Source: Bilabrum cf. latius
Taxonomy: Eukaryota
DNA: 64,000 nucleotides
Direction of reading: 5' to 3'
NCBI GenBank assembly: GCA_965178125.1
Contig: OZ237745.1
Coordinates: 806,001-870,000, forward strand
In this document: piece after piece, positions 1 through 64,000 of the stretch
How the letters are laid out: every line of letters begins with the position of its first letter
Position numbering within the stretch: position 1 is the first letter of the stretch
Translations under genes and position numbers: made by a program
The notes under the pieces: generated by a model
Told to the model about the DNA's origin: nothing
Seen by the model: the letters and a program-made list of their open reading frames with translations, nothing else
Databases searched by the model: none

Positions 1-271
1 AAGAAAGAGAACCAGTCCCGAGAACGGTCGAGCAATACGATTTCCGACCTAGAGGAGGAATCTCAACATCTCTGCTCCTAGCTAACCACGCATATATTTA
101 ATAAGATAAAATTGATAGATGCAGTCAGCAGTTTTACTCACGATTGGCCAAAGGGTGGCTCAAGAAGCAAGGACGCTGCGTTATTCAGACTGTCTCGCAC
201 AATCGCACGCAACCCAGCATAGCCCAGCGGATCGTGCGATTCTGGTGCTCCACAGACAAGCGCGGCCGGCA

Positions 272-3040
272 TCACAGGTGACGGGCCACCGCTGCGCGTC
301 GAAATTTGATGAGTGCTGCCCGGCGGGCCCCCATCATGGTGTCATCGAGCAAACGCAGCAGCCTGCCCACTGTTTGACGCTCTCCGGCAAATTGTCCCCG
401 CACCACGCAGCGGTACGGCCGCCTGGGCAGACGCCTGGATGTGGCAGAGGGCAGATCCGGGAGGGAGCAGGGGTTGTAGTCAGCTGGAATCTCCTCCTTG
501 ACCACTTCGTCTTTCCAATCCGCGCTCGCTAGTGCCGCCACAGCTACTTTGGGCAGGGTAGGCAGGCGCCCCCTCCAAGCAGGGGACATGGCACAGGCCA
601 GATGCAGCTCGAGAGCCGCCACCCAAGGCTGAGCCTCGGCCGCGCACGTTGGGAAATGAACGGCCTCAGCAAGGGGAACTGTGGTGCTGCAATCATCGTC
701 AGCATCATATGCACCTGCGCTTGTACCAGCACCAGTAAACGGGGCCTTGCGCTTGCCTTTCTTGCCCCGGCGGCGTCGCCTCTTGGTGCTCGTCTGGACA
801 CCTGCTGCACCAGTGGCCATGGCGCCCCTCCCGCCATGGAGCCGACCCAGTCGCAGCCTCATTGCCCCATGCAACTTGTTGAAGTCGACCTGCCTCCCTG
901 ATGCCCTGGCCCACATTCCGGGCAGGATTCCCGCGATTTCACCGACGAGAGACTTTGTGTCCGTGAACACCACGGCGGGAGGGCTAGGGATCCTCTTCAC
1001 GCTCACCCCGTTCGCAACAAAACACCACGCCGGCACTTCGATGAGGCCTACACAATCAAAATTTGGAAGCGAATTGATGCACATGGCAAGGAACCGCCCT
1101 CCCGCGGCGCTGGTGTATGGGCAGGGCGAACGGGCCGCCATCAGGGCGCCGGGGAGGAGGTACTCGGCCTCTGGGATCCACATTTTCTCGTCCGGGTCAA
1201 GCCTATTCGCCCATTCCCACTACGCGGCCGTGGATTCCTTCTCGCCGCTGAGCACGCGGTGCCTCCACACACGGACCTTGTAGAGCGCGTGTTTCTGTGC
1301 GCTCAGCAGCAGGCGCATTCCGCGGAAGAGACCATCCACGCTGCCCCGTTGCTGCTGCTGCCAGGTGCCTGCCGTCCCGTACCAAGTTGACACCCACTCG
1401 CAAGCGCCATCCGTCTCATCATTCAGTTGACTTTGGTCGTACTTGAAGTAGTCGGCCAGCACCCACTGCCTGGCCCTCTGGAAGCGGATCGCGGCTTGCA
1501 GCAGCTGGCCGAGCTGCTCGTCGATTTCAACGACTCCATCAGATGGAATCGGGAGGCGATTTTTGGATCGGAGGGACACTGTAGCCAGGGAGTGAAGGCC
1601 CATCGTGGCAGCATCCACCAGCTCCCCGATGCTTTGAATCGCTGGGAGAAGTGCCTCCTTGAGCTCTGGATTCGCCAGGCCGCTGCTCAAGTCGGCCCGC
1701 TCCTCTAGAAGCCTGCAGGCATCGTTGATTTGGCATCCCAACTTGCGAACGCACCGCATCCCGTACAATTCCAGGTGTTTAGCCAGCGGTTTAAGGCTCA
1801 AGCTCTGGGAGACGAGAACCTGCTCCAGCTGATTACGGGACTCCTTGGTGCCGCCCCCAAACATCTCTGGAGGGAAGTCAGCGCTCCACAACCAGTAAGC
1901 GCTTGCAGCGGACGCGCACAGGCGCAACCAGCGGTTAATACCGACGAGGCCCGGCCCAGGTCCAAAGCGAGCAACGTGGTCGTCCCTGTCGAGCAAGGGG
2001 ATGTGGCCCGCCTCCCTGGTGAAATTGGGAACGCTTCCGACCAGTAAACGGAGGGTGAGTTGCGCTGCTGTGCTTGATGTAGACTTTTTTGCTGCTTCCT
2101 CTTGAAGCGCGGCCGACGCCGCCGACACGATGGACCCCAGCACTTCCACGACTTTGGCTCTGTAAGCGAGCACGTGGTGCAGCTTCTCGCGGGGCTCCCT
2201 TCCCATCGCCATCATGTCGATGCCCCCCCATGCCTTGATGTGCTTGTGTCGAGAGAGAATTGGCCACACAGCGGTGTGGTACGGTCGGTACGGCAGCCGA
2301 CCAGAGGCAGCGCTGTGCGAGCCCTGGTCCACGGCGCAGCACACGTATTGCCCCTGTGAGCTTGGCACGTGGGTCCTCGGGTCAGCCCTCTCCCCGAAAG
2401 GGTGCCCGATGAGCATCCCTCCGAGATCTTTTGCCAGCAGTCCCTGCAACTCGCACGATTTCGCCCACTCCTCCACGTCGCCGGCCCGCATCTTGCTGAG
2501 CTTGCCCTCGCGTTGCGCGGTTTCCAGCCGGCCTTTGGCCTTTGAGAGCGCATCGATGCATCCCGACATCGTGGAATATTTGATGCAACGCTCGCCCATG
2601 CCGTGATCTTCAAGGTAATCTCGCTTACTTTGTGCATCGGAGTGCCCGAAGCTATCCATGGCCTGCCGAATTGCCCTGGTTGGCCCAACCGGGTCCTCAG
2701 CGATCGTCTCAAGGCTGACCATGATGCTCTTGGCCAGATCGGACTGTGCGAGCCCGCCAGATCTGCGCTGTGAGGAAAGAAAGCACGGTCAGAATGTTGG
2801 AGAGGCTGCCCGCTTAGAATACCTGGCATGTTGCTCTTCCTAGCAGCACCGCACCTCCGGCAGGTCATGCAGCGAACGCTTGCGTGGGCTCTTACACAGA
2901 TTGTGGCAGTGCTCCTGCCATGTTTCCCATGGCACTGAACCCTGGGTACGAACGTGTGTTTGTGGGCTGGGGAAACTGCGTGGTTGGATCCAGATCGAGA
3001 ATACCAGAATAATTTGTAAGGTGAGGATCCAACCGGACAT
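272..3040 (-). CDS. Hypothetical protein (~900 aa), possible N-terminal signal peptide; one short intron, 2 in-frame TAG
   Basis: ORFs 1220..2722 and 272..1183 are in the same frame, separated only by TAG (1220) and open sequence. Upstream exon 3040..~2824 (MSGWILTLQIILVFSIW...) joins via a GT..AG intron at ~2823-2762. Ends TGA at 272. No recognisable domain. Confidence 0.6.
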
Positions 3041-3116
3041 TTATAGCGTTATATTTACAAACTCGGATTTTCTTGCATGTTGGAAGGTACTCTGTTGCTG
3101 CTGTTCGCGTCGAATC

Positions 3117-3447
3117 ATGGCAGCACGAGGAATGGGACAACAAGGAAATGCTGAGATGCAGGCCATGTGAGCTTGGGCGAGTTGCAACTCACACCCGTTC
3201 ATATTGAAGTTGCACTTATTGCCAAGTGGTTTGTTTGCAGCCCACTGTCTCTTGCAGGGTTGCGTTGCAGGCTCAGCATCAGCTGTAGATGGTCATATTG
3301 AAGGCCTCTACATTCGCATTTGAGCGATGCACTACATCCAACACGACAGGCTCGCTCAGCAGCAAGGAGCAAACTTGCATTCGGGACAACGTCAACGCCT
3401 ACATGAGGACAAGATAGGCGCTTACCGGACAGGGACAAAACAATTGA
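3117..3447 (+). CDS. Small Tim (Tim8/9/10/13, zf-Tim10_DDP-like) mitochondrial IMS chaperone, 79 aa; absent from the ORF track
   Basis: Exon 3117-3166, intron 3167-3257 (GTGAGC..TTGCAG), exon 3258-3447. Translation MAARGMGQQGNAEMQAMVALQAQHQL[TAG]MVILKASTFAFERCTTSNTTGSLSSKEQTCIRDNVNAYMRTR[TAG]ALTGQGQNN-TGA matches the small Tim pattern 'C..xxLSSxEQxC...Y'. Confidence 0.7.
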
Positions 3448-3722
3448 TGCATTGATTTACATAGATTGTGAACAGAGACATTTGTGAAATTCAAGTCGAG
3501 CATGCCAATGATGGAGGATTGCACTTTCAATTGTCTCAAGGCGAATCGAGCATGCATGCCATCAGGCCACCACATTCAACTAATATAGATTAATTGTTGT
3601 TATTTGGCAACATCGTACAGGCCGTGGCCTCGCATTTGAGCTTGACTTGTTCTGCAGAAGCGGGTTCCGGTTTGAGTCGGTTCCCTGTTGTGCAACTCCC
3701 AAACTATCACAACTGGGAAGCC

Positions 3723-4787
3723 ATGCAGGCATCAAAGAAATCCGATAAGAAGCGGATGGCAGCAGCCATCGCAGAACAAGAGGACAGGCTGGCTGGATTT
3801 GGAAAGACAGAGGAAGGAAATGAGATGGAAAGCGGTGTGGCAACTGGTGTGGATGCGGACGACTACGCTGTCGGCTTGCAGCTCGACCCGGCCATGAGGA
3901 AAGCGTTGGCATCGGGATAGCACGTGAATGATGAGGAAGGGCTCCGGGAGGCCCTCGCATCGTTTGAGTAGAACGAACTGCCCTGGATCGAACGCCTTGA
4001 TGTGGTCTCGGCGAAACCTCTCGAAATTGAGGACGCCAGCGACGACTTGGCAAGGGAGCTCTTGTTTTATAACAGTGCACTAGCTGCTGTTCATGCCGCT
4101 CGGGGAGAGTTTGCCCGGCTCGGTGAGCCGTACTACCGGCCAGACGACTTTTTGGCTCAGATGCTCAAGTCGGACGACCACATGCGCAAGGTGCAGGCGA
4201 GGCTGGTCGGCGAGCAGCGCCGCATGGAGGCGGTCGAGCAGCGAAAGCGCGAAAAGGAAGCCAAGGAATTCGCAAAGCAGGCGCAGGCGGAGCGCTTGAA
4301 GGAGAAGGCAAGAGAGAGGAAGGACCAGGAGAAGGAGGTCGAGCAGTGGCGCAAGCGACGCAGGGGGCAGGGCGGGGCGGTAGGATCCGAGGACGCGGAC
4401 CGCGAGCTGGAGGACCTGCTGGAGAGGGGCCCAGGGCGGGCACAGGGCGCGGGCGCGGGCGCGGGGGCGGGACGTGGCCGGGGTCGGGGTCGGGGTGGTG
4501 CGCCCATGGCGGGAGCCAAGCGCAGGCGCAAAGACGACAAGTACGGGTTCGGTGGGGGCAAGAGGTACAGGAAGGAAAACGATTCCGGGTCCTTCGGGGA
4601 GGGAAGGTTTAGCGCCCGACAGAACAGACAGCTGCCGACTGGCGTGCGCGGCCGGGGGCGGGGTCGGGGTCGGGGTGGCGGCGGGGGCAGGGGCAGGGGC
4701 CGCGGGCGTGGTGGGGCGGGTGGGTCTAGGCCAGGCAAGGCGGCGCGTGAGGCGTCGTTTGCCCGGCGTAAGGCAGGCCGCGGGTGA
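3723..4787 (+). CDS. EBP2: rRNA-processing protein EBP2
   Basis: LPWIERLDV, DDLARELLFY, PYYRPDDFLAQMLKSDDHMRKV, KRRRKDDKYGFGG and the C-terminal RPGK motif. Two in-frame TAG (3918, ~3969) link the 3594..3920 and 4002..4787 ORFs. Start codon provisional; ends TGA. Confidence 0.92.
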
Positions 4788-4947
4788 ATGTTGATCCGAT
4801 AATTGCACATTAATTCGATCGTATTAATTGAAGAGCCGGCGCGGTTTAAATGGCTGGCACACGTAACATGCAATGAGGGCAAAGCACCTCCATAGAGGAC
4901 ATACGGTCGTGTCATCCCCTAGGGACGCCGCGTGTCCGTGTCTCGAC

Positions 4948-6922
4948 TCAGAAGGACTTGTGCAAGCGAACCATGACCACACCGCCGTCTGCCTCCACGC
5001 TCCTGGCTGCAAGGCCCTGCGACAGCTGCACCGTGCCGTTGTCGGTTCGCTGAATGACGTCACGAATCGTGGCGTTGGTCGAGGCGTCCCAACCTGTTGC
5101 CTCCTGCATGCACATGGAGTCGCATGATATGTCCGTTGAGTTCGGCCCAACGTTGAGGTAGGTCAGCACCACACTGCCGTCGGACATCAGCTTCGACCAG
5201 ACGTTTGTGCTGCCCTGTGGCGGGGGTACGCCGAGGCACAGGTCGGTGCTGGCCCGGGGCCGCACGGACCCGTCGGTTCCCACCGTCCACGTGTCGTACA
5301 CGGCCGTGCCGGCAGCTTGGTCGCAAGATGACGTGACGATGTCAAACTCCGTGGGACCACCGGCCTGTTCCGCCACGAGGCACTGCCCGTTGTACGCAGA
5401 TACGATCCGCCCCGAGGCGCTGTCGTAGCTGAACTGCAAATTGGTGTAGTTTCCGCTGCCGGCGCAGGTGGAACCGGTGTCAACGCACTCGTAACCAATC
5501 ACCTGCTGGCTGCAGTCGTCTAGGTTGAGGCACTTCTGGGTCGCCTGGTTCTGGATGTACCCGCTGGGCAGGCCCTTCGGGTTAAGGTGCCACGTCTGCT
5601 GGGAGGGCACTGCGCCGGTGATACCCGCACTGACAAGGGTGCTGTCGGATGGTGACCCGCACGGGGACAGGGTCAGCTGCACCACGTCACCAGAGGAGGG
5701 CTGCAGGTCGCCGCCTGCGATTCTCTCCCCTTGCCTCACCAGCGGGTCCTGGTTCACCGCGATCACCTCGGGGTTGGAGTAGGTCGCGAAGCGGTAGTCG
5801 CTTAGGTTGACCACGTTCTGGGACAAGATCAATGGGGAGGCCATGGTGGCCCACATGGCGAACTGGGCGCGGGACTAGAGGTTTGTAACGTGTTGCTTGC
5901 CGGATATGTCCTCGCCCAGCAGCAGACACGGATCGTTGTATGCCCCAGGGCCCGCGAATCGTCCAAGCCTGCTGTTGATGTCAATGTTTGTGAGCACGCC
6001 GTGCCAGTTGATGTCATCAGGCCCAATCCGCCAGCTCTGCGCCCCGATGGCACGACCCACGGCAGCGTACTGGGCATGCCACCCGCAGAGGTTGAAGAAC
6101 ACGTCATCGCCCCGCGTTGTGTTCCTCAGTGCCTCCGCGAACAGGTGGTACTGCTGCATGCCTACGTCCACAGAGGACGGGGCGTTGCACGAGTCGCTCT
6201 TGATGTAGTCGAACTCCATCACGTCTGCGAACTGGGTGGCATCGATGACTTCGTGGCCCTCTGCGCCGGGGCGGCCTCCGCACGTCTTGGTGCCACGGCA
6301 CGTGTCTGCGGGGGAAGCTTAACGCGGCATAGAATGGCACGCGTGGCTGTCTGGCCGACTGACATACAACCCAACACGACCTCATCTTGAATTCCAGGAC
6401 GCTAGTTTGTAACTTACATATACCACTTTTGAAGCCCATTGCGTGAAGCTTGTCGTTCATGGCTTTTACGCCCCCCGGGAACTTAGACTCGTCTGCAATT
6501 AAGGTCCCATTGGATAGGCGCTGCACGAACACGCCATCATCGAGAGACACGGTGTCATAGCCAACCTGTGCGATCATAGGACGGTTAATTCAAGCGTAGC
6601 TTGTACGCAAGATGGTATTGGGCTTCGAGGCTACGGGACAAAATTGCGCGCCCCTCTCACGTCCTTTAACCCGGACTTGAGGAAGAACTCCGCAACTTCC
6701 AGCTGCTGTTGTGCCGTTGGGTTCATCGTTGCATAATACCAACTATTGTACGCTGCGTGGAGCAATCGAAAAAAGTGACTGGCCTGGCGAGTTCCAAAGA
6801 GGGGCGGCCGTGCAACTAGAGCTGAAAGCGATCCAGGATCCACGGAACGTACCCATCGGCGGAGTCCGAAAGTTTGAGGCCGCGTGCCCCATCGAAACAA
6901 AGGACAGCAGGGAAACCAGCAT
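4948..6922 (-). CDS. Secreted alpha-galactosidase (GH27) with an inserted ricin-B lectin domain; 3 introns
   Basis: Signal peptide, then TPPM.YNSW, SLDDG, ADESKFPGG, FDYIKSDSC, SWRIGPD, GPGAYNDP, [TAG]SRAQFAMWA, NPEVIAVNQDPL. CL/QxW repeats at ~5200-5650. Introns at ~6852-6753, ~6660-6569 and ~6417-6306 (approximate). Confidence 0.88.
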
Positions 6923-7160
6923 GGCGAACTGGCTCGTCGGGTCGAGCTCCACCAACTATGCAGGGCAAGTAAATTGCTGTGCCAGCGAGCTTCATGGAAC
7001 CTTCCACTGGCACTGCGGCGAAAGATGCGACCCACGAAGAGTAACCTGGCGCATTGAATTGAAACTAGTTATATGCTAGCAAGTCAGTTGGCCCCAAGAG
7101 CCGAACGGCGTCACTGGACCACTGCACGAGCCGAGCGCACACCAGCCGACCATGCCTCGC

Positions 7161-8804
7161 TCAGTATCCACCCCCCGCACCGCCCCTCCCGCTGCCGCCC
7201 CCGACAGCCTCTGCGCCGTACCCGGCCCCCATTCCCGCAGCCTCCCCCCCGTCCCCACCCCTCGATGGGGACATCCCCTCCATCCCCTCGAAGGAGGGGG
7301 GACCCGACGGCGCCCGGGGCGCTGATCCGATCCTGCCGGCCCCAGCCCGGTCAGAAGAGCCATGGCCGCCGCCAGCCTGAGACTTGCTGCCGGCTCCCGC
7401 CCTGCTCCCCGGTGTGCCCAACCCCCCGCCAGCGGTTCCGCTACCGGCGCCGCGCGACGACGCCTTCTGGGCCGCCGACGAGTAGAGTGGATCCCGGGCC
7501 CGGATGGGCCGCGCTCGTGCCGCTAGCGCTGTCCTAACCTCGGTCTTCTTCTTGGAAAGTTCGACCGCTTGCTTCTGCTCCAGCACCGCCATCACGTTGC
7601 GGTTTCGCTGGAGCAGGCGCTTGCTGTCTTGCTCGAGCTGCTTGAGGTGCTCCCTTCTGCGCCCCTCGATGCGCTTGAGGAGCGCGGCAAGCTCGTTCTG
7701 CTGCTGCTACCTGAATTTTGCTTCCTTCTGCCTGAAGTACCCGAGCCTGCCCTCGTCCATCTTGCCGCGCTCTCGCTGCTCCAGCTGGTCGGCGATTTTC
7801 TTGATTTTCATCGCCTCGCCGTACTTTTTCTGCTTTGCGAGCATGTGCTCGCGCTTGCGCCACTCCAGCAACTCTCTGGAAAACTTTGGCGGCTTCTTCT
7901 TGAGCTCTTCGTTCAGTTCCTGCTGGTAGTCCCGGAGCGCCTGCTCGTGCTTGACGGTCATTTTCTAAATGTAGCTTCGCGCCATTTTGTCGTAGCCAGC
8001 AAGGTACTCGTCCCACTTCGCATTGAATTCCGCAAACTGCATGTTGTGTGCAATCTGCACGTCCTGCTTCTCGGCTTCATGGCGCGCCTTCAAGGCACGA
8101 AGCTACCGCTTCTCCTCCTGCTTTCGCAGCATGTCCAACTATTTCGTTGCTCGCTCCGCCTCCAAGTAGTTGCCTTCGGCCTCGCACTTCAGACGATACT
8201 CATCTAAAATCCGCAAGAATTCCATAACTTTGGGGTCGGGACCTTCATCAGGAAGTCCACCAGCGTACGAGTGGATCAACGAAACGAACTGCTCGAAGGT
8301 GATCGTGCCAACCCGATCTGGATCTATGTCCTGGAGCATATCAGCAGCTGCGATGCGTGATTCATGGAGGGATCTAGATCCAACCCGAGTGCAGCGGAAA
8401 GTGGGCCATTGTCACGATTGCAGTGAAATACGACAACATGACGGTTTCATCGCAATGCATGCTCGGCCACCGACAGAAACATCCCATCGAACTCACCGGC
8501 GGCTGGATCCTATCCAAGTTTTTCAAGTGCTGCCTCGAGGTCTCTACTCGCCATTCTGGCTGTCCCGTCAACATCGAACTGTCGGAAGACCGTGCGAAGC
8601 ATCTCGAGGTCAGCATCGCTGATGGCTGGGGCCGAGCTGCCCCTATCCTGCAAGAAAGCACGGCAAAAGGATACAGGAAGAACCCAACAATATGATTGTC
8701 GGCAGAGAAATCTTTCCAAACAGACCTTTGGCGGAGACGCAGATCGTGCTGGTGCACGCCTTGGCAAAACTTACATGTGATGCAGCTCCTCCTGCTGCGG
8801 CCAT
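7161..8804 (-). CDS. EF-hand (calmodulin/centrin-like N-terminus) plus long coiled-coil protein; 2 introns, 5 in-frame TAG
   Basis: ATG 8804, intron GTAAGT..TTGCAG, then FRQFDVDGTARM...EKLG[TAG]DP, intron, DIDPDRVGTITFEQF. A continuous coiled coil follows, read through TAG at 8139, ~8103, ~7964 and 7707. Ends TGA at 7161. Confidence 0.8.
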
Positions 8805-9042
8805 CGTGTGATTAAATGTACGAAATAAATGCCAAGCGTGTAATTACCGGCAATCAGGCGTTGACTTGTTGAGCAGAGCTCTTTGTTCACGAGTACCGTT
8901 GAGAGGGGTTGCAACCAGTTCATGAAAACCAGAAAAAGCACGTTTCAGTCAGGTCGAGAACGGGCACTGTTTGGGCCACAACAATCGATCTTCCAGAGGG
9001 TAGTTCGGTTGCTGCACGCTAATATTGCTGAATTCAGTCAAA

Positions 9043-12000
9043 ATGGCTGCGTCAGGAGCATCTATGCCTATTAAGGTCCAAATCGGGGACGCAGCGTACC
9101 GAGTGCGCGTCGGCGGCTTTTCTGAACTCTTGCATGCAGTCCAGGGGTTTGCAGGAGTAGAGAGCCCCAAAATGCAGTACCAGGACTAGGACTCGGATCT
9201 CATCAATCTGTCCAGTGATCAGGAATTCGCAGAAGCTCTGAATGTTGTGGAGGAAAGCAGCATGTCCTGCTTGAAGGGTGAGACGTAGTCGTTTGTTTGA
9301 CTGCATGCCTTTTGGCGCGTTTGTAATCGCGATGGGGCAACATTTTTGATGAAAGTGTCCCAAATGAAAATTGTAGGCGTTGTGCAATTCATTTTTGTGC
9401 CTGGAAAGCTATCGTTGGTGGCTGTGACGGGTTGGACACGGGCTCTTTGTCAGGAAATTCCCGTTCCGGTTGTGCAAGATTTGCGCTTCTGTCTGTTCTG
9501 AAGGCCTACCTCTTATGAAGTGGCACACATTTATTGCTTGTGTTGCGTGCTTGCTTATTTGGGTCGCAAGCGGCCGCTGGACTAACTTGCTTTGTTGTGT
9601 CTACCCGCTTGATAGTGTTGCTCCTTTCTCCGTGTTCCGCAGTGGTCGTCAGCATCGATTCGAAGAAGAAGAAGGGCAAGCATGCATCGTCTAAGGCCAA
9701 AGCCACTGCGGATGCATTCGTACGCCGCACGATCGGGTCGATCCAGCAGGCGATCGACCGGGCGGTCGAGGACTACCGCATCACCACCGGTGGACAGGAC
9801 GTGCCTACCGCCACAATGGCGCGCGCAACCTCAGTCCTGGATTCCTGCCGACGCAAGGCAGAGAAGCTGGCGGAGAAGCTAGGGGGATCGCCCAAGCACC
9901 AGCTGCGCAACGCGTTTGCTCGTCTCTAGCAGCGGGGCGCCAGCAAGGCCGCCGCCCCTGTTCAGAAGGCAGAGTCCAAGTTCGTCAGCGACCTCGTCGA
10001 CTCTTCCGATTCGGATTCCGACCGCGATGCAGATGCAGGCAAGGCAGAGGCCGTGGATGCTGCCGCCGCAGGTGACGGCGCGTCGGCCGAAGCAGATGCG
10101 CAGCCAGAGCCGGAGGATCCCGGGGCTGCCTCCGGTGCCGCCGCCGCGTCGGACGAGACGCCAGCGTCAGCGTCAGCGTCAACCTCTGCACCGGGCCACG
10201 GCTCCATCCATCGCCTACTGAAGGGCGACCTGATCCGCCTCGTCATGACCGCGCTGCCGTCCATGGCCAACCCGATGCTGCACGCCGGACTCAAGGCCAT
10301 CGTGCGGGACCCGATGAACGCCCCGCTCATCGAGGAGCTCAAGAAGGCCGCGGAGAACAACAGCCTGGACATGCAGACCGCAGTGGAGATGGTCCGCAGC
10401 AGCGGGCGCATCCTTCCCGGCGTGCGCACGTTCGCCAAGATCGCACCCGACGTCTGCACTGCACTGCTGCCCACGCTCATCGAGCTGCTGACCCGCCTCG
10501 GTTTCGACAAAGACGAGGTCATCGCTGCCCACATGCAGGGCAGCATGGATGGGCAGGCGCCCGACGCCAAGAAGGAGAGAGAGGAGCTGTGCGAGGAGGA
10601 CGCTGCACCTGCCGAGGACCCTGTCCTGGGCTTCCTGCTCGACAGGCTGCCCCCCTTTGTCAAGATGGCGTTCCTGGGCGGCGGGCGAGGGCGCCGCGGC
10701 TGCGGCGGAGGCCGCAGGCACCACGGCGGCGCGGGAGGCGGCCGTGGAAGAGGCCGCGGTCGCGGTCGGCGCTTCGGACACGGCGGCGGCTGCGGCTGGC
10801 GCCGGTGCCGCGGCAAGGGCGACAAGGGCGCTCAGGTCGACTGCGAGGACCCTCGCTTCGAGCTCGCGATGAAGGCCCTTTTCGGCGGAGACGCCGAAGA
10901 CGAGACAGAACTCGTGCAGGAGGGTGATGATGACGCGACTGCGACCGCTGCTGCTGCCGCGCCTAGCGGCGTGGAGTCGGCGGCGAGCGGCGCGGGCTCT
11001 GGAGGTGACGAGCTCCCTGTCGGCGATGCTGCAGCAGAGGCTGCAGCTGAGGCCCAGGGAACCGGTGCCGACGAGTCCGTGGTGGCTGCGCTGATGATGC
11101 GGATGGGCCTTCCCCTGCGCGCTACGCAGGTCCGCCACCGCGGGGTCGTGTGCGACGGCTGCGGCATGGCTCCGATCATCGGCCCGCGCTTCAAGAGCGC
11201 CACCAAGAAGAACTACGACCTCTGCGCTATCTGCGAGAGGAAGGAAGCCGCCAAGAGGGGAGACGTGTACCTCAAGATCAACCACCCGGGCCAGGCGCCC
11301 GCAGGCATCAGCGTGATGCTGCGCGACGAAGCCGAGCAGGTCGGCGATGAGGCCAAGAAGGCTGGCCGCGGCGCGTGGCGCAAGCACGGCTGTGGCGCCA
11401 GTGGTCATAAGCACGGTCATGGTCACGGCCACGGTCGTCACTGGGGCGGACGCCGCCATTGCGGTGGCGGCGGCGGCGGACACTGGCGCAAGTGCGGCGG
11501 CTTGATGCGGGAGATGTTCGCCGCCATGTGCCGCAACGGCGGCATGCCAGGTCAGGAGGGCGACAAGCACGTCTACTTCGGCCCCGATGCGCGGCAGCAG
11601 GAAGAGGAGAGCGCCAGCGGAGCTGCTGCTCCCGAGCCCCAGGCCTCGGCCCCTCCTGCCTACGAGCAGGCGCAGGCAGACAAACAAGCCGAGGAGTCTG
11701 CCAGCCCCGAGGAGATCGAGATGCAGAAGGCCATCCAGGCCTCTCTTGACGCTGATGACGCCGCACGCCGCGCCAAGAAGGCGGTCGAGTCTCAGAACCT
11801 GGTTGGCACCGCTGCCGCTGTGGCTGGGGCGGTCCACGTCGCCCTTGAAGAGCAGAAGCAGAGCGCTGCCGACCGGGAGATGCCCATGATCTCGCTGCAG
11901 CCTGCAGTCGAGGCCAAGACGGAGGAGCAGGTGACGCAGGCCACCGAGGATGCCGCCGATGCCGCCGCCAGCGGTGCTGGCGCTTCTGAGAGCAAGGAGG

Positions 12001-13004
12001 CCGAGGCCGAGGCATAGCAGCAGGCGCCTGCCTCCGTGCCCATGGTGCCGCTGGCTGTCACCGGCGCGCCCGCAGCTGCCACTGCCGCTGCCGCTATGGT
12101 GATGGGCACGCCGGCCGTGGACACCAGGCCTCAGGCACGCTTCGTGTCTCAGACTACCCTCTCGCACGACCTGGAGGCCATCTACCCGGGCGTTTCAATC
12201 GTGAAGGCCTGGCGCGTGGAGAACAACGGCTCTGTCAGCTGGCCTGCCGGGTGCCGCGTGGTGAGCGTGCAGGGCGAGTCCATGGGCACGCCAGCGGAGG
12301 GCATCGTCGTGAACAGGGAGGAGGTCAGGCCCGGCAAGCAGCACGATGTCTGCCTGCGACTCACCGCGCCCCAGGAGCCCGGAAGGCACCAGGGCTACTG
12401 GCGCCTGATGACCGCCACGGGCACTCCTTTCGGACACCGTCTATGGGTGGACATCACCGTGGAGAACTCGAACCTGAGCAGCGTGATGTCTTCCATCAAG
12501 GAGAGCATCGGGCAGACTGCCGCACGCCAGCAGGAGCACGATGAGGCCGCGGAGCAGGCCCAGAAGGCCGTCGAAGAGCGCCTCGCTGCAGACAAGGCCG
12601 CTGCTGAGCAGGCAGTTGCCGCAGCTGCACAGGCCGAGGCAGACGCAGAGGCTGCCAAGCGGGCAGAGGAGACCGAGTCCGAGTCTGCTCCCGCCGCCCA
12701 GGAAGGAGGCAGTGCCGCCACTGGAGGCGCAGCGGCTGAGGAGTCAGCAGCTGATGCTGGTGCTGACGCTGATGCTGCCGCACAGACAGCCGCACAAGCG
12801 GAGGTAGATGCTGCCTTCGCCGCGCTGCAGGAGGCCACGGCCGTCCCGTCGATTGAGCTGGATGACCCAAGCTACGAGAGGTACAGGGAGCAGCTCGAGG
12901 CTCTCCACGGGATGGGCCTCAGGAACCAGCCGCTGCTGGTGCACCACCTGGACGCGCAGAAGGGTGACGTGCAGCGAGTGGTGCAGGCGCTGTGGGGCAA
13001 CTGA
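9043..13004 (+). CDS. NBR1: NBR1-like selective autophagy receptor (PB1 - ZZ - UIM - FW/NBR1 - UBA)
   Basis: Exon 1 (9043-9277) encodes PB1 (IKVQIGD...YQD[TAG]DSDLINLSSDQEFAEAL); intron 9278-9642. ZZ finger HRGVVCDGCGMAPIIGPRFKS...YDLCAIC; UIM-like EEIEMQKAIQASL; FW domain KAWRVENNGSVSWP...GYWRL...FGHRLWVDI; C-terminal UBA LEALHGMGL. TAG at 9187, 9927, 12015; ends TGA. Confidence 0.9.
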
Positions 13005-13431
13005 GGATTGATGGCCTCTTCATGGCGGGCAGCTCGATGCTGTCGATTGGTGGCGTGACGGCGGTGATGCCGTTGGGGTGTGCTCCTCAAGTCGTTGCGG
13101 TGGGCGATGGCAAGGGGTCTGAAGTTCGATTCGAAATTGGGATTGCAGTACGTTTGGTGACGGAGATGTCGCTGGTGCTCAGGTGACCATCGCGCTTGGC
13201 GCGAGCGGTTACCTTTGGAGCGTGTAGCCAGCGGCAGCTTGCACTCCATCCGGCCTGCGGCGGCGCGTCCAGTTTTGGTGCGCTGCTGAAATACAAGATA
13301 CAAAATATCAACAAATAATTCGGTTTCTCCGACCTCAACTCAGCCACAACCACGGAATGCAGTGCATCGCTTGTGGCATTCGGAATGTGGATCGGATTCG
13401 ATGCAACACCATCGACTCGACATACTATCGA

Positions 13432-15356
13432 ATGCGCTAGAGATTCCGACGCGTCGTCAGATGTGTTCAAGAGAAGAGTAAACTGTCGCACAGGTCATGC
13501 AGGTTAGTACGCTGGTGCCGGTTTCTGATGCCAAATAAGCCAAGTGTTGCAGTTGCTTGCAGAATGTCCTCCCAATCTGTGTGGATACATTAGAGCCCCG
13601 CAGTTTTGCTGCTACGGTAATCAGACATGGGGATAGGAGTCCAATATTCAACCCGTTCGAGGGGAGCAAATGGGATGCGCACCACGAAGGCATGTGGCTG
13701 CAGAGGATCCGAGCTTCGAAGGACAGCGTGAACGATGACTTCCCGAAAGCATCAGTGCATTCAAGCACAGTAGACGGGCACGAGTACCCTTGGGGTATAT
13801 TGAGCGAAGTCGGAGTGCGGCAGACGAGAGCACGGGGCGAAATCATTCGAGATTCGCTTGCTGATGCTGGTTTCGACGTGGACCGGTGCAAGCTCCGAGC
13901 AGTCGCTAGCAATTATGAGAGAACCCAAATAAGTGCGTCTAGTTTTTTGAGTGGCCTGCTTGGTAGTACGCATGCAGCGCAGCCATGCTCTGATGAGCAC
14001 GATCGTGTTGTGATAGAGGTCGGCCGAAAAAGTGTCTGCCCGATTGCAGCCTTTGAATCCGACGTCGGGCTTCGCGAGCGCGTACGAAGTCTTTTCAAGA
14101 CCAACTTGTTTGTTGAGCGGGAAAGGACCATGGAGCAGGTGGCACGAACCCTTCAGGAGCAGGTGCCGTACTTTGGGGGCGAGCTGCCAGACCTGTTCCA
14201 TCGGCATGACGAGGACTTTGGAGGACCATCCAGCACTAGTAGGAGCACGGGCGAGTCCGAAGGTGCCTCAATCATCCAACACGAGCAGCAGGAGGCCATG
14301 AAGCATACCCAAAATTTCTCTGCTGGGAGCCCAGGCCGAGACCGAGGACTCGGTTCCGCCCTGCAAGATGCCAACAAAAAATTCCTTTGGATTCGTGCCG
14401 CCGACATGTTCTGGACCTATAAAGCGCACGGGCTTGAGCCGCCCGTATCAGACGAAGGTATTCAGGCAGCCACCATGCGGCACCTGCAGTGGCGGTTTGC
14501 AACGCTGTACTCCGAGCGAGTGACACTTCGAATGTCGTGCGGCGGCTGGCTGCGGAGCGTGCTCCAAGGCATGGATGCCTGGAGGGCTTCCGCTTCGCCC
14601 TTTGACGGAAATGCGACACAGCGCAGGCCAGGCATGATGCTGATCTCGGGACACGATGTCACGTCACTTCCTGCTCTGCTCCTGCTTCAAAGAGCCCACG
14701 GCAGGATCAGTGGCAGTCCCGCCCACATCGATGGCAACACCGCGAGCTGGAGCCCCCCGGGTCACGAGTCTAGCTGGCCCAACTACGCATCTGCTCTGGT
14801 GTTCCGTCTGGTCAGGCGACCATCCTCACATTGCCTGAAGAAGACCGTCACGGTCGCCCCGAGCGGTACTCCGCTGGACTTGAGGCGGTCACTGGGCCGC
14901 ATGGGCAGCTTGGCTCAGCGTGGATTGCAGCTGCCAACCACAACAAGCCAGCCCGTATTGCCAGATCCCGCGCAGGACCTAGCTGGGAATCCCGCCTTCC
15001 ATGGGGCTTCGTTGCCTTTCCGAGTGCACTCTGTAGTACCGGCTCCGGAGCACTATTGCGGCAACGGTGTGTGGACGGACGACTACGCATGGGGCGGGAA
15101 GGCAGGCAGGCTTGGTGCCGCTCGCAGGGCAGAAGATCGCGCCTGGGAAGACCAGTTGCTGGAGGACGAGGAGGATTGGACTGTGGTTTGGCAGTTCCAT
15201 AACGGGAAGGACGGAGGGGCTAACATGACAGAGTAGGAGGACGTGGAAATGAGCGGCGAGATGTCGCTGCTAGCTTTCCGGTACGTTGTCGCAGCTGCCA
15301 ACACCGAAGCCGGGATAGCGTGGCCATTAGATGGGGTGATTGAACAGGGAGATTGA
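13432..15356 (+). CDS. Histidine acid phosphatase (clade 2, ACP6-like)
   Basis: RHGDRSP catalytic motif, G.L..VG..Q, S.YERT..SA, SGHDVT, WPNYAS. Probable short first exon (MR[TAG]RFRRVVR...) with intron ~13503-13603. Reads through TAG 15234 to TGA 15354-15356. Confidence 0.82.
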
Positions 15357-15447
15357 TGCTATTCGACGCTACCAGAGTGCGCTTCCGCAGAACAACGCGT
15401 TTTCACCAGCTCACTGCCTGCTACTGACCGCGCCCATCTAGTGGCAC

Positions 15448-18400
15448 TCACGCGCCTTTCAATCCGGCAAGCGCTTGTTCCAAAGCCTCAATCCTGTCGC
15501 CCAGGCCTGTCAGCTGCCTAATTAACGGCTTGTCAAAGTCATACTTTGAAAACTGCAGCGCGCTGCGGTGCCATGTCCTGGCCTCTGCCACGCTGGGTCC
15601 ATGCGGCGAACGCCCTGGCTTCACATCGCGAATCTGCGGAGACCCGAACCGCGTGCCGTGCCCTAGACCAGCCGATCCAAGAACACGGGTGTCTTCACTA
15701 GCGCTTGGATCCTTCAAATGCCCTTCGCTGGCCTCCTTGGCGGGGGGGGCCTACAAAGCATGCAATTCGGCGTGCCATCCAGCCTGCCACAAGAACGTCC
15801 TGCACAGCAAAGCGTGGCAGTGTGGCACGACGAAGTCGCCCTGCAGCTCGTCCGCGAGCTAGCTCGCTACCACATGAAGGCAGGCGCGCCCAGCTCTGAT
15901 GCACTCTCTCGCGTTTGCTTCTGTGAGCACCCAGGCCCGCCACGGCGAGTCCAAACCAGCCCCAGCCCCGGCCCGCCGCAGGAAGCATTGGTCCAAGCTC
16001 GCCGGCTTGGGTTTTGCTTGTGACACCAATCCATCATCTAAGCTACCTAGAGTACTTTCTTGCACCGGTGTTGCTGCACCCGCTACACCACGCTCCCCGG
16101 TAGCAGAAGATGACAGCTAGCCCACCTTTGCCATCACAGCCCTCAGGCCAGCGGTGACCTGCTTGCCAGCCATTTCGGCGTCTCGCAAGGCCTCACCACC
16201 GACGATGGAATGACCGATGTTGCAAAGCATGCGACCCATCGTCATGAGCAAGAAACCCAAGTGCGTCGCGTTGAATTTTAGATCTTCATCTGTGCAGCCG
16301 GACACTGCTGGGCGCTCCTCCGCATCAGCTGGGCTAGACATGCTCGCAGTTGCTGCGGGTCGCTCCAAGACTTGACTCTGGCTTGAGTTCCCGTACCTGG
16401 CCGGCGGCAGAAACTGCCATGCAGGTGCTGGGGCTGTCCTGCTCTAGGGACCACTAGCGGAACGACTGGACCCTGCCGGCCGTGTCGGGTTGTCTGAACC
16501 AGCGCCAGCACCAGCACCAGCACCAGCACCAGCACCAGCACCAGCACCAGCACCAGCACCAGCACACGACGCGGCACCAGGTGCAGCCGACACCCAATCT
16601 GTGGGAGTACCAGCCGGCCAGCATGAGCCGTACTTGGTCGAAGTGGCTATGCCATTGGCGCTGATGCGGGCAAGGTCGAGCAGTTTGAGCTCCACAGGAC
16701 ACTTGGACTGTGCTGTGCCTTTCTCTTGCTACTATCGCAGCAGCGTCCGCTCACGCGCTTGCGCAATGAATCGACATGCCAGCTGCAAGACGCCCATGGC
16801 TGCCCCTGGGTCCCCTCCTCTGGAGAGATTCTAGGCACAAACTGCAGCAAATTCGACTGCACCCAACCCCGCAGGTGATCTAGGACAAGCAGTAGCCCTC
16901 ATAGCTGGTGAAAGCGATGGTGTTGAGCTTGCAACTCCGAGTCCAGCAGAAGGTTTCTCTGCGGCGTCCTTCGCACCGGCACCAAAGCTGAACATAGAGG
17001 CAATGGAAAAACCCATCGACCGATGCCTGTGCTCACCACCCGCGTCGTCTTCGTCGACTGACGGGCCCGAAACGGTTTGTCTGGCGATGAATTCGTTCGC
17101 TTTTCTAGCTGCAAAGGCATCGAAAGTGAATCCAGGCCGTGCCTCCCCCTCCACGCCACCCATCACCTCGAGCGCCTCCTGCTCCTTTCCAGTGGCAAAG
17201 AGAGCCACACCCAGCTCGTGCATCGTGGTAGCGCGATAGCTGCTCGCCTTATGCCTTCGTAAGAACTCACGAGCTACTCTCGCGCTTTCCTCCCAGCGGC
17301 ACTGCAGGTACAGCACGTTCGCAGCCTCGCCTAACGCCATCACCGACAGCTCGGGCAGCGTCTATGCAGTGCTGTAAGCGGCGTGAAAGAATAGCGCGAG
17401 ACTCAATGGCGTATCACCAGCGCGCCTGGCTGTGTACCCGGCGAGGTAAGAGTACATGCCGCCGTGTGGAAACAGCCTGAGTCCCCCCGCCAGCTGACGG
17501 CTGGAGGAGACCAGGTCTTCCGTGAAGAAGCAATGGATCCATCCCTGGATCAAGGCGCTGGTAGCCAGACCCAGGCTGACTCCGTTGCCGACCCAAAGAG
17601 CAGAGTCCGAATCTTCTCTCTTACATCTGCCTTCGATGGCGGACCCCGAGCTCGCACCAGCCCCCCCTGGACTCGGATCCATTGCAGGCACAGAGCTCAC
17701 GCCTGAAGCGCGCTCAGAGCTCGGCCCCGATGCAGGCACAGAGGTACCGCATGCCAGTCTGGTTGCACTGGATGATACAGTAGAATGCAGCTAAGATGAA
17801 GCTGCGCCCGCAAGCGCCGATGAGCCTGCGCCCGCAAGCGCCGATGAGCCTGCGCCCACAAGCGCCGATGAGCCTGCGCATACTGATTCACCACCAGCAC
17901 CAGCCCGGTGACTCTCTGGTTGCAGCACACTGAGGAGAAATGAGCTGGGGCTTTGCGGCTCGGCCCCCGCTGTTCTTACCATAGGTGACGTTCTTGGACT
18001 AATTGACTCTGATGCTGTTTTCGGTGGCTCCAGGCGTTTCACTTGCTCTCCCAGGGCGTGGAGCGTGCGCAAAGCGCCAGTGCGGTCCGGGGCCAGTCCA
18101 ACGATCCGCAGAATCCAGTGATATCCTCGGGGAACCAAAGCTGGACAGAAACCAACCAAGGCCTAGCCAAGTGCAGAAAAATGCACGACTGCTTGCAGCC
18201 GAGACGGGAGATCAGATTCACTTGGCCTAACTCCCCGTAGGTAGCTCTTGTATGCACTTTGAATGCCGCGGCTACTTGACAGTAAGGAGTGTAGGTGTTG
18301 CATTCGTATGAGCGAGCTTCGGAAAGAGAGTGCCCCTTGCAAATACTGTCGTTGCTTCATCTGTAGCAGTCCAGACAGGCAATCGCAAATTGCAACAACG

Positions 18401-18879
18401 GCAATAGCTTCGAGGCCGTGGCACACATCTTTTGGGGCTTTGTGGCCCAATGAATACGTCTACAATGGACTAACCACACCCTTGGAGGTCAATCTATCCA
18501 ACAGCCCTGGATTACACTTCGAATAAAAGTCGTTTGCTGCTTGCTCAACACTTTTGCGAACAGCAACTGCATATTTAAGGGCGTCTTCGCTGGTAGCATC
18601 CGACATAAACCCGCGGATACCTGCACTCAAAGCTCTAGCTGAAGATAGACCACTAGCTTCAGCAGGTACCATATTCCGCCCACACATTTCTACCATCGAG
18701 TTAGGGCTATAACCTGCTTCGCCAACTAGCATGTGTCGAACCTTCGGATGCGGTTCGACGAACTGGAATCGGGAAACCGAACGCAGTGCGTTCCCGGCGA
18801 GCCCGCACTGGCCTTCCTTGGGGTCCCGATCGGGGTCCGGGGTGGCCTTGGGCTTTGCCAGCTAGAAGTGATCACACAT
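15448..18879 (-). CDS. TTC39/IML2-like TPR protein (~1140 aa), intronless, ~11 in-frame TAG
   Basis: Nine track ORFs (18460..18732 to 15448..15717) share one frame separated only by TAG. Segments YLQGALSFRSS, ILRIVGLAPDRTGALRTL, LRLFPHGGMYSYLAGYTARRAGD and C-terminal KYDFDK resemble TTC39/IML2. Ends TGA. Confidence 0.65.
16501..16564. repeat. (CCAGCA)n hexamer microsatellite, ~10 copies, encoding a Gly-Ala run on the minus strand
   Basis: Direct reading of the ccagca tandem array inside the TTC39-like CDS. Confidence 0.95.
17802..17880. repeat. 27-bp-scale in-frame tandem repeat (gcgcccgcaagcgccgatgagcct-type, ~3 copies) encoding AGSSALAG repeats
   Basis: Repeated aagcgccgatgagcctgcgc units, translated AGSSALVG/AGSSALAG in the minus-strand ORF. 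Unit length is approximate. Confidence 0.75.
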
Positions 18880-18999
18880 GGGTCATTTACAAGTGAATTG
18901 CAATGGAAGTTAGACACGTACTAAGGTTTCTTCAAGAAGGCACTGTGCACCGCGATACAGTCAGGGACAACAGAATCCACACTGCCACTCGAACAGTCC

Positions 19000-20270
19000 T
19001 CAGGCCCAGATCGTCAGCTCTGCATCCCAGCTACCGAGGCACAGGGCCATTCCCGACCTATTTAATGCAACCGTAGACACCCTATTCTTGTGATGATCCA
19101 ACTCAAAAGTCGGTGCCTCGGCCGTGGCTTCCAAAGTGTCCCACGCCTTGCAGCTATTGTCGTCGTAACCGGCAAAGAGCACTCGCCCGCTAGACGAGAA
19201 ATCGATCGAGGTAATTCCGGGGCTGAGGCCCGGCGTGACGTCCTAAAAATCGTTGACCTGCGCGTAGCTTCGAAGGTCGAACAGCTTGCAGCTGCTGTCG
19301 TCGGAACCGCTACCGAACGCCAGGCCGTTACCCATAAACTTGACGGTGTTGACGTCTGTCTCGTGCCCCACGAAAGTTTGGGTGCACTTCCCGCTTCGGA
19401 TGTCCCATACTTTGCAGGTGGTATCGCACGAGGAGGAAACGAACATGTTCGGGTCCTTGGGGTTCACTGCAGCGTCCATGGCATCACCGCCGTGGTCGGC
19501 GAACACCTGCTTCGGCGTGGCGGTTTCCACGTCCCAAAGCACGCATGTAGAATCACCGGATGCAGTCACTAGCTGAGATGGGCCTATGAATTTGCAGCAG
19601 GAAATGTACCCTTCGTGGTGCGACAATTCCTTCTCTGGCTTCACGGACGTTGTGCCGACAACGTAGATCGAGCACTTGTTATCAAGACCACCGCACGCCA
19701 CCAGCCGACTCTCTTGGTGCTCATAGCAGCAAGTCATAACCCAAGTGGACTACAGCGGTATAACTGCGGTTGCGTAGCGAGAGGGAGAGGTGCGCACGAG
19801 ATGAGGATAATCATCTGAATTGCAATCGGTACAAAGCAACAGCATGATTCCATGCAGCTTACCCTGTTGCTTCGACCCAGCAGGTCCGTTCCACACCAGC
19901 AACTTTCCGTCCTAACTGCGAAGGTAAGCAGGTATGCCAGGCGAATTGCAGTCGTCGTCAGCGTGCTGACGGGCCATTCTGGCCTGTGGTCGCAAACGTC
20001 GGGCGCGGTGCTGATAGCTTCTCACCTAGCACTCAATAATGTATCGTCTACACCAGCCCAATCTACCGCGTAAACCTTGCCGTAGTGTCCTCTGAGAATC
20101 TTCCGTAGGTTCAGCCCAGTCACCGGCATTGGCTTGTGCTTGAGGCCTTTCAACGAACCAGTGAACAGCTTAGCCTTCCTGTCTTCTATCTATTTCTTAA
20201 GCTTTGCGGCTTCTTCTTTAGCAGCAGCAATCCGCTGCTGCCTAGTGGATTTGCCGGTGGCAGCACACAT
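19000..20270 (-). CDS. GNB: Heterotrimeric G-protein beta subunit; 2 introns, 4 in-frame TAG
   Basis: N-terminal coil EEAAKLKK[TAG]IEDRK; LRGHYGKVYAVDW; LLSAS|[TAG]DGKLLVWN across intron 20025-19916; IPL[TAG]STWVMTC; ACGGLDNKCSIY; TASGDSTCVLWD; GSDDSSCKLFDLR; FSSSGRVLFAGYDD; GSWDAELTIWA-TGA. Confidence 0.95.
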
Positions 20271-20420
20271 GTTGCTTGCTTATTCCGTTCACGCGTGTAC
20301 CTGGAACGTTCGAAGAGACTCAACTGAAGCCTGTGCTCGCAGAGACAAATAGACGCTGCTGCAGAACTAAATATAAAAATACAACTGATCGCTTTTGCTG
20401 AGCTGTTATTAGCCGGACGG

Positions 20421-22502
20421 ATGCAGAAAACCTGCCCAGAGTCGCGATAGAATCCGATTTCCACGGTGCATGTGTACGTTACATTGCATTCGGAGCAACA
20501 TTTGAAAAATGTAGTGGTGCTCCAGGAGAGGCATTTAAAGAAGATAGATGGTAAACGTATGAGAAAGAGTGGTCTAGAGATTAGTGTGGTTCGCACTCTG
20601 GGTGCTAGATGGTGGAGAAGCCTCTATCAGACCTATCGAAGAGTGCAATTTCATTTGCCGCGGTCAGGAGGCATGTATCCTGTCGACCTGTGCCCAGTCA
20701 GAGTAGGATTCTCAATACTCCCTTAGAAGTCACTATTACTACTGCTGGCAGGAGCAGAGAGCAACGGGCTCGTTCGGAGAAGTGCTGACAGCACGGCTGC
20801 AGTGCGATCGATGCTCCACACACAGCGCCGGCTTGCGTTGCTAGGTGACAGCATCTTGGCCCTAGAGACAACGGAGTTATTGATGCGGTGTGCACCATTT
20901 GCTACAGCTGCTGATATCTCTGACGCAAGGTCGGATATTGAAAGTAATATTGCTCTGAGTCAGATCGCAAGTCGTGGAATGGCCGTGACGGAGTCGCTTC
21001 TCTACCCGAATATCGAATTGGCAGGCGACTATGTTATGGGTTTAGGGGCGAACCTTTCACGCGGGTCATGCAATCATGCGAGCCAAGACACCGCTTCGCC
21101 TTCGAAACGTACGTCAAAGTCCGCAGTGAAGCCGTACGCCGATGCAGTTGAGGGTATCCTTGGACTAATTGCCGCCGACCTTGGGAGAAACTACGCTGCA
21201 GCTGTCGCGCGCACGATGGTAGTGGCCCCGTTGGCTTCGAAGGTGGGCAGCGATGAAGCTTGTCTCGAGCTTGCACTCGCACAAGCCGCTTAGTGCGATG
21301 CCCAGTTGATTCCAGCGCACCCCGCAAGCACAGGCAGATCCAGAGCAGCCGCTGCCAGATCAAGCTAGGACCAACTAGAATACAGGAAAGGCCCAGAAAT
21401 GGACGATTATGCGTACTAGCCGCGTCCAGATCATAGCAGTGGCGACGAACCCAATGACTGGTGGAGACACGCCGGCGCACAACTTGAAGGGAGATTTGCC
21501 TCAGCTCACGCGGAGGCGTGGCACGTCGCTAGGATGCAAGGAGGAAGAGCGCTAGCTAATTTTATCGAAGAATTACAACAGCAGCAGCAGTGGTAGCAGC
21601 GTGCTGAATTCGGTGCTCCGTCAAGTTCGACGGACGGCGAGGCTCAAGGCGATGGATTGCGTGCGCGCCTTGGGCTGAGCCTAGACTCTGGCGACGAGCA
21701 ACAAGCACCTGAGGAATCTCAAAACGTTGAACCTCCGTCACACAGCAGTAGTCAAGTAGAGCAGAAACGGATTCGCACCACCACAGCCTCCAGCCGAGTC
21801 GGCAAGCAAGACGGCACAGCCCACAGCCGAGTCGGCAAGCAAGACGCCACACTCCGGCAACTTGTGGAGAGGGCCAGAACCGCGTGCCTGAGCGCAATGG
21901 GGGAGGAGCCTTCACTGAGGGCAGCAGTAGATGCGACGACTGGGAGATGGGAGGCGGTTCTTGCGTTGAGAGCTACTGCGGGATCAACGGCTGCCCCTGT
22001 TCTGGCGAGCATCAGCCCAGGATCAGCGAAGGCCAACTGCAGCGCCCGCGTGCTTGGCGTGGGCGAAGGCTCCACTCGGCGGCGAGCCGTGATGCGGGCG
22101 TGCTAGCACTACTTGGATGGGAGCCATGAGTTGACTAGTCATGAGTAGGACGCAGTTCCAGCCCCGGAAGTGCCTAGTTCTGCATAGACAGAGAGCGGTA
22201 GGGAGGCAATAGACAGAGAGCGGTAGGGAGGCAATAGACAGAGAGCGGTAGGGAGGCAATAGACAGAGAGCGGTAGGGAGGCAAGTTGCGAGGCCGACAC
22301 GACCGTGAACTGTCAGATCCGCGTTTGCGATGGGGCGGGCTAGAGCTATGCTGGCATGCATTCAGATGGGATCGTATCACATGAAGCGTGGGCGGACCGT
22401 CTGGCTGGCATAATCGAGTCTGATTCACGGGGGCGTCTGCCTTCGTTCGGCATGGGTACGAAGGCTACCGGCGACGGTGCTACAACGGGGTGCTTGTCGT
22501 GA
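20421..22502 (+). CDS. Ribonuclease III-domain protein with a divergent dsRNA-binding domain; ~12 in-frame TAG
   Basis: RRLALLGDSIL and KPYADAVEGILG are RNase III signature-like. Downstream LANFIEELQQ...GVGEGSTRRRAVMRAC[TAG]HYL resembles a dsRBD with a large insertion. One frame runs from ATG 20421 to TGA 22500-22502 with only TAG interruptions. True start uncertain. Confidence 0.65.
22184..22283 (+). repeat. Perfect 25-bp tandem repeat x4 (atagacagagagcggtagggaggca)
   Basis: Units start at 22184, 22209, 22234 and 22259, with no spacers. Confidence 0.95.
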
Positions 22503-22589
22503 GTTGCAACGCGACATATTGGAGATAGACACCGAACACAGCGTGAGCATTCAACACGCAAGCCAAGTCTTGAGCTGGCAGCCTGCGGG

Positions 22590-25500
22590 TCAAGAGTGCA
22601 TCCTGGACCTGCCCTTGATGGCAAGGTCAGCAGCGCGAATCACGTCCATGGGGTCCTGCGACTTGCCCATCGCTGCAAGCGCCTTGTCGATGGCCGCCAT
22701 CGCCTCTCCCTCCTTTCCTTCATCTCCCACGCCGTACCGATCAGCTACCACGCCGCCGGTGCCTCGCCCACGACCGCCCCTATTGGAAGCCATTCCACTA
22801 GAGCCCACCAGAGGAGGCAGCACGCTCGGCGGGGTGGCATACGGTGACAGTCTGTCCAGGCTGCCGCTGCCTCGAGCTGCGCCACCTGACCCTCCGGTGC
22901 CGCGGCCTCTATGCGTACCGGCCAAGCTTGCCTGCATACGCCCGTCGCGCTTGCTTGATCCCTGCTCCTGGATTTCAACCTGCCCTCGCTCGCCAATCGC
23001 AACCTCTCCTGCACCAATCCGTGCAGATAAAAGAATACTGCCGTCTTCCTCCGGAAGTCTGTGCAACACTGCAGCATGCTGGCTCCCACGGTCATCCACT
23101 GAGACAGAATCGGGCTTATCGGCGTTTGCGGCTGCCTCGTGGACCGGCCGTTGCGCCCTGCAATCGATCAGAGCCACCAGCGGTGCAGTCCCGGCTCCCA
23201 AGTCTGCACTATGCGTGTCATTTGTGGGATGCCTAGCCCTGCTTGGAAGATCTCCCAGCCCACGAAGCATGCCGTCTTGGCCAACGAGCACGTGCTTCAC
23301 CCCAAGCGTGCTGCTGCAGTCCCGTAATGCCTCGGCGAGGTCTCGCACACCAGTGCTGGTAAGCCTGTTGCCCCTGAGGTCGATGAGCCGCCAGCGGTGC
23401 TGAGCCACGTGTCCTGACGAAGAGCCGCCCCTGCCACTATCTGCCAACATGCCTGCGATTGCGGCAGCTCCCAAGTCTGTGATGCCATTGTGTCGCAGGT
23501 CAAGGGCCTCTAGCCCGGGCTAGCTACGACGAGCTGCTAGCTGCTGCTCGCCAGCGACCGATTCCCATGCAGTTGCGCCTCGCAAGGCGCCAAGCACTGA
23601 CGCCAGGCCATCGTCACCGAGGGCCAGGGCACTGGCATGCAAGCACGAGGGCATTCTGAGAACGTCACCGGGCGTATCACCCTCCTCGGTTTCAACACCC
23701 TTGCTCGTCGCAGCATCCGCGCTTGCAACATGGCCCGCACCTTGCAATTCGGCCGCATGCATGTTTTTCCTGCTGAAGAGCATCCGCGCCACCGGAAGAC
23801 TGCTTGACGGCATCGAAGCGGCCGAGATACCCGCACCAGCCTCGTTCGACCGCGTGGTCAGCCCAAGACTTGTGACTCTGACAACCTCAGGATCCAGGTG
23901 CGAACCGGGGGCTCCAATCAGTTCGGCTGGCGTGCTCATGCTAGCTTGCACAACGCCTGCACCGTCACTGACCTGGCTTGCTATTGCCAGCGCTGTGAGC
24001 CTGCCGACAGCCTCTCTTGACGTGAAGGCGAGTCGGGCGAGCACAGCAGCCGCCCGTCTTCGGGTAGTGCGGAGACCAGCCCGGTCTGCTCTCACGCCGT
24101 CTGCAGCGGCTTGCCCGAGCAGAGCCCAGCATGCGGCCTCCATTGGCCGCTTCAATATACCTTCAGACGCATTTGAGCTCGAGCGTAGACTCACAGGACC
24201 CCGGTCAGAGTTCTATTCATTGTCATGCAGATCTGCACCTGCAAGCGAAATACCGGTGCCGTTCGAACCCACGGTAGCATGGCCAGTCTTCGCATCCTCC
24301 TTCCCACGCCACGCGCTGAGTGCGCCTGCTGCCTGGGCTAGCAGGTCGGCCTGCGGAGCTGTTCCAAGTGCACCTCTGAACGCACGTTCCACCGCAGCTG
24401 CCACCTCGTCCGCACCCCTCAGTGCCCGAAGCCTGTCGAGCGGCTAGAGGATTTCGCTGAGCTCGCCTTCGGGTTGTTTAGCTACATCGCTAGAGCCGAG
24501 CTGATCTTCGCTGTCGGTGCCTCCACGCAGCACGCCCTGCTGATCGACGATTCGCTTCATTGCCAACCTGCTCGCCGGTGAGCCCAAAGACTGCTCGCGC
24601 ACAACCGAAGCAGCACTAGAGGCAGACGCCACAAGGGCGCCACCCAGCTGCGCCGCGGTCGCTTCAGCCGTCGCCCTTGCCAACCGAGCGCCTCTTTGTG
24701 CCTGGGCAGCGCGCCCCGCTGCTGCATCGAGCTCGGAGCGGAGGGAAGCTGCCTCTTCAGCAGCACGCCTAGCGCGTATCTTCTCGGCCTCGGCTTCGCC
24801 TCTCAGCGTATGCACCTTGGCGGATGCCTGCACTGCCTCTGCACGAAGCCGATGGCAAGTCGCCCTGAGCCTCGCGATTTCTGACTCTCGCTTCTCTTCT
24901 TTTTGTTGGAGCCTAGAGGCACCGTCACCCATCTCGCCCATGGCATCTCTCAGCCGCTTTACCTCCGTCCTTCGGTCGCGAAGGGCCGTCTCGAGGTCGA
25001 TGCATTCCTCCCTGAGGCCTGCCATGGAGGACGTATGGGCCGCAGCATCGGCTCTCCTCTGTGCTTTCTCTCGTTCTAGCTCACCCTCGGCGGCTGCCGC
25101 GGCGCGGGAGACCCGCCGGAGCTCCCCCTCGGCCTCTTCTGCTCTCCTCTCCAGCCCCGCCTCTGCGTCCGTCGCCAGGAGGGCCCGCTGCTGCAGGTCG
25201 TAGTACCTCTGCTTGAACGCGTCCAGCTCCCGCTGCAGTGTAGTGTGCTTTTTTTGAGTCTCGGCGCACGCGGTGCAGTCTGAGGGTCCCGCGGGGTCTG
25301 CACCGGCACTAGACTTGTGGGCGCTGGGCTCAGCTGCCTGGCCGTCATGGGCCTCCTGCGCGTCACCGCCGTCTTGGTCCCCCTCCTGGGTGGTGTCATG
25401 GTCGATGGAGTGCCGTGAGGCACCACTCGTAGACTCGGCTGAGGCAGCTTTAGCTGCTGGCGTCTCTGGCGGCTCCTCGTCGGCGCCCAAGTCCGCGACA

Positions 25501-26201
25501 GCCTTCGCTTCTTGCAGCTGGCGCTGGCACTCGATCAGCTCTGCAGCGGAATTCCCCGCTCTCTTCATTGCAGCGTCCTTGGCCTCCATTGCTAATTTGA
25601 GCATCTGCTTAGTGGAGTCTAGTTCGTCCTGAAGAGTGTCGCGGTGCTTCTCAGTTTGACGCAATATCACGAGCAGGCGCTGTGCCTTCGTTGTGATCCT
25701 GTCCACTGCGCGAGTATGGCTTTCAGCTTCCTCTTGCTTTCGTGCAGCCCTCTCTGCTTCACGGCCAAGACGTTTCGAACGAGCTCCAGCTGCCATCGCT
25801 GAAGACTCTGCCTTGTCGGCTTGCTCTTGCGTGAACTGCAGCTTGGCATCGAGCGATGCGATCGTCTCAACCTACTTCGAACAAAATTCTGTAACCAGCT
25901 TCAGCTACTGCCGCAAAGTAAGTATTTCCTGGTCGCGAGCAACTACAGATGGTCTCTCAGCTGCTATCGGATCCGTTGACTGGTCCTGCTTCGCCGCAAG
26001 AGAGTCCTAACTCGCAGACACGTTTTGATTGAGCTATTCTAGAAGGCCTTTTTTATCGGTTTTGCACTATGTAAGCCTGGCAACAGCTTCTTCCCGAGCG
26101 GCAGTCTCCTTCTCAAGTGCGGCGGCCAGCTCTGATACTTTCTCAAGTAGTTGCCGCTTCACGCTAGATTTATCCGAAGCTTGGCTCGAAGAGGAAGACA
26201 T
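22590..26201 (-). CDS. Large coiled-coil protein with C-terminal RI-like leucine-rich repeats (~1200 aa); 8 in-frame TAG
   Basis: From ATG 26201 (MSSSSSQASDKSSVKRQLLEKV) the frame continues through 24444..25796, 24213..24404, 23520..24194 and 22590..23474 with only TAG breaks. LRRs LEALDLRHNGITDLGAAAIA and LIDLRGNRLTSTGVRDLAEAL. Ends TGA. Confidence 0.75.
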
Positions 26202-26461
26202 TCAAACTTATTTAGACACAACAATGGAAACTGGCGGTCATTCCTAGCTTTCAAATGGTTGTTTCGGCCATCTTGATGTCGTGTCGGTTCTGGTTCCGGA
26301 TATTCTACCGCATGTGAAGACAGCTGTTCTGGGTGCAGTAACGCCAAGTATTTGTGAGCTGCAGGTCTTGCTGGGCGTGACTATGGATAGCGACTAAGGA
26401 ATATGTAGCTTAGACACTGTTGTCCCTAAGGACCCTTCAGTCAACTGGGCCCACAGGGCAT

Positions 26462-29400
26462 TCATGCCTGCAGCGGGCTTACCCTTGGCAGCTGCACGGG
26501 GCCTGCATCGGGCTCTGGGCTGGAGCCCATCTCAGGAATGTCCACTGGCTCTCGCTCCACCTCGCGGCTTCCAACCCGCCGGAGCTGGTGGGCCACCATG
26601 GAGTGGCTGCCAACGGTCACCACGGTCTCGTTGTCAAAGGCAGCTCCGCTGGTTGACGCACACTCGATCAGCCTTGCTGCCGCATCCGATACTAGGATCT
26701 GCCCCGGTGGACATCTGGACTCGAGGGCCTCGGTTCTAGTTGTGTGCTCCCCCCACACGAAGTACCTGGGCCTCGACTCGCCCAAGATGCCGCCCACGGC
26801 AGGTCCAACGTGGATGCCGATCCGCATGTCGAATTCGGGCAAGTCGTACTTGACCCGGATGCCAGCAATCACGGCCAGCATATCTGTGGCAAACTTAGCG
26901 ACAGCTCGCGCGTGTCTCGCAAGGGCAGCCCGGCCAGAGGCAGGAGCCGTTCGTGGTCGCTGTTGCTGGACTTCCACAGGCTCCTTGTCCCGGTTCGCCC
27001 CCTCACCAGAGGCTTGCTCATCATGCTCAGCAACTCGGCCCATCGCAGTTCCTCCCGTCTGGCTGATGCTCTCGTTGCGCCGTCCCTTTGCCTGCTCATC
27101 CAAGCGACCTTCACCGTGCCCGCCAGCCTGTATCGGTGCCAGCTCCAGCGCGTTGGATTCTCCCGGTCCAACACACACTACCTAGACCGGCTCGTCGTCC
27201 TCGATCCGAGACACGGCTGCCGAAGGTGGCTGCATGGCATGCATCATGGAGCCTGGCATGCCGAGCTGCTCCCCCGCCATACGAAACTGGGTGCGAAACG
27301 ACGAGTGCCTATCCACTAGAAAGCTCTGTTGGCTGGAAATGAGAGAGCCCGAACTCGGCTACGTGCTCGGACCTAGTGACCCAGCTGCCGACTCGGCATC
27401 AGCTTCCTCCTGTGGCACTTCTGTAGCTTGCAAAGCTGCTGTTGGCACTTTGTGGGTGTCGGCGCTCGAGCTAGCACCGTTCGTACTTATTCCTGAAGCT
27501 GTGTCACGAGACGCATCATGGGATTGGCCGGCCGCTATGCTGTCCTGCTGTCCGCCTCGCTGAACCACTGCACCCCTGGCAAGGACCGAGCTTCCCAGCT
27601 AGACGCTCTGCTTGAATCTATCCATCGAAGCAGTGATCGAGCTCTCCCTGCGTTTGCGTTCAGCTGTTGTACGGCTCCTGTCAGCTTCTGATGATGCCCG
27701 GAGCCCTCCCAACACGATGAATGCATCACCGATCGTTTCCATCTTGTAAAGGCTGCTGCTTGACTTCTCCAACTTGTTGTCAAAGCCCTCGTACAGGTCG
27801 TGGAGTAGCGTGATGAGCTGATGTGGCTGCAGCTTGGCCGCCAGCGTGGTGAATCCCACGATGTCAGAGTAGAGCATCACGACGTTGTCGAGCTGCTCCA
27901 CCACATCGTCGCCCCGCATCAGGCGCTCCACGTGGTACCCTGAAGGGAGCATGTTGCGGAGCAGCGCCTGGCAATTCGATGACAGCTCAAGCGCATTGAG
28001 TTGTGTGATGAACTTTTGGCGTGTCTGTATTTCCGCCTCGTAGCATTGCGTTGTGACGGCTGTCGAACTGGTGAACAGCACGATTGCCACCAGCGATATC
28101 TGCCTCATGTCACCGTTCGTGATTGACGCTGCGACACCAATGCATGACGCAGTGAAGGCCATGGTAGACCCGAGCAGGCCTCGGTAACGCGCCACGAGGA
28201 CCACCACATGGACGGCGAGCACAGCCTCCAGAATGACATCGACAGACCCTGCCACGTGCATGACAGCAGTCGCGACCAGCGCGAGCAAAGTGGCGACTAT
28301 CGAGATGACCGTCGATGGGGACTCGAGAATGCCCTGAGGGCCTCTCTGTCCCATGAACCGTGGCGAACCGCAGCAGAACTCGCACTGGCTCCTACGTAGT
28401 CTCTTGTTCGAGCCCCGAGAGGCGAGCTTGGGCGACACGCGGCGGTCAGCACGTCTACTGCTGCCTTGCGCGCCAGCGGGTCTGCCACTCCCGTGACAGC
28501 CTTGGGACTCGCTGCGCCGATATCCAAACAATGCCGCGGTGCTGATTGCAAGCACAACCCCAGCAACAATCTGGCTGCCACTGGCCACCCTTTGCTGATG
28601 TAGATCTTCTGCCTCTGGGCCAGCATCCGAGGCCATGTGGTACACGAATAGAATCACAACGCTAGCAATAAAGTGGAGCAGCGTGCTGCGCAGCACTTCA
28701 TCGCGCTACTTCCGCGCCTTGTAGTGCGTGTACTGCGACTCAACTTCAAACGCGCCCACGGCGCTCGCGAAGTTTTCGTCGCGACCAGTTCGACCCTGGT
28801 GCCTTGAATTCATGCTTTGGTCTGGTAGGACACCTTCGGCCTTCAACGCCTCCTCGTGCTGCTTGTTCTGCTGCTAGAAGGTCGGAGCAAATGTAAGGGT
28901 ACCAAAGGCGAGCGGGGTTGCCTGGATCCTTGCCTACTCCCGCAAGAAGCCCTCCAGCTGGGTGATGCTCCCCCGCTCAGAGACGTGGCGGGACTGTCGG
29001 CCTTTCCTCCGGTTTGCTGCTGATGGACTGACCGACGGAATGGCTGAACTACCATCGCTAGAGACAGAAACCGCACCTGCCGCGAATGGGGTCTTTGCGG
29101 TCTTTGACGAAAACTCTTGACCCGCTATGTCACTTGGAAGCCAGTAGGTCTGCATGAGCCCCTTGCCTTTCACCATGATCTCCCCGCGATCCAGCAACAG
29201 CCTGTGCCACCCTCCGTGCTGGTGGAGATACTGCGCGGCATCAGAGCTGAGCTGAATGCACCCCGGCTCTGAGGTGGAGCACATGCGGGACGCCACATTC
29301 ACAGCATCGCCAAACACGTGATAGTTCAAGGTCTTCCTGCCGATCACACCCGATGCTACGGGCCCGCAGTTGATGCCGATCTTCAGCAGAAGAGGCACGC

Positions 29401-31837
29401 CTTCCACCTGGAACTCGCCCGTGTTCACCATCTGCATGACTCTGAGGGCGGCCTTGCAAAGCTGGAGCACGTGATTCTCCCCAGGTAGCTTCGTGGTAGT
29501 TGCGATCGAGTCGCCCGCGACGCACATGTACATGTCAGCGATGGCCATGATCTTGTACGCCCGGTTATCATCCACAATCCTGTCCACCTCAACGAGCAGC
29601 CGGTTCAGCTCCTGCACGAGCAGCACTCCATCGCGACCCGCCACGATATCCTTCAAGTTCACGATGTGAATGAACATGATGGCGACGCTTTCATGCTGAT
29701 AGGCGATCGGAGTCTCGAGCCCGAACTGGGTAGCAGTCGCTGTAGGTCCACCTGCCTAGCTCGTAAGCGGCGACTCGCTCGACAGCACCTCGCGCGACTA
29801 TCCCCGGTCTCGCGCGCGTATCGTCGGACCGGTGCTGCCTCCTGCAGCTAGCAACTAGTGATGCGCTGCCTGCAGATCATGGCTGGCCGGACTTGAAACT
29901 CGAGTGCTAGCTACCCCGGTGTGGTCTGGTGACTCCCGGTCTGCCCACCTGCTGCTCTCAAGCCCAGCTACGTGTTGGCGGCTGGCATTCCTTCCAGATT
30001 GCTGGCCGTAACTGGCGGGCAGCGATCTGCTAGATATCTTTTTCTCCAACCGCTTTGAGGGAGGCTTGCTCCGCCGGCTGCTGCCGTCGCGTGTCGAGGC
30101 TTTTCTCCTGATGCGGTAGCTCCGGCTGCTGCCTTCGCCACTCGTATCCAGCAGGGAGCCGTTCTCAGATGATGTCCTCTCCGCGTCAAACAGCTTGTGC
30201 ATCTTCCATGAGGATCGACTGTGGGAAGGCAGCAGCCTGGATGAACCGAATCTGGTAAAAAGGTCCGGTGCAGAGTGCTGCTGATGCATGCCAACATCAG
30301 CCCGGAGGCCGTGACGGCCTTCTGCGCCTATCCTTTGGAAATGGATCTGCTTGACTTTGGTATCCAAGCTGCTTGCATTCCCAGCAGCAGCTGCGGTGTT
30401 GAGTTTGGCTTCGCTCGCGCTGATACTCTGCACGGAGGCATTACGCACCGGAGCTAGAAAGCTGACATAGCTGCCGTGTCGTTGCAAATCTCGACGTGGA
30501 GCTCCCAGTCCTTGCCCAGCCACATCAATGGAATGATGATAGCCTCGCATGGCTGCAGCAGATGGCAAGGGTGAATTGCTGCCGCTGCGGATCCCAATCT
30601 CCGACCTTTCGTCCGCTCCCGGCGAGGACGCCGCACTGTCGTGGTGTGCCTCGTTCACGCCTGGCTGGTGAGGCACAGCTGGCAGATTTTTCGGCGCTTT
30701 GGCCGAGTCATCCTCGATGGATGCTTCCACTCGATATGATGCTCTACTGCTCTCGCTTCTTCGCGGGAGCAAACCCTGGCTCGCGTGCACTGCATCTTCT
30801 GAGCGTGGCGAGCCAGCCGCGACCTCTCGGACGGGCATTGAGACAGGGCGGGTCACCATGGCATTCTCTTGCAGTGCAGCGGCGATATTCTGTGGAAGGA
30901 CTGCGAAGAAGAAGAGATGGATCTGGTGGGATATGGATGCACGACGTCCCTTGTGGCGTAGGCGGCGCACGCGGCAGCTGATCGACGGGCCGGCACGCTT
31001 GAGCAATAGCAACGTCTCACTGCTTTTCGACAGCCTGTCTCTCCTCTGACTGTCACCAACAAGCCTTCGGAGCTGAATGAACTCCGACCGTTGCGACCGC
31101 TCCTGGAAGTACAGCTTTGCATTGCCAATGCCGAGCACGCTGAGGATGAGCGCCCAGTACTCCCATCTCTGCTCTGGCATGGCCCTGCCTTCAAGAGCCC
31201 ACATGTTGAGAAGTGGCATTGCTACCAGTAGCAGCAGCCTGAGTGCTGCAATGATATTGCTCCAGTAGAATCGAAGCCCGCTGTTGTGCAATGTGAGCAT
31301 CGACCAGTAGCCTGTGGTGGTTGCCCAGTAGGTTGTGTGGCCGCCCAGGAAGGCATCGTACTGCCTAGCCGTAGCAGCCGACTCCGAGTAGTGCAGGAGC
31401 GACATTTCCCATTGATAGTATATCAGAATTGTCTCGATGGCTAGAAAAGCTATGATCGGAGCGTGGAAGCAGCTCGGCACGAACATGTGACACCTCGCTC
31501 CCACCGCCAAGAAAGCCAGAGAAGCAGCTAGCATAGCCACTCTACCACCCGGCATCCATAGTGACTGTAGTGCAGCTACTTCATATACAGCAATGATGAG
31601 AGAAGATGCGGCAGCAACGATGAGTGAATGCCGGAAGCTGGATGCATCTCGATGACGTTGGTACCTTCCAAACGCCTTTTCGTAGGATTGGCTCTAGAAT
31701 CCCAGGCATATGCCCTGTCTGGACCGTTTGTGCTCGATATTGGCCATATTGCGCGAGGCAGCATCGCTCTGTGGTTTTTGTTGTCGGCCGGGGCTGGGAG
31801 CGACGCGAGAGCTCTTGGTGCCCGCAGGTTCACCCAT
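26462..31837 (-). CDS. Class III nucleotidyl (adenylyl/guanylyl) cyclase, 2x[TM block + catalytic domain], copy A (~1790 aa), intronless, 10 in-frame TAG
   Basis: Domain 1: VAIMFIHIVNL, YKIMAIADMYMCV, KIGINCGPVASGVIG, YHVFGDAVNVASRM, VKGKGLMQTYWL. Domain 2: VMLYSDIVGFT, YKMETIGDAF, RIGIHVGPAVGGILG, YFVWGE. Two hydrophobic blocks. Start (GCC ATG G at 31837) provisional; ends TGA. Confidence 0.9.
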
Positions 31838-32121
31838 GGCCGTGATCAGTCGAACAGTCGACCGAGAGCACCGGATGAAGTAATCAAAACTAATCTTATG
31901 ATACAAAGTCGACAATGCACAAGCGCGGTGTCTGGTGTATTGCTCAAAGTCTTGGTGAGCGCGAGTTGATCTGAGCAAGCGGAACTCTGGCTTGAAATCG
32001 AACGTTCGCGGCGCCGCTTCCGAACCGCCCTGCTGTCGGACCACACATCACTCATCTTGATGGTTACTAGACCTAGGGCAACAGAAAGGCAAACTACGTC
32101 CGAAATCTATTAAGTATAGCT

Positions 32122-32934
32122 ATGGCAAGTTCTTCTACGGACGAGCCAGGGCACGAATAGGAGGATATGCGAGAAATAGCGCTGGAGAGCGTGTCTCATT
32201 TTTTGGCCAGTAGTCTCGCAAAAGAGAATGAAGGTGCAATTGAGGCTGCAGAACACATGAGAGCTACCCAATCAAAATTATTACGCACACTTTCTGAGTG
32301 CCACAAGAGTGAGTGGGCCCGTAATAGCCGACGTCGCACCCAGGGATATTTGCAACGAGGCGATTTATCACGCTCTCGATGCCCAGACACCCTGGAAAAT
32401 TGGATGCTAGTTATGGCGCCTTTCACCCACTTTGAATTCACAGCCTCGTTTGCATGCCTTGTGCGTCCAATCAGGGTCTGCAGAGCCCGTTTTGGGCTCC
32501 GCAATCGTGTCTGCGAGGTGTGGTGGCTGGTAGCCGCGACCCTTAAGGCTGGGTAGCCATGTTGTCTCCCTGACGGAGCCCTAGGCAGCCCATACGAGTC
32601 ATAGTTGCGGCATATTCTCTGCTTTTGTTTCGTTCTGTTCTGTGCAGCGATCGAGGAAGGCGCCGAAGTGCCAGCGGAAGGCACCACCAAGGTACTGAGG
32701 GACAGAATTGACCAGGTCGCGGCGAAGGCAAAAAGGGTGGGGCAAATTCTAGGCCGCATCGACTCTAAGCTGAAGTATTTAGAGCAAAGGTACGGAGTGC
32801 CGGCGGCGGTACCGCAGGGCGGCGCAAAGGGAACAGCTGGTGTGGCGAGTGTGAGCGAGGCTGCTGCAGCACCGGCGGGTTCAGGCACGGGTGCCGCTGC
32901 ACCGACAGAGAAAGAGGCCTCTGGATCCACTTGA
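32122..32934 (+). CDS. Small coiled-coil protein, Snapin/pallidin (BLOC-1)-like; one intron
   Basis: Exon 32122-~32308 (MASSSTDEPGHE[TAG]EDMRE...MRATQSKLLRTLSECHK), intron GTGAGT..GTGCAG to ~32648, then TIEEG...RVGQILGRIDSKLKYLE; ends TGA. Family assignment from helix pattern only. Confidence 0.5.
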
Positions 32935-33445
32935 ATCGCGCCAGCACATGTAAGCAGGCGAGTTTCAACCGTTCTGGGCTACCGGTACGGCTGATCTGCT
33001 TCAGGCTATCATACATTAGCGTACGAACGTCGTTCGGGTATTAATATTGGGGAAGTGCTTGTGTTTGTCTTTCGTGTTTTCTGTTGTTGGCTGCACGTTT
33101 CTTTCCTGTCTGTACCTCACACAGACTGCACGTCGTATCGAATCTTCCACCGAATAACGCTCACTACATTCCCACTAAGGTGCCATCGAACCATGCCCTG
33201 TGCATGCTGTTCATACATGCTCTGGCAAGGGTACCTCTTCATTGGCAGCATCACACCTCTACCTACGCTGCAGCCCACTGGCATGTTAATTCCAGCGGAG
33301 TTCTTTGGTTGCTGACAGGTCAGACCAGACCAGGCACAGGTAGAGATCTGCTGCTGCCAGTGGGAAGCATGCACGTGCATATGCCCCCCGACCTTGACAG
33401 TGCCCCCGCCCCCCCTTAGAGAGCGCCAACTGATCGGGTACATTA

Positions 33446-34049
33446 TCAGCTGGAGCCTTCCACCGCTGGGCTGGCCGCAACGGCAGCAGTTGCATCCTCT
33501 CCTGTCCCTGTGCTCACCTGGCCGGCCCCGCTGCCCCCTGCCGCCGCACCTCCCGTTGCAGCACCTCCCGCTGCTGCCGCGACCACTCCAGCTTCCTGGA
33601 ACTCCTGCGGTAACAGGTCCAAATTGTCGGGGTGTGCCTCGCGAAAGGCAGCGACGGCTGCCTCGATCTGTTCCTCGGCAGTGGCTACCTTCGCCTTGAG
33701 CTTGGCCTGCTGCTTCTCCCTCGTCTCCTTGGCAAGCTTCGCCCTCGTTGCATTCAATCCGCGCACTCTGTTCGCAATCATGTCGGCATCTTTCTGTTCG
33801 GGGGATCGAGCCTCCATTGCCTTTCGCTTCGCTGCTTTCTTCTCGCGCTAGATCTGGGCTGCCCTGTCTTCCTCTGCCTTGCGGGCTTCCTTGTCCGTCT
33901 TGTCTTCCCCCTGCGAGAAATACGATACCAAACGATGCGACGCGTTCAGAAAATGAGGATTCGCGTATTGGAGCTACCAGAGCCGTGCCTGGGCGAACCT
34001 TTCAGGATCGCGCTTTCCTTACCTCTTGCACTTCTTTCGTGGTGGGCAT
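33446..34049 (-). CDS. Hypothetical charged coiled-coil protein; one intron
   Basis: MPTTKEVQE|GTAAGG..TCGCAG|GEDKTDKEARKAEEDRAAQI[TAG]REKK... joins ORF 33446..33817; ends TGA. Confidence 0.6.
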
Positions 34050-34528
34050 GCACCCCTCTTCCTGCACCCACTCCAGGAAATCCTGCTGGGAATCCTTGTC
34101 CGTGTACACCAAGTGAGAAGGATCCGATGGAGATCGCTCGAAAAAGAATGATACATAGTCTGCTTCCGAGGCGCCATCAAGCTAAGCCAGAACCGGACCG
34201 AAGGTCTGTTCAAACGTTTCTTTATCGAAAGGAGACGGAAACAACGGATGCTCGAACGAGCGAATTGAATCGTCTGCCTTTGCCATCTCCCAAGTCAGCT
34301 TTTTTGGCAATTTCGCCATGTTTTCGCAGTAGATCTCTACAGCAAGTGATTTTCGGCCGATGCGAGAAACCAGTGTCCCTGGAGAAGGTTCGTTTTGCAC
34401 CGGGTGGTTCGGCAGATTCGGCCGTCCCAGACTTGGAACACCGCAAATATGGCACCGTAGAAACTGTACTAGCCAATCATGTGCGCGGGACAAGCAAATA
34501 ATGCACGCACTAAGCAAGAACCAAAGGC

Positions 34529-36921
34529 TCAGCGGCCCGCAGTAGGCCCAACACCGTCAGGTCGCGGCCCCACCGAGCTCGCATCGATGGGCCTGAACCC
34601 GAGAGCAAGGGCAGGAGAATCGCTCGCCAGGTGCTGGAAATCCAGGCCCATGGCATCCACGAACTTGGGGTCGGCCACCTTGGAATGGGTGTCCTTGCCA
34701 GTGGCCTGCCACTGCGCAAAGGTCCGTGGGGATTGGCTGGGGGGGAACTTGAGCGCAGAGGCGTCCTTCGCGAGACTCCAGTAGACGTTGTTGTCCATTG
34801 TCATGTTCTTGAAGCCTATCGAGTTGGTGCTGTCGAACAGCGAGGCCGTTGAGTTGAACAGCAGCACGATGTTTCTCTCGAAGGTGAATGACGAGTGCTC
34901 CCCCAGGCCGGAACCGGGGGCGTGCTGGCTGGACCGCACAGCCGAGTTGTCGCACCCGCCCGCGCCGTCGCAGGCCCAGCGATCCGGGAATGCCATCACG
35001 TTGTTGGCGATCAGGTTATCCGTTCCAAAGTGCTGATGGAATGCAGCAGACTTGGTGCTGTGGACGATGTTGTTCGTAATCGTAACGTTCGAGCTGCCCT
35101 GGTCGGTGTACAAGCCCCATCTGCGCGCAAGAAGTTGGCGTTGAAAAAGAGGAAGGGGCGGGGGAATAGATAGTGGGCAAGCAAAGTGCCAACGGCATCT
35201 AGGACGCAGGTAGCGTTTGCGGTCACAAGCATCGATCGAATCGAATCGCAATGCTGTGCGGGGCTGTCTCTCACCCTCCGTACCCGGCCGAGTTCACGCC
35301 GGAGCACACGTTGTGGTCAATGAGCGTGCCGGGCGACCGCCCGAGATGGTACACGCACCCACCGTCGGAAAGCTGCCCCTGCATGATGTCATAGATGTCG
35401 TTGTAAGACACCACATTGTTGCGGTTGCTCGTGGCTTCGTACGTCCAGTCCCAGCCCACCGACACGCCGGAGTACAGCATATTTCGGATGGTGTTGTGGG
35501 TCACCACATTGTCGTGGGCCTGCTCCAGAAGCACGCCGCACCCCATCATGATGACGTGTCCGCCGTCCTCAATCACGCTGTCTGCGAGCTCGACGAGATT
35601 GACCACCTCCCACTCGGATCCGGAGGGGGCAGCGCCGTGCGAGGGCTCCCCGATCCGGACGCCTCCCACCCCGAGGTCGAAGAAATGGCTACGAGTCACG
35701 CTGACGCTGCTGGATCCGGAGCCGATGGTCATCCCGTAGTTTCCGGTGTGGGCGACCGCCACTCGGCTGAAGTTGACGTGTTTGGCCACCTCTAGCATGA
35801 CGGCGGATTGCCGTTCGCTCGCGAAACTTTGCCCGTCGCACGTCCCCGTCGACCTGCACCCGTGCACGCTCCCCGTCGTGTGCGCGAAATTCAACCCTTC
35901 AAAGTTCACGTACTCTACAAAGGCGGGGGCTCCTTGCTGCCTGGACCCCGAGGACGTCGCGGTCGCGTTTCCCAGCAGCTCTAGAGCCACGTGCACCTTT
36001 GGCAGCACGATCTTCGTCTCGCCCTCCGTGGGGGCATAGACTAGGGAGCAGCTCCCAGCGTCGTGCGCGAACTACCCTGCCTCCATGGACGCGGGGTCCA
36101 GCACGTTTTGCAGCGTGTACCTGTTCAGTGCAGCCGAATACACGTGGTCTCCATCCTTGTGAGCGAGCACGATGGAGGACCCGTCAGAGCCGGTGCCCTT
36201 CACGGCCACGAGTGCCGCGGTCCAGCTGTGAAAAATGAGTGCGTCCGCAGAGGCAAGGGCACTAGAGGCGTTGTGCCAGGACGGGAGGGTGCCTGGCTTC
36301 GGAATGATGGTCGTGCCGTCGAACTTGCTGTACTGGAGGACTCCAGTGCTAGTGATGGACCGGCGCGTGCCGTCTGTGCCCCATACCTGGCGCAGCGTCA
36401 CGTCGCAGCCGACAGAGTCAGCAAGTGGAATGCTGACCACGCCGCTCGGTGCTCGCTCCGATGGGCCTGCGACAAGGTTCTGCTCGCTTCCCGGGATCGA
36501 AACTTCGACACCTGCCGACAGAATGGAAAATCCGCTGCCAGTACCAGCATACGTGATGGGAGCATTTGACGTTCCAGAGTCTTCAGGGCCCATGGAGAGC
36601 GTCTAGTTGAGGAAGTAGGTGCCCGCCAGGACGTTTACTCGTACCGGTTCTGATGGCCGGGTTCGCTCCTCTCGAAGGGCGTCCCTGGCCCGAAACACTG
36701 TTGCCCACGGGTTCGATTTACTACCATCCTGCGAAAATAAGCTGCAGGCGTCACGTTAATTAGTTTGGAGCAGGCAAAACGGCGAGAACTTCAAAGATCT
36801 GAAAGGCAACTGCGTCCCATACCCCAGATGTATCGCTTCCGTCGGGTGATACGTAGAACTAGACTGTCGCAGATGCACTGATTGATAGAATTAAGGCCAC
36901 TAGCCCGAGCATCCTGATCAT
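34529..36921 (-). CDS. Secreted right-handed parallel beta-helix protein (bacterial GH141-like architecture); 2 introns, 3 in-frame TAG
   Basis: Signal peptide MIRMLGLVALILSISASA, TV[TAG]FYVSPDGSD|DGSKSNPWAT, GTYFLN[TAG]TLSMGPEDSG, DLGVGGVRIG, YSGVSVGWDW, LSDGGCVY, YGG|WGLYTDQGSSN, DTHSKVADPKFVD, SPALALGFRPID. Introns ~36822-36729 and ~35274-35121. Confidence 0.8.
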
Positions 36922-37052
36922 GTGTTCCAGATACTGACATGAAAACGTTTGGATCGCTGCCCGCGAAACTGCACGGTACAAATTCAAAAAGCAGACACTG
37001 GCTTTGTGGAACCTTCCCACTGCCTGGTCGTGCCTGGGATGAAAGAAAGGAG

Positions 37053-37871
37053 ATGACAGTTGAGAATAGATTAGTGGCGTTTTTGGCCTCTATGCTCCAG
37101 GTCGGACTGGGCATCTTTGTCCTTTTCTTGCTTCTGGCGGTGTACGCCGGGGGTTTAGGCAATGCGAAATGCACAGTGCCAATGCTACCGTACTGGCTCG
37201 TTGCGGACTCTTTCTTGGCTGTTTTACTGCTTGGTGTGGCAGTATCGCTACACTACGGAGCTTGGTGCGGCGCTACTTTGGAAGGAAACGCTGCCTTTTC
37301 GGCGGTTGCAGCAGTCGCCTGTGTGGGATGGGCAGGCCTTGCTGGCATGCTGCTGTGGGGATGCCTATTAGTGGGTGCAACCGATCTGACTGCGGAGGAT
37401 GTCAACAGCGGGAACGCGTGCAGTCCAGTGATTTACTGGACGGCTTGGACCAGCGTGGTGCTGCAGTCATCCGGTTTCATCGGCGCGCTGATGCTGTCGT
37501 GCGTGTCTGCCATCTTTGGGGCGAATGTGGCATATACATTCTTGATGACAAACGAAGGAAGATCAGCTGGCCCTTCGAAAGAAGCTATCACTGGGACGAG
37601 AAGGCACGCTAGCCCGCTCCACCGCTACGTTGCCGGTGCGTCCGCTCCCCAGGCGAAGCAGCGACGGGGCAGCACTGGCAGCAGAGCCAGCAGGCTACAC
37701 GCCCAGTAGCGCCCGGGGCGTGTGCCTGTCGGGCACCTGGGCGCGTCAAGTAGTGGGTCATGGTAGGGTGGTTTGGGTGGCAATGGAAGGCTCGGTGGTA
37801 ATGGAAGGGTCGGCGGCAATGGGATCGGCAGGGGCAGTGGCAGGGACAGGGACATGCATCCAGATGGCTGA
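37053..37871 (+). CDS. Hypothetical 4-TM membrane protein (TMEM272-like layout)
   Basis: Four hydrophobic segments with C.xPMLPYWL and C.PVIYW.A motifs. Reads through TAG 37707 and ~37763 to TGA 37869-37871. The start could instead be the upstream ATG 36939. Confidence 0.6.
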
Positions 37872-38177
37872 CCACAACCCGTACCGTGAGATCACCTAGT
37901 AGTGCTGCATTCTCTCGCCCAAAGTGCCCAAGTAGATCAGGTCATTCGAAGGAAACCCCAAATGTGATATCGGTCACCATTGAAGCACTGTGGTGTGGAT
38001 ATCTAGATCCGGATGCTACAGTAGAATGCGCACGGCTTGCACAATAGCTCCCTATTCGGAGTCCCTACATGAATACGATGCAGCAACACGTGCAATCGAG
38101 CGTATCTGCAGCGTGGATACAGGTGCCAAGGGCCTTCCATCCCACGCACAGCGCCAGCAATAATAACCCAGAGGCAG

Positions 38178-40817
38178 TCATTTTCTACCCCGCCCTCGCC
38201 CTCTACCCCTGCCTCGGCCTCTGCCCCGTCCGCCCAGCTTCTTGCTGCTGGCACTGGAGCCATACGCTTTCATGCCCTTGCTGAGCATTCTCTCCTGCTT
38301 CCTCTTCCTCTTCGCCTCGGCCTCCAGCTCCCTGTCGTACTCTTCCAGCTCTTCGGGGGTCATTGCAGCCCGCTTGTCGCGCTCCGCTTGCTCCTTGGCC
38401 CGCTGCTCGGCCTTCTTCTGCTCGGCCTGAGCCTCGAGCCACTGCCTTCTTCGCTCGTCATCGTCTGTGCTGAGCCCAACACCGCCAGCAGCAGCACCCT
38501 CAGCACCTGACACAGACCCAGACCCCTCACCGTCGCTGCCTTCCGAAGCCTACCCGCCTTCCAGGTCGTCTTCCGACCCCTCCTCGTACTGGTAGCTCTG
38601 CCCCCGCTCCCGCCCGCCATCCACACCAGACCCCGCCCTGGATCTGCCACCGGAACCCCCTCCGTCTCCACCGCCGGAGGATGCCTTGCGATCAGATCCT
38701 GAGAGCCCCAATGCGAAGCCCCCACCCGACCGCCTGCCGCCCCTGCCTCGTCCTCGCCCTCTGCCCCTACCAGCCGATCTAGTGCTGCCAGGGGATGATG
38801 CTCGGCTCGATGAGGGTGTCGTGGCTCTGCTTGTTCCCTAGCTTGTTCCCCGGCTGGCAGGCGTTCCCGTTTCGATGTCGCCGTCCCGAACAGTCTGGTC
38901 CCGGGCGTTGCTGGCCGCCGCACCATTGCCTGCGATCAGTGGGCAAATTAGAAGGCGAAAACACGAGAAATGTGAAGGGCGGTTGCAAACTAGTGTGGGC
39001 GGATGTGCATGCATTGGGTTCAGATGGGTGGCGGGGGCTGGAGGAGGTCGAGCGGGGCGTCCGCTGTAAAGGGGGTCGTGTGATCCATGGTAGATCCTGA
39101 ACTGGGTCTTGCTGCTGATGCTCATCCACACGCTGATGCTCGAGAGATGCTGCACCGCCGATGTGAACCGTGGACCTCGTGGCAGCACGTCGAAGGACGG
39201 GAGCGAGAACCTGGCAGCCGCCAAACGGCAGCAGCAGCAGCAGCAGAGCAGCAGCAGCAGCACCATAGGCCGGCTAGCCGCCTTGCCAGGACCAACACCT
39301 AATATCAGATGATGACCCGTGCAGATCGCCACGGCTTGCGCTAAGCCGGTGGTGTACCCGGCCACCCGACCGCTGGCCGCACGCCTTGCAAACACCACGA
39401 CCCCTTGCCTTGTTTGCCCCGCCGAAATGCAACGCATTGCGATGCATTGCAGTCGTCTCACCCTCACTCTCTTCAAGTGGCCGAGCACTGTCACGCGGAG
39501 CCATTGCTCCGTTAGAGCTGGACGAGGGTACGGCGGGCTCCGTGGCTCGGCGGCGGGCGCCATTGCTGCGAGCCTTTGCAGTTGCCTCGTCGCCTGGGGA
39601 CAATCCATGGGTGAGCAGCAATCCAGTTTCCATGGATGCTCTCCTTGTGCGACTACGCCTGGATTCTTGCCGAGAAATGCTCTTGCGACCGTCGGGGTAG
39701 AGCACCTGCTTCGCCGCGATGGCGTCACCCACGCTGCTGTCGCTCTCCTCCACTGGCACGCCGCTCGTGCTACCACCGAGCAAGTGCTCCTGCTGAAGCC
39801 CTTGGTTTTGCTCGCCCGCACGTGCACCGGCCTCATGAGCATCTGGATCGGGCCCGCCTTCCCAAGCTCCTTCTTCTGCACCACCCTGCTCACTCGCCCC
39901 GATGCTGCCGCCAGAGTGCTCGCTCCTCCTCAAGTGCTCCGCAAATCGGCCCGAACTCCTCCTCTACCCCGCCATTACCAGGGATCGCTTGCGCTGGGGT
40001 GCCTCGGAAATCGAACCGTTTCGCGGACCGGCCGCACTTTCTGTTGGTTGTTCATTCTCACCTCTGCTCTGTCTGCTGCGGCCAACACCAAACGAGCCAT
40101 TCCGACCCCCACCCCGTCCCCGTCCTTGCAAGCCACGCCGACCGGCCTCGCTTCCCGAGTCCGACGAAGGAGACGCTGCAAGCCCGCGCTGCAACGCATC
40201 TTCTTTGCGCTGACGATTTCGCTTTGAGGCTGGCGAGCTGTCACGGTCACTTGCCTCACGTGCTTTTTTAACAGCAGCATCCCTAGCCGCCTTTACTATT
40301 GCCTGATTCGCATCAAATACCAAGTCTCCAATAAGACACATGTCAATCAACCAGCCAAAAACCAAGTAGTTCAGGGTGATCGCCCTGATCAGCGCGTCAT
40401 CGGTACCAAGGTAAAACCGATGACCTGCAAATAGCCCTGTCAAAAGCCATAGCACGTACGCGACCCCACTAGATTTAATCGGAGCATCAGAATAATCAAC
40501 GGTCTGCGTGAGGAAGGTACTCGAGCGGTAATTGAACCAACGGTAGCTTCACTCGGACCAGCAGTGCGTCTCCCAGGGACCCGCCACTCACAAGCTTGCC
40601 ATACACTGGGTCTTCAATGTACTCAATACCAGCACGTTGGCCACCGCTTTCATCGTGAACGTCCGAGATTCCTTCTCGTCTCTGAAGCTCGGCTTCCTCC
40701 GCTGCGAAGTCACCTGCGGCTCGAGATGCAGGTCAGGGCGCATCTCAAGGCTTGATTACCGCCGTGCACCAAGAGCCTTGCGAACACATACATGGCATAC
40801 AAAGTCTCACGCGGCAT
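38178..40817 (-). CDS. TM2-domain protein with a long low-complexity/RG-rich C-terminus; internal splice structure uncertain
   Basis: ATG 40817 and two short introns give MPRDFAAEEAELQRRE...YGKLTVDYSDAPIKSSGVAYVLWLLTGLFAGHRFYLG (TM2 motif). A final exon begins at a strong acceptor at 38930 and runs via TAG 38838 and ~38550 to GRGRK-TGA at 38178. Confidence 0.6.
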
Positions 40818-40956
40818 GAATATCTCAGTAATTGAATATTTGGTGCGGAATATGGAACCCATGGGTCAACGGAACCGCCGTCGCCACAGATAGCGTGCTG
40901 TTTGCGCGGAGCACGGCGGATACCGGGAGCCTTCTCTAGTCCATAGGTTGGATAGT

Positions 40957-41709
40957 ATGGCCGAATCAGGAGCAGGAGATGGTCATAAAGGTGCTAGAGA
41001 ATCTGAATCGAAGGAGGATCCCGATACTAGACGATTGGAGCTTGAGCTGCACCAGGCTGTTCGAGAGGGCGATAAATCGAAGACTCTGTTCCTCCTAAAT
41101 CGAGGCGTTTCTGCCGTTGCTGACGATGGCTATGGATCTCAGCCCCTTCATAAGGCATCTGCAAATGGTCATACGGATGTCGTTCGTGTTCTCCTGGAGG
41201 CTGGAGCGCCAAATGCGCCAAACCGTAGTGGCAATACACCGCTGCACTGGGCTTGCTAGCTTGGGCATGAAGACGTTGTTGAGACATTATTGAAGCATTT
41301 CGGCGAAGCGCTAGACGTTCTGTAGAAAAATAAGTTTGGTAGAACTGCTTTAACGGAAGCAATGTCTGCGGAACATGAAACAATTGTGCAGTTGCTGTTG
41401 AAGCACTCTTCAGTTGGCAAGGCTCTGCCAAAGGCAGAGGAGGCAAGTGCCGATGACGTCGCGGAGACTGAAGCACCCACTGATTCTACATCTACTGGGG
41501 ATGGCCCCGCCGCGGGATCATCGTCATCCGCGGCTGGTGGTGGCGCATCCGGAGAGTCCGAGGCTGCAAAAGAAGCAGGTGCCTCGGCAGACCACGGGGG
41601 CGAGGACGGGGACGCTGCAGCCAAATCCAGCTCTGCAGCACCTGAATCTAAGGGTAGCGCATCAAGTGCCGCGGGAACGAGCAGCTCCGCCGAAGCTTCG
41701 CCAACTTGA
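40957..41709 (+). CDS. Ankyrin-repeat protein (YAR1-like)
   Basis: GSQPLHKASANGHTDVVRVLL, GNTPLHWAC[TAG]LGHEDVVETLL, DVL[TAG]KNKFGRTALTEA; acidic tail; ends TGA. Confidence 0.85.
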
Positions 41710-41891
41710 GGTGTATTCGCACGTGCCTTCCTGAGAGCGCCTTGGGCCAGCCTGTTGATTCGTCCTGAATTTGTTTTACAACGTAGATCTAGCACCAAGT
41801 TCAACTTACGTTACAATGGGGTGTCAGAACGGGTTGTATCTCACGTCCACAAAACATGCCTCCTGGCGCTGTGCATTCAAAATGGGGAAAA

Positions 41892-43017
41892 TCACGTTTC
41901 TTTACCAGCGAAGCCAGGTGCTGCCGCACCACCAGTGGCACTGGCGGAGCTTGATGACGCTGCTCGGTCGGACGCTGCCGGCGAACCTGCTTTCGAATCT
42001 TCACCAGCCGTAGATGCTGCAGCTTCCTTTCGTAAACCCTTGACTATGTCTGCCCACTCCTCGTCTTCGATTTCCTCGAGTTTTCCTACGCGTTTCTCGA
42101 TGCGGCGTGCGCGCAGCTGCTCCCCCAGGTGTGCTCGCTTCCGCTAGGAAGCAAGGCAACCAGCGAAGCTGTTCCCCGTCAGCTTGCCCTTCGCCGCTGC
42201 CGCGGTGGCCCCTGCGCGACCGGCGGCGGCGGCGACTTCAGACAATGTGTCACCGTCCCAGAATTTGGCAATGCCTGGGGGCACCACTTGGCGTATCTCA
42301 GTGTCCCATGCGGGGTCGTCGGGCTGTGTGACTGCTGCTATCTCGAGTCGCATTCGGTATGCATCGCTGCCGTTGAGGTAGTACTTTGGAAGCAGTTTGT
42401 CTGTCGTGAGACCCAGCCCAGCATAAAGCCTCCTTGCTGAGCTGTTGACACCTTCCACTTCCAGCACGATCTCCTGCGCGTGGTCCACTCGCACCATCGA
42501 GTAGATGGACGCTGCTACCATTGTCTACGCCAGTCCCATTCGCCTATAATCATCTCTGATAGCAAGCATTCCAATGTATCCCCTCTTCTTTCCGGCTTCG
42601 CCGGTTCGTTTCACCCTAGCAGCGACCCTGCTGATGCAAACTCCAACTACCTCCTCCCCCTTGGTTTCCTCGGATTCACGCGGCTTTCCAGCCACAAATC
42701 TAAAGTCGGGTGTGATGTCAATCGACTTTGAATTCTCTCGATTCGATACGGCCTGCTAGTATCGATACAAAGACTGTGGATGCCAAGCTGTTGCACTTAT
42801 GGAGGAACCACTGCAAGAAGAACCCAAACAGCAAACTCACCAGCAAGCAAAGGTGTGGACTTTCCTAAACGAATGATCTGTACGTAAACACGCTGTAGGG
42901 CTCCGACAGATCCTTTGCAACAAGCTCCATAGCAATGGCCAAGTCAGCATCATCTTCCATGGTGCGAAACCGGACGTTTCCCCGCCTCTCGACCCGCTCC
43001 TCCTTAGTCAGTGCCAT
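41892..43017 (-). CDS. NAA30: N-alpha-acetyltransferase NatC catalytic subunit (NAA30/MAK3); one intron
   Basis: KDLSEPYSVFTYR, RGYIGMLAIRDDYRRMGLA, EIVLEVEGVNSSARRLYAGLG, KLLPKYYLNGSDAYR. In-frame TAG at 42865, ~42525 and 42144; ends TGA 41892. Confidence 0.9.
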
Positions 43018-43374
43018 CCTATTGCACGGGTTCGCACTTTGAAGCTGATCAAACTCGCACAATTTGATCGTTTGGGGCAGCAGAGACCATGGCATCCGCA
43101 AAGGTAGCGTGCAGATTCGAACAAAACTTGGGACGGCGATGCTTGGTGGATACTTTGAACTCTAGCCCACCAGTTGCACGGCTTCTGTTTGATTTTTGAT
43201 AAGTCTATTCAATATCGTGCGGGCTAGGGCTGATCAGGGGCCAGGCCGACCTGCAGGGCGTTCTGCACATTTTTTGAATTATTGCAGCAGACTATACCTG
43301 GAGCTAGCGCGTATCAAATGGACCGAGCACTCGAACTCGTTTGCAGCGCACCAGCATCTAGGCAACAACAATTT

Positions 43375-46300
43375 ATGAGCTAGACGTACGATGCTGCCGG
43401 CGTGCACTACAGGTGGACTTTGCAGCAGGCAACTCGGATGGTTGTGGCTACCTCCCCATCAGGATCAGAATGGAGCCAGGTGCTCCCATTCGAACCTATA
43501 GGAATTTATCGATTGTCAGTTGCGGGAGGTGTCGTGATTTTTGGGTTCGAGTGTTCAGGGCAAACGAACGGGGGGGGACGGCTCGTTGCTGCTGTCTTGC
43601 AGCACCCGATGGAAGCCCCCGCCTTTGTCAGGTTCACAAGGGATGGTGGTTCCCGAAGTTTGTCTCTATAGCACTTTGATTTTTAGGAAGGCCTGTTAAT
43701 TGTTTTTGACCGCTCTGCTCAGCGCCACGCCGTGCTCAAGATCCGAGGACCAGACGGCACCTCCCATCAACACGCATGGGAGGGTTCGCAGCAGGGACAG
43801 CTGCCAGTGGGAGAACATGAGAAACCTGCAGCAACTGCTCTATCCCGGGAAGCATCTACTGGCACCGTCGCATCGGTCGGATCGCGGGGCCCCGCAGTGC
43901 CCATGCACATGAATGCGCCGCGACAAGCAGACAAGGGAGGCGGGCTGTCGCTGGGCAGGAAAGGGAGCGGCCGAGCCGCTGCCTTCCGCTCGCCTGAACA
44001 CGCCGCACTCGCTGACGCTCGATCCGACCGGATGCTCCTATCCTCAAGCCCGAGCGCTATCGCCTCTGTTCTTCGCCAGGGCAGTGGAGCCAAAAGGAAC
44101 GTCAGCAGCCGAGACAGCTTCGGCGGCCGAGCAAGCCTGGGCGCAAGGGCTCGACTCGACTTCCCAGGGCGCAGGCTGCAGCGGAAGAACTCGGGGAACA
44201 AGGGTGGTGTGACGAGCATGGATGGCGGGGCTGTGCAGCTCACTCCGTCGCTCCCTGCCTCTGCTGGTTCCAAAGGCAGGGGCGGGCCGGTGCAGGAGAA
44301 TATGCCGGGCCTGGGGCGAGTTAGCGCTGCCACGGGCGCCTCTAGCTCGGTCCAGGCGACGGGCAGGAATAATGGGAAGAGAGGCTTTGGTGCCAATGGT
44401 AGGATGTTGTCTCAGGTAGGTGCTGCCATGGAGCGTGCGGGTGTGATCGCTGCGGGGAGGCTCGGACCGAGCCGAGCACTGCCTTCACTAGCGTCGATCG
44501 GTATCGAATCCGAGCCCAAGAAAACCGCGTTGGGAGAGTTATCATCTCGCGGGGGGTTGCATTGGAGCATGAAGCCTTCGGGGTATCGTTTCGATCTCTT
44601 TGCAGCGGATCGTCTTGGACACCTCGGTCGATAGCCATGCGGCAAGGTATTGGTACACAGCAGTTTCAATGTGTCTGGCAAGTCGTGCTGCGTCACTGGG
44701 CTCGTTCCTGGTACCAGGGACGATGGTGGGGAAAGCGATGTAGTTGTGTGCAACCTGGATCTGGACAGCAGCGGGGACGCTGTGCAGCCAACTCTGCAGC
44801 TTGCACGGAGGGTGCGGAGTTGTGCGGGCGTTTCGACTGGGCCAGCCACAGCCTTGTTCAGGCGAGCAGCGATTGGGGACCGTATCTTGTACGTGGCGCA
44901 GATAGTGCGGTCCTTGTCCCATTCTGGTGGGAGGGATGGCAGCACAGAGATTGTCTGTGTTCGAGCCATGGCTGGCCCATCTTGCATCCGCACAGCGTGG
45001 TGCGGTCCACCAACTGATCCAGGATACCGTGGCAGTTAGGCACTCTCGCTACTGGACGAGGGCTCCCAGAATCACCCCACTGACACTCCAGCTAGATAGT
45101 CACTAAGCGGGTACATGCCTGTTGTGGCTATGTCACCAACATCCGGCGCAGCTGCAGCCCTTGCGAGCAAGCTGCATGCAAGTGCCACAAGGACACGACT
45201 ACTACCAGGTGACCAATTCACCTCTACATGGCTGCAGTTGACCGCCGATGCGGTTCCACGTAGCGCTGGGATAGAACTGCTCCGGTGCATCGATGAGCTG
45301 GTGACAAGGCTGACTGCGGGGCCGGGGGACGCGGTCATGGTCAAGACAGTGGTTGAGTCGCCAGACGGCGACATGATCGGGCATGCTGTTGTAATGGCAA
45401 CGTTGCCGGATCATAGCAATGTCATGATAGCAAGAGAGACTGCCGGAGCGAGCGCGGTTCTTGGCTGCCTCGAGTGCCTGGCACAGCTGACTGAGACCGT
45501 CAGCGAGCTGGATCGGCTCGAAGTGTCGAAGGCGCTGCGCAGTGATGCCTAGCAAAAGCTCGGTGTTCGTCTGGTTGCTAGCACCGCCGCAGCCAGCAGC
45601 CTTGCATGCGCTGCGCGAGCTGCCAGAGAGGGCTTGCTAGCATAGGGGCAAGACAAAAGGGCGCAGCTTCCGGTTGCACTTGGTGTCGGCTTGGCACGGG
45701 CTGATGGTAGCGTGGTGCATTGCAAGCACCTGCAGCAACCATGTGAGCGAGCCCTGGTAGCTAGTGGCTTTCCCCTGCTACGGCGCATGTCATAGGTCCA
45801 TGACAGGATGCAGCTGCTGTCTAGCGCCTGCGATGGCATTTTGCCTTTCGCTGCCGTGCAAGAGGCAAGGCTCTCCGTTGTGCAATCTGCTGCTGAAGAA
45901 ATACTATTTCCAAGTGGTCCTGACGGTGCACTGCGGTTGCTGGTCCCAGTCGAAGAAGGCGGGTAGTCCTCCGCTGATTTGGCGCTGCAGCACGCAGGTG
46001 ATCTTCAAGAGTGGCCTGGCGGTTATAGCGGACTGTCCGCGTCGTCTCTGGCTAGATTTGAACGTCTGGCTCGGCAGCTGGCCAAGTTGGCTTGTCGACA
46101 GTGTCCACCAAAGCACTGGGATGAGTCGAAGCTGGGGGCTGTGGGACGGCACGACCTCGCGTACCTGAGGCAAGCTGGGCGTGTCGGCGGCGTAGGGTCT
46201 CAAGCGGGTGCAGTTGCAGTCGGCTTCGCGATCGCGACCGGCTTGGTGGAGTCCGAACTCGGTCCTGCAACTCTGGGAACCAACGACGAGCACCTGAACG

Positions 46301-49300
46301 AGATTGTGAGGCAGCAGGGCTTCCTGTCGGCGGGGTCCTCCGGCGACAGCAGGGACGTGGATGGCCTGCAGTCTCTTCCTGACATCATGTCGCTGCGATT
46401 CCCTGAGGATCGCCGTGCCCAGATCGTGGCTTCTGCGCTGCAGTCTTCGAGGGCGCAGCCAATCGTGCTATCGGACGGTGACCTCCAGCTCATCCAGCAG
46501 GATCCAAGCACAGACATCGCGCAGCTGAGGCAGACGAGGCTGCTGCTGATGGCTCGCCGGACGTGTGCCGCTGCCGCAGGCAGGGGTAGTCTTACGGTAG
46601 GCACGCTGATTCCATCGACATCCACCGGGATCTGCGTCCCGCCCATCGTGATGCACGGGGTGACTCGTTCCGGCAAGAAAGTGGTCATTGATTTTAGCGC
46701 CGTTGCCTCCATTTAGTACAGCATCACGGACCTCCCAGAGTTCCTCAATGGCTTTGCCGCTGCGATTCGGGTGCAACCGGCCGGGCTGCCGCCTGCCATG
46801 AGGCGAGAATGGGTCCTCCGGCACGTTCCACACGAGGCCTCGTACTCGGCGGGGGGTGTGTTGATGGGCCTGGGCGTGCATGGGCTGCTGCATGCAATGG
46901 CACCGACCGATCTGTTTGAGATACTCTCGCGCCGGCACATCGGGCTAACCTCTGGCGTGCTTCTGGGCCTCGCGGCGGGTGCGCGCTGCACACAGGATTC
47001 GATGGTCTCCAAGGCAGTGAGCCTGCACCTGCCGGCCATACTGCCCGACCTGTACCAGGATGTCAGCCTGCAGCCCATGGTGCAAACCTGCGCGCTGCTG
47101 GGCCTCGGGATGGTGTATGAGGGCACGGCGCACAAGATCATGGCGAAGTTCTGTCTCGATGAGATCGGGCAGGACGTGCGGACCAAGCCCGTACTCGGCA
47201 ACGAGGCATATTCGCTCGCAGCTGGCATGGCTCTGGGATACATTGGGCTCGCACAAGGCAGCAGACCCTCAGGCCTGCAGGACCTTGCCATGATATCACG
47301 GCTGCGCACGCTGGCGTGGGGGGGCACTGACGCCGAGATGCACAGGTCGGCCCATGCCGAGATTGACGCGCCAGACACCATGCTGCGGTAGCCTCGCGTG
47401 CGCATGCACCTTACGGCAGCACCGGCGGTTGTGGCCCTCGGCCTCATATACATGAGGACCGGTTTGCCAGCAGCTGCCGAGGCGCTCAAGCTGCCAGACT
47501 CGCTTGAGGCCCTACGACCTGTGCGTCCTGACGTGGCGCTGCTCCGAGTGACCTCACACGCGCTGGTGTGCTGGGACGAGGTGGAGCCCACTCTTGACTG
47601 GGTGAAAGAGCAGATTCCATGGGGCGTGCGGTGCATCATGGCGACGAGAAAAGGGGTCGAAGAGAAGGCGCTGGCGCAGCAAGGCGGCGGACAGGGCGGG
47701 CTGGCGGCGGTCATGGCCCTTGCTGACGGGGACAGCGGGAACGAAGACAGCGACGATGACCTGTGCGACCCAAGCCAGGCGGCTCCAAGCATCGATGCAT
47801 CAGCCGATGCGAACCCAGAATCACCCGAAGGTGGACGGGCAGCAAGGGGCTCCACGGGTTTGGAGCAGGAGCGGAGGCGCATCGCGCGGCAAAGGGAAGC
47901 TCTCCGGGCTAGACGTGCCAAGCTGCACGAGCAGACTGGCTTTGCGCACGGCAAAGACCTGCCGTTTCAGGGGCCGTCCGTGGACGCGGCTGACCTGGCC
48001 CTGTTGGACGAGAGGGCATGCCGAGAGATCCACGCGTACTGCCTGGGAGGTGCAGCCCTTGCCCTCGGGCTTCGATTCGCGGGTTCGTGTAACCACGAAG
48101 CGCGCGACACGCTTCTGCAGCTCATGCTTCACTTCGAATCCATTCGAGTGAAGGACGAGAAGGACCTCCACTCCATGCGAGCTGCCATTGCGCTGCCGCA
48201 CGGGGACGTCGTCCGGAGGCAGAGAAGTCGACGTGGCATGACGCACGTGGTGCGCAAGGTAGGCTCAGAGGGGGAGACAGTCGTGGAGCAGGACCTGGCT
48301 GCAGCCGTCGACGGCATGCCAGAGACGTGGGAGGGCAAGCTGCCTTCCTTCAGGGCATTGGCTAGAATCAGGGCACAGCATAGCCTGGTGGAAACATGCC
48401 GCGGGTGTGTCGTCCTCGCTCTTGGCATGGTGATGGCTGGAACCGGCGACACCTCGAGCCTTCGCTGCATCCGCGCAGCGCGGTTCAAGCTCTCTAGAGG
48501 CATGGACTATGGCCACCACATCGCACAGCAGCTGGGTCTCGGGCTGCTGTTCATGGGCGCATCTCGCTGTAGCCTGTCCTCATCTCCTGATGCAGTGGCC
48601 ATGCTGTATTCAGCCGCGATGCCTTACTTTCCGTTCGGATCTGGCGACAGCAGGTTTCACCCCTAGCCGGCCAGGGCCCTGTGGGCGTGCGCCGCAGACA
48701 GGCGCTGCCTAGACCTCGTCGATTCGCGCACCGGCAGCGCTGTGCGCACCAGCGTGGTGCTATCTGTTGTATCTGGGAGAGTGTCCACGGAGCGGTCTGG
48801 CGGCGGTTCCACCACAGGGCAGCCGCCGGCCCTGCCGTGCTGCGATGCCTTGCAGCCTTGTAGGACCCCAAAGGACGTTGGTGTCGCGGCACGTGAGGCT
48901 GGGCTGCTCGTTCAGAGCTTCAAGGCAACCTCACCCGTCCTGCTGCCTCCGCTGTACCTTGTGGCTGGCATTACCGTGACGGATCCGAAGTTCCATGATC
49001 TGCTGGTGCTCCCAAGGTTCAGCGAGGAGCACGCCCGGGCGCTGACTGCTGGGGATGCTGAGTTGAGAGCGTCAGGCGGTGGTGCCAGCGAGCAAGGGGT
49101 CAGCGCTGGTATGGCAGCGACTGGCACGGCTGGCTCGGGTCATGCCGGTGACCCGATGTTGGATGTGCGCTCCCCTGCGTTCGGAGACCAGTTGGCGGCA
49201 GGAGCGCCAGCGATCCTGTGCGTGCGATGCACCGCAGGCTGCTCCTTGCTGGTGGAACCAAGGTCCGTAGATCTGAGTCCTTCTGGGATCCAGAAAGCTA

Positions 49301-49947
49301 GAGAGCAGGTCGCAGCCGTGCTGAGCACGAGCTCGGCGCCCTTGGTAGGCAGTATCCATGGAAGTAGCCATAACGCGCAGCAGTTTGGCGGCCATGGCGA
49401 TGCCGGTGTGTCTGCTGGTGCCTTTGAGGAGATCGATAGCGCTGACACGGACGCCATGGCTCTCCTCTTCGGTACAGTGGGCTAGCGGCAACACGGCCCT
49501 AGCTCAGGTGCTGGAGCTGGCGACGGTTCGTCACTCGGAGCAAGTACCCGCAAAGGGAGGAGGAGCAGGAGCGACACGGTTCCATCCCCCAGCCTTCGAC
49601 AAGGTGCGATGGTAAGCTCGGAGGCAGCCTGCATTCGAGCCAGTGTGGCGATCGGCCTCGAGGACACTGCTGGCGTGTCCGCCGCGATCGTCGGTGCGGG
49701 GGAGGGTTCGATCGCCTTGGAGGCGTTGCGAAGGCGCTCCGAAGTCGCGGCAGAGCGCGCTGCGTCGCGGGCGGGAACTGAGGATGGGGCCAGGGAGCGT
49801 GCGCTCTGCACGGCGTGCTAGGCAGTGTCCATGTGTCTCGAAGCGGGGAGTGCAGCCGCGGCAGGGCTGGGGTGTGATGATACAGATTCTTCGGTGGAAG
49901 ATTTGCTGGCTGGATTTGAGGCCGCTGAGGTGCTTCGGGGCCTATGA
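43375..49947 (+). CDS. APC1: Anaphase-promoting complex subunit 1 (APC1), ~2190 aa, intronless, 15 in-frame TAG
   Basis: LRFPEDRR, RRTCAAAAGRG, PEFLNGFAAAIR, GGVLMGLGVHG, SGVLLGLAA, VQTCALLGLGMVYEGTAH, AYSLAAGMALG, TAAPAVVALGLIYMRT, VRPDVALLR, ALGLRFAGS, VMAGTGD, DSRFHP[TAG]PARALW. Single frame from 43375 to TGA 49945-49947. 5' end provisional. Confidence 0.9.
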
Positions 49948-50974
49948 GACACATCCCCTCGATAGCTTTTCTGCTGATTTCTGGCCTACGCTGTCAGGAC
50001 AACACCTGGTCGGGTCGAAATCTGCCGCCTCTGGTCCCTTCTGCCTCTTCTTCCGAAGATTTTTGAACACCGAAAGGATGTTTACATGCTTCTTAGATCG
50101 ATGTGCGCCATCGCCTGCTTCAACGGGCCAGGTTCGGGGGGAGCTGATATTTTGTGGACTCAACTCAAAAGCGCACGCTATCGCGAAGAAACATCTGGAA
50201 CGAGGGCCCGGGACCTACCAGACTTCACGCTTCAGCTGCAATGGCCTAAACCACCTAAAGCTCCACCCTGGGGACCCATTTCCCCTTGGGGAGCGTCAGC
50301 ATTCACGTTCCCTCCGGTGCTCGCTGCCGGCACCCCGTCCTGCTGCCCGTTCTGAGCCAACCCTGCCTTGACGTTGGCGATCGCCACGGCGAGTTTGTTG
50401 TTTTCGGCTGCCCCTACAGCCAGGCTGGCAAAGTCCTGCCGGACAAGTATTGTAGTGTGCGATTTATGAATTCACGAACAAGAAGGGTGGGCAGTTCAGG
50501 GGTTAAAAAACGTGAAAGTGGAGAGAGAACTGGAATCGAAGCACAACTTCCCAACTACAACGATTGTGGAGAGAGAGAATTATCTACAAGTTCGAGACGC
50601 GATACCCTAGAATTTCGCGATTCAATGGTTGGAGACTCTCCCAATGGAGAGGATCTGGTCCAGACACCCGGCGGGGTCATCTGGTTGGCAAGGTGGATAG
50701 CAAGGGGAGACACAGATTGGGCAGGTCGAGGGTTGTGTTGTTGGGTTAGGCCTATTGGGCTGAATCATGAAGCGCTCCGAACGATCGGAGCGCCTCCAGA
50801 CAGTGATCGGATCACTTCTTCCAAGATGATGAGCCACGTCACCTCCAGGCTCTGAGTGCAGGGAGTCCCGTTGTTAGCACCATGAAGCGAGGGATAGTGA
50901 ACACCATCCCACTTGTACATGCCCTTGGCAAGACCAACCCCGCGCTTGTGCATTTGCTGCCCGGCCCAAGGTGC

Positions 50975-53900
50975 GAACGTTCGATTTGCTGCAACCCATG
51001 GATCACGGGCGCTCAGATCAACTCGTGCTCACCAAGACTTTGAGCAATACACCAGACTCCGTGTTTGCGCATTGCCGACTTTATATCTTAAGGTTGGCTT
51101 TGATTACTTCATCCGGTGCTCTCGGTCGACTGTTCGACTGATCACGGCCATGGGTGGAGTTGCTGGCATCAAGAGCTCTCGCGTCGCTCCCAGCCCGGGC
51201 CGGCAACAAAAACTACATAGCGATGCTGCCTCGCGCAATATGGCCAATATCGAGCACACACGGCCCAGACAGGGCATATGCCTGGGATTCTAGAGCCAAT
51301 CCGACGAGCAGGCGTTCGTGAAATACCAGCGTCATCGAGATGCATCCAGCTTCCGGCACTCAATCATCGTTGCTGCCGCATCTTCTCTCATCATTGCCGT
51401 ATACGAGGTAGCTGCACTACAGTCACCATGGATGCCAGCTGGTAGAGTGGCTATGCTAGCTGCTTCTCTGGCTTTCTTGGCGGTGGGAGCGAGGTGTCAC
51501 ATGTTCGTGCCGAGCTGCTTCCACGCTCCGATCATAGCTTTTCTAGCCATCGAGACAATTCTGATGTACTATCAATGGGAAATGTCGCTCCTGCACTACT
51601 CGGAGTCGGCTGCTACGGCTAGGCTGTACGATGCCTTCCTGGGCGGCCACACAACCTACTGGGCAACCACCACAGGCTACTGGTCGATGCTCACATTGCA
51701 CAACAGCGGGCTTCGATTCTACTGGAGCAATATCATTGCAGCACTCAGGCTGCTGCCGCTGGTAGCCATGCCACTTCTCAACATGTGGGCTCTTGAAGGC
51801 AGGGCCATGCCAGAGCAGAGATGGGGGTACTGGGCGCTCATCCTCAGCGTGCTCGGCATTGGCAGTGCAAAGCTGTACTTCCAGGAGCGGTCGCAACGGT
51901 CGGAGTTCATTCAGCTCCATAGGCTTGTTGGTGACAGTCAGAGGAGAGACAGCCTGTCGAAAAGCAGTGAGACGTTGCTATTGCTCAAGCGTGCCGGCCC
52001 GTCGATCAGCTGCCGCGTGCGCCGCCTACGCCACAAGAGACGTCGTGCATCCATATCCCACCAGATCCATCTCTTCTTCTTCGCAGTCCTTCCACAGACT
52101 ATCGCCGCTGCACTGCAAGAGAATGCCATGGTGACCCGCCTTGCCGCAATGCCCGCCCGAGAGGTCGCGGCTGGCTCGCCACGCTCAGAAGATGCAGTGC
52201 ACGCGAGCCAGAGTTAGCTCCCGCAACGAAGCAAGAGCAGTAGAGCATCATATCGAGTGGAAGCATCCATCGAGGATGACTCGGCCAAAGCGCCGAATAA
52301 TCTTCCAGCTGTGCCTCGCCAGCCAGGCGTGAACGAGGCACACCACGACAGTGCGGCGTCCTCGCCGGGAGCGGATGAAAGGTCGGGGATTGGGATCCGC
52401 AGCGGCAGCAATTCGCCCGTGCCATCTGCTGCAGCCATGCGAGGCCATCGTCATTCTATTGAAGCCTCGACACGCGACGGCAGCAGCCGGCGGAGCAAGT
52501 CTCCCTCAAAGCGGTTGGAGAAAATGATATCTAGCAGATCGCTGCCCTCCAGTTACGGCCAGCAATCTGGAAGGAATGCCAGTCGCCAACACGTAGCTGG
52601 GCTTGACAGCAGCAGGTGGGCAGACCGGGAGTCACCAGACCACACCGGGGTAGCTAGCGCTCGAGCTTCAAGTCCGGCCAGCCATGATCTGCAGGCAGCG
52701 CATCACTAGTTGCTAGCTGCAGGAGGCAGCACCGGTCCGACGATGCACGCGCGAGACCGGGGATAGTCGCACGAGGTGCTGTCGAGCGAGTCACCGCTCA
52801 CGAGCTAGGCAGGTGGACCTACAGCGACAGCTACCGAGTTCGGGCTCGAGACTCCGATCACCTATCAGCATGAAAGCGTCGCCATCATGTTCATTCATAT
52901 CGTGAACTTGAAGGATATCGTGGCGGGTCGCGATGGAGTGCTGCTCGTGCAGGAGCTCAACCGGCTGCTCGTTGAGATGGACAGGATTGTGGATGATAAC
53001 CGGGCGTACAAGATCATGGCAATCGCTGACATGTACATGTGCGTCGCGGGCGACTCGATCGCAACCACCACGAAGGTGCCTGGGGAGAATCACGTGCTCC
53101 AGCTATGCAAGGCCGCCCTCAGAGTCATGCAGTTGGTGAACACGGGCGAGTTCCAGGTGGAAGGCGTGCCTCTTCTGCTGAAGATCGGCATCAACTGCGG
53201 GCCCGTAGCATCGGGTGTGATCGGCAGGAAGACCTTGAACTATCACGTGTTTGGCGATGCTGTGAATGTGGCGTCCCGCATGTGCTCCACCTCAGAGCCG
53301 GGGTGCATTCAGCTCAGCTCTGATGCCGCGCAATGCCTCGAACAGCATGGAGGGTGGCACCTGCTGTTATGGGAGCGCGGGGAGATCATGGTGAAAGGCA
53401 AGGGGCTCATGCAGACGTACTGGCTTCCAACTGACATAGAATTCCCGTCAACTATGGCTTAGGTCCCGTTCGTGGACGAGTCCTCAGGCAGTTCTGTTGA
53501 CTACCCATGGATGAAGTCCGTTGGCGATCTGGGTATCATCGCCAAGCTGGAGGCCTCCTTACGAAAGGAGGCAGGCCTTTTCGTGCGTGGTACTCTATCG
53601 TTCACAGTGACAAGCTTTGAGCTCATGCAGAGCCTGGTACGAATAGCAAGTCAAAGCACCGACTCGGAACAAAGAATCCGCATCGGAAACACAGACAAGG
53701 CGAGCGAGGAGTGGGCGTTTATGGTCGAGTCGCAGTACACGCACTACAAGGCGCGGAAGCAGCGCGACGAAGTGCTGCGCAGCACGCTGCTCCACTTTAT
53801 TGCTAGCGTTGTGATTCTATTCGTGTACCACATGGCCTCGGATGCTGGCCCAGAGGCAGAAGATCTACATCAGCAAAGGGTGGCCAGTGGCAGCCAGATT

Positions 53901-55821
53901 GTTGCTGGGGTTGTGCTTGCAATCAGCACCGCGGTATTGTTTGGATATCGGCGCAGCGAGTCCCAAGGCTGTCACGGGAGTGGCAGACCCGCTGGCGCGC
54001 AAGGCAGCAGTAGACGTACCGACCGCCGCGTGTCGCCCAAGCTCGCCTCTCGGGGCTCGAACAAGAGACTACGTAGGAGCCAGTGCGAGTTCTGCTGCGG
54101 TTCGCCATGGTTCATGGGACAGAGAGGCCCTCAGGGCATTCTCGAGTCCCCATCGACGGTCATCTCGATAGTCGCCACTTTGCTCGCGCTGGTCGCGACT
54201 GCTGTCATGCACGTGGCAGGGTCTGTCGATGTCATTCTGGAGGCTGTGCTCGCCGTCCATATGGTGGTCCTCGTGGCGCGTTACCGAGGCCTGCTCGGGT
54301 CCACCATGGCCTTCACTGCGTCATGCATTGGTGTCGCAGCGTCAATCACGAACGGTGACATGAGGCAGATATCGCTGGTGGCAATCGTGCTGTTCACCAG
54401 CTCGACCACCGTAGCAACGCAATGCTACGAGGCGGAAGTACAGACGCGCCAAAAGTTCATCATTTCGTTTACCGTAAAGAAATAGAAGGGAAACTGTCAG
54501 GCGCTGCTCCGCAACATGCTCCCTTCAGGGTACCACGTGGAGCGCCTGATGCGGGGCGACGATGTGGTGGAGCAGCTCGACAACGTCGTGATGCTCTACT
54601 CTGACATCGTGGGATTCACCCCGCTGGCGGCCAAGCTGCAGCCACATCAGCTCATCACGCTGCTCCACGACCTGTACGAGGGCTTTGACAACAAGCTGGA
54701 GAAGTCAAGCAGCAGCCTTTACAAGATGGAAACGATCGGTGACGCATTCATCGTGTTGGGAGGGCTTCGTGCATCATCAGAAGCTGACAGGAGCCGTACA
54801 ACAGCTGAGCGCAAACGCAGGGAGAGCTCGATCACTGCTTCAATGGATAGATTCAAGCAGAGCGTCTCGCTGGGAAGCTCGCTCGCTGCCAGCGGTGCAG
54901 TGGTTCAGCGAGGCGGACAGCAGGACGGCACAGCAGCCGGTCAATCCCACGATACGTTTCGTGACACAGCTTCGGGGCCTAGCACGAACGGTGCCGTCTC
55001 GAGCGACGACGCCCACAACGTGCCAACAGCGGCTGTGCGAGCTACAGAAGAGCCACAGGATGAAGCGGATGCCGAGTCGGCAGCCGGGTCGGTAGTGGTG
55101 TGTGTTGGGCCGGGAGAATCCAACGCGCTGGAGCTGGCACCGATGCAGGCTGGCGGGCACGGTGAAGGTCGCTTGGATGAGCAGGCAAAGGGACGGCGCA
55201 ACGAGAGCATCAGCCAGACGGGAGGAACTGCGATGGGCCGAGTTGCTGAGCATGATGAGCAAGCCTCTAGTGAGGGGGCGAACCGGGACAAGGAGCCTGT
55301 GGCAGTCCAGCAACAGCGACCACGAACGGCTCCTGCCTCGGGCCGGGCTGCCCTTATTGCGCAAGACGCGCGAGCTATCGCTAAGTTTGCCACAGATATG
55401 CTGGCCGTGATTGCTGGCATCCGGGTCAAGTACGACTTGCCCGAATTCGACATGCGGATCGGCATCCACGTTGGACCTGCCGTGGGCGGCATCTTGGGCG
55501 AGTCGAGGCCCAGGTACTTCGTGTGGGGGGAGCACACAACTAGAACCGAGGCCCTCGAGTCCAAATGTCCACCGGGGCAGATCCTAGTATCGGATGCGGC
55601 AGCAAGGCTGATCGAGCGTGCGTCAAGCAGCGGAGCTGCCTTTGACAACGAGACCGTGGTGACCGTTGGCAGCCACTCCATGGTGGCCCACCAGCTCCGG
55701 CGGGTTGGCAGCCGCGAGGTGGAGCGAGAGCCAGTGGACATTCCTGAGATGAGCTCCAGCCCAGAGCCCGATGCAGGCCCCGTGCAGCTGCCAAGGGTAA
55801 GCCCGCTGCAGGCATGAATGC
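50975..55821. repeat. Inverted segmental duplication of ~26458-32010
   Basis: Homology starts ~175 bp upstream of the ATG (gcgaacgttcgattt / ctcagatcaactcg) and stops 4-5 bp after the TGA (gcaggcatgaatgc). Confidence 0.92.
51150..55817 (+). CDS. Class III nucleotidyl cyclase copy B (~1555 aa), near-identical inverted paralog of 26462-31837; 7 in-frame TAG
   Basis: Same motifs and near-identical peptide sequence to copy A. TAG at 51291, 52215, 52707, ~52764, ~52806, 53460 and 54483; ends TGA. Confidence 0.9.
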
Positions 55822-55915
55822 ATGGTTTGAATGACGTACAGCACTGCTAACGGTTGTCAACGTATTTTGAGTTCAAGACGTAATGGTCGCAATCCATCAG
55901 AGAGGCGGCCATCGC

Positions 55916-58900
55916 TCACGTGATATCCATTGCCGCATCCATTAGTGCCTGCAGCTCGCGCAGGCTGGATGCGAGCGACTCTGCCGTAGCTGGCGATCCA
56001 TCTATTGCTTCATCCTGGTCACCATCGAACGCGCCAGACAATACCCCGGTCCGATCTCTCGCGCACAGATCATCTGCTTCAGTGGAAGGGATGGACCGGA
56101 TGAGCCCACCACCTGCCCCCACATCAGCAGCAGCTGCTGCTGCCACGAGTGGGGGCGCTGGCGTCGCACCCCTCTTTAGAGCGTCCGTGTCATCCGCGCG
56201 GCTATCATCACTCGCAAGGGTGCGGCGAGCTAGTTCGAGCGCAGCCGTGTACTCGTGGCCCCTGTCAGCCACGCCTAGATCCGTTCGCCCTGCTGCTGCT
56301 GCAGCAGCGGTGCCCCAGGCCGCCCCACGACCGCCCTTTCTCCCACCCTCAGCCGAATCTACTTCGTTGTGCCCGCCCTGCGATCCTCCGGCGAGCACTT
56401 CATCGATCTGTCTCTGCAGCTTGTCGAGAGCGTCATGGACCTCGCGGGCCTCTGCGCTCAGCGCCGGCTGCTCGGCCGCCCTGGTACCTGCTTCTGAGGC
56501 TCTTGGCTGGACGCCGGCAGCGACGTCGTCCGCGCTCACGTCTGCATGCCCTGCGCTTTGGGGCTCCAACAGATCCAACGGGCTCTCGTACGCCTCGAGC
56601 AGTTGTTTGGCCCTCGCCTGCAGCCTCTCGGTGTCGCGCATCGAAGACAGCCGACTGCGTCCATCATCGTCGTCGTCGTCGTCGCTACTACCGCCCTCCT
56701 GCTGCTCTGCGCCTGCGCCTGCTAGACACGCGTCGTCTGCGCCTTGCTCTCGCTTGCTTTCCTCGATGACCCGCCGGATGGCCCTCCTCAGCTCCCCTTT
56801 GGACAGCGCGCGCAGCACGCCGGTTTCCTGGGCCCCGTCACCCGGCGGTTGCACCACCGGTGCTCTCCTGGACGACGACCCGGACTAATTGCCGGGATCT
56901 GTGCGTCGAAGCGCCTTGAGAGCCTAGTCTAGCTTGCTGAGTTGCTATTGTGCTGCGCTGGTTGGTCCCAGCACGTCCTCTGCCGGTGCTGGGCGCCCTA
57001 CAGACTCCTCGCCATCATCACCGCTCGTGTCGCCCTGGCCCTGCGCCGCTGGACCGGCATGACCGGCAGCGGCCTCACCGCCCAAGCCCCAGCCCGTGAG
57101 AAAGAAAGAGGGCATCATGACCAGTGGATTGGTGCGACGGGGCGCGGGCTGCTGCCCAGATCCAGTGCCAGCACCCGCGAGTGACGGGGCCACGTGGGCC
57201 TGACCCTGCGAGGCCGGTGCGCCTCCTTGGCTTGCTGCCTGCTCGAGTTCCCGTTCCTGCCGAATGCGATACTGCGCAAACGGGTTCTCGATCGGGGTCG
57301 GGGCGCGATCTGTCGCCTCCTCGCTGCCTGCCTCCTCGCTCTCCTCCCCCGTCCAGCCGGCCGCGTGATCTCCATCCGCCTGGTCGGCACGGGCCGCTGC
57401 GTCGCCAGCCGCCCGTGCCCTGTCCAGCAGCACGCTGGCATACTCGCGCAGATCGGACTCATCGTCTTGCGCAACGATGCGACTGCCTGGCCTGCTGCCG
57501 CGGCCCGGTCCGGTCACGCCATCTGCTCTGCCACGAGCCGGAGACTGTGGAGCAGCGCCACCAGCCTGCCTGGTTCCAAGCAATACGCCTGCCAACTACC
57601 GGCCGGTGGACCGCGCTTGCGGGGGCGTGGACGCGGCCTGGAGAGCCCTGGCTCGGACGCCCTTGGCCGGCAGCTTCTTCTTCACGCTCTTGGACGCAAA
57701 CTGCCGCAACTTTGCCGCTGCTGCCGCGCTGGGCAGCTCGGGATCTCGATCGGCTGCCGGTGCAGCCTGCTTGTCGCGACCCTTGGAATGCGGCGATGCT
57801 GCCCGCGAGGCACCCTCCTTGGTCTGCGTGCCGGCGGTTCCGTCGCCGAGCTTGCTCGACCTCGCCACGCCCATCAGGCCCAGCCTCGCGTACTTTTCTC
57901 GCTCTTGGCGCTGCTTCTGAATGTGCGATGCACGGTCCTGCAGCTCCAGGGCCTGGGACAGCAGGCTCCTGGCCGACGCGAGGCGAGCGGCGCGCTTGTC
58001 GAGGGCAGCTTGCTGCTGCTCCAGCGCGTTGAAGTCTTCGATGGACGCGCCCTGCTGCTGGCTCCTCTCCGCCGCCGCCCCCCTGCTAGACGATGCAGCC
58101 AGCCTGCTGCTTCCAGGACGTCGCACCCTAGCTCCCGAATCAGGAGTGCTTCGTCGCGCGCCATTTCCTGCAGCGCGTCTCCCAGGACTCCCGCGACCAC
58201 CGTGCAGTGCCCCACCCGCCACTGCGGCGTCGCTTTCACTCCCGAGCCGGCCAGGCGTCCCCGGCACCCCTTGCTGACCGTCCTCCTTCTTGGATTCAAA
58301 GGTGCCGATTCCCCGTTGGCTAGGAGACTACCCCTGTCGGTGCGCTGCCCCCCTCGTGGGGGTGCCACCCGAAGTCGTCCTGTACCCCTCTGCCCCCCTC
58401 CTGGGAGTGCCACCCGGGGTCGTCCTGCCCTGCCGAAGCGCGCCATCAATGTTGGTGCTGCTGCCGGTGTGCCGAGCGGATGGAAGAAGCGCGCCGCACT
58501 GGATCGGGGAGCGCGGCGCGCGCTCCATGGGCAGAGCAAAGGCTCCGGTGGTGCCCGCCTCCCCGGGGATTGCCTCGGCGAAGGGCGTCGCTCCCACGGA
58601 GCCAGAAGCCCCGCCCGCATCCACCGCAGCGGCGGCGGGCACGGCCCTCTCCTCCTGCCCCAAAATGTCGGTCAGGCTAGTTCCCGGCCGTTGCGTCCAA
58701 CTAGCCGATCCGGGTTCACCATCTTCCATTGGCATCTCCCCCGCATCGCCGCCGGCCCCTTCCCTTCCCGCCCCTTGACCCCCCCCGGCGACGGGAGCGA
58801 CGTACTCGCCCAGCAGGGAGCGCGACGCGACCGGCACGGGTGCCGGGGGGCGCCTGCGCCGGACCCCCGATGAAGATGACGAATGAGGGGCTTGGGCCTG

Positions 58901-59749
58901 TGCGGACGAGCGGGGAGCAGAGGACGTCTGCTCCCCAGATCGACTGGCGCCGCCGCCCGCGGACGGGTTGGGTGCGAAAGGCTGCCAAGCCGCGGCGCGC
59001 TGCCGCTGCTGTCTCCCGCCACCACCCGACGCCCGCCCCGGTGGTGGGAAGCCGGCGGCGCCTGCTTGCTCCTCGCCGCTGCCCACACCGTGCCCCGCAC
59101 GATCGGAGCGAGGAGGAGAGGCTCTCGAGGGGCTCGGGGTGAGGGCAGCGGCTCGCGCCGCCCGAGCAGCTGCCTGCGATCTTGGTCGCAAGGCAGGGGC
59201 CTGCTGCGCGACGACTGGCGGGCGCGAGCGAGGGGGTGCGCCTTCGGGCTGCGCTTGCGAACAACCAGCCGCAGCCACAGATACGCCGCGCCTTACGCCC
59301 GGTGCCATTCGGCCTTGAGGGCTCCCGGCCGGCACCCTTGGACGCTAGGATGGGCTGCTCGCGGTGCCGCCGACCCCCGTCGCCGTCAGTGCAAGCCCGG
59401 ACGCGTCCCCTCCTTGACGGCCCCACACATCGTGCGATGTCTGCCGCGAACCTTGCCGTCGCGAACTGCCCCTGTCATGGCGGCGGGCCGATCGGGTGCT
59501 GCGATTCCTGGTTCTGGTAGGAATCATGGGGGAGACTGCCCTTCTCGATCCCCGTTCGGCACTAGAGCGCTCACCAACGAATCGTTGTGATCTTCTCGAC
59601 ACCATGCCACTGTCGGGGTTCCTTGATGCAACGGGTGATCCCGCGCCCGGTGCGCCGGCGCTTTGCGCAGAGCCAGGCCGAGACAGGACCGCGTGCGAGC
59701 CAGCCCGGCCCAAGGTGCTCCTGCGGCTGCCGGGGCCCCTGCTACTCAT
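55916..59749 (-). CDS. Hypothetical low-complexity/coiled-coil protein (~1280 aa); 6 in-frame TAG
   Basis: Track ORFs 59345..59923, 58328..59335, 57596..58267, 56945..57595 and 55916..56857 share one frame, separated only by TAG. Ends TGA. Confidence 0.7.
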
Positions 59750-60063
59750 GAAGCAATTCGAGCGCGGCACTATCGGTATCGAGTTCGGTTGAAACGAGCA
59801 CGTACGCTGTTTCGAGCCGTTCGTCGCCCGTCCGTCCTCAGCGCAACGAAGGTTCGTTGAGGGTTCCTCGCAGCAAAGCTTCGCTGCGGGCGGCGCATTC
59901 GCGTGGACCTGCCCGTCGCACATTCGCTATTTGGACTTCGGAACGGTAGCAGCCGCCTGCGTTTTGAGCACACGCGCCAGGAGCGATTGCGGCGACGCAC
60001 CGCGACGCACCACCCGCGGTGGTCGATATAAGCTGGATTGGCGCTGGCGAAACAGCGCCGGCC

Positions 60064-61782
60064 ATGAGTTCAGATTCCAGTGGAATTTCCGCAGAAGACT
60101 TGGCCATTCTAAAGGCAGAGGCGGCAGCCTGGCGGCGAATGTGTGCCGTGCAAGTGCAGGCAGCCACGGTGCCGAGCACAGCAGCCGCCGCCGCCGGATC
60201 CTCCGCTCCCGCGACGTCCCGCCCGAGCTCTACTTCAACCGCCGACGTCGTCACCGTCAACGTTGGTGGCAAGCTATTTACCACAACCAGATCCACCCTG
60301 TGCCATTTCGAGGGGTCCAGGCTGGAGGCGATGTTCTCGGGGCGCTGGGACGCTTCGATGCCCAGAGACAGAGCAGGAAACCCGTTCATTGATCGCGACC
60401 CGGAGTTCTTCGGCGTCATTCTCAACATGCTTCGCGATTTTGACGCGGCGGGCGGGTCTTTCGCCAGCCAGGCCCAGGAAGAGGCGGCCGCGGCTGCCTC
60501 GCTGCTGCACCACCGGGCGGCGAGCGGCCCGGCGAGCGGCCCGGCGGCGGCGGCGGCGGAGCTCTTCGCCTCTTCCCCCGGTGGAGAGGAAGCACCAAGG
60601 TCGTCGTCCCACCGGCTGCCGCTCCCCGAGACTTTCTTTGAAACGGTCGCTCCGACCGGCGAGGCGGGCGCCCCGCCGGACGGAGCGGGAGCAGGATCCG
60701 AAGAAGAGGACCGCCGGGACCGCCGCCCCGATTCCTCCGGGCTCGGGTTTGGGGAGGAGGAGGGCGCGTCCGTGACGATCGACGTGCCCCCGGAGGAGCG
60801 CGGGCGGTTCGTTCGCGAGCTCGATTGGTACCACCTGACCGAGCACGTCTACGGCTCCCCGTTCCCCTCGAGCAACGTGCTGAGCAGGGACGCCCGACTC
60901 CAGCTGTTCCACATGTTTGACGAAACAGCGCACGCCGGGGAGCAGTGGGAGCTGCTGTACCAGGCGAGCGCGCACGGACTGACCCCGGGTGCGTTCCACG
61001 GCCGGTGCGACGACGAAAGCGTGGGCCCGACGGTCGTGCTCATCCGCACGGAGTTGGACTGCGTGTTTGGGGGCTACTATGACGGCTCCTGGTCGCCCGC
61101 TCGTCACACCAACCTGGCAAAGTCCAGGTCGTTTCTGTTCATCTTTGAGACGCTGCGCGGGTCTTGCGCCCACAAGCTGCGGGTGGACGCGGACCCCGCC
61201 GGCAAGCCGCTCGTGAGCCAAGACCCGGGGTTTGGGCCGCTCTTCGGGGTCTACGTCCCCCAAAAGCGGCCGTCTGTGTGGGGTGCGGCCGGCGACCGCC
61301 GCGCAGGGTACCGCCGCGACGCCGGCGAGTGGCAGCAGCAGCAGCAGCAGCAGCAGCACGCCGGCGGAGGCGGGACCGGGCCCGCGGGGCCGGCTGGCGG
61401 CGTCGGGCCGCCGCGGGCCGATGTTCGAGGCGGGGCCGGCGGCATTGGAGGGGACCACCAACGGGGGGGGGAGGAGGAGGATGCGGGGGAGGGAATCCTT
61501 GTCGGTGGCGACGAGGACGAGGAGCCGATGCAAATCAAGAACGCAATCTGCGCGATTCACAGCGTGAACCCGAAGATAGGGTTTGCGACGCTCGGCACGC
61601 CAGGCTGCCCGTACGAGTCTCCGCCAGGCTGGACCGACTGCAGGCACATCACTGGAACCGCGTCTGGCCAGTTTACCATCCAGGAGATTGAGGTGTTCGC
61701 GGTGCGCGGGACTCTTGCAAGGAAAGCGCAGGGATCTGACGAGGGAAGCCCCGGTAGCGTCGTCGTCGACGACGGGAGATGA
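60064..61782 (+). CDS. KCTD-type BTB/POZ + TLDc domain protein
   Basis: VVTVNVGGKLFTTTRSTLC...SRLEAMFSGRW...FIDRDPEFFGVILNMLR; TLDc WELLYQASAHG...FHGRCD..GPTVVLI...VFGGY...SFLF...FTIQEIEVF. No internal TAG; ends TGA. Confidence 0.9.
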   Translation: MSSDSSGISAEDLAILKAEAAAWRRMCAVQVQAATVPSTAAAAAGSSAPATSRPSSTSTADVVTVNVGGKLFTTTRSTLCHFEGSRLEAMFSGRWDASMPRDRAGNPFIDRDPEFFGVILNMLRDFDAAGGSFASQAQEEAAAAASLLHHRAASGPASGPAAAAAELFASSPGGEEAPRSSSHRLPLPETFFETVAPTGEAGAPPDGAGAGSEEEDRRDRRPDSSGLGFGEEEGASVTIDVPPEERGRFVRELDWYHLTEHVYGSPFPSSNVLSRDARLQLFHMFDETAHAGEQWELLYQASAHGLTPGAFHGRCDDESVGPTVVLIRTELDCVFGGYYDGSWSPARHTNLAKSRSFLFIFETLRGSCAHKLRVDADPAGKPLVSQDPGFGPLFGVYVPQKRPSVWGAAGDRRAGYRRDAGEWQQQQQQQQHAGGGGTGPAGPAGGVGPPRADVRGGAGGIGGDHQRGGEEEDAGEGILVGGDEDEEPMQIKNAICAIHSVNPKIGFATLGTPGCPYESPPGWTDCRHITGTASGQFTIQEIEVFAVRGTLARKAQGSDEGSPGSVVVDDGR

Positions 61783-61989
61783 ACCCACCATCCTCCTCGC
61801 AGAGGGGTTCGCAGAGGGACTCAGTGGAAGCCAATGCAGCGTCGTCATCACTGGTAGGACTCGGGAGATAAACCTGCTTGTTTGGCGCGCGCTGCGTGTT
61901 GCCATGTGCAGCAGTGGTGGTAGGTTGCATGCGTTTAGGATTCCAGACAAAGGAACCGTATTGTTTCGATTTCCTCGAATAATCTTTCA

Positions 61990-64000
61990 ATGCTAAACTA
62001 GTGTCATCAAGAGAAGCATCGCGATTCGCCTGGAGCCGCCGCTGGAGCTACCGCTCGAGCCAGCAAATCCGGAGCTGCCGCCGGAGCCGCCTTCGAAGGG
62101 TGCGTCAGGACGGGCTGCTTCCGGGCGGTAGACGACGAGTCGGCCGAGGGCAGGCTGCACAGCAGCCTGCCCATGCGCGCCCTCCGGGTCGTGTACATCT
62201 GCTGCGCCGCCAAGAAGAGGAACCAGGAGGGGCGCATCGAGGACGGGATGCAGTGGCTGGAGTCTCGCGGCCTGCTGGTGTCTGGCGGAGGCGGCCTCGG
62301 CCACAAGGCGGGCCGCTGGGATTCGAGCACGCGAGGCAAAGGCAAAGGGAAAGGGAAAGGCAAGGGGAAGGCCGGCAGGGGCGGCGGCAGGGGCAGCAGC
62401 AGCACCGGCGGCCTGCAGAGGCCCCGCCTCTGCGTCGTGACGCACGCGAGCGACCCCGATCGCATGCTCACGCACTCGCACGGATTCCTGGCAGTGGGGA
62501 ACGAGAGGCTCTTCGATGGCGACGGGCACGGTGTCAGCTGCTGCAAGATGGGCAACGACTACGCGGAGGCCCAGGAGGCCGCGACGGCGGCGGCCGCCAG
62601 GACAAGGGCCGGCGCGATGCCCCTCGCCCCCGACCAGAGCAAGGCCAGCGGCGATCATCACGATGCAACGAGCGAGGTGCTCGCGGGCCTGGTCGGGTTC
62701 ATGAAGCTTCGCCTGCGGGGGCTCACCAAGTCGACAGGGCCGTTCAGGGCCATGGTGGACAGGATGCAGGGCCTGGTGGCACCAGAGCAGGCCGGCGGTG
62801 CGGAAGAGGACGCCGGCCGGGCGGAGAAGCGGCACGTGCTGGTCCTTGCCGCCCTGCAAATCGCGGGGATCAAGGACGGAGGCAGCTGCCCTAGCTGCCC
62901 CGCTCGAATCGCAGACGCGCTGGAGCGGGCCGAGAGAGCGGCGCCGGCCGGCAGCTTCGCCGAGGGAAGAAGGGTGGACGTGCTCAGGCCCATCGTGGGC
63001 GGAAACGCGCAGCCGTACGAGGCTCTGCAGCAGAAGGTCAAAGGCTCCTCGGGCAAGACCAACCGCCTCGCAGGGGACTGGATGTCACCGGGCGGGATCA
63101 AGGTGAAGGTCTTCAGGCGGGTCCTCCGCTTCTTCCTGCTCGGGGGAAGCGGGCCGAGCGAGGGGTCCCAGGGAGGTGCCGGCTCCGCCGCCCCCGGCAC
63201 TGGGGCCAGCAGGGCACGCGTCCTGGACCAGAAGCAACTCCTGGCGAGCCGCGCGTACGTGGACTTCGAGGACCCCTGGGCGCAAGACGGGGCCACGAGC
63301 CACAAGATCAGCTCGGTGTCGTGCTTCGACGCACGCGTCCTGGGGTCATCGCTGGAGCTCGAGCTGGAGGCGGAGGCGGAGGCGGAGGCGGCCGGACCCA
63401 GCTCCAGCTCCAGCTCCAGCTCCAGCTCCAGCTCCAGCTCCAGCTCGAGCGGATCTGTCGAGCCGGAGGAGCTGTCGGTCAGGGAGATACTCGGCCGGCT
63501 GGGCGACGAACCAGCGGGCGCAGACGACCGCGAGCCGGACCGGCTGGTGTGGTCGGCCAACATGATGCACACGAGGCTGCCCCACCCGGATGCCGCCAGT
63601 TTCTGGGAAGCGAAGGTTCCCTGCGTCTTCCTGCAGCTGGACAGCAGCGTCGCGGGCGTGTGGGCCGTCACCCGCAAGCAGAGCGGGCGGACGGCAGCGC
63701 CGGCAGGGGGGTTGGCGGCGGGGGCGGGGGCCGCCGCAGCAGCAGCAGGGCCGGCACCTTCGGCATCATCGTCGGCATCTTCTTCGGCAGCGCGTTCGGT
63801 CATCCCGCTGCCGCCAGAGGTGCCTGGCCGCGAGGGCATTCCTCTCGCACCGGCCTGCCGGCCTAGCGTGCAGCGCAACATCAACCGCATCGTGCTGGCC
63901 TGCGCGGCGACCAACCGCCGCTAGGTGCAGCAGCTGCTCGTGGTGCGGCTGCCGGACGGGTCGCGCGCGCTCCTCGCCGTGGCCATGGGCACGCGGGTCG
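61990..64000 (+). CDS. Hypothetical protein, truncated by the window end
   Basis: ATG 61990 (MLN[TAG]CHQEKH...) is in frame with 62173..63924, and the frame stays open after TAG 63922 to the window edge. Confidence 0.6.
63398..63447. repeat. (CAGCTC)n hexamer microsatellite encoding poly-Ser
   Basis: Direct reading of the tandem cagctc array. Confidence 0.9.

Follow-up and report, generated by a model that had tools for sequence, protein, structure and literature searches.

UAG is predicted to encode glutamine, with UGA closing the traced genes, in nuclear DNA of a probably bicosoecid-like eukaryote

In a window of 64 kb, the whole stretch of DNA analysed here, TAG is an abundant in-frame codon, TGA closes every traced gene and TAA does neither. 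These observations are probably explained by a variant nuclear code that has reassigned UAG alone, to glutamine, while UAA is still recognised by eRF1 and is seldom or never chosen as a terminator. The window is nuclear DNA of a eukaryote, with a GC content of 60%, a compact gene layout and short introns. The best named protein matches are bicosoecid stramenopiles, the host is most likely a bicosoecid-like stramenopile, and public protein sets hold relatives at 83-99% protein identity. Codes that split UAG from UAA in meaning are rare, and bear on the question of a mechanistic coupling between the two codons through tRNA wobble and eRF1.

Codon usage in the traced genes

The genes are listed in Table 1. 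In-frame codons were counted in 23 coding segments from 21 genes, 16,413 codons altogether, and comprised 96 TAG and no TAA or TGA. TAG was carried by at least 21 of the 23 genes and made up 12% of the Gln codons, next to 188 CAA and 511 CAG (CAA being 27% of these two); the rarest sense codon, TTA, was found 30 times. The absence of TAA is not circular, since the long ORFs were taken from a TGA-to-TGA list, in which a TAA would not have interrupted them. The other five frames give a chance expectation for TAA of 1.89 per 1000 codons; at this rate the 11,350 training codons would include about 21. When triplets were tested for coding signal on both flanks, 47 of 970 TAG triplets had it, against 0 of 354 TAA and 0 of 1,611 TGA.

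Table 1. Genes traced in the window, with in-frame TAG codons and stops
Gene	Position	Strand	In-frame TAG	Stop	Remarks
ORF, 838 codons, without Pfam family	272..2788	-	1	TGA 272-274	coding score 115
Small Tim (zf-Tim10_DDP)	3208..3447	+	2	TGA 3445-3447	last exon
Ebp2 rRNA-processing protein	3594..4787	+	2	TGA	
Alpha-galactosidase with ricin domain	4948..7100	-	1 in last exon	TGA 4948-4950	at least 4 exons; last exon 4948-6318; TAA bounding the last-exon ORF is intronic
EF-hand/coiled-coil protein	7161..8411	-	4	TGA	
NBR1-like protein (ZZ, N_BRCA1_IG)	9519..13004	+	2	TGA	
Histidine phosphatase (branch 2)	13166..15356	+	1	TGA	5' end ambiguous
ORF, 1,144 codons, without Pfam family	15448..18882	-	12	TGA	includes a TAG-TAG pair
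G-protein beta subunit	19000..20270	-	4	TGA	exons 20270-20026, 19915-19863, 19763-19000; introns 110 and 99 nt, GT..AG
RNase III domain protein	20328..22502	+	12	TGA	
Coiled-coil/LRR protein, 1,203 codons	22590..26201	-	8	TGA	
Adenylate/guanylate cyclase copy 1	26462..32047	-	10	TGA	
ORF, 312 codons, without Pfam family	31996..32934	+	5	TGA	probably 2 exons
Lys/Glu-rich ORF, 190 codons	33446..34018	-	2	TGA	TAA directly after the stop
Secreted right-handed beta-helix protein	34529..36925	-	1 after signal peptide, 2 others	TGA 34529-34531	at least 3 exons; TAA triplets within intron 1
Multi-pass membrane protein ORF	36918..37871	+	2	TGA	
TM2-domain gene	38178..40548	-	at least 2 in last exon	TGA	at least 2 exons, in different frames
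Ankyrin-repeat protein	40756..41709	+	3 in ORF	TGA	
Naa30-like GNAT acetyltransferase	41892..42836	-	3 in ORF	TGA	
APC1-like protein, 2,237 codons	43234..49947	+	15	TGA	
Adenylate/guanylate cyclase copy 2	50901..55817	+	7	TGA	inverted duplicate of copy 1
Low-complexity ORF, 1,444 codons	55916..60250	-	8	TGA	
BTB and TLDc protein	59968..61782	+	0	TGA	

The ordinary UAR=Gln code, NCBI table 6, is used by many ciliates, hexamitin diplomonads, some ulvophytes, oxymonads and an aphelid. It shares with the window both UAG=Gln and UGA as the only terminator observed, which is its exact pattern, and the window would fit it if TAA had become nearly extinct, under GC pressure or with tRNA(UUA) being scarce, and was absent from a 64-kb sample. 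Codons ending in A are indeed disfavoured (third-position A 15.8% and TTA:TTG 17:143 in the training codons). Were TAA a synonym of CAA and CAG, however, 35 would be expected from the CAA:CAG ratio and 14.5 from TTA:TTG, the most A-averse pair, and the zero count has P<1e-6 against these expectations in a Poisson model. Table 6 is thus an unlikely reading. Its rejection in the first-pass annotation holds, given TAG as a frequent sense codon, also at conserved Gln positions, and no in-frame TAA where CAA is 27% of CAA and CAG.

A single possible sense TAA was seen at the 5' end of the His_Phos_2 gene (approximately 13,500-13,603), where an in-frame ATG is followed by one TAA through which the gene start can be read, as table 6 would allow. 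Against this, the TAA is followed downstream by a ...CGCAG acceptor, and a phase-correct model with candidate exon 1 at 13166-13182 places it inside a candidate intron of 421 nt (13183-13603). All four defined introns have an acceptor of the ...CGCAG type.

The residue encoded by UAG

Comparison with homologues indicates that UAG encodes Gln. In alignments of 111-120 homologues Q was the commonest residue at six of eight TAG sites and near-invariant (91-100%) at three of them. At the four TAG sites of the EF-hand gene Q was present in 119, 109, 86 and 63 of 120 homologues. The G-protein beta alignment, restricted to the 111 of 120 matches that are 300-400 aa long, had Q in 111/111 at one TAG site and as the commonest residue (38/111) at another, and at a third site Q was found in the two closest bicosoecid-type sequences. 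At one G-protein beta TAG the aligned residue is Arg in 107/111 homologues, which speaks against reading Gln at each TAG. Summed over the eight sites the log-likelihood was -9.9 for Q, -26.3 for K and -27.6 for R, Gln being ahead of every other residue by at least 16 units.

Closer relatives gave a similar result. ORF fragments with 77-99% identity had Q at five of eight window TAG positions, L at two and E at one; three fragments break off precisely at a window TAG, and for two the end coincides with a window CAG. For the APC1-like gene the relatives' fragments had Q at four TAG sites and L at one, and two more of its TAG sites coincide with the ends of two fragments. Like the L and E positions, mixed residues at two other TAG sites covered by PDB alignments (E, E, Q, Q and T, K, T, E) and a poorly conserved TAG site with Q in just 2 of 58 distant homologues speak against Gln at each TAG. 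The first-pass annotation said nothing on the Gln identity of UAG or on the UAG-only codes already documented.

It is extremely improbable that the code is standard and that the in-frame TAGs are an artefact of pseudogenes, sequencing errors or unrecognised introns. The 96 TAG codons are spread over at least 21 genes against no TAA or TGA in the same frames, TAG aligns one-for-one with a single Q in homologues with length unchanged, and the standard-code ORFs in the independent assemblies of relatives are broken at the same positions. The codon counts and alignments contradict a standard code, and no point in favour of an artefact was found.

UAG is not a terminator. From the last TAG up to the TGA the coding score was positive in 19/19 genes, being those scored in the correct frame, and the TGA of the G-protein beta gene coincides with the C-terminal end of its homologues, which the gene tracks up to that TGA. 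That TAG ends some genes in addition is very unlikely; 17 of 970 TAG triplets did have coding signal upstream only, but this form of the flank test also catches splice donors and antisense frames. From ORF scores and the coding scores past TAG, no gene requires TAG or TAA as its end. In codes of the Condylostoma/Blastocrithidia type, by contrast, the reassigned codon also ends some genes.

Gene ends and the status of UAA

The 23 stops that the first-pass annotation had listed as TGA were all borne out, each closing an ORF that is supported by its coding score, a Pfam match or homologues. With TAG taken as sense and TAA and TGA as stops, these ORFs span 79 to 2,237 codons, and 22 of the 23 rank among the best coding-score ORFs of the window. 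The remaining one, at 3208-3447 (79 codons), has a doubtful coding score, yet matches Pfam zf-Tim10_DDP above the cut-off (E 8.5e-7). The window has 598 ORFs that are 60 codons or longer. Of these, 93 end in TAA and none of the 93 has a gene-like coding score; the highest, 17.9, belongs to an ORF antisense to the gene at 272-2788, whereas scores of 30-310 were reached by 25 ORFs ending in TGA. The intergenic gaps contained no ORF with coding signal that ends in TAA. The earlier statement that TAA appears neither as sense nor as stop in the window is thereby upheld (0/16,413 in-frame codons, 0/23 gene ends).

The absence of TAA among 23 gene ends fits either option of the first-pass annotation, a rare stop or an abandoned, unassigned codon, a sample of this size bounding UAA stop usage only at about 12% or less. 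With TAA at the 32% share seen in noncoding DNA the probability of 0/23 is about 1.4e-4, and with the 14% share over all frames of coding DNA it is about 0.03, which counts against UAA as a freely used, ordinary retained stop. In-frame TAA was not enriched 3' of the stops (7, 5 and 5 across the three frames).

The same data would suit a vacant UAA, with an eRF1 turned UGA-specific, like that of UAR=Gln organisms, and a tRNA-Gln of anticodon CUA as the sole reader of UAG, so that UAA would be neither decoded nor released, would be purged from ORFs and useless for termination, and UGA would be the single stop. TGA at 23/23 stops matches organisms with an eRF1 reading UGA alone, TAA is at zero where the rarest sense codon is at 30, and the low composition-based probabilities and the lack of TAA enrichment behind the stops point the same way. 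However, a sample of 23 genes would look identical if TAA served as stop in a few percent of them. To our knowledge no unassigned codon has been documented in a eukaryotic nuclear code. A vacant UAA is possible but rather doubtful, and a stop can be strongly disfavoured and still retained, as is UGA in the TARA ciliates, at <4% of genes in the stop-usage data of PMC11687900. If UAA were vacant, the code would consist of 62 sense codons, one stop (UGA) and one triplet read by neither tRNA nor eRF1, and would represent a living intermediate on the codon-capture or unassigned-codon route from the standard code to UAR=Gln in a stramenopile lineage.

For the favoured reading, UAG to Gln with UAA still recognised, the predicted mechanism, like the changed eRF1 and CUA-only suppressor tRNA proposed in the first-pass annotation, involves a tRNA-Gln with anticodon CUA that would read UAG and be unable to pair with UAA. 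eRF1 would be out-competed at UAG and would still recognise UAA, and this recognition would keep UAA out of ORFs. That UAA is seldom or never a terminator may be due to the GC-rich composition and perhaps to an eRF1 weakened at UAR codons. No tRNA genes or Rfam matches were found in the 64-kb window and neither eRF1 nor GlnRS was identified among the window ORFs scanned; with genomic DNA at hand and relatives in public protein sets, it should be possible to recover the tRNA genes and eRF1.

Comparison with other UAG-only codes

UAA and UAG are usually reassigned together, as the first-pass annotation had stated in agreement with the relevant passages of PMC5304391 and PMC11687900. Those passages also document UAG-only codes in several lineages, and for Iotanema, a rhizarian and several ciliates they describe such a code together with a predicted CUA anticodon and an altered eRF1. 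The window resembles Iotanema spirale (Fornicata) in that UAG alone is reassigned, to Gln, and never terminates, in that UAA is not sense, and in the predicted tRNA-Gln(CUA) with altered eRF1, both of which are likewise inferred in the account of Iotanema (PMC5304391). In the scored ends given there UAA is the main stop (104/119, with UGA at 15), in contrast to UGA at 23/23 and UAA at 0 in the window. Iotanema is also a metamonad, while the window is stramenopile-like and known as genomic DNA with introns.

Among ciliates, PMC11687900 gives UAG=Gln with UAA not reassigned in Hartmannula sinica, Trochilia petrani and Protocruzia tuzeti, in the last of which it is UAG, and not UAA, that was reassigned to Gln. 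The reassigned codon is present in 78-84% of genes in these ciliates, compared with at least 21/23 in the window, and TAG accounts for 18-32% of their Gln codons, compared with 12% here (PMC11687900). In H. sinica and T. petrani 87-92% of genes end in UAA, with UGA as the minor stop at 8-13% (PMC11687900); the ranking is reversed in the window, where UAA is not seen.

UAG is uncoupled from UAA also in the rhizarian exLh and the TARA phyllopharyngean ciliates, with UAG to Leu, and in Scotinosphaera, with UAG to Ser, as opposed to Gln in the window (PMC5304391, PMC11687900). UAA is the dominant stop of exLh and the TARA ciliates, unlike in the window, and Scotinosphaera keeps UAA as stop. Wherever stop usage is reported and compared for UAG-only codes in these two papers, UAA is the preferred stop, a further point against UAA as an ordinary retained stop in the window. 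The AT-rich UAG-only ciliates are the mirror case of the window, UGA being at <4% in the TARA genomes and at most 13% in all five reassigned species covered (PMC11687900).

The literature searched yielded no stramenopile whose nuclear code has changed. The code proposed here would add an independent origin of a UAG-only code in a new major lineage, and would be the first GC-rich example and the first in which UGA and not UAA carries termination. It would thus test whether a mechanistic cause or merely an AT-rich composition keeps UAA in use as a stop. Standard-code gene callers truncate the host's proteins at every TAG, as is seen from the fragments present in the protein sets.

Termination codons and the in-frame use of TAG and TAA

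TGA closes an ORF at all 23 coordinates where the first-pass annotation had placed stops. Twenty-two of these ORFs rank among the window's highest coding scores, and the remaining one (3208-3447) exceeds the Pfam cut-off for the small-Tim zinc-finger family. Among 598 ORFs of at least 60 codons, 25 that end in TGA score 30-310, two of them not being gene ends: one lies antisense to the NBR1-like gene, and in the other the TGA falls inside a GTGAGA splice donor. The 93 ORFs ending in TAA reach a top score of only 17.9, for one antisense to a real gene, and no TAA-ending ORF with coding signal was found in the intergenic gaps of the window. The annotation's claim that every traced stop is TGA was thus borne out, no TAA-ending ORF having a gene-like score. 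Three of the TGA stops have a G-TGA-G context, like a GTGAG splice donor.

The in-frame counts over 16,413 codons (23 segments, 21 genes) were 96 TAG, 0 TAA, 0 TGA, 188 CAA and 511 CAG, the rarest sense codon being TTA with 30 occurrences. The long ORFs were drawn from a list with TGA as the only stop; a TAA could not break ORFs in such a list, and its absence is therefore no product of circular selection. The remaining five frames of these genes contain 1.89 TAA per 1000 codons, a rate that by chance would put about 21 into the 11,350 training codons. When coding signal was demanded on both flanks, 47 of 970 TAG, 0 of 354 TAA and 0 of 1,611 TGA triplets qualified, with flank-score thresholds that had been recalibrated after a first, stricter set gave nothing even for TAG. 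The earlier observation that in-frame TAA is missing is confirmed by both counts. Four TAA triplets appeared 'stop-like' in the flank test and were rejected, one sitting in intron 1 of the beta-helix gene and three having weak scores (5.4-6.4) and lying antisense to or overlapping better-supported genes.

If TAA stood to TAG as CAA to CAG, 35 TAA would be expected, and the most A-averse pair, TTA:TTG, still predicts 14.5. Since none was found, the ordinary table 6 code (UAR=Gln) is ruled out for the window, and TAA does not encode an amino acid at any usable frequency. A table 6 code in which TAA is nearly extinct is improbable against the same two expectations. The proposal that UAA is uncoupled from UAG, in a code other than table 6, is accordingly supported.

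A single site would allow TAA to be taken as sense. It lies at the ambiguous 5' end of the histidine phosphatase gene (13500-13603, +), where an in-frame ATG is followed by one TAA and then by the catalytic RHGDR motif. In the alternative 5' end, an acceptor ...CCCCGCAG at 13603 is joined in phase to a 17-nt first exon (13166-13182), and that TAA therefore falls in a 421-nt intron. The defined and proposed introns are listed below. All four share their terminal pentamer, which makes up only 7.7% of the NNCAG pentamers of the window. In the G-beta gene (G-protein beta subunit) two introns of 110 and 99 nt separate three exons, and its spliced CDS of 1,062 nt ends where its homologues end. Short GT..AG introns are thus present, the beta-helix and alpha-galactosidase genes are likewise split by introns, and the splice donors are GTGAGA, GTAAGC, GTATGG, GTGAGA and GTGACC.

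Introns defined or proposed in the window
Feature	Gene	Position	Strand	3' end
Intron	G-beta	20025-19916	-	CGCAG
Intron	G-beta	19862-19764	-	CGCAG
Intron	beta-helix gene	about 36839-36729	-	CGCAG
Candidate intron	histidine phosphatase	13183-13603	+	CGCAG

The amino acid assigned to TAG

The stretch from last TAG to TGA had a positive coding score in 19/19 genes scored in the correct frame, and TAG is no terminator in the window. A dual-meaning UAG is very improbable against this continuous coding signal, and an artefact is less probable still.

In the EF-hand/coiled-coil gene (7161-8411) four TAG columns carry Q in 119, 109, 86 and 63 of 120 homologues. For G-beta, 111 of 120 matches with a length of 300-400 aa were kept in the alignment. 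One TAG column has Q in 111/111 and a second has Q as the most frequent residue (38/111). The third is mainly G (35/111) with Q in 15/111; both of the closest bicosoecid-type sequences have Q there, as does one 96%-identical fragment. The fourth TAG (19745-19743, -) is in real conflict with glutamine, R being found in 107/111 homologues, and represents either a true replacement of Arg by Gln at a conserved site or a sign of some ambiguity. The log-likelihood summed over these eight TAG sites was -9.9 for Q, -26.3 for K and -27.6 for R.

Relatives were represented by short standard-code ORF fragments from public protein sets (77-99% identity). At the eight window TAG positions covered, their residue was Q in five, L in two and E in one. 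Fragments ended at a window TAG in three cases, at a window CAG in two, at GAG in two and at AAA in one. When the 1,144-residue protein of the gene 15448-18882 was used in a representative search, five near-identical fragments were recovered; these contributed E and L for two TAG positions and a further end at a window TAG. At ORF residue 103 of this gene, a relative's 40-residue fragment (88% identity) ends at a window AAA, which differs from TAA at one base and from TAG at two; a contig end may be all that cuts it short. The same gene carries an (Ala-Gly)n tract and, at 16732-16727 (-), two adjacent TAG followed by CAA, a Gln-Gln-Gln run.

PDB alignments at single TAG sites were weakly informative, with E, E, Q, Q for alpha-galactosidase, T, K, T, E for the Naa30-like acetyltransferase and, with the Ebp2 site included, mixed residues across the set. 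A poorly conserved TAG site had Q in 2/58 distant homologues. The two cyclase paralogues were uninformative as a guide to the amino acid, TAG pairing with TTG, AAG, GAG, CAG and TCG. With all alignments combined, glutamine is clearly the best reading of TAG. The non-Gln exceptions are of a kind also reported for Iotanema spirale (Fornicata), where Gln stood at 22/28 hyperconserved UAG positions (PMC5304391).

The status of UAA and comparison with known codes

UAG is decoded as glutamine, UGA terminates, and UAA is excluded from ORFs. By analogy with Iotanema, the rhizarian exLh (PMC5304391) and ciliates (PMC11687900), UAG would be read by a tRNA-Gln with anticodon CUA, and eRF1 would have weakened recognition of UAG. 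UAG and UAA could then differ in meaning because a CUA anticodon cannot pair with UAA. ARAGORN and Rfam gave no tRNA genes in the 64-kb window, so no suppressor tRNA was found, and no eRF1 was identified among the window ORFs scanned.

With no TAA among 23 ends, the 95% upper bound on its share of stop usage is about 12%. The noncoding DNA of the window (G+C 52%) holds 7.2 TAA and 15.4 TGA per 1000, a TAA share of 32%, and the share across all frames of coding DNA is 14%; the probability of 0/23 is about 1.4e-4 at the former share and about 0.03 at the latter. These figures are suggestive of TAA being disfavoured as a terminator beyond simple composition. In-frame TAA downstream of stops showed no frame enrichment, at low power: counted over 30 codons each, the three frames gave 7, 5 and 5. 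Probably eRF1 still reads UAA, which is rarely picked as a stop in a GC-rich genome, and UAA would be missing from ORFs for the normal reason because it is still so read. The main rival, that eRF1 is now UGA-specific and UAA a vacant codon, is considerably less likely.

Reassignment of UAG only is described (PMC5304391, PMC11687900) to Gln in Iotanema and the ciliates Protocruzia tuzeti, Hartmannula sinica and Trochilia petrani, to Leu in a rhizarian from Lygus hesperus and three TARA ciliate genomes, and to Ser in Scotinosphaera. UAA is the preferred stop in those of these codes with reported stop usage, standing at 104/119 ends in Iotanema (PMC5304391) and ending 87-98% of genes in five reassigned ciliates, with UGA ending less than 4% of genes in the AT-rich TARA ciliate genomes (PMC11687900). 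The window agrees with the known UAG=Gln codes in what the codon means but reverses their terminator usage (UGA 23/23), and its lineage is a different one at the supergroup level. On the preferred reading, with eRF1 still recognising UAA, a GC-rich genome with rare UAA mirrors the AT-rich TARA ciliates with rare UGA (PMC11687900). In the full-text library searched, no stramenopile was reported to have an altered nuclear code. In the window's code only UAG has been reassigned, to Gln, the lineage being new and GC-rich and termination dominated by UGA.

Gene content, lineage and genome organisation

The window has a G+C content of 60% and, with TAG as sense, holds very long ORFs on both strands (2,237, 1,861, 1,638, 1,444, 1,203, 1,161 and 1,144 codons). 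Eukaryotic genes named by Pfam are a G-protein beta subunit, APC1-like, Ebp2, NBR1-like, two large adenylate/guanylate cyclases, RNase III domain, alpha-galactosidase, branch-2 histidine phosphatase, BTB+TLDc, TM2-domain, ankyrin-repeat, Naa30-like acetyltransferase, beta-helix and small Tim. A bacterial or phage origin with TAG recoding was rejected on the eukaryotic genes (G-beta, APC1, Ebp2, NBR1, small Tim) and the GT-AG introns. As a probe for further DNA of the source organism, the C-terminal half of APC1 gave 19 pattern matches, none confirmed, in a bacterial and archaeal genome collection. The best named match of G-beta was Bicosoecida sp. CB-2014 (59% identity), followed by oomycetes and ochrophytes, and that of the EF-hand protein was Cafeteria roenbergensis (65%). 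In a FastTree tree of this protein the window adjoins Cafeteria, taken as a hint only given the long branches. Judged from these similarities, the source organism is a probable bicosoecid-like stramenopile.

In an approximate hand-drawn gene map about 83% of the window is coding. Gene spacing makes for a very compact genome: convergent pairs (15356/15448, 22502/22590, 55817/55916) have stop-to-stop gaps of only 87-98 nt, and the presumed start codons of divergent pairs (20270/20421, 36925/37053, 59923/60064) lie about 130-150 nt apart. The block 56000-64000 has a G+C content of 68% and several open frames, and a 739-codon ORF at 61783-63999 (+), with a coding score of 106, continues past the window end. 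Several proteins, e.g. those of Ebp2 and the TM2-domain gene, have Arg-Gly repeats at the C-terminus. The cyclase genes form an inverted duplication (26458-31976, -, and 51011-55821, +) that begins at the stop codon and takes in the 5' leader, with 94-97% DNA identity over four blocks separated by indels and 1,433 of 1,622 aligned residues (88%) identical between the proteins.

Follow-up and report, generated by a model that had tools for sequence, protein, structure and literature searches.

The 64,000-nt stretch of DNA analysed here (the window) is very probably nuclear DNA of a GC-rich eukaryote in which UAG is read as glutamine, UGA is a working terminator and UAA is probably a terminator as well, which corresponds to a code of the table 15 type. 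The glutamine reading had been put forward in an initial annotation of the window, and four mutually independent kinds of evidence uphold it: invariant-glutamine alignment columns that hold TAG, CAG or CAA codons found opposite TAG in two relatives, a likelihood margin in favour of glutamine and the retention of the TAG codons in RNA.

Under the standard code, the longest stop-to-stop ORF of the window is 695 aa. When TAG is treated as a sense codon, seven ORFs of 2237, 1861, 1638, 1444, 1203, 1161 and 1144 codons are obtained, while 50 simulations of the window under a first-order Markov model gave no TAG-sense ORF longer than 528 aa (mean, 414). In total, 99 in-frame TAGs follow the first ATG of the 24 ORF models (17,355 codons), a list in which two ORFs overlap at 38–40 kb and one beta-helix gene is represented by two ORFs. 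At least one TAG is found in 21 of these models, and all 24 terminate with TGA, which in the genes for the G-protein beta subunit (G-beta) and for unk15451 stands at the conserved C-terminus. Three further TAGs lie in upstream exons with RNA support (20190 and 19912 in G-beta, 8510 in the EF-hand gene). The initial count of about 100 TAGs in 23 of 24 gene models was close, and the difference is due to the models having been drawn in another way. As had been proposed, the TAGs break nearly all of the models without a frameshift, and the identities first given for EBP2, G-beta, NAA30 and APC1 are backed by Pfam or PDB matches (Table 1). The spliced G-beta coding sequence comprises 356 aa with no other stop inside. 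The residues neighbouring TAG are Q in 11 out of 93 cases, which is not different from the rate for Glu. TAG is used efficiently as a sense codon by essentially all of the genes, essential ones included.

Table 1. Coordinates and main properties of the features found in the window.
Feature	Position	Strand	Codons	In-frame TAGs	Stop	Structure and matches
Protein without Pfam family	272–2788	-	838	1220	TGA	
EBP2 rRNA-processing protein	3594–4787	+		3918, 3969	TGA	Pfam Ebp2 4.8e-60
Alpha-galactosidase with ricin-type lectin domain	4948–6853	-		5875		at least three introns; Pfam
EF-hand + coiled-coil protein	7161–8774	-		8510, 8139, 8103, 7965, 7707		introns 8348–8496, 8647–8773
NBR1-like gene	9096–13315	+		9927, 12015		ZZ + N_BRCA1_IG (Pfam); intron 9277–9641
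NBR1-like gene, 3' end	13002–13004; near 13315	+			TGA (13002–13004)	poly(A) site near 13315; RNA contigs
Histidine phosphatase (branch 2)	13539–15356	+		15234	TGA	Pfam
unk15451, conserved, without Pfam family	15448–18882	-	1144	12	TGA	
G-protein beta subunit	19000–20279	-		20190, 19912, 19750, 19243	TGA	exons 20026–20279, 19863–19915, 19003–19763; two GT-AG introns; Pfam WD40_Gbeta 1.2e-82 and PDB alignments
RNase III domain protein	20328–22502	+	724	12	TGA	Pfam Ribonuclease_3
Coiled-coil + LRR protein	22590–26201	-	1203	8	TGA	
Adenylate/guanylate cyclase paralogue A	26462–32047	-	1861	10	TGA	Pfam Guanylate_cyc 3e-75
Ankyrin-repeat protein	40756–41709	+		3	TGA	Pfam Ank
NAA30-like N-acetyltransferase	41892–42836	-		42756, 42525, 42144	TGA	PDB match to human NAA30, 3.8e-18
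APC1	43234–49947	+	2237	15	TGA	PDB match to human APC1, E 1e-77
Adenylate/guanylate cyclase paralogue B	50901–55817	+	1638	7	TGA	Pfam Guanylate_cyc 3.4e-76
Low-complexity protein	55916–60250	-	1444	8 (6 past first ATG)	TGA	

The initial annotation placed four of the TAGs at conserved glutamine positions, and for two of them the alignments leave no variation: the column of the APC1 TAG at 48664 ('FHPqPA') is Q in 146/146 homologues, and that of the G-beta TAG at 19912 ('SASqDG') is Q in 29/29 homologues. The TAG at 20190 does lie opposite Q of human G-beta-1, but the column is not near-invariant (K in 19, R in 9 and E in 1 of 29 other G-betas). Similarly, 'KLGqDP' around the TAG at 8510 aligns to calmodulin 'SLGQNP' as claimed, but the gene encodes an EF-hand and coiled-coil protein and not calmodulin. 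The alpha-galactosidase TAG at 5875 is found opposite Q, Q and E in the PDB alignments. Cyclase paralogues A and B have four TAG positions in common, and a TAG/CAG pair occurs at only one of the six TAG sites at which they differ. In APC1, the TAG at 47389 corresponds to Q in P0136, a fragment from a close relative (97% identical) that ends where the window has CAG.

A more distant relative is represented by the metagenome contig L001, whose longest ORF grows from 357 aa under the standard code to 2321 aa with TAG as sense. Over 5717 orthologous codons, L001 contains 62 in-frame TAGs and neither TAA nor TGA. Opposite the TAGs of the window, L001 has CAG or CAA in 17 of the 37 columns with at least 3/8 identical flanking residues, and Gln in 15 of the 26 columns with at least 5/8; for comparison, ordinary Q pairs with Q of L001 at 52–66%, and the next residue type at about 5%. 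Many TAG columns are variable, and about half of the L001 residues opposite TAG differ from Q (E, K, S, R, A, etc.), as is also the case for ordinary Gln. In a likelihood comparison, Gln was ahead of Lys, the second-best amino acid, by 33–38 log-likelihood units (nats), and ahead of Glu by more. In the G-beta orthologue of L001 (96% identical), all three TAG differences are CAA or CAG, including CAA opposite 19750 and CAG opposite 19243. The APC1 of L001 has CAG opposite both 48664 and 47389, and the unk15451 orthologue (37% identical) has CAA, CAG, GAG and one common TAG opposite the TAGs of the window. In addition, CAA is found opposite 42525 in the NAA30-like orthologue, and CAG opposite 41257 in the ankyrin-repeat orthologue.

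In-frame UAG is present in the mature mRNA of conserved, expressed genes. Contigs from three runs (X5, X6 and X7), which belong to two studies, both other than the likely source study, and which are labelled as RNA only by a guess, are taken to be RNA on account of their GT..AG joints and poly(A) ends. Between 3500 and 23499, these contigs have no listed base differences from the genome. Among the RNA pieces listed, at least 14 TAGs are covered (two in EBP2, one in alpha-galactosidase, five in the EF-hand gene, two in the NBR1-like gene and four in G-beta). For EBP2, X6 and X7 contigs span 3722–4428/4437 with 0 other letters; the same agreement was observed for the EF-hand gene, which has joints and contigs in all three runs, for the RNase III gene (X5 contig, 20538–22213), and for record 23 of X7 in the NBR1-like gene, where contigs show a GT..AG joint and a loose poly(A) end. 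Spliced joints of G-beta are present in X5–X7 contigs, and RNA joints were found for alpha-galactosidase. No TAG was seen to be spliced out or edited, or to reflect a C>T error, the RNA contigs keeping the TAGs unchanged.

The restriction of the change to UAG, also claimed from the beginning, is supported by TAA. No in-frame TAA occurs in the 17,355 codons of the window beside the 99 TAGs, while about 40 would be expected if TAA encoded Gln (CAA, 213; CAG, 533), and not one of the eight longest ORFs becomes longer when TAA is treated as sense. A code of the NCBI table 6 type, in which both UAG and UAA specify Gln and TAA is merely rare in a GC-rich genome, is therefore quite improbable, even though UAA and UAG are reported usually to change meaning together (PMC5304391, PMC11687900) and none of the 24 window models ends in TAA, so that the window organism itself provides no demonstration of TAA as a stop. 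L001 bears on this point, as its APC1, histidine phosphatase and RNase III genes (the last with 15 TAGs) stop with TAA at conserved C-termini, at or near the TGA of the window; in the histidine phosphatase, TAA lies two residues from the end of the window protein. The trait is common to the window organism and this distant relative. L001 requires TAG to be sense and uses TAA to terminate three of its genes, and the clade would accordingly keep UAA and UGA for termination next to UAG = Gln, the arrangement of NCBI table 15. Because none of the window models ends in TAA, the role of TAA in the window organism is deduced from L001 and from the absence of TAA in frame; UAA is probably a terminator there too, one that is hardly used. 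It is very improbable that UAG is ambiguous, i.e., Gln within genes and a context-dependent stop at their ends, as in codes of the Condylostoma or Blastocrithidia type. Such codes are reported to exist (PMC4967479, 10.1101/2022.04.12.488043) and the window provides a sample of 24 genes, but a TAG end is needed by 0/24 window models and 0/7 L001 orthologues (a small sample), and G-beta, unk15451, the histidine phosphatase and APC1 reach their conserved C-terminus and then end with TGA or TAA.

Systematic C>T error, pseudogenes, RNA editing or splicing out of the TAGs would make the feature an artefact or a defect, an explanation with next to no probability. Windows taken from a single assembly can carry systematic errors, and public standard-code gene calls split at the in-frame TAG sites; for instance, the two standard-code pieces of the 272–2788 protein, split at its TAG, have database entries of their own (P0286 and P0287). 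The RNA contigs, however, match the DNA at the TAGs and are spliced elsewhere, frames without TGA and TAA extend across thousands of codons, and in independent metagenome contigs the feature recurs, mostly at other positions, with two TAGs in common. Equally little weight can be given to UAG as a sense codon for another amino acid (Glu, Lys, Leu, Ser, Tyr or pyrrolysine): UAG is reported to encode Leu, Ser or Glu elsewhere (PMC11687900) and some TAG columns do pair with E, K or S, but this reading is opposed by the two invariant-Q columns, by the likelihood margin over Lys and Glu, and by the G-beta orthologue, whose codons at the TAG differences all specify Gln.

The reading of UAG as glutamine would involve a dedicated tRNA-Gln with the anticodon CUA, derived from tRNA-Gln(CUG), that reads UAG and not UAA, and an eRF1 that may have no affinity for UAG while keeping recognition of UAA and UGA. 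The Tetrahymena tRNA-Gln(CUA) is reported to read UAG and not UAA, and eRF1 changes are reported in UAG-only lineages (PMC5304391). A search for tRNA genes found none in the window, L001 or L002, and no Rfam match; the window does not contain eRF1 either. With such a tRNA, CAG<->TAG transitions would be synonymous, which would explain that TAG makes up about 12% of the Gln codons as well as the fast turnover of TAG positions among relatives.

It is likely that this code arose independently of the known UAG = Gln lineages. A more specific reading, possible though somewhat short of probable, is that a code with UAG = Gln and UAA as stop originated independently, in a case not described before, in a GC-rich eukaryote clade that is neither ciliate nor fornicate, that UGA has become the sole terminator used in its GC-rich member, and that the clade is old enough for an APC1 identity of only 48% between members. 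If so, uncoupling of UAG from UAA arises repeatedly outside the ciliates, and the clade would offer a deep split over which tRNA-Gln(CUA) and eRF1 could be compared.

UAG = Gln with UAA as stop is reported for Iotanema spirale (Fornicata) (PMC5304391) and for Protocruzia tuzeti and two phyllopharyngean ciliate lineages (PMC11687900), the last three being missing from the list of UAG-only cases in the initial annotation, which was thus incomplete; TAG = Gln has been named 'Genetic code 15' (PMC9523058). The change is therefore of a rare but already known kind, and the window organism is probably a new member. Its code is like that of Iotanema, Protocruzia and the phyllopharyngeans in codon and amino acid, with UAA as terminator in the relative L001; UAA is the primary stop in I. 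spirale, whereas UGA is used in 24/24 models here. In contrast to the Iotanema and ciliate cases, the window is a 64-kb multigene contig with 60% GC, multi-kilobase genes and spliceosomal introns of 95–365 nt. We take it to be unlike ciliate macronuclear DNA. The UAR = Gln code (NCBI table 6) is found in many ciliates, hexamitin diplomonads, oxymonads, some ulvophytes and Amoeboaphelidium protococcarum. These codes and the present one are alike in the assignment of UAG to Gln, probably via a mutated tRNA-Gln, and differ in UAA, which does not behave as sense here and terminates genes in L001. Amoeboaphelidium genomes are reported to have about 40% GC (PMC10608142, Table 1) against 60% in the window, and this genus was ruled out as the source. 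Finally, UAG is also uncoupled from UAA in the rhizarian exLh and some ciliates, where it encodes Leu, and in Scotinosphaera, where it encodes Ser; here it encodes Gln, and both Leu and Ser were rejected by the likelihood comparison.

The standard code allows stop-to-stop ORFs of at most 695 aa in the window. When TAG was treated as a sense codon, ORFs of 2237, 1861, 1638, 1444, 1203, 1161 and 1144 aa were obtained; the TAG-sense maximum in first-order Markov simulations of the window (n = 50) had a mean of 414 aa and a highest value of 528 aa. Opening TAA as well left the eight longest ORFs unchanged, and with TGA as sense the longest ORF reached at most 1032 aa. Counted from the first ATG, the 24 ORF models (17,355 codons) contain 99 TAG, 533 CAG and 213 CAA codons; at least one TAG is present in 21 of the models, and all 24 end in TGA. 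The counts of TAG codons and affected genes given in the initial annotation were thus essentially right. Upstream exons of the G-beta and EF-hand genes that have RNA support add three more in-frame TAGs.

Pfam and PDB matches revealed a gene set typical of eukaryotic nuclear DNA (see the table). The protein initially named calmodulin is an EF-hand plus coiled-coil protein, for which the PDB search returned no match. ARAGORN and Rfam scans of the window, as well as tRNA and Rfam scans of the metagenome contigs L001, from a distant relative, and L002, detected no RNA genes. The window has a G–C content of 60%, which climbs to 68% over its final 8 kb, where several frames on both strands hold long open ORFs; the gene models of this part, including an open-ended ORF with five TAGs, are uncertain. 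The two cyclase genes are inverted paralogues with near-identical N-termini, 1433 identical residues out of 1621 aligned and four TAG positions in common, which points to a recent duplication with about 19 kb between the copies.

Features of the window, with introns defined by joints in the RNA contigs (X5–X7) and TAG codons covered by these contigs
Feature	Named from	Position (strand)	Introns	TAGs covered by RNA	Identity to L001 orthologue
APC1	Pfam/PDB				48%
G-protein beta subunit (G-beta)	Pfam/PDB		19764-19862, 19916-20025	20190, 19912, 19750, 19243	96%
EBP2	Pfam/PDB			3918, 3969	
NAA30-like acetyltransferase	Pfam/PDB				66%
Alpha-galactosidase with ricin-type lectin domain	Pfam/PDB		three	5875	
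EF-hand plus coiled-coil protein			8348-8496, 8647-8773	8510, 8139, 8103, 7965, 7707	
NBR1-like ZZ/Ig protein	Pfam/PDB	9096-13315 (+)	9277-9641	9927, 12015	
Large adenylate/guanylate cyclase	Pfam/PDB	26465-32047 (-)			
Large adenylate/guanylate cyclase	Pfam/PDB	50901-55814 (+)			
RNase III protein	Pfam/PDB				36%
Branch-2 histidine phosphatase	Pfam/PDB				
Ankyrin protein	Pfam/PDB				50%
TM2, BTB/TLDc and beta-helix proteins	Pfam/PDB				
unk15451, conserved protein without Pfam family		15448-18882 (-)			37%
GA/GC-rich simple repeat		16492-16572			
unk275, protein without Pfam family		272-2788 (-)			
G–C-rich part with uncertain gene models		56000-64000			
Open-ended ORF		61783-64000			
Standard-code public fragments (P0286, P0287, P0288)		275-2722, 4951-5856			
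APC1 region of public fragments (P0135, P0136) from relatives		46351-49944			

In-frame TAGs might in principle be spliced out, edited, or be C>T errors of the assembly, and all three possibilities were named in the initial annotation. A search of sequencing runs by sampled words gave shares of 99% for four runs of one sample, probably the source of the DNA, and of 33–84% for three runs from two other studies; runs X8–X11 had small shares. Assembled contigs, rather than raw reads, of the DNA run X1 and of runs X5–X7 were compared with positions 3500–23499. None of the listed runs is registered as RNA, and the RNA label of X5–X7 is a guess, their RNA nature being judged from joints with GT..AG ends (CT..AC on the minus strand), from poly(A) loose ends at 13315 and from a depth varying between genes from about 5 to about 1900; none of the joints occurs in X1. 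No base differences from this interval were listed for X1, X5, X6 or X7. The listed pieces lying over TAG sites carried no other letter, except that the NBR1-like contigs of X5 and X6 have one difference each, at an unstated place; the X7 contig there is free of differences. X5–X7 contigs cover at least 14 TAGs and match the DNA, which rules out removal by splicing, RNA editing and C>T errors of the assembly at the covered sites.

Several other features of these contigs were observed. The NBR1-like gene has a word depth of about 490–1930 in all three RNA runs, compared with about 5–150 for its neighbours; although depth in contigs says little about expression level, the difference is a large one. 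One X5 contig has an extra G behind position 4671 (depth 12/63), where EBP2 has its Gly/Arg-rich tail; a variant is one explanation, a mis-assembly of low-complexity sequence another. The X1 contigs break at the simple repeat that forms the (AG)n stretch of unk15451.

Comparison with deep homologues pointed to glutamine at the conserved TAG positions. In the spliced G-beta coding sequence (356 aa, no other stop), TAG 19912 lies within the motif SASqDG, and its column holds Q in 29 of 29 homologues, the usable matches of a "longer"-length search that skipped G-betas of normal length. The remaining three G-beta TAG columns are variable in these homologues (K/R/E, P/R/T and S/G/T), and TAG 20190 stands opposite Q in human G-beta-1. 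When the C-terminal 1198 residues of APC1 were used in an exhaustive profile-free search, 150 proteins were listed; across 148 homologues, TAG 48664 (FHPqPA) faces Q in all 146 sequences that align there. The APC1 TAGs at aa 1161 (P, E, Q and others) and aa 1386 (G, E, S, Q and others) fall in columns variable among 145–146 homologues, and those at aa 2084 and 2196 fall outside the aligned columns. Of three solved structures, two have Q and one has E opposite the alpha-galactosidase TAG, and the Q of calmodulin LGQNP stands opposite one EF-hand gene TAG. Both EBP2 TAGs occupy variable or gapped columns (eight homologues matched), as TAG 42525 of NAA30 occupies a variable one (T, K, T and E in PDB chains). 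The six TAG sites that differ between the cyclase paralogues face CAG, GAG, TCG, TTG, AAG and CTG, too few to name a residue, and the rate of neighbouring Q (11/93, or 0.118, for TAG; 0.169 for Q; 0.116 for E) is not discriminating.

Closer relatives allowed pairwise comparison. The two best matches of the APC1 search, P0135 and P0136 (99% and 97% identity to the window), were both predicted with the standard code on a single 10-kb contig of a very close relative. P0136 has Q opposite window TAG 47389, which it crosses without interruption, and ends exactly at a window CAG position, and P0135 ends exactly before window TAG 48664. One metagenome scan with an APC1 fragment revealed L001 (20,153 nt, 55% G–C) and L002 (1,962 nt), and eight window genes have an orthologue on L001. 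In columns with TAG in exactly one partner (L001 only), TAG was paired with Gln in 19 of 63 cases without a flank filter, in 17 of 37 when at least three of eight flanking residues were identical, and in 15 of 26 when at least five were. The corresponding values for ordinary Q with Q, in counts that include L002, are 37%, 52% and 66%, and the next-best residue type pairs with Q at about 5% throughout. Two TAGs are common to the window and L001. With substitution frequencies from the same alignments, Gln leads Lys, the second-best residue, by 33 to 38 log-likelihood units, and in G-beta CAA or CAG stands opposite TAG in all three TAG differences. Thus, judging from these alignments, TAG very probably behaves as a Gln codon; the conserved columns, the L001 pairing and the likelihood margin bear out the reading of UAG as Gln in the initial annotation.

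Gene order differs between window positions 13539–49947 and L001 1–20153. The L001 genes form one 20-kb run (TM2, Ank, NAA30, APC1, RNase III, G-beta, unk15451, HisPhos). The block from HisPhos to RNase III is found upstream of APC1 in the window, where RNase III and TM2 are separated by about 16 kb (22.6–38.7 kb) that contain, among others, an LRR protein, cyclase A (26465-32047) and beta-helix genes.

If UAA were also read as Gln (UAR=Gln), about 40 TAA codons would be expected beside the 99 TAGs from the CAA:CAG ratio, but none was found in the 24 ORF models, and the window ORFs reach full length relative to their homologues, as they would not if sense TAAs were cutting them short. No model ends in TAA either, so the window alone cannot show the role of this codon. 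L001 is informative here: its longest ORF is 357 aa in the standard code, as against 2321, 1098 and 728 aa with TAG as sense, and its 5717 orthologous codons include 62 TAG, no TAA and no TGA. Its APC1, histidine phosphatase and RNase III genes terminate in TAA, in the first two no more than two or three residues away from the TGA of the window, and the other four orthologues terminate in TGA. Since L001 requires sense TAG and ends three genes in TAA, the code of the clade, on the sequences compared, is settled as one in which UAG encodes Gln and both UAA and UGA terminate. UAA is likely to remain a stop in the window organism itself, and its exclusive use of TGA fits its higher G–C content than that of L001. 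There is no sign of an ambiguous code in which UAG would serve as both stop and sense: no gene in the small sample of 24 window and seven L001 genes needs TAG as its terminator.

The usual route to such a code is a change of the tRNA-Gln anticodon from CUG to CUA, which reads UAG and not UAA, as in Tetrahymena, accompanied by eRF1 changes that weaken recognition of G in the third position (T32G in Iotanema, alanine at 69 in the rhizarian exLh; PMC5304391). A tRNA-Gln(CUA) derived from tRNA-Gln(CUG), together with an eRF1 change, would underlie UAG=Gln here, and CAG–TAG transitions would then be silent. Such silent exchange fits the TAG share of Gln codons (12% in the window, 26% in L001), the quick turnover of TAG positions (2 shared versus 37 unshared in reliable columns) and the swaps with the very close relative, which has TAG at a window CAG site and the reverse.

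The G–C-rich, intron-bearing, multigene contig is presumably unlike ciliate macronuclear DNA. Because the best named matches of EBP2 and G-beta are fungal, an aphelid was considered; Amoeboaphelidium (UAR=Gln) was rejected at about 40% G–C versus 60% in the window (Table 1, PMC10608142); Nuclearia thermophila has 44%. The EBP2, G-beta and cyclase matches include no close named relative, the six for the cyclase carry no lineage names, and a protein atlas queried with a standard-code fragment gave no usable match.

Standard-code gene callers have broken these genes in public collections: APC1 is represented by fragments of 200 and 268 aa, unk275 is split into two separate entries, and for the regions listed in the table fragments stopping at TAGs are the sole public forms. 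The window's standard-code fragments were singletons in cluster look-ups, and five of eight guessed fragments were absent from the collection. With genes held only as TAG-ended fragments, existing annotations of the organism and its relatives are fragmented, and annotation, BUSCO score and phylogenomic use will be wrong until table 15 (UAG=Gln) is applied.

Changes of the nuclear code are rare, and separation of UAG from UAA is rarer still, the cases named in PMC5304391 and PMC11687900 being Iotanema, Protocruzia, a few phyllopharyngean ciliates, one rhizarian and Scotinosphaera. Searches of largely open-access literature brought up no description of a G–C-rich non-ciliate lineage with UAG=Gln. 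The window lineage is probably new as a case, and the code is a trait of a clade rather than of a single species. It may represent an undescribed independent origin, a reading we place slightly below an even chance, since the organism has no placement yet and genome and RNA datasets for it have recently appeared. An added lineage with genome data, RNA data and a deep relative would offer an independent case for the co-evolution of eRF1 and tRNA-Gln. Variants with UAG=Leu and UAG=Ser are known (PMC11687900), and the combination of UAG=Gln with UAA retained as a terminator corresponds to "genetic code 15" (PMC9523058). The latter is reported for Iotanema spirale (PMC5304391), Protocruzia tuzeti and two phyllopharyngean ciliate lineages (PMC11687900). 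The code of the window clade is the same as in these organisms, and is thus a further case of a known, rare type.
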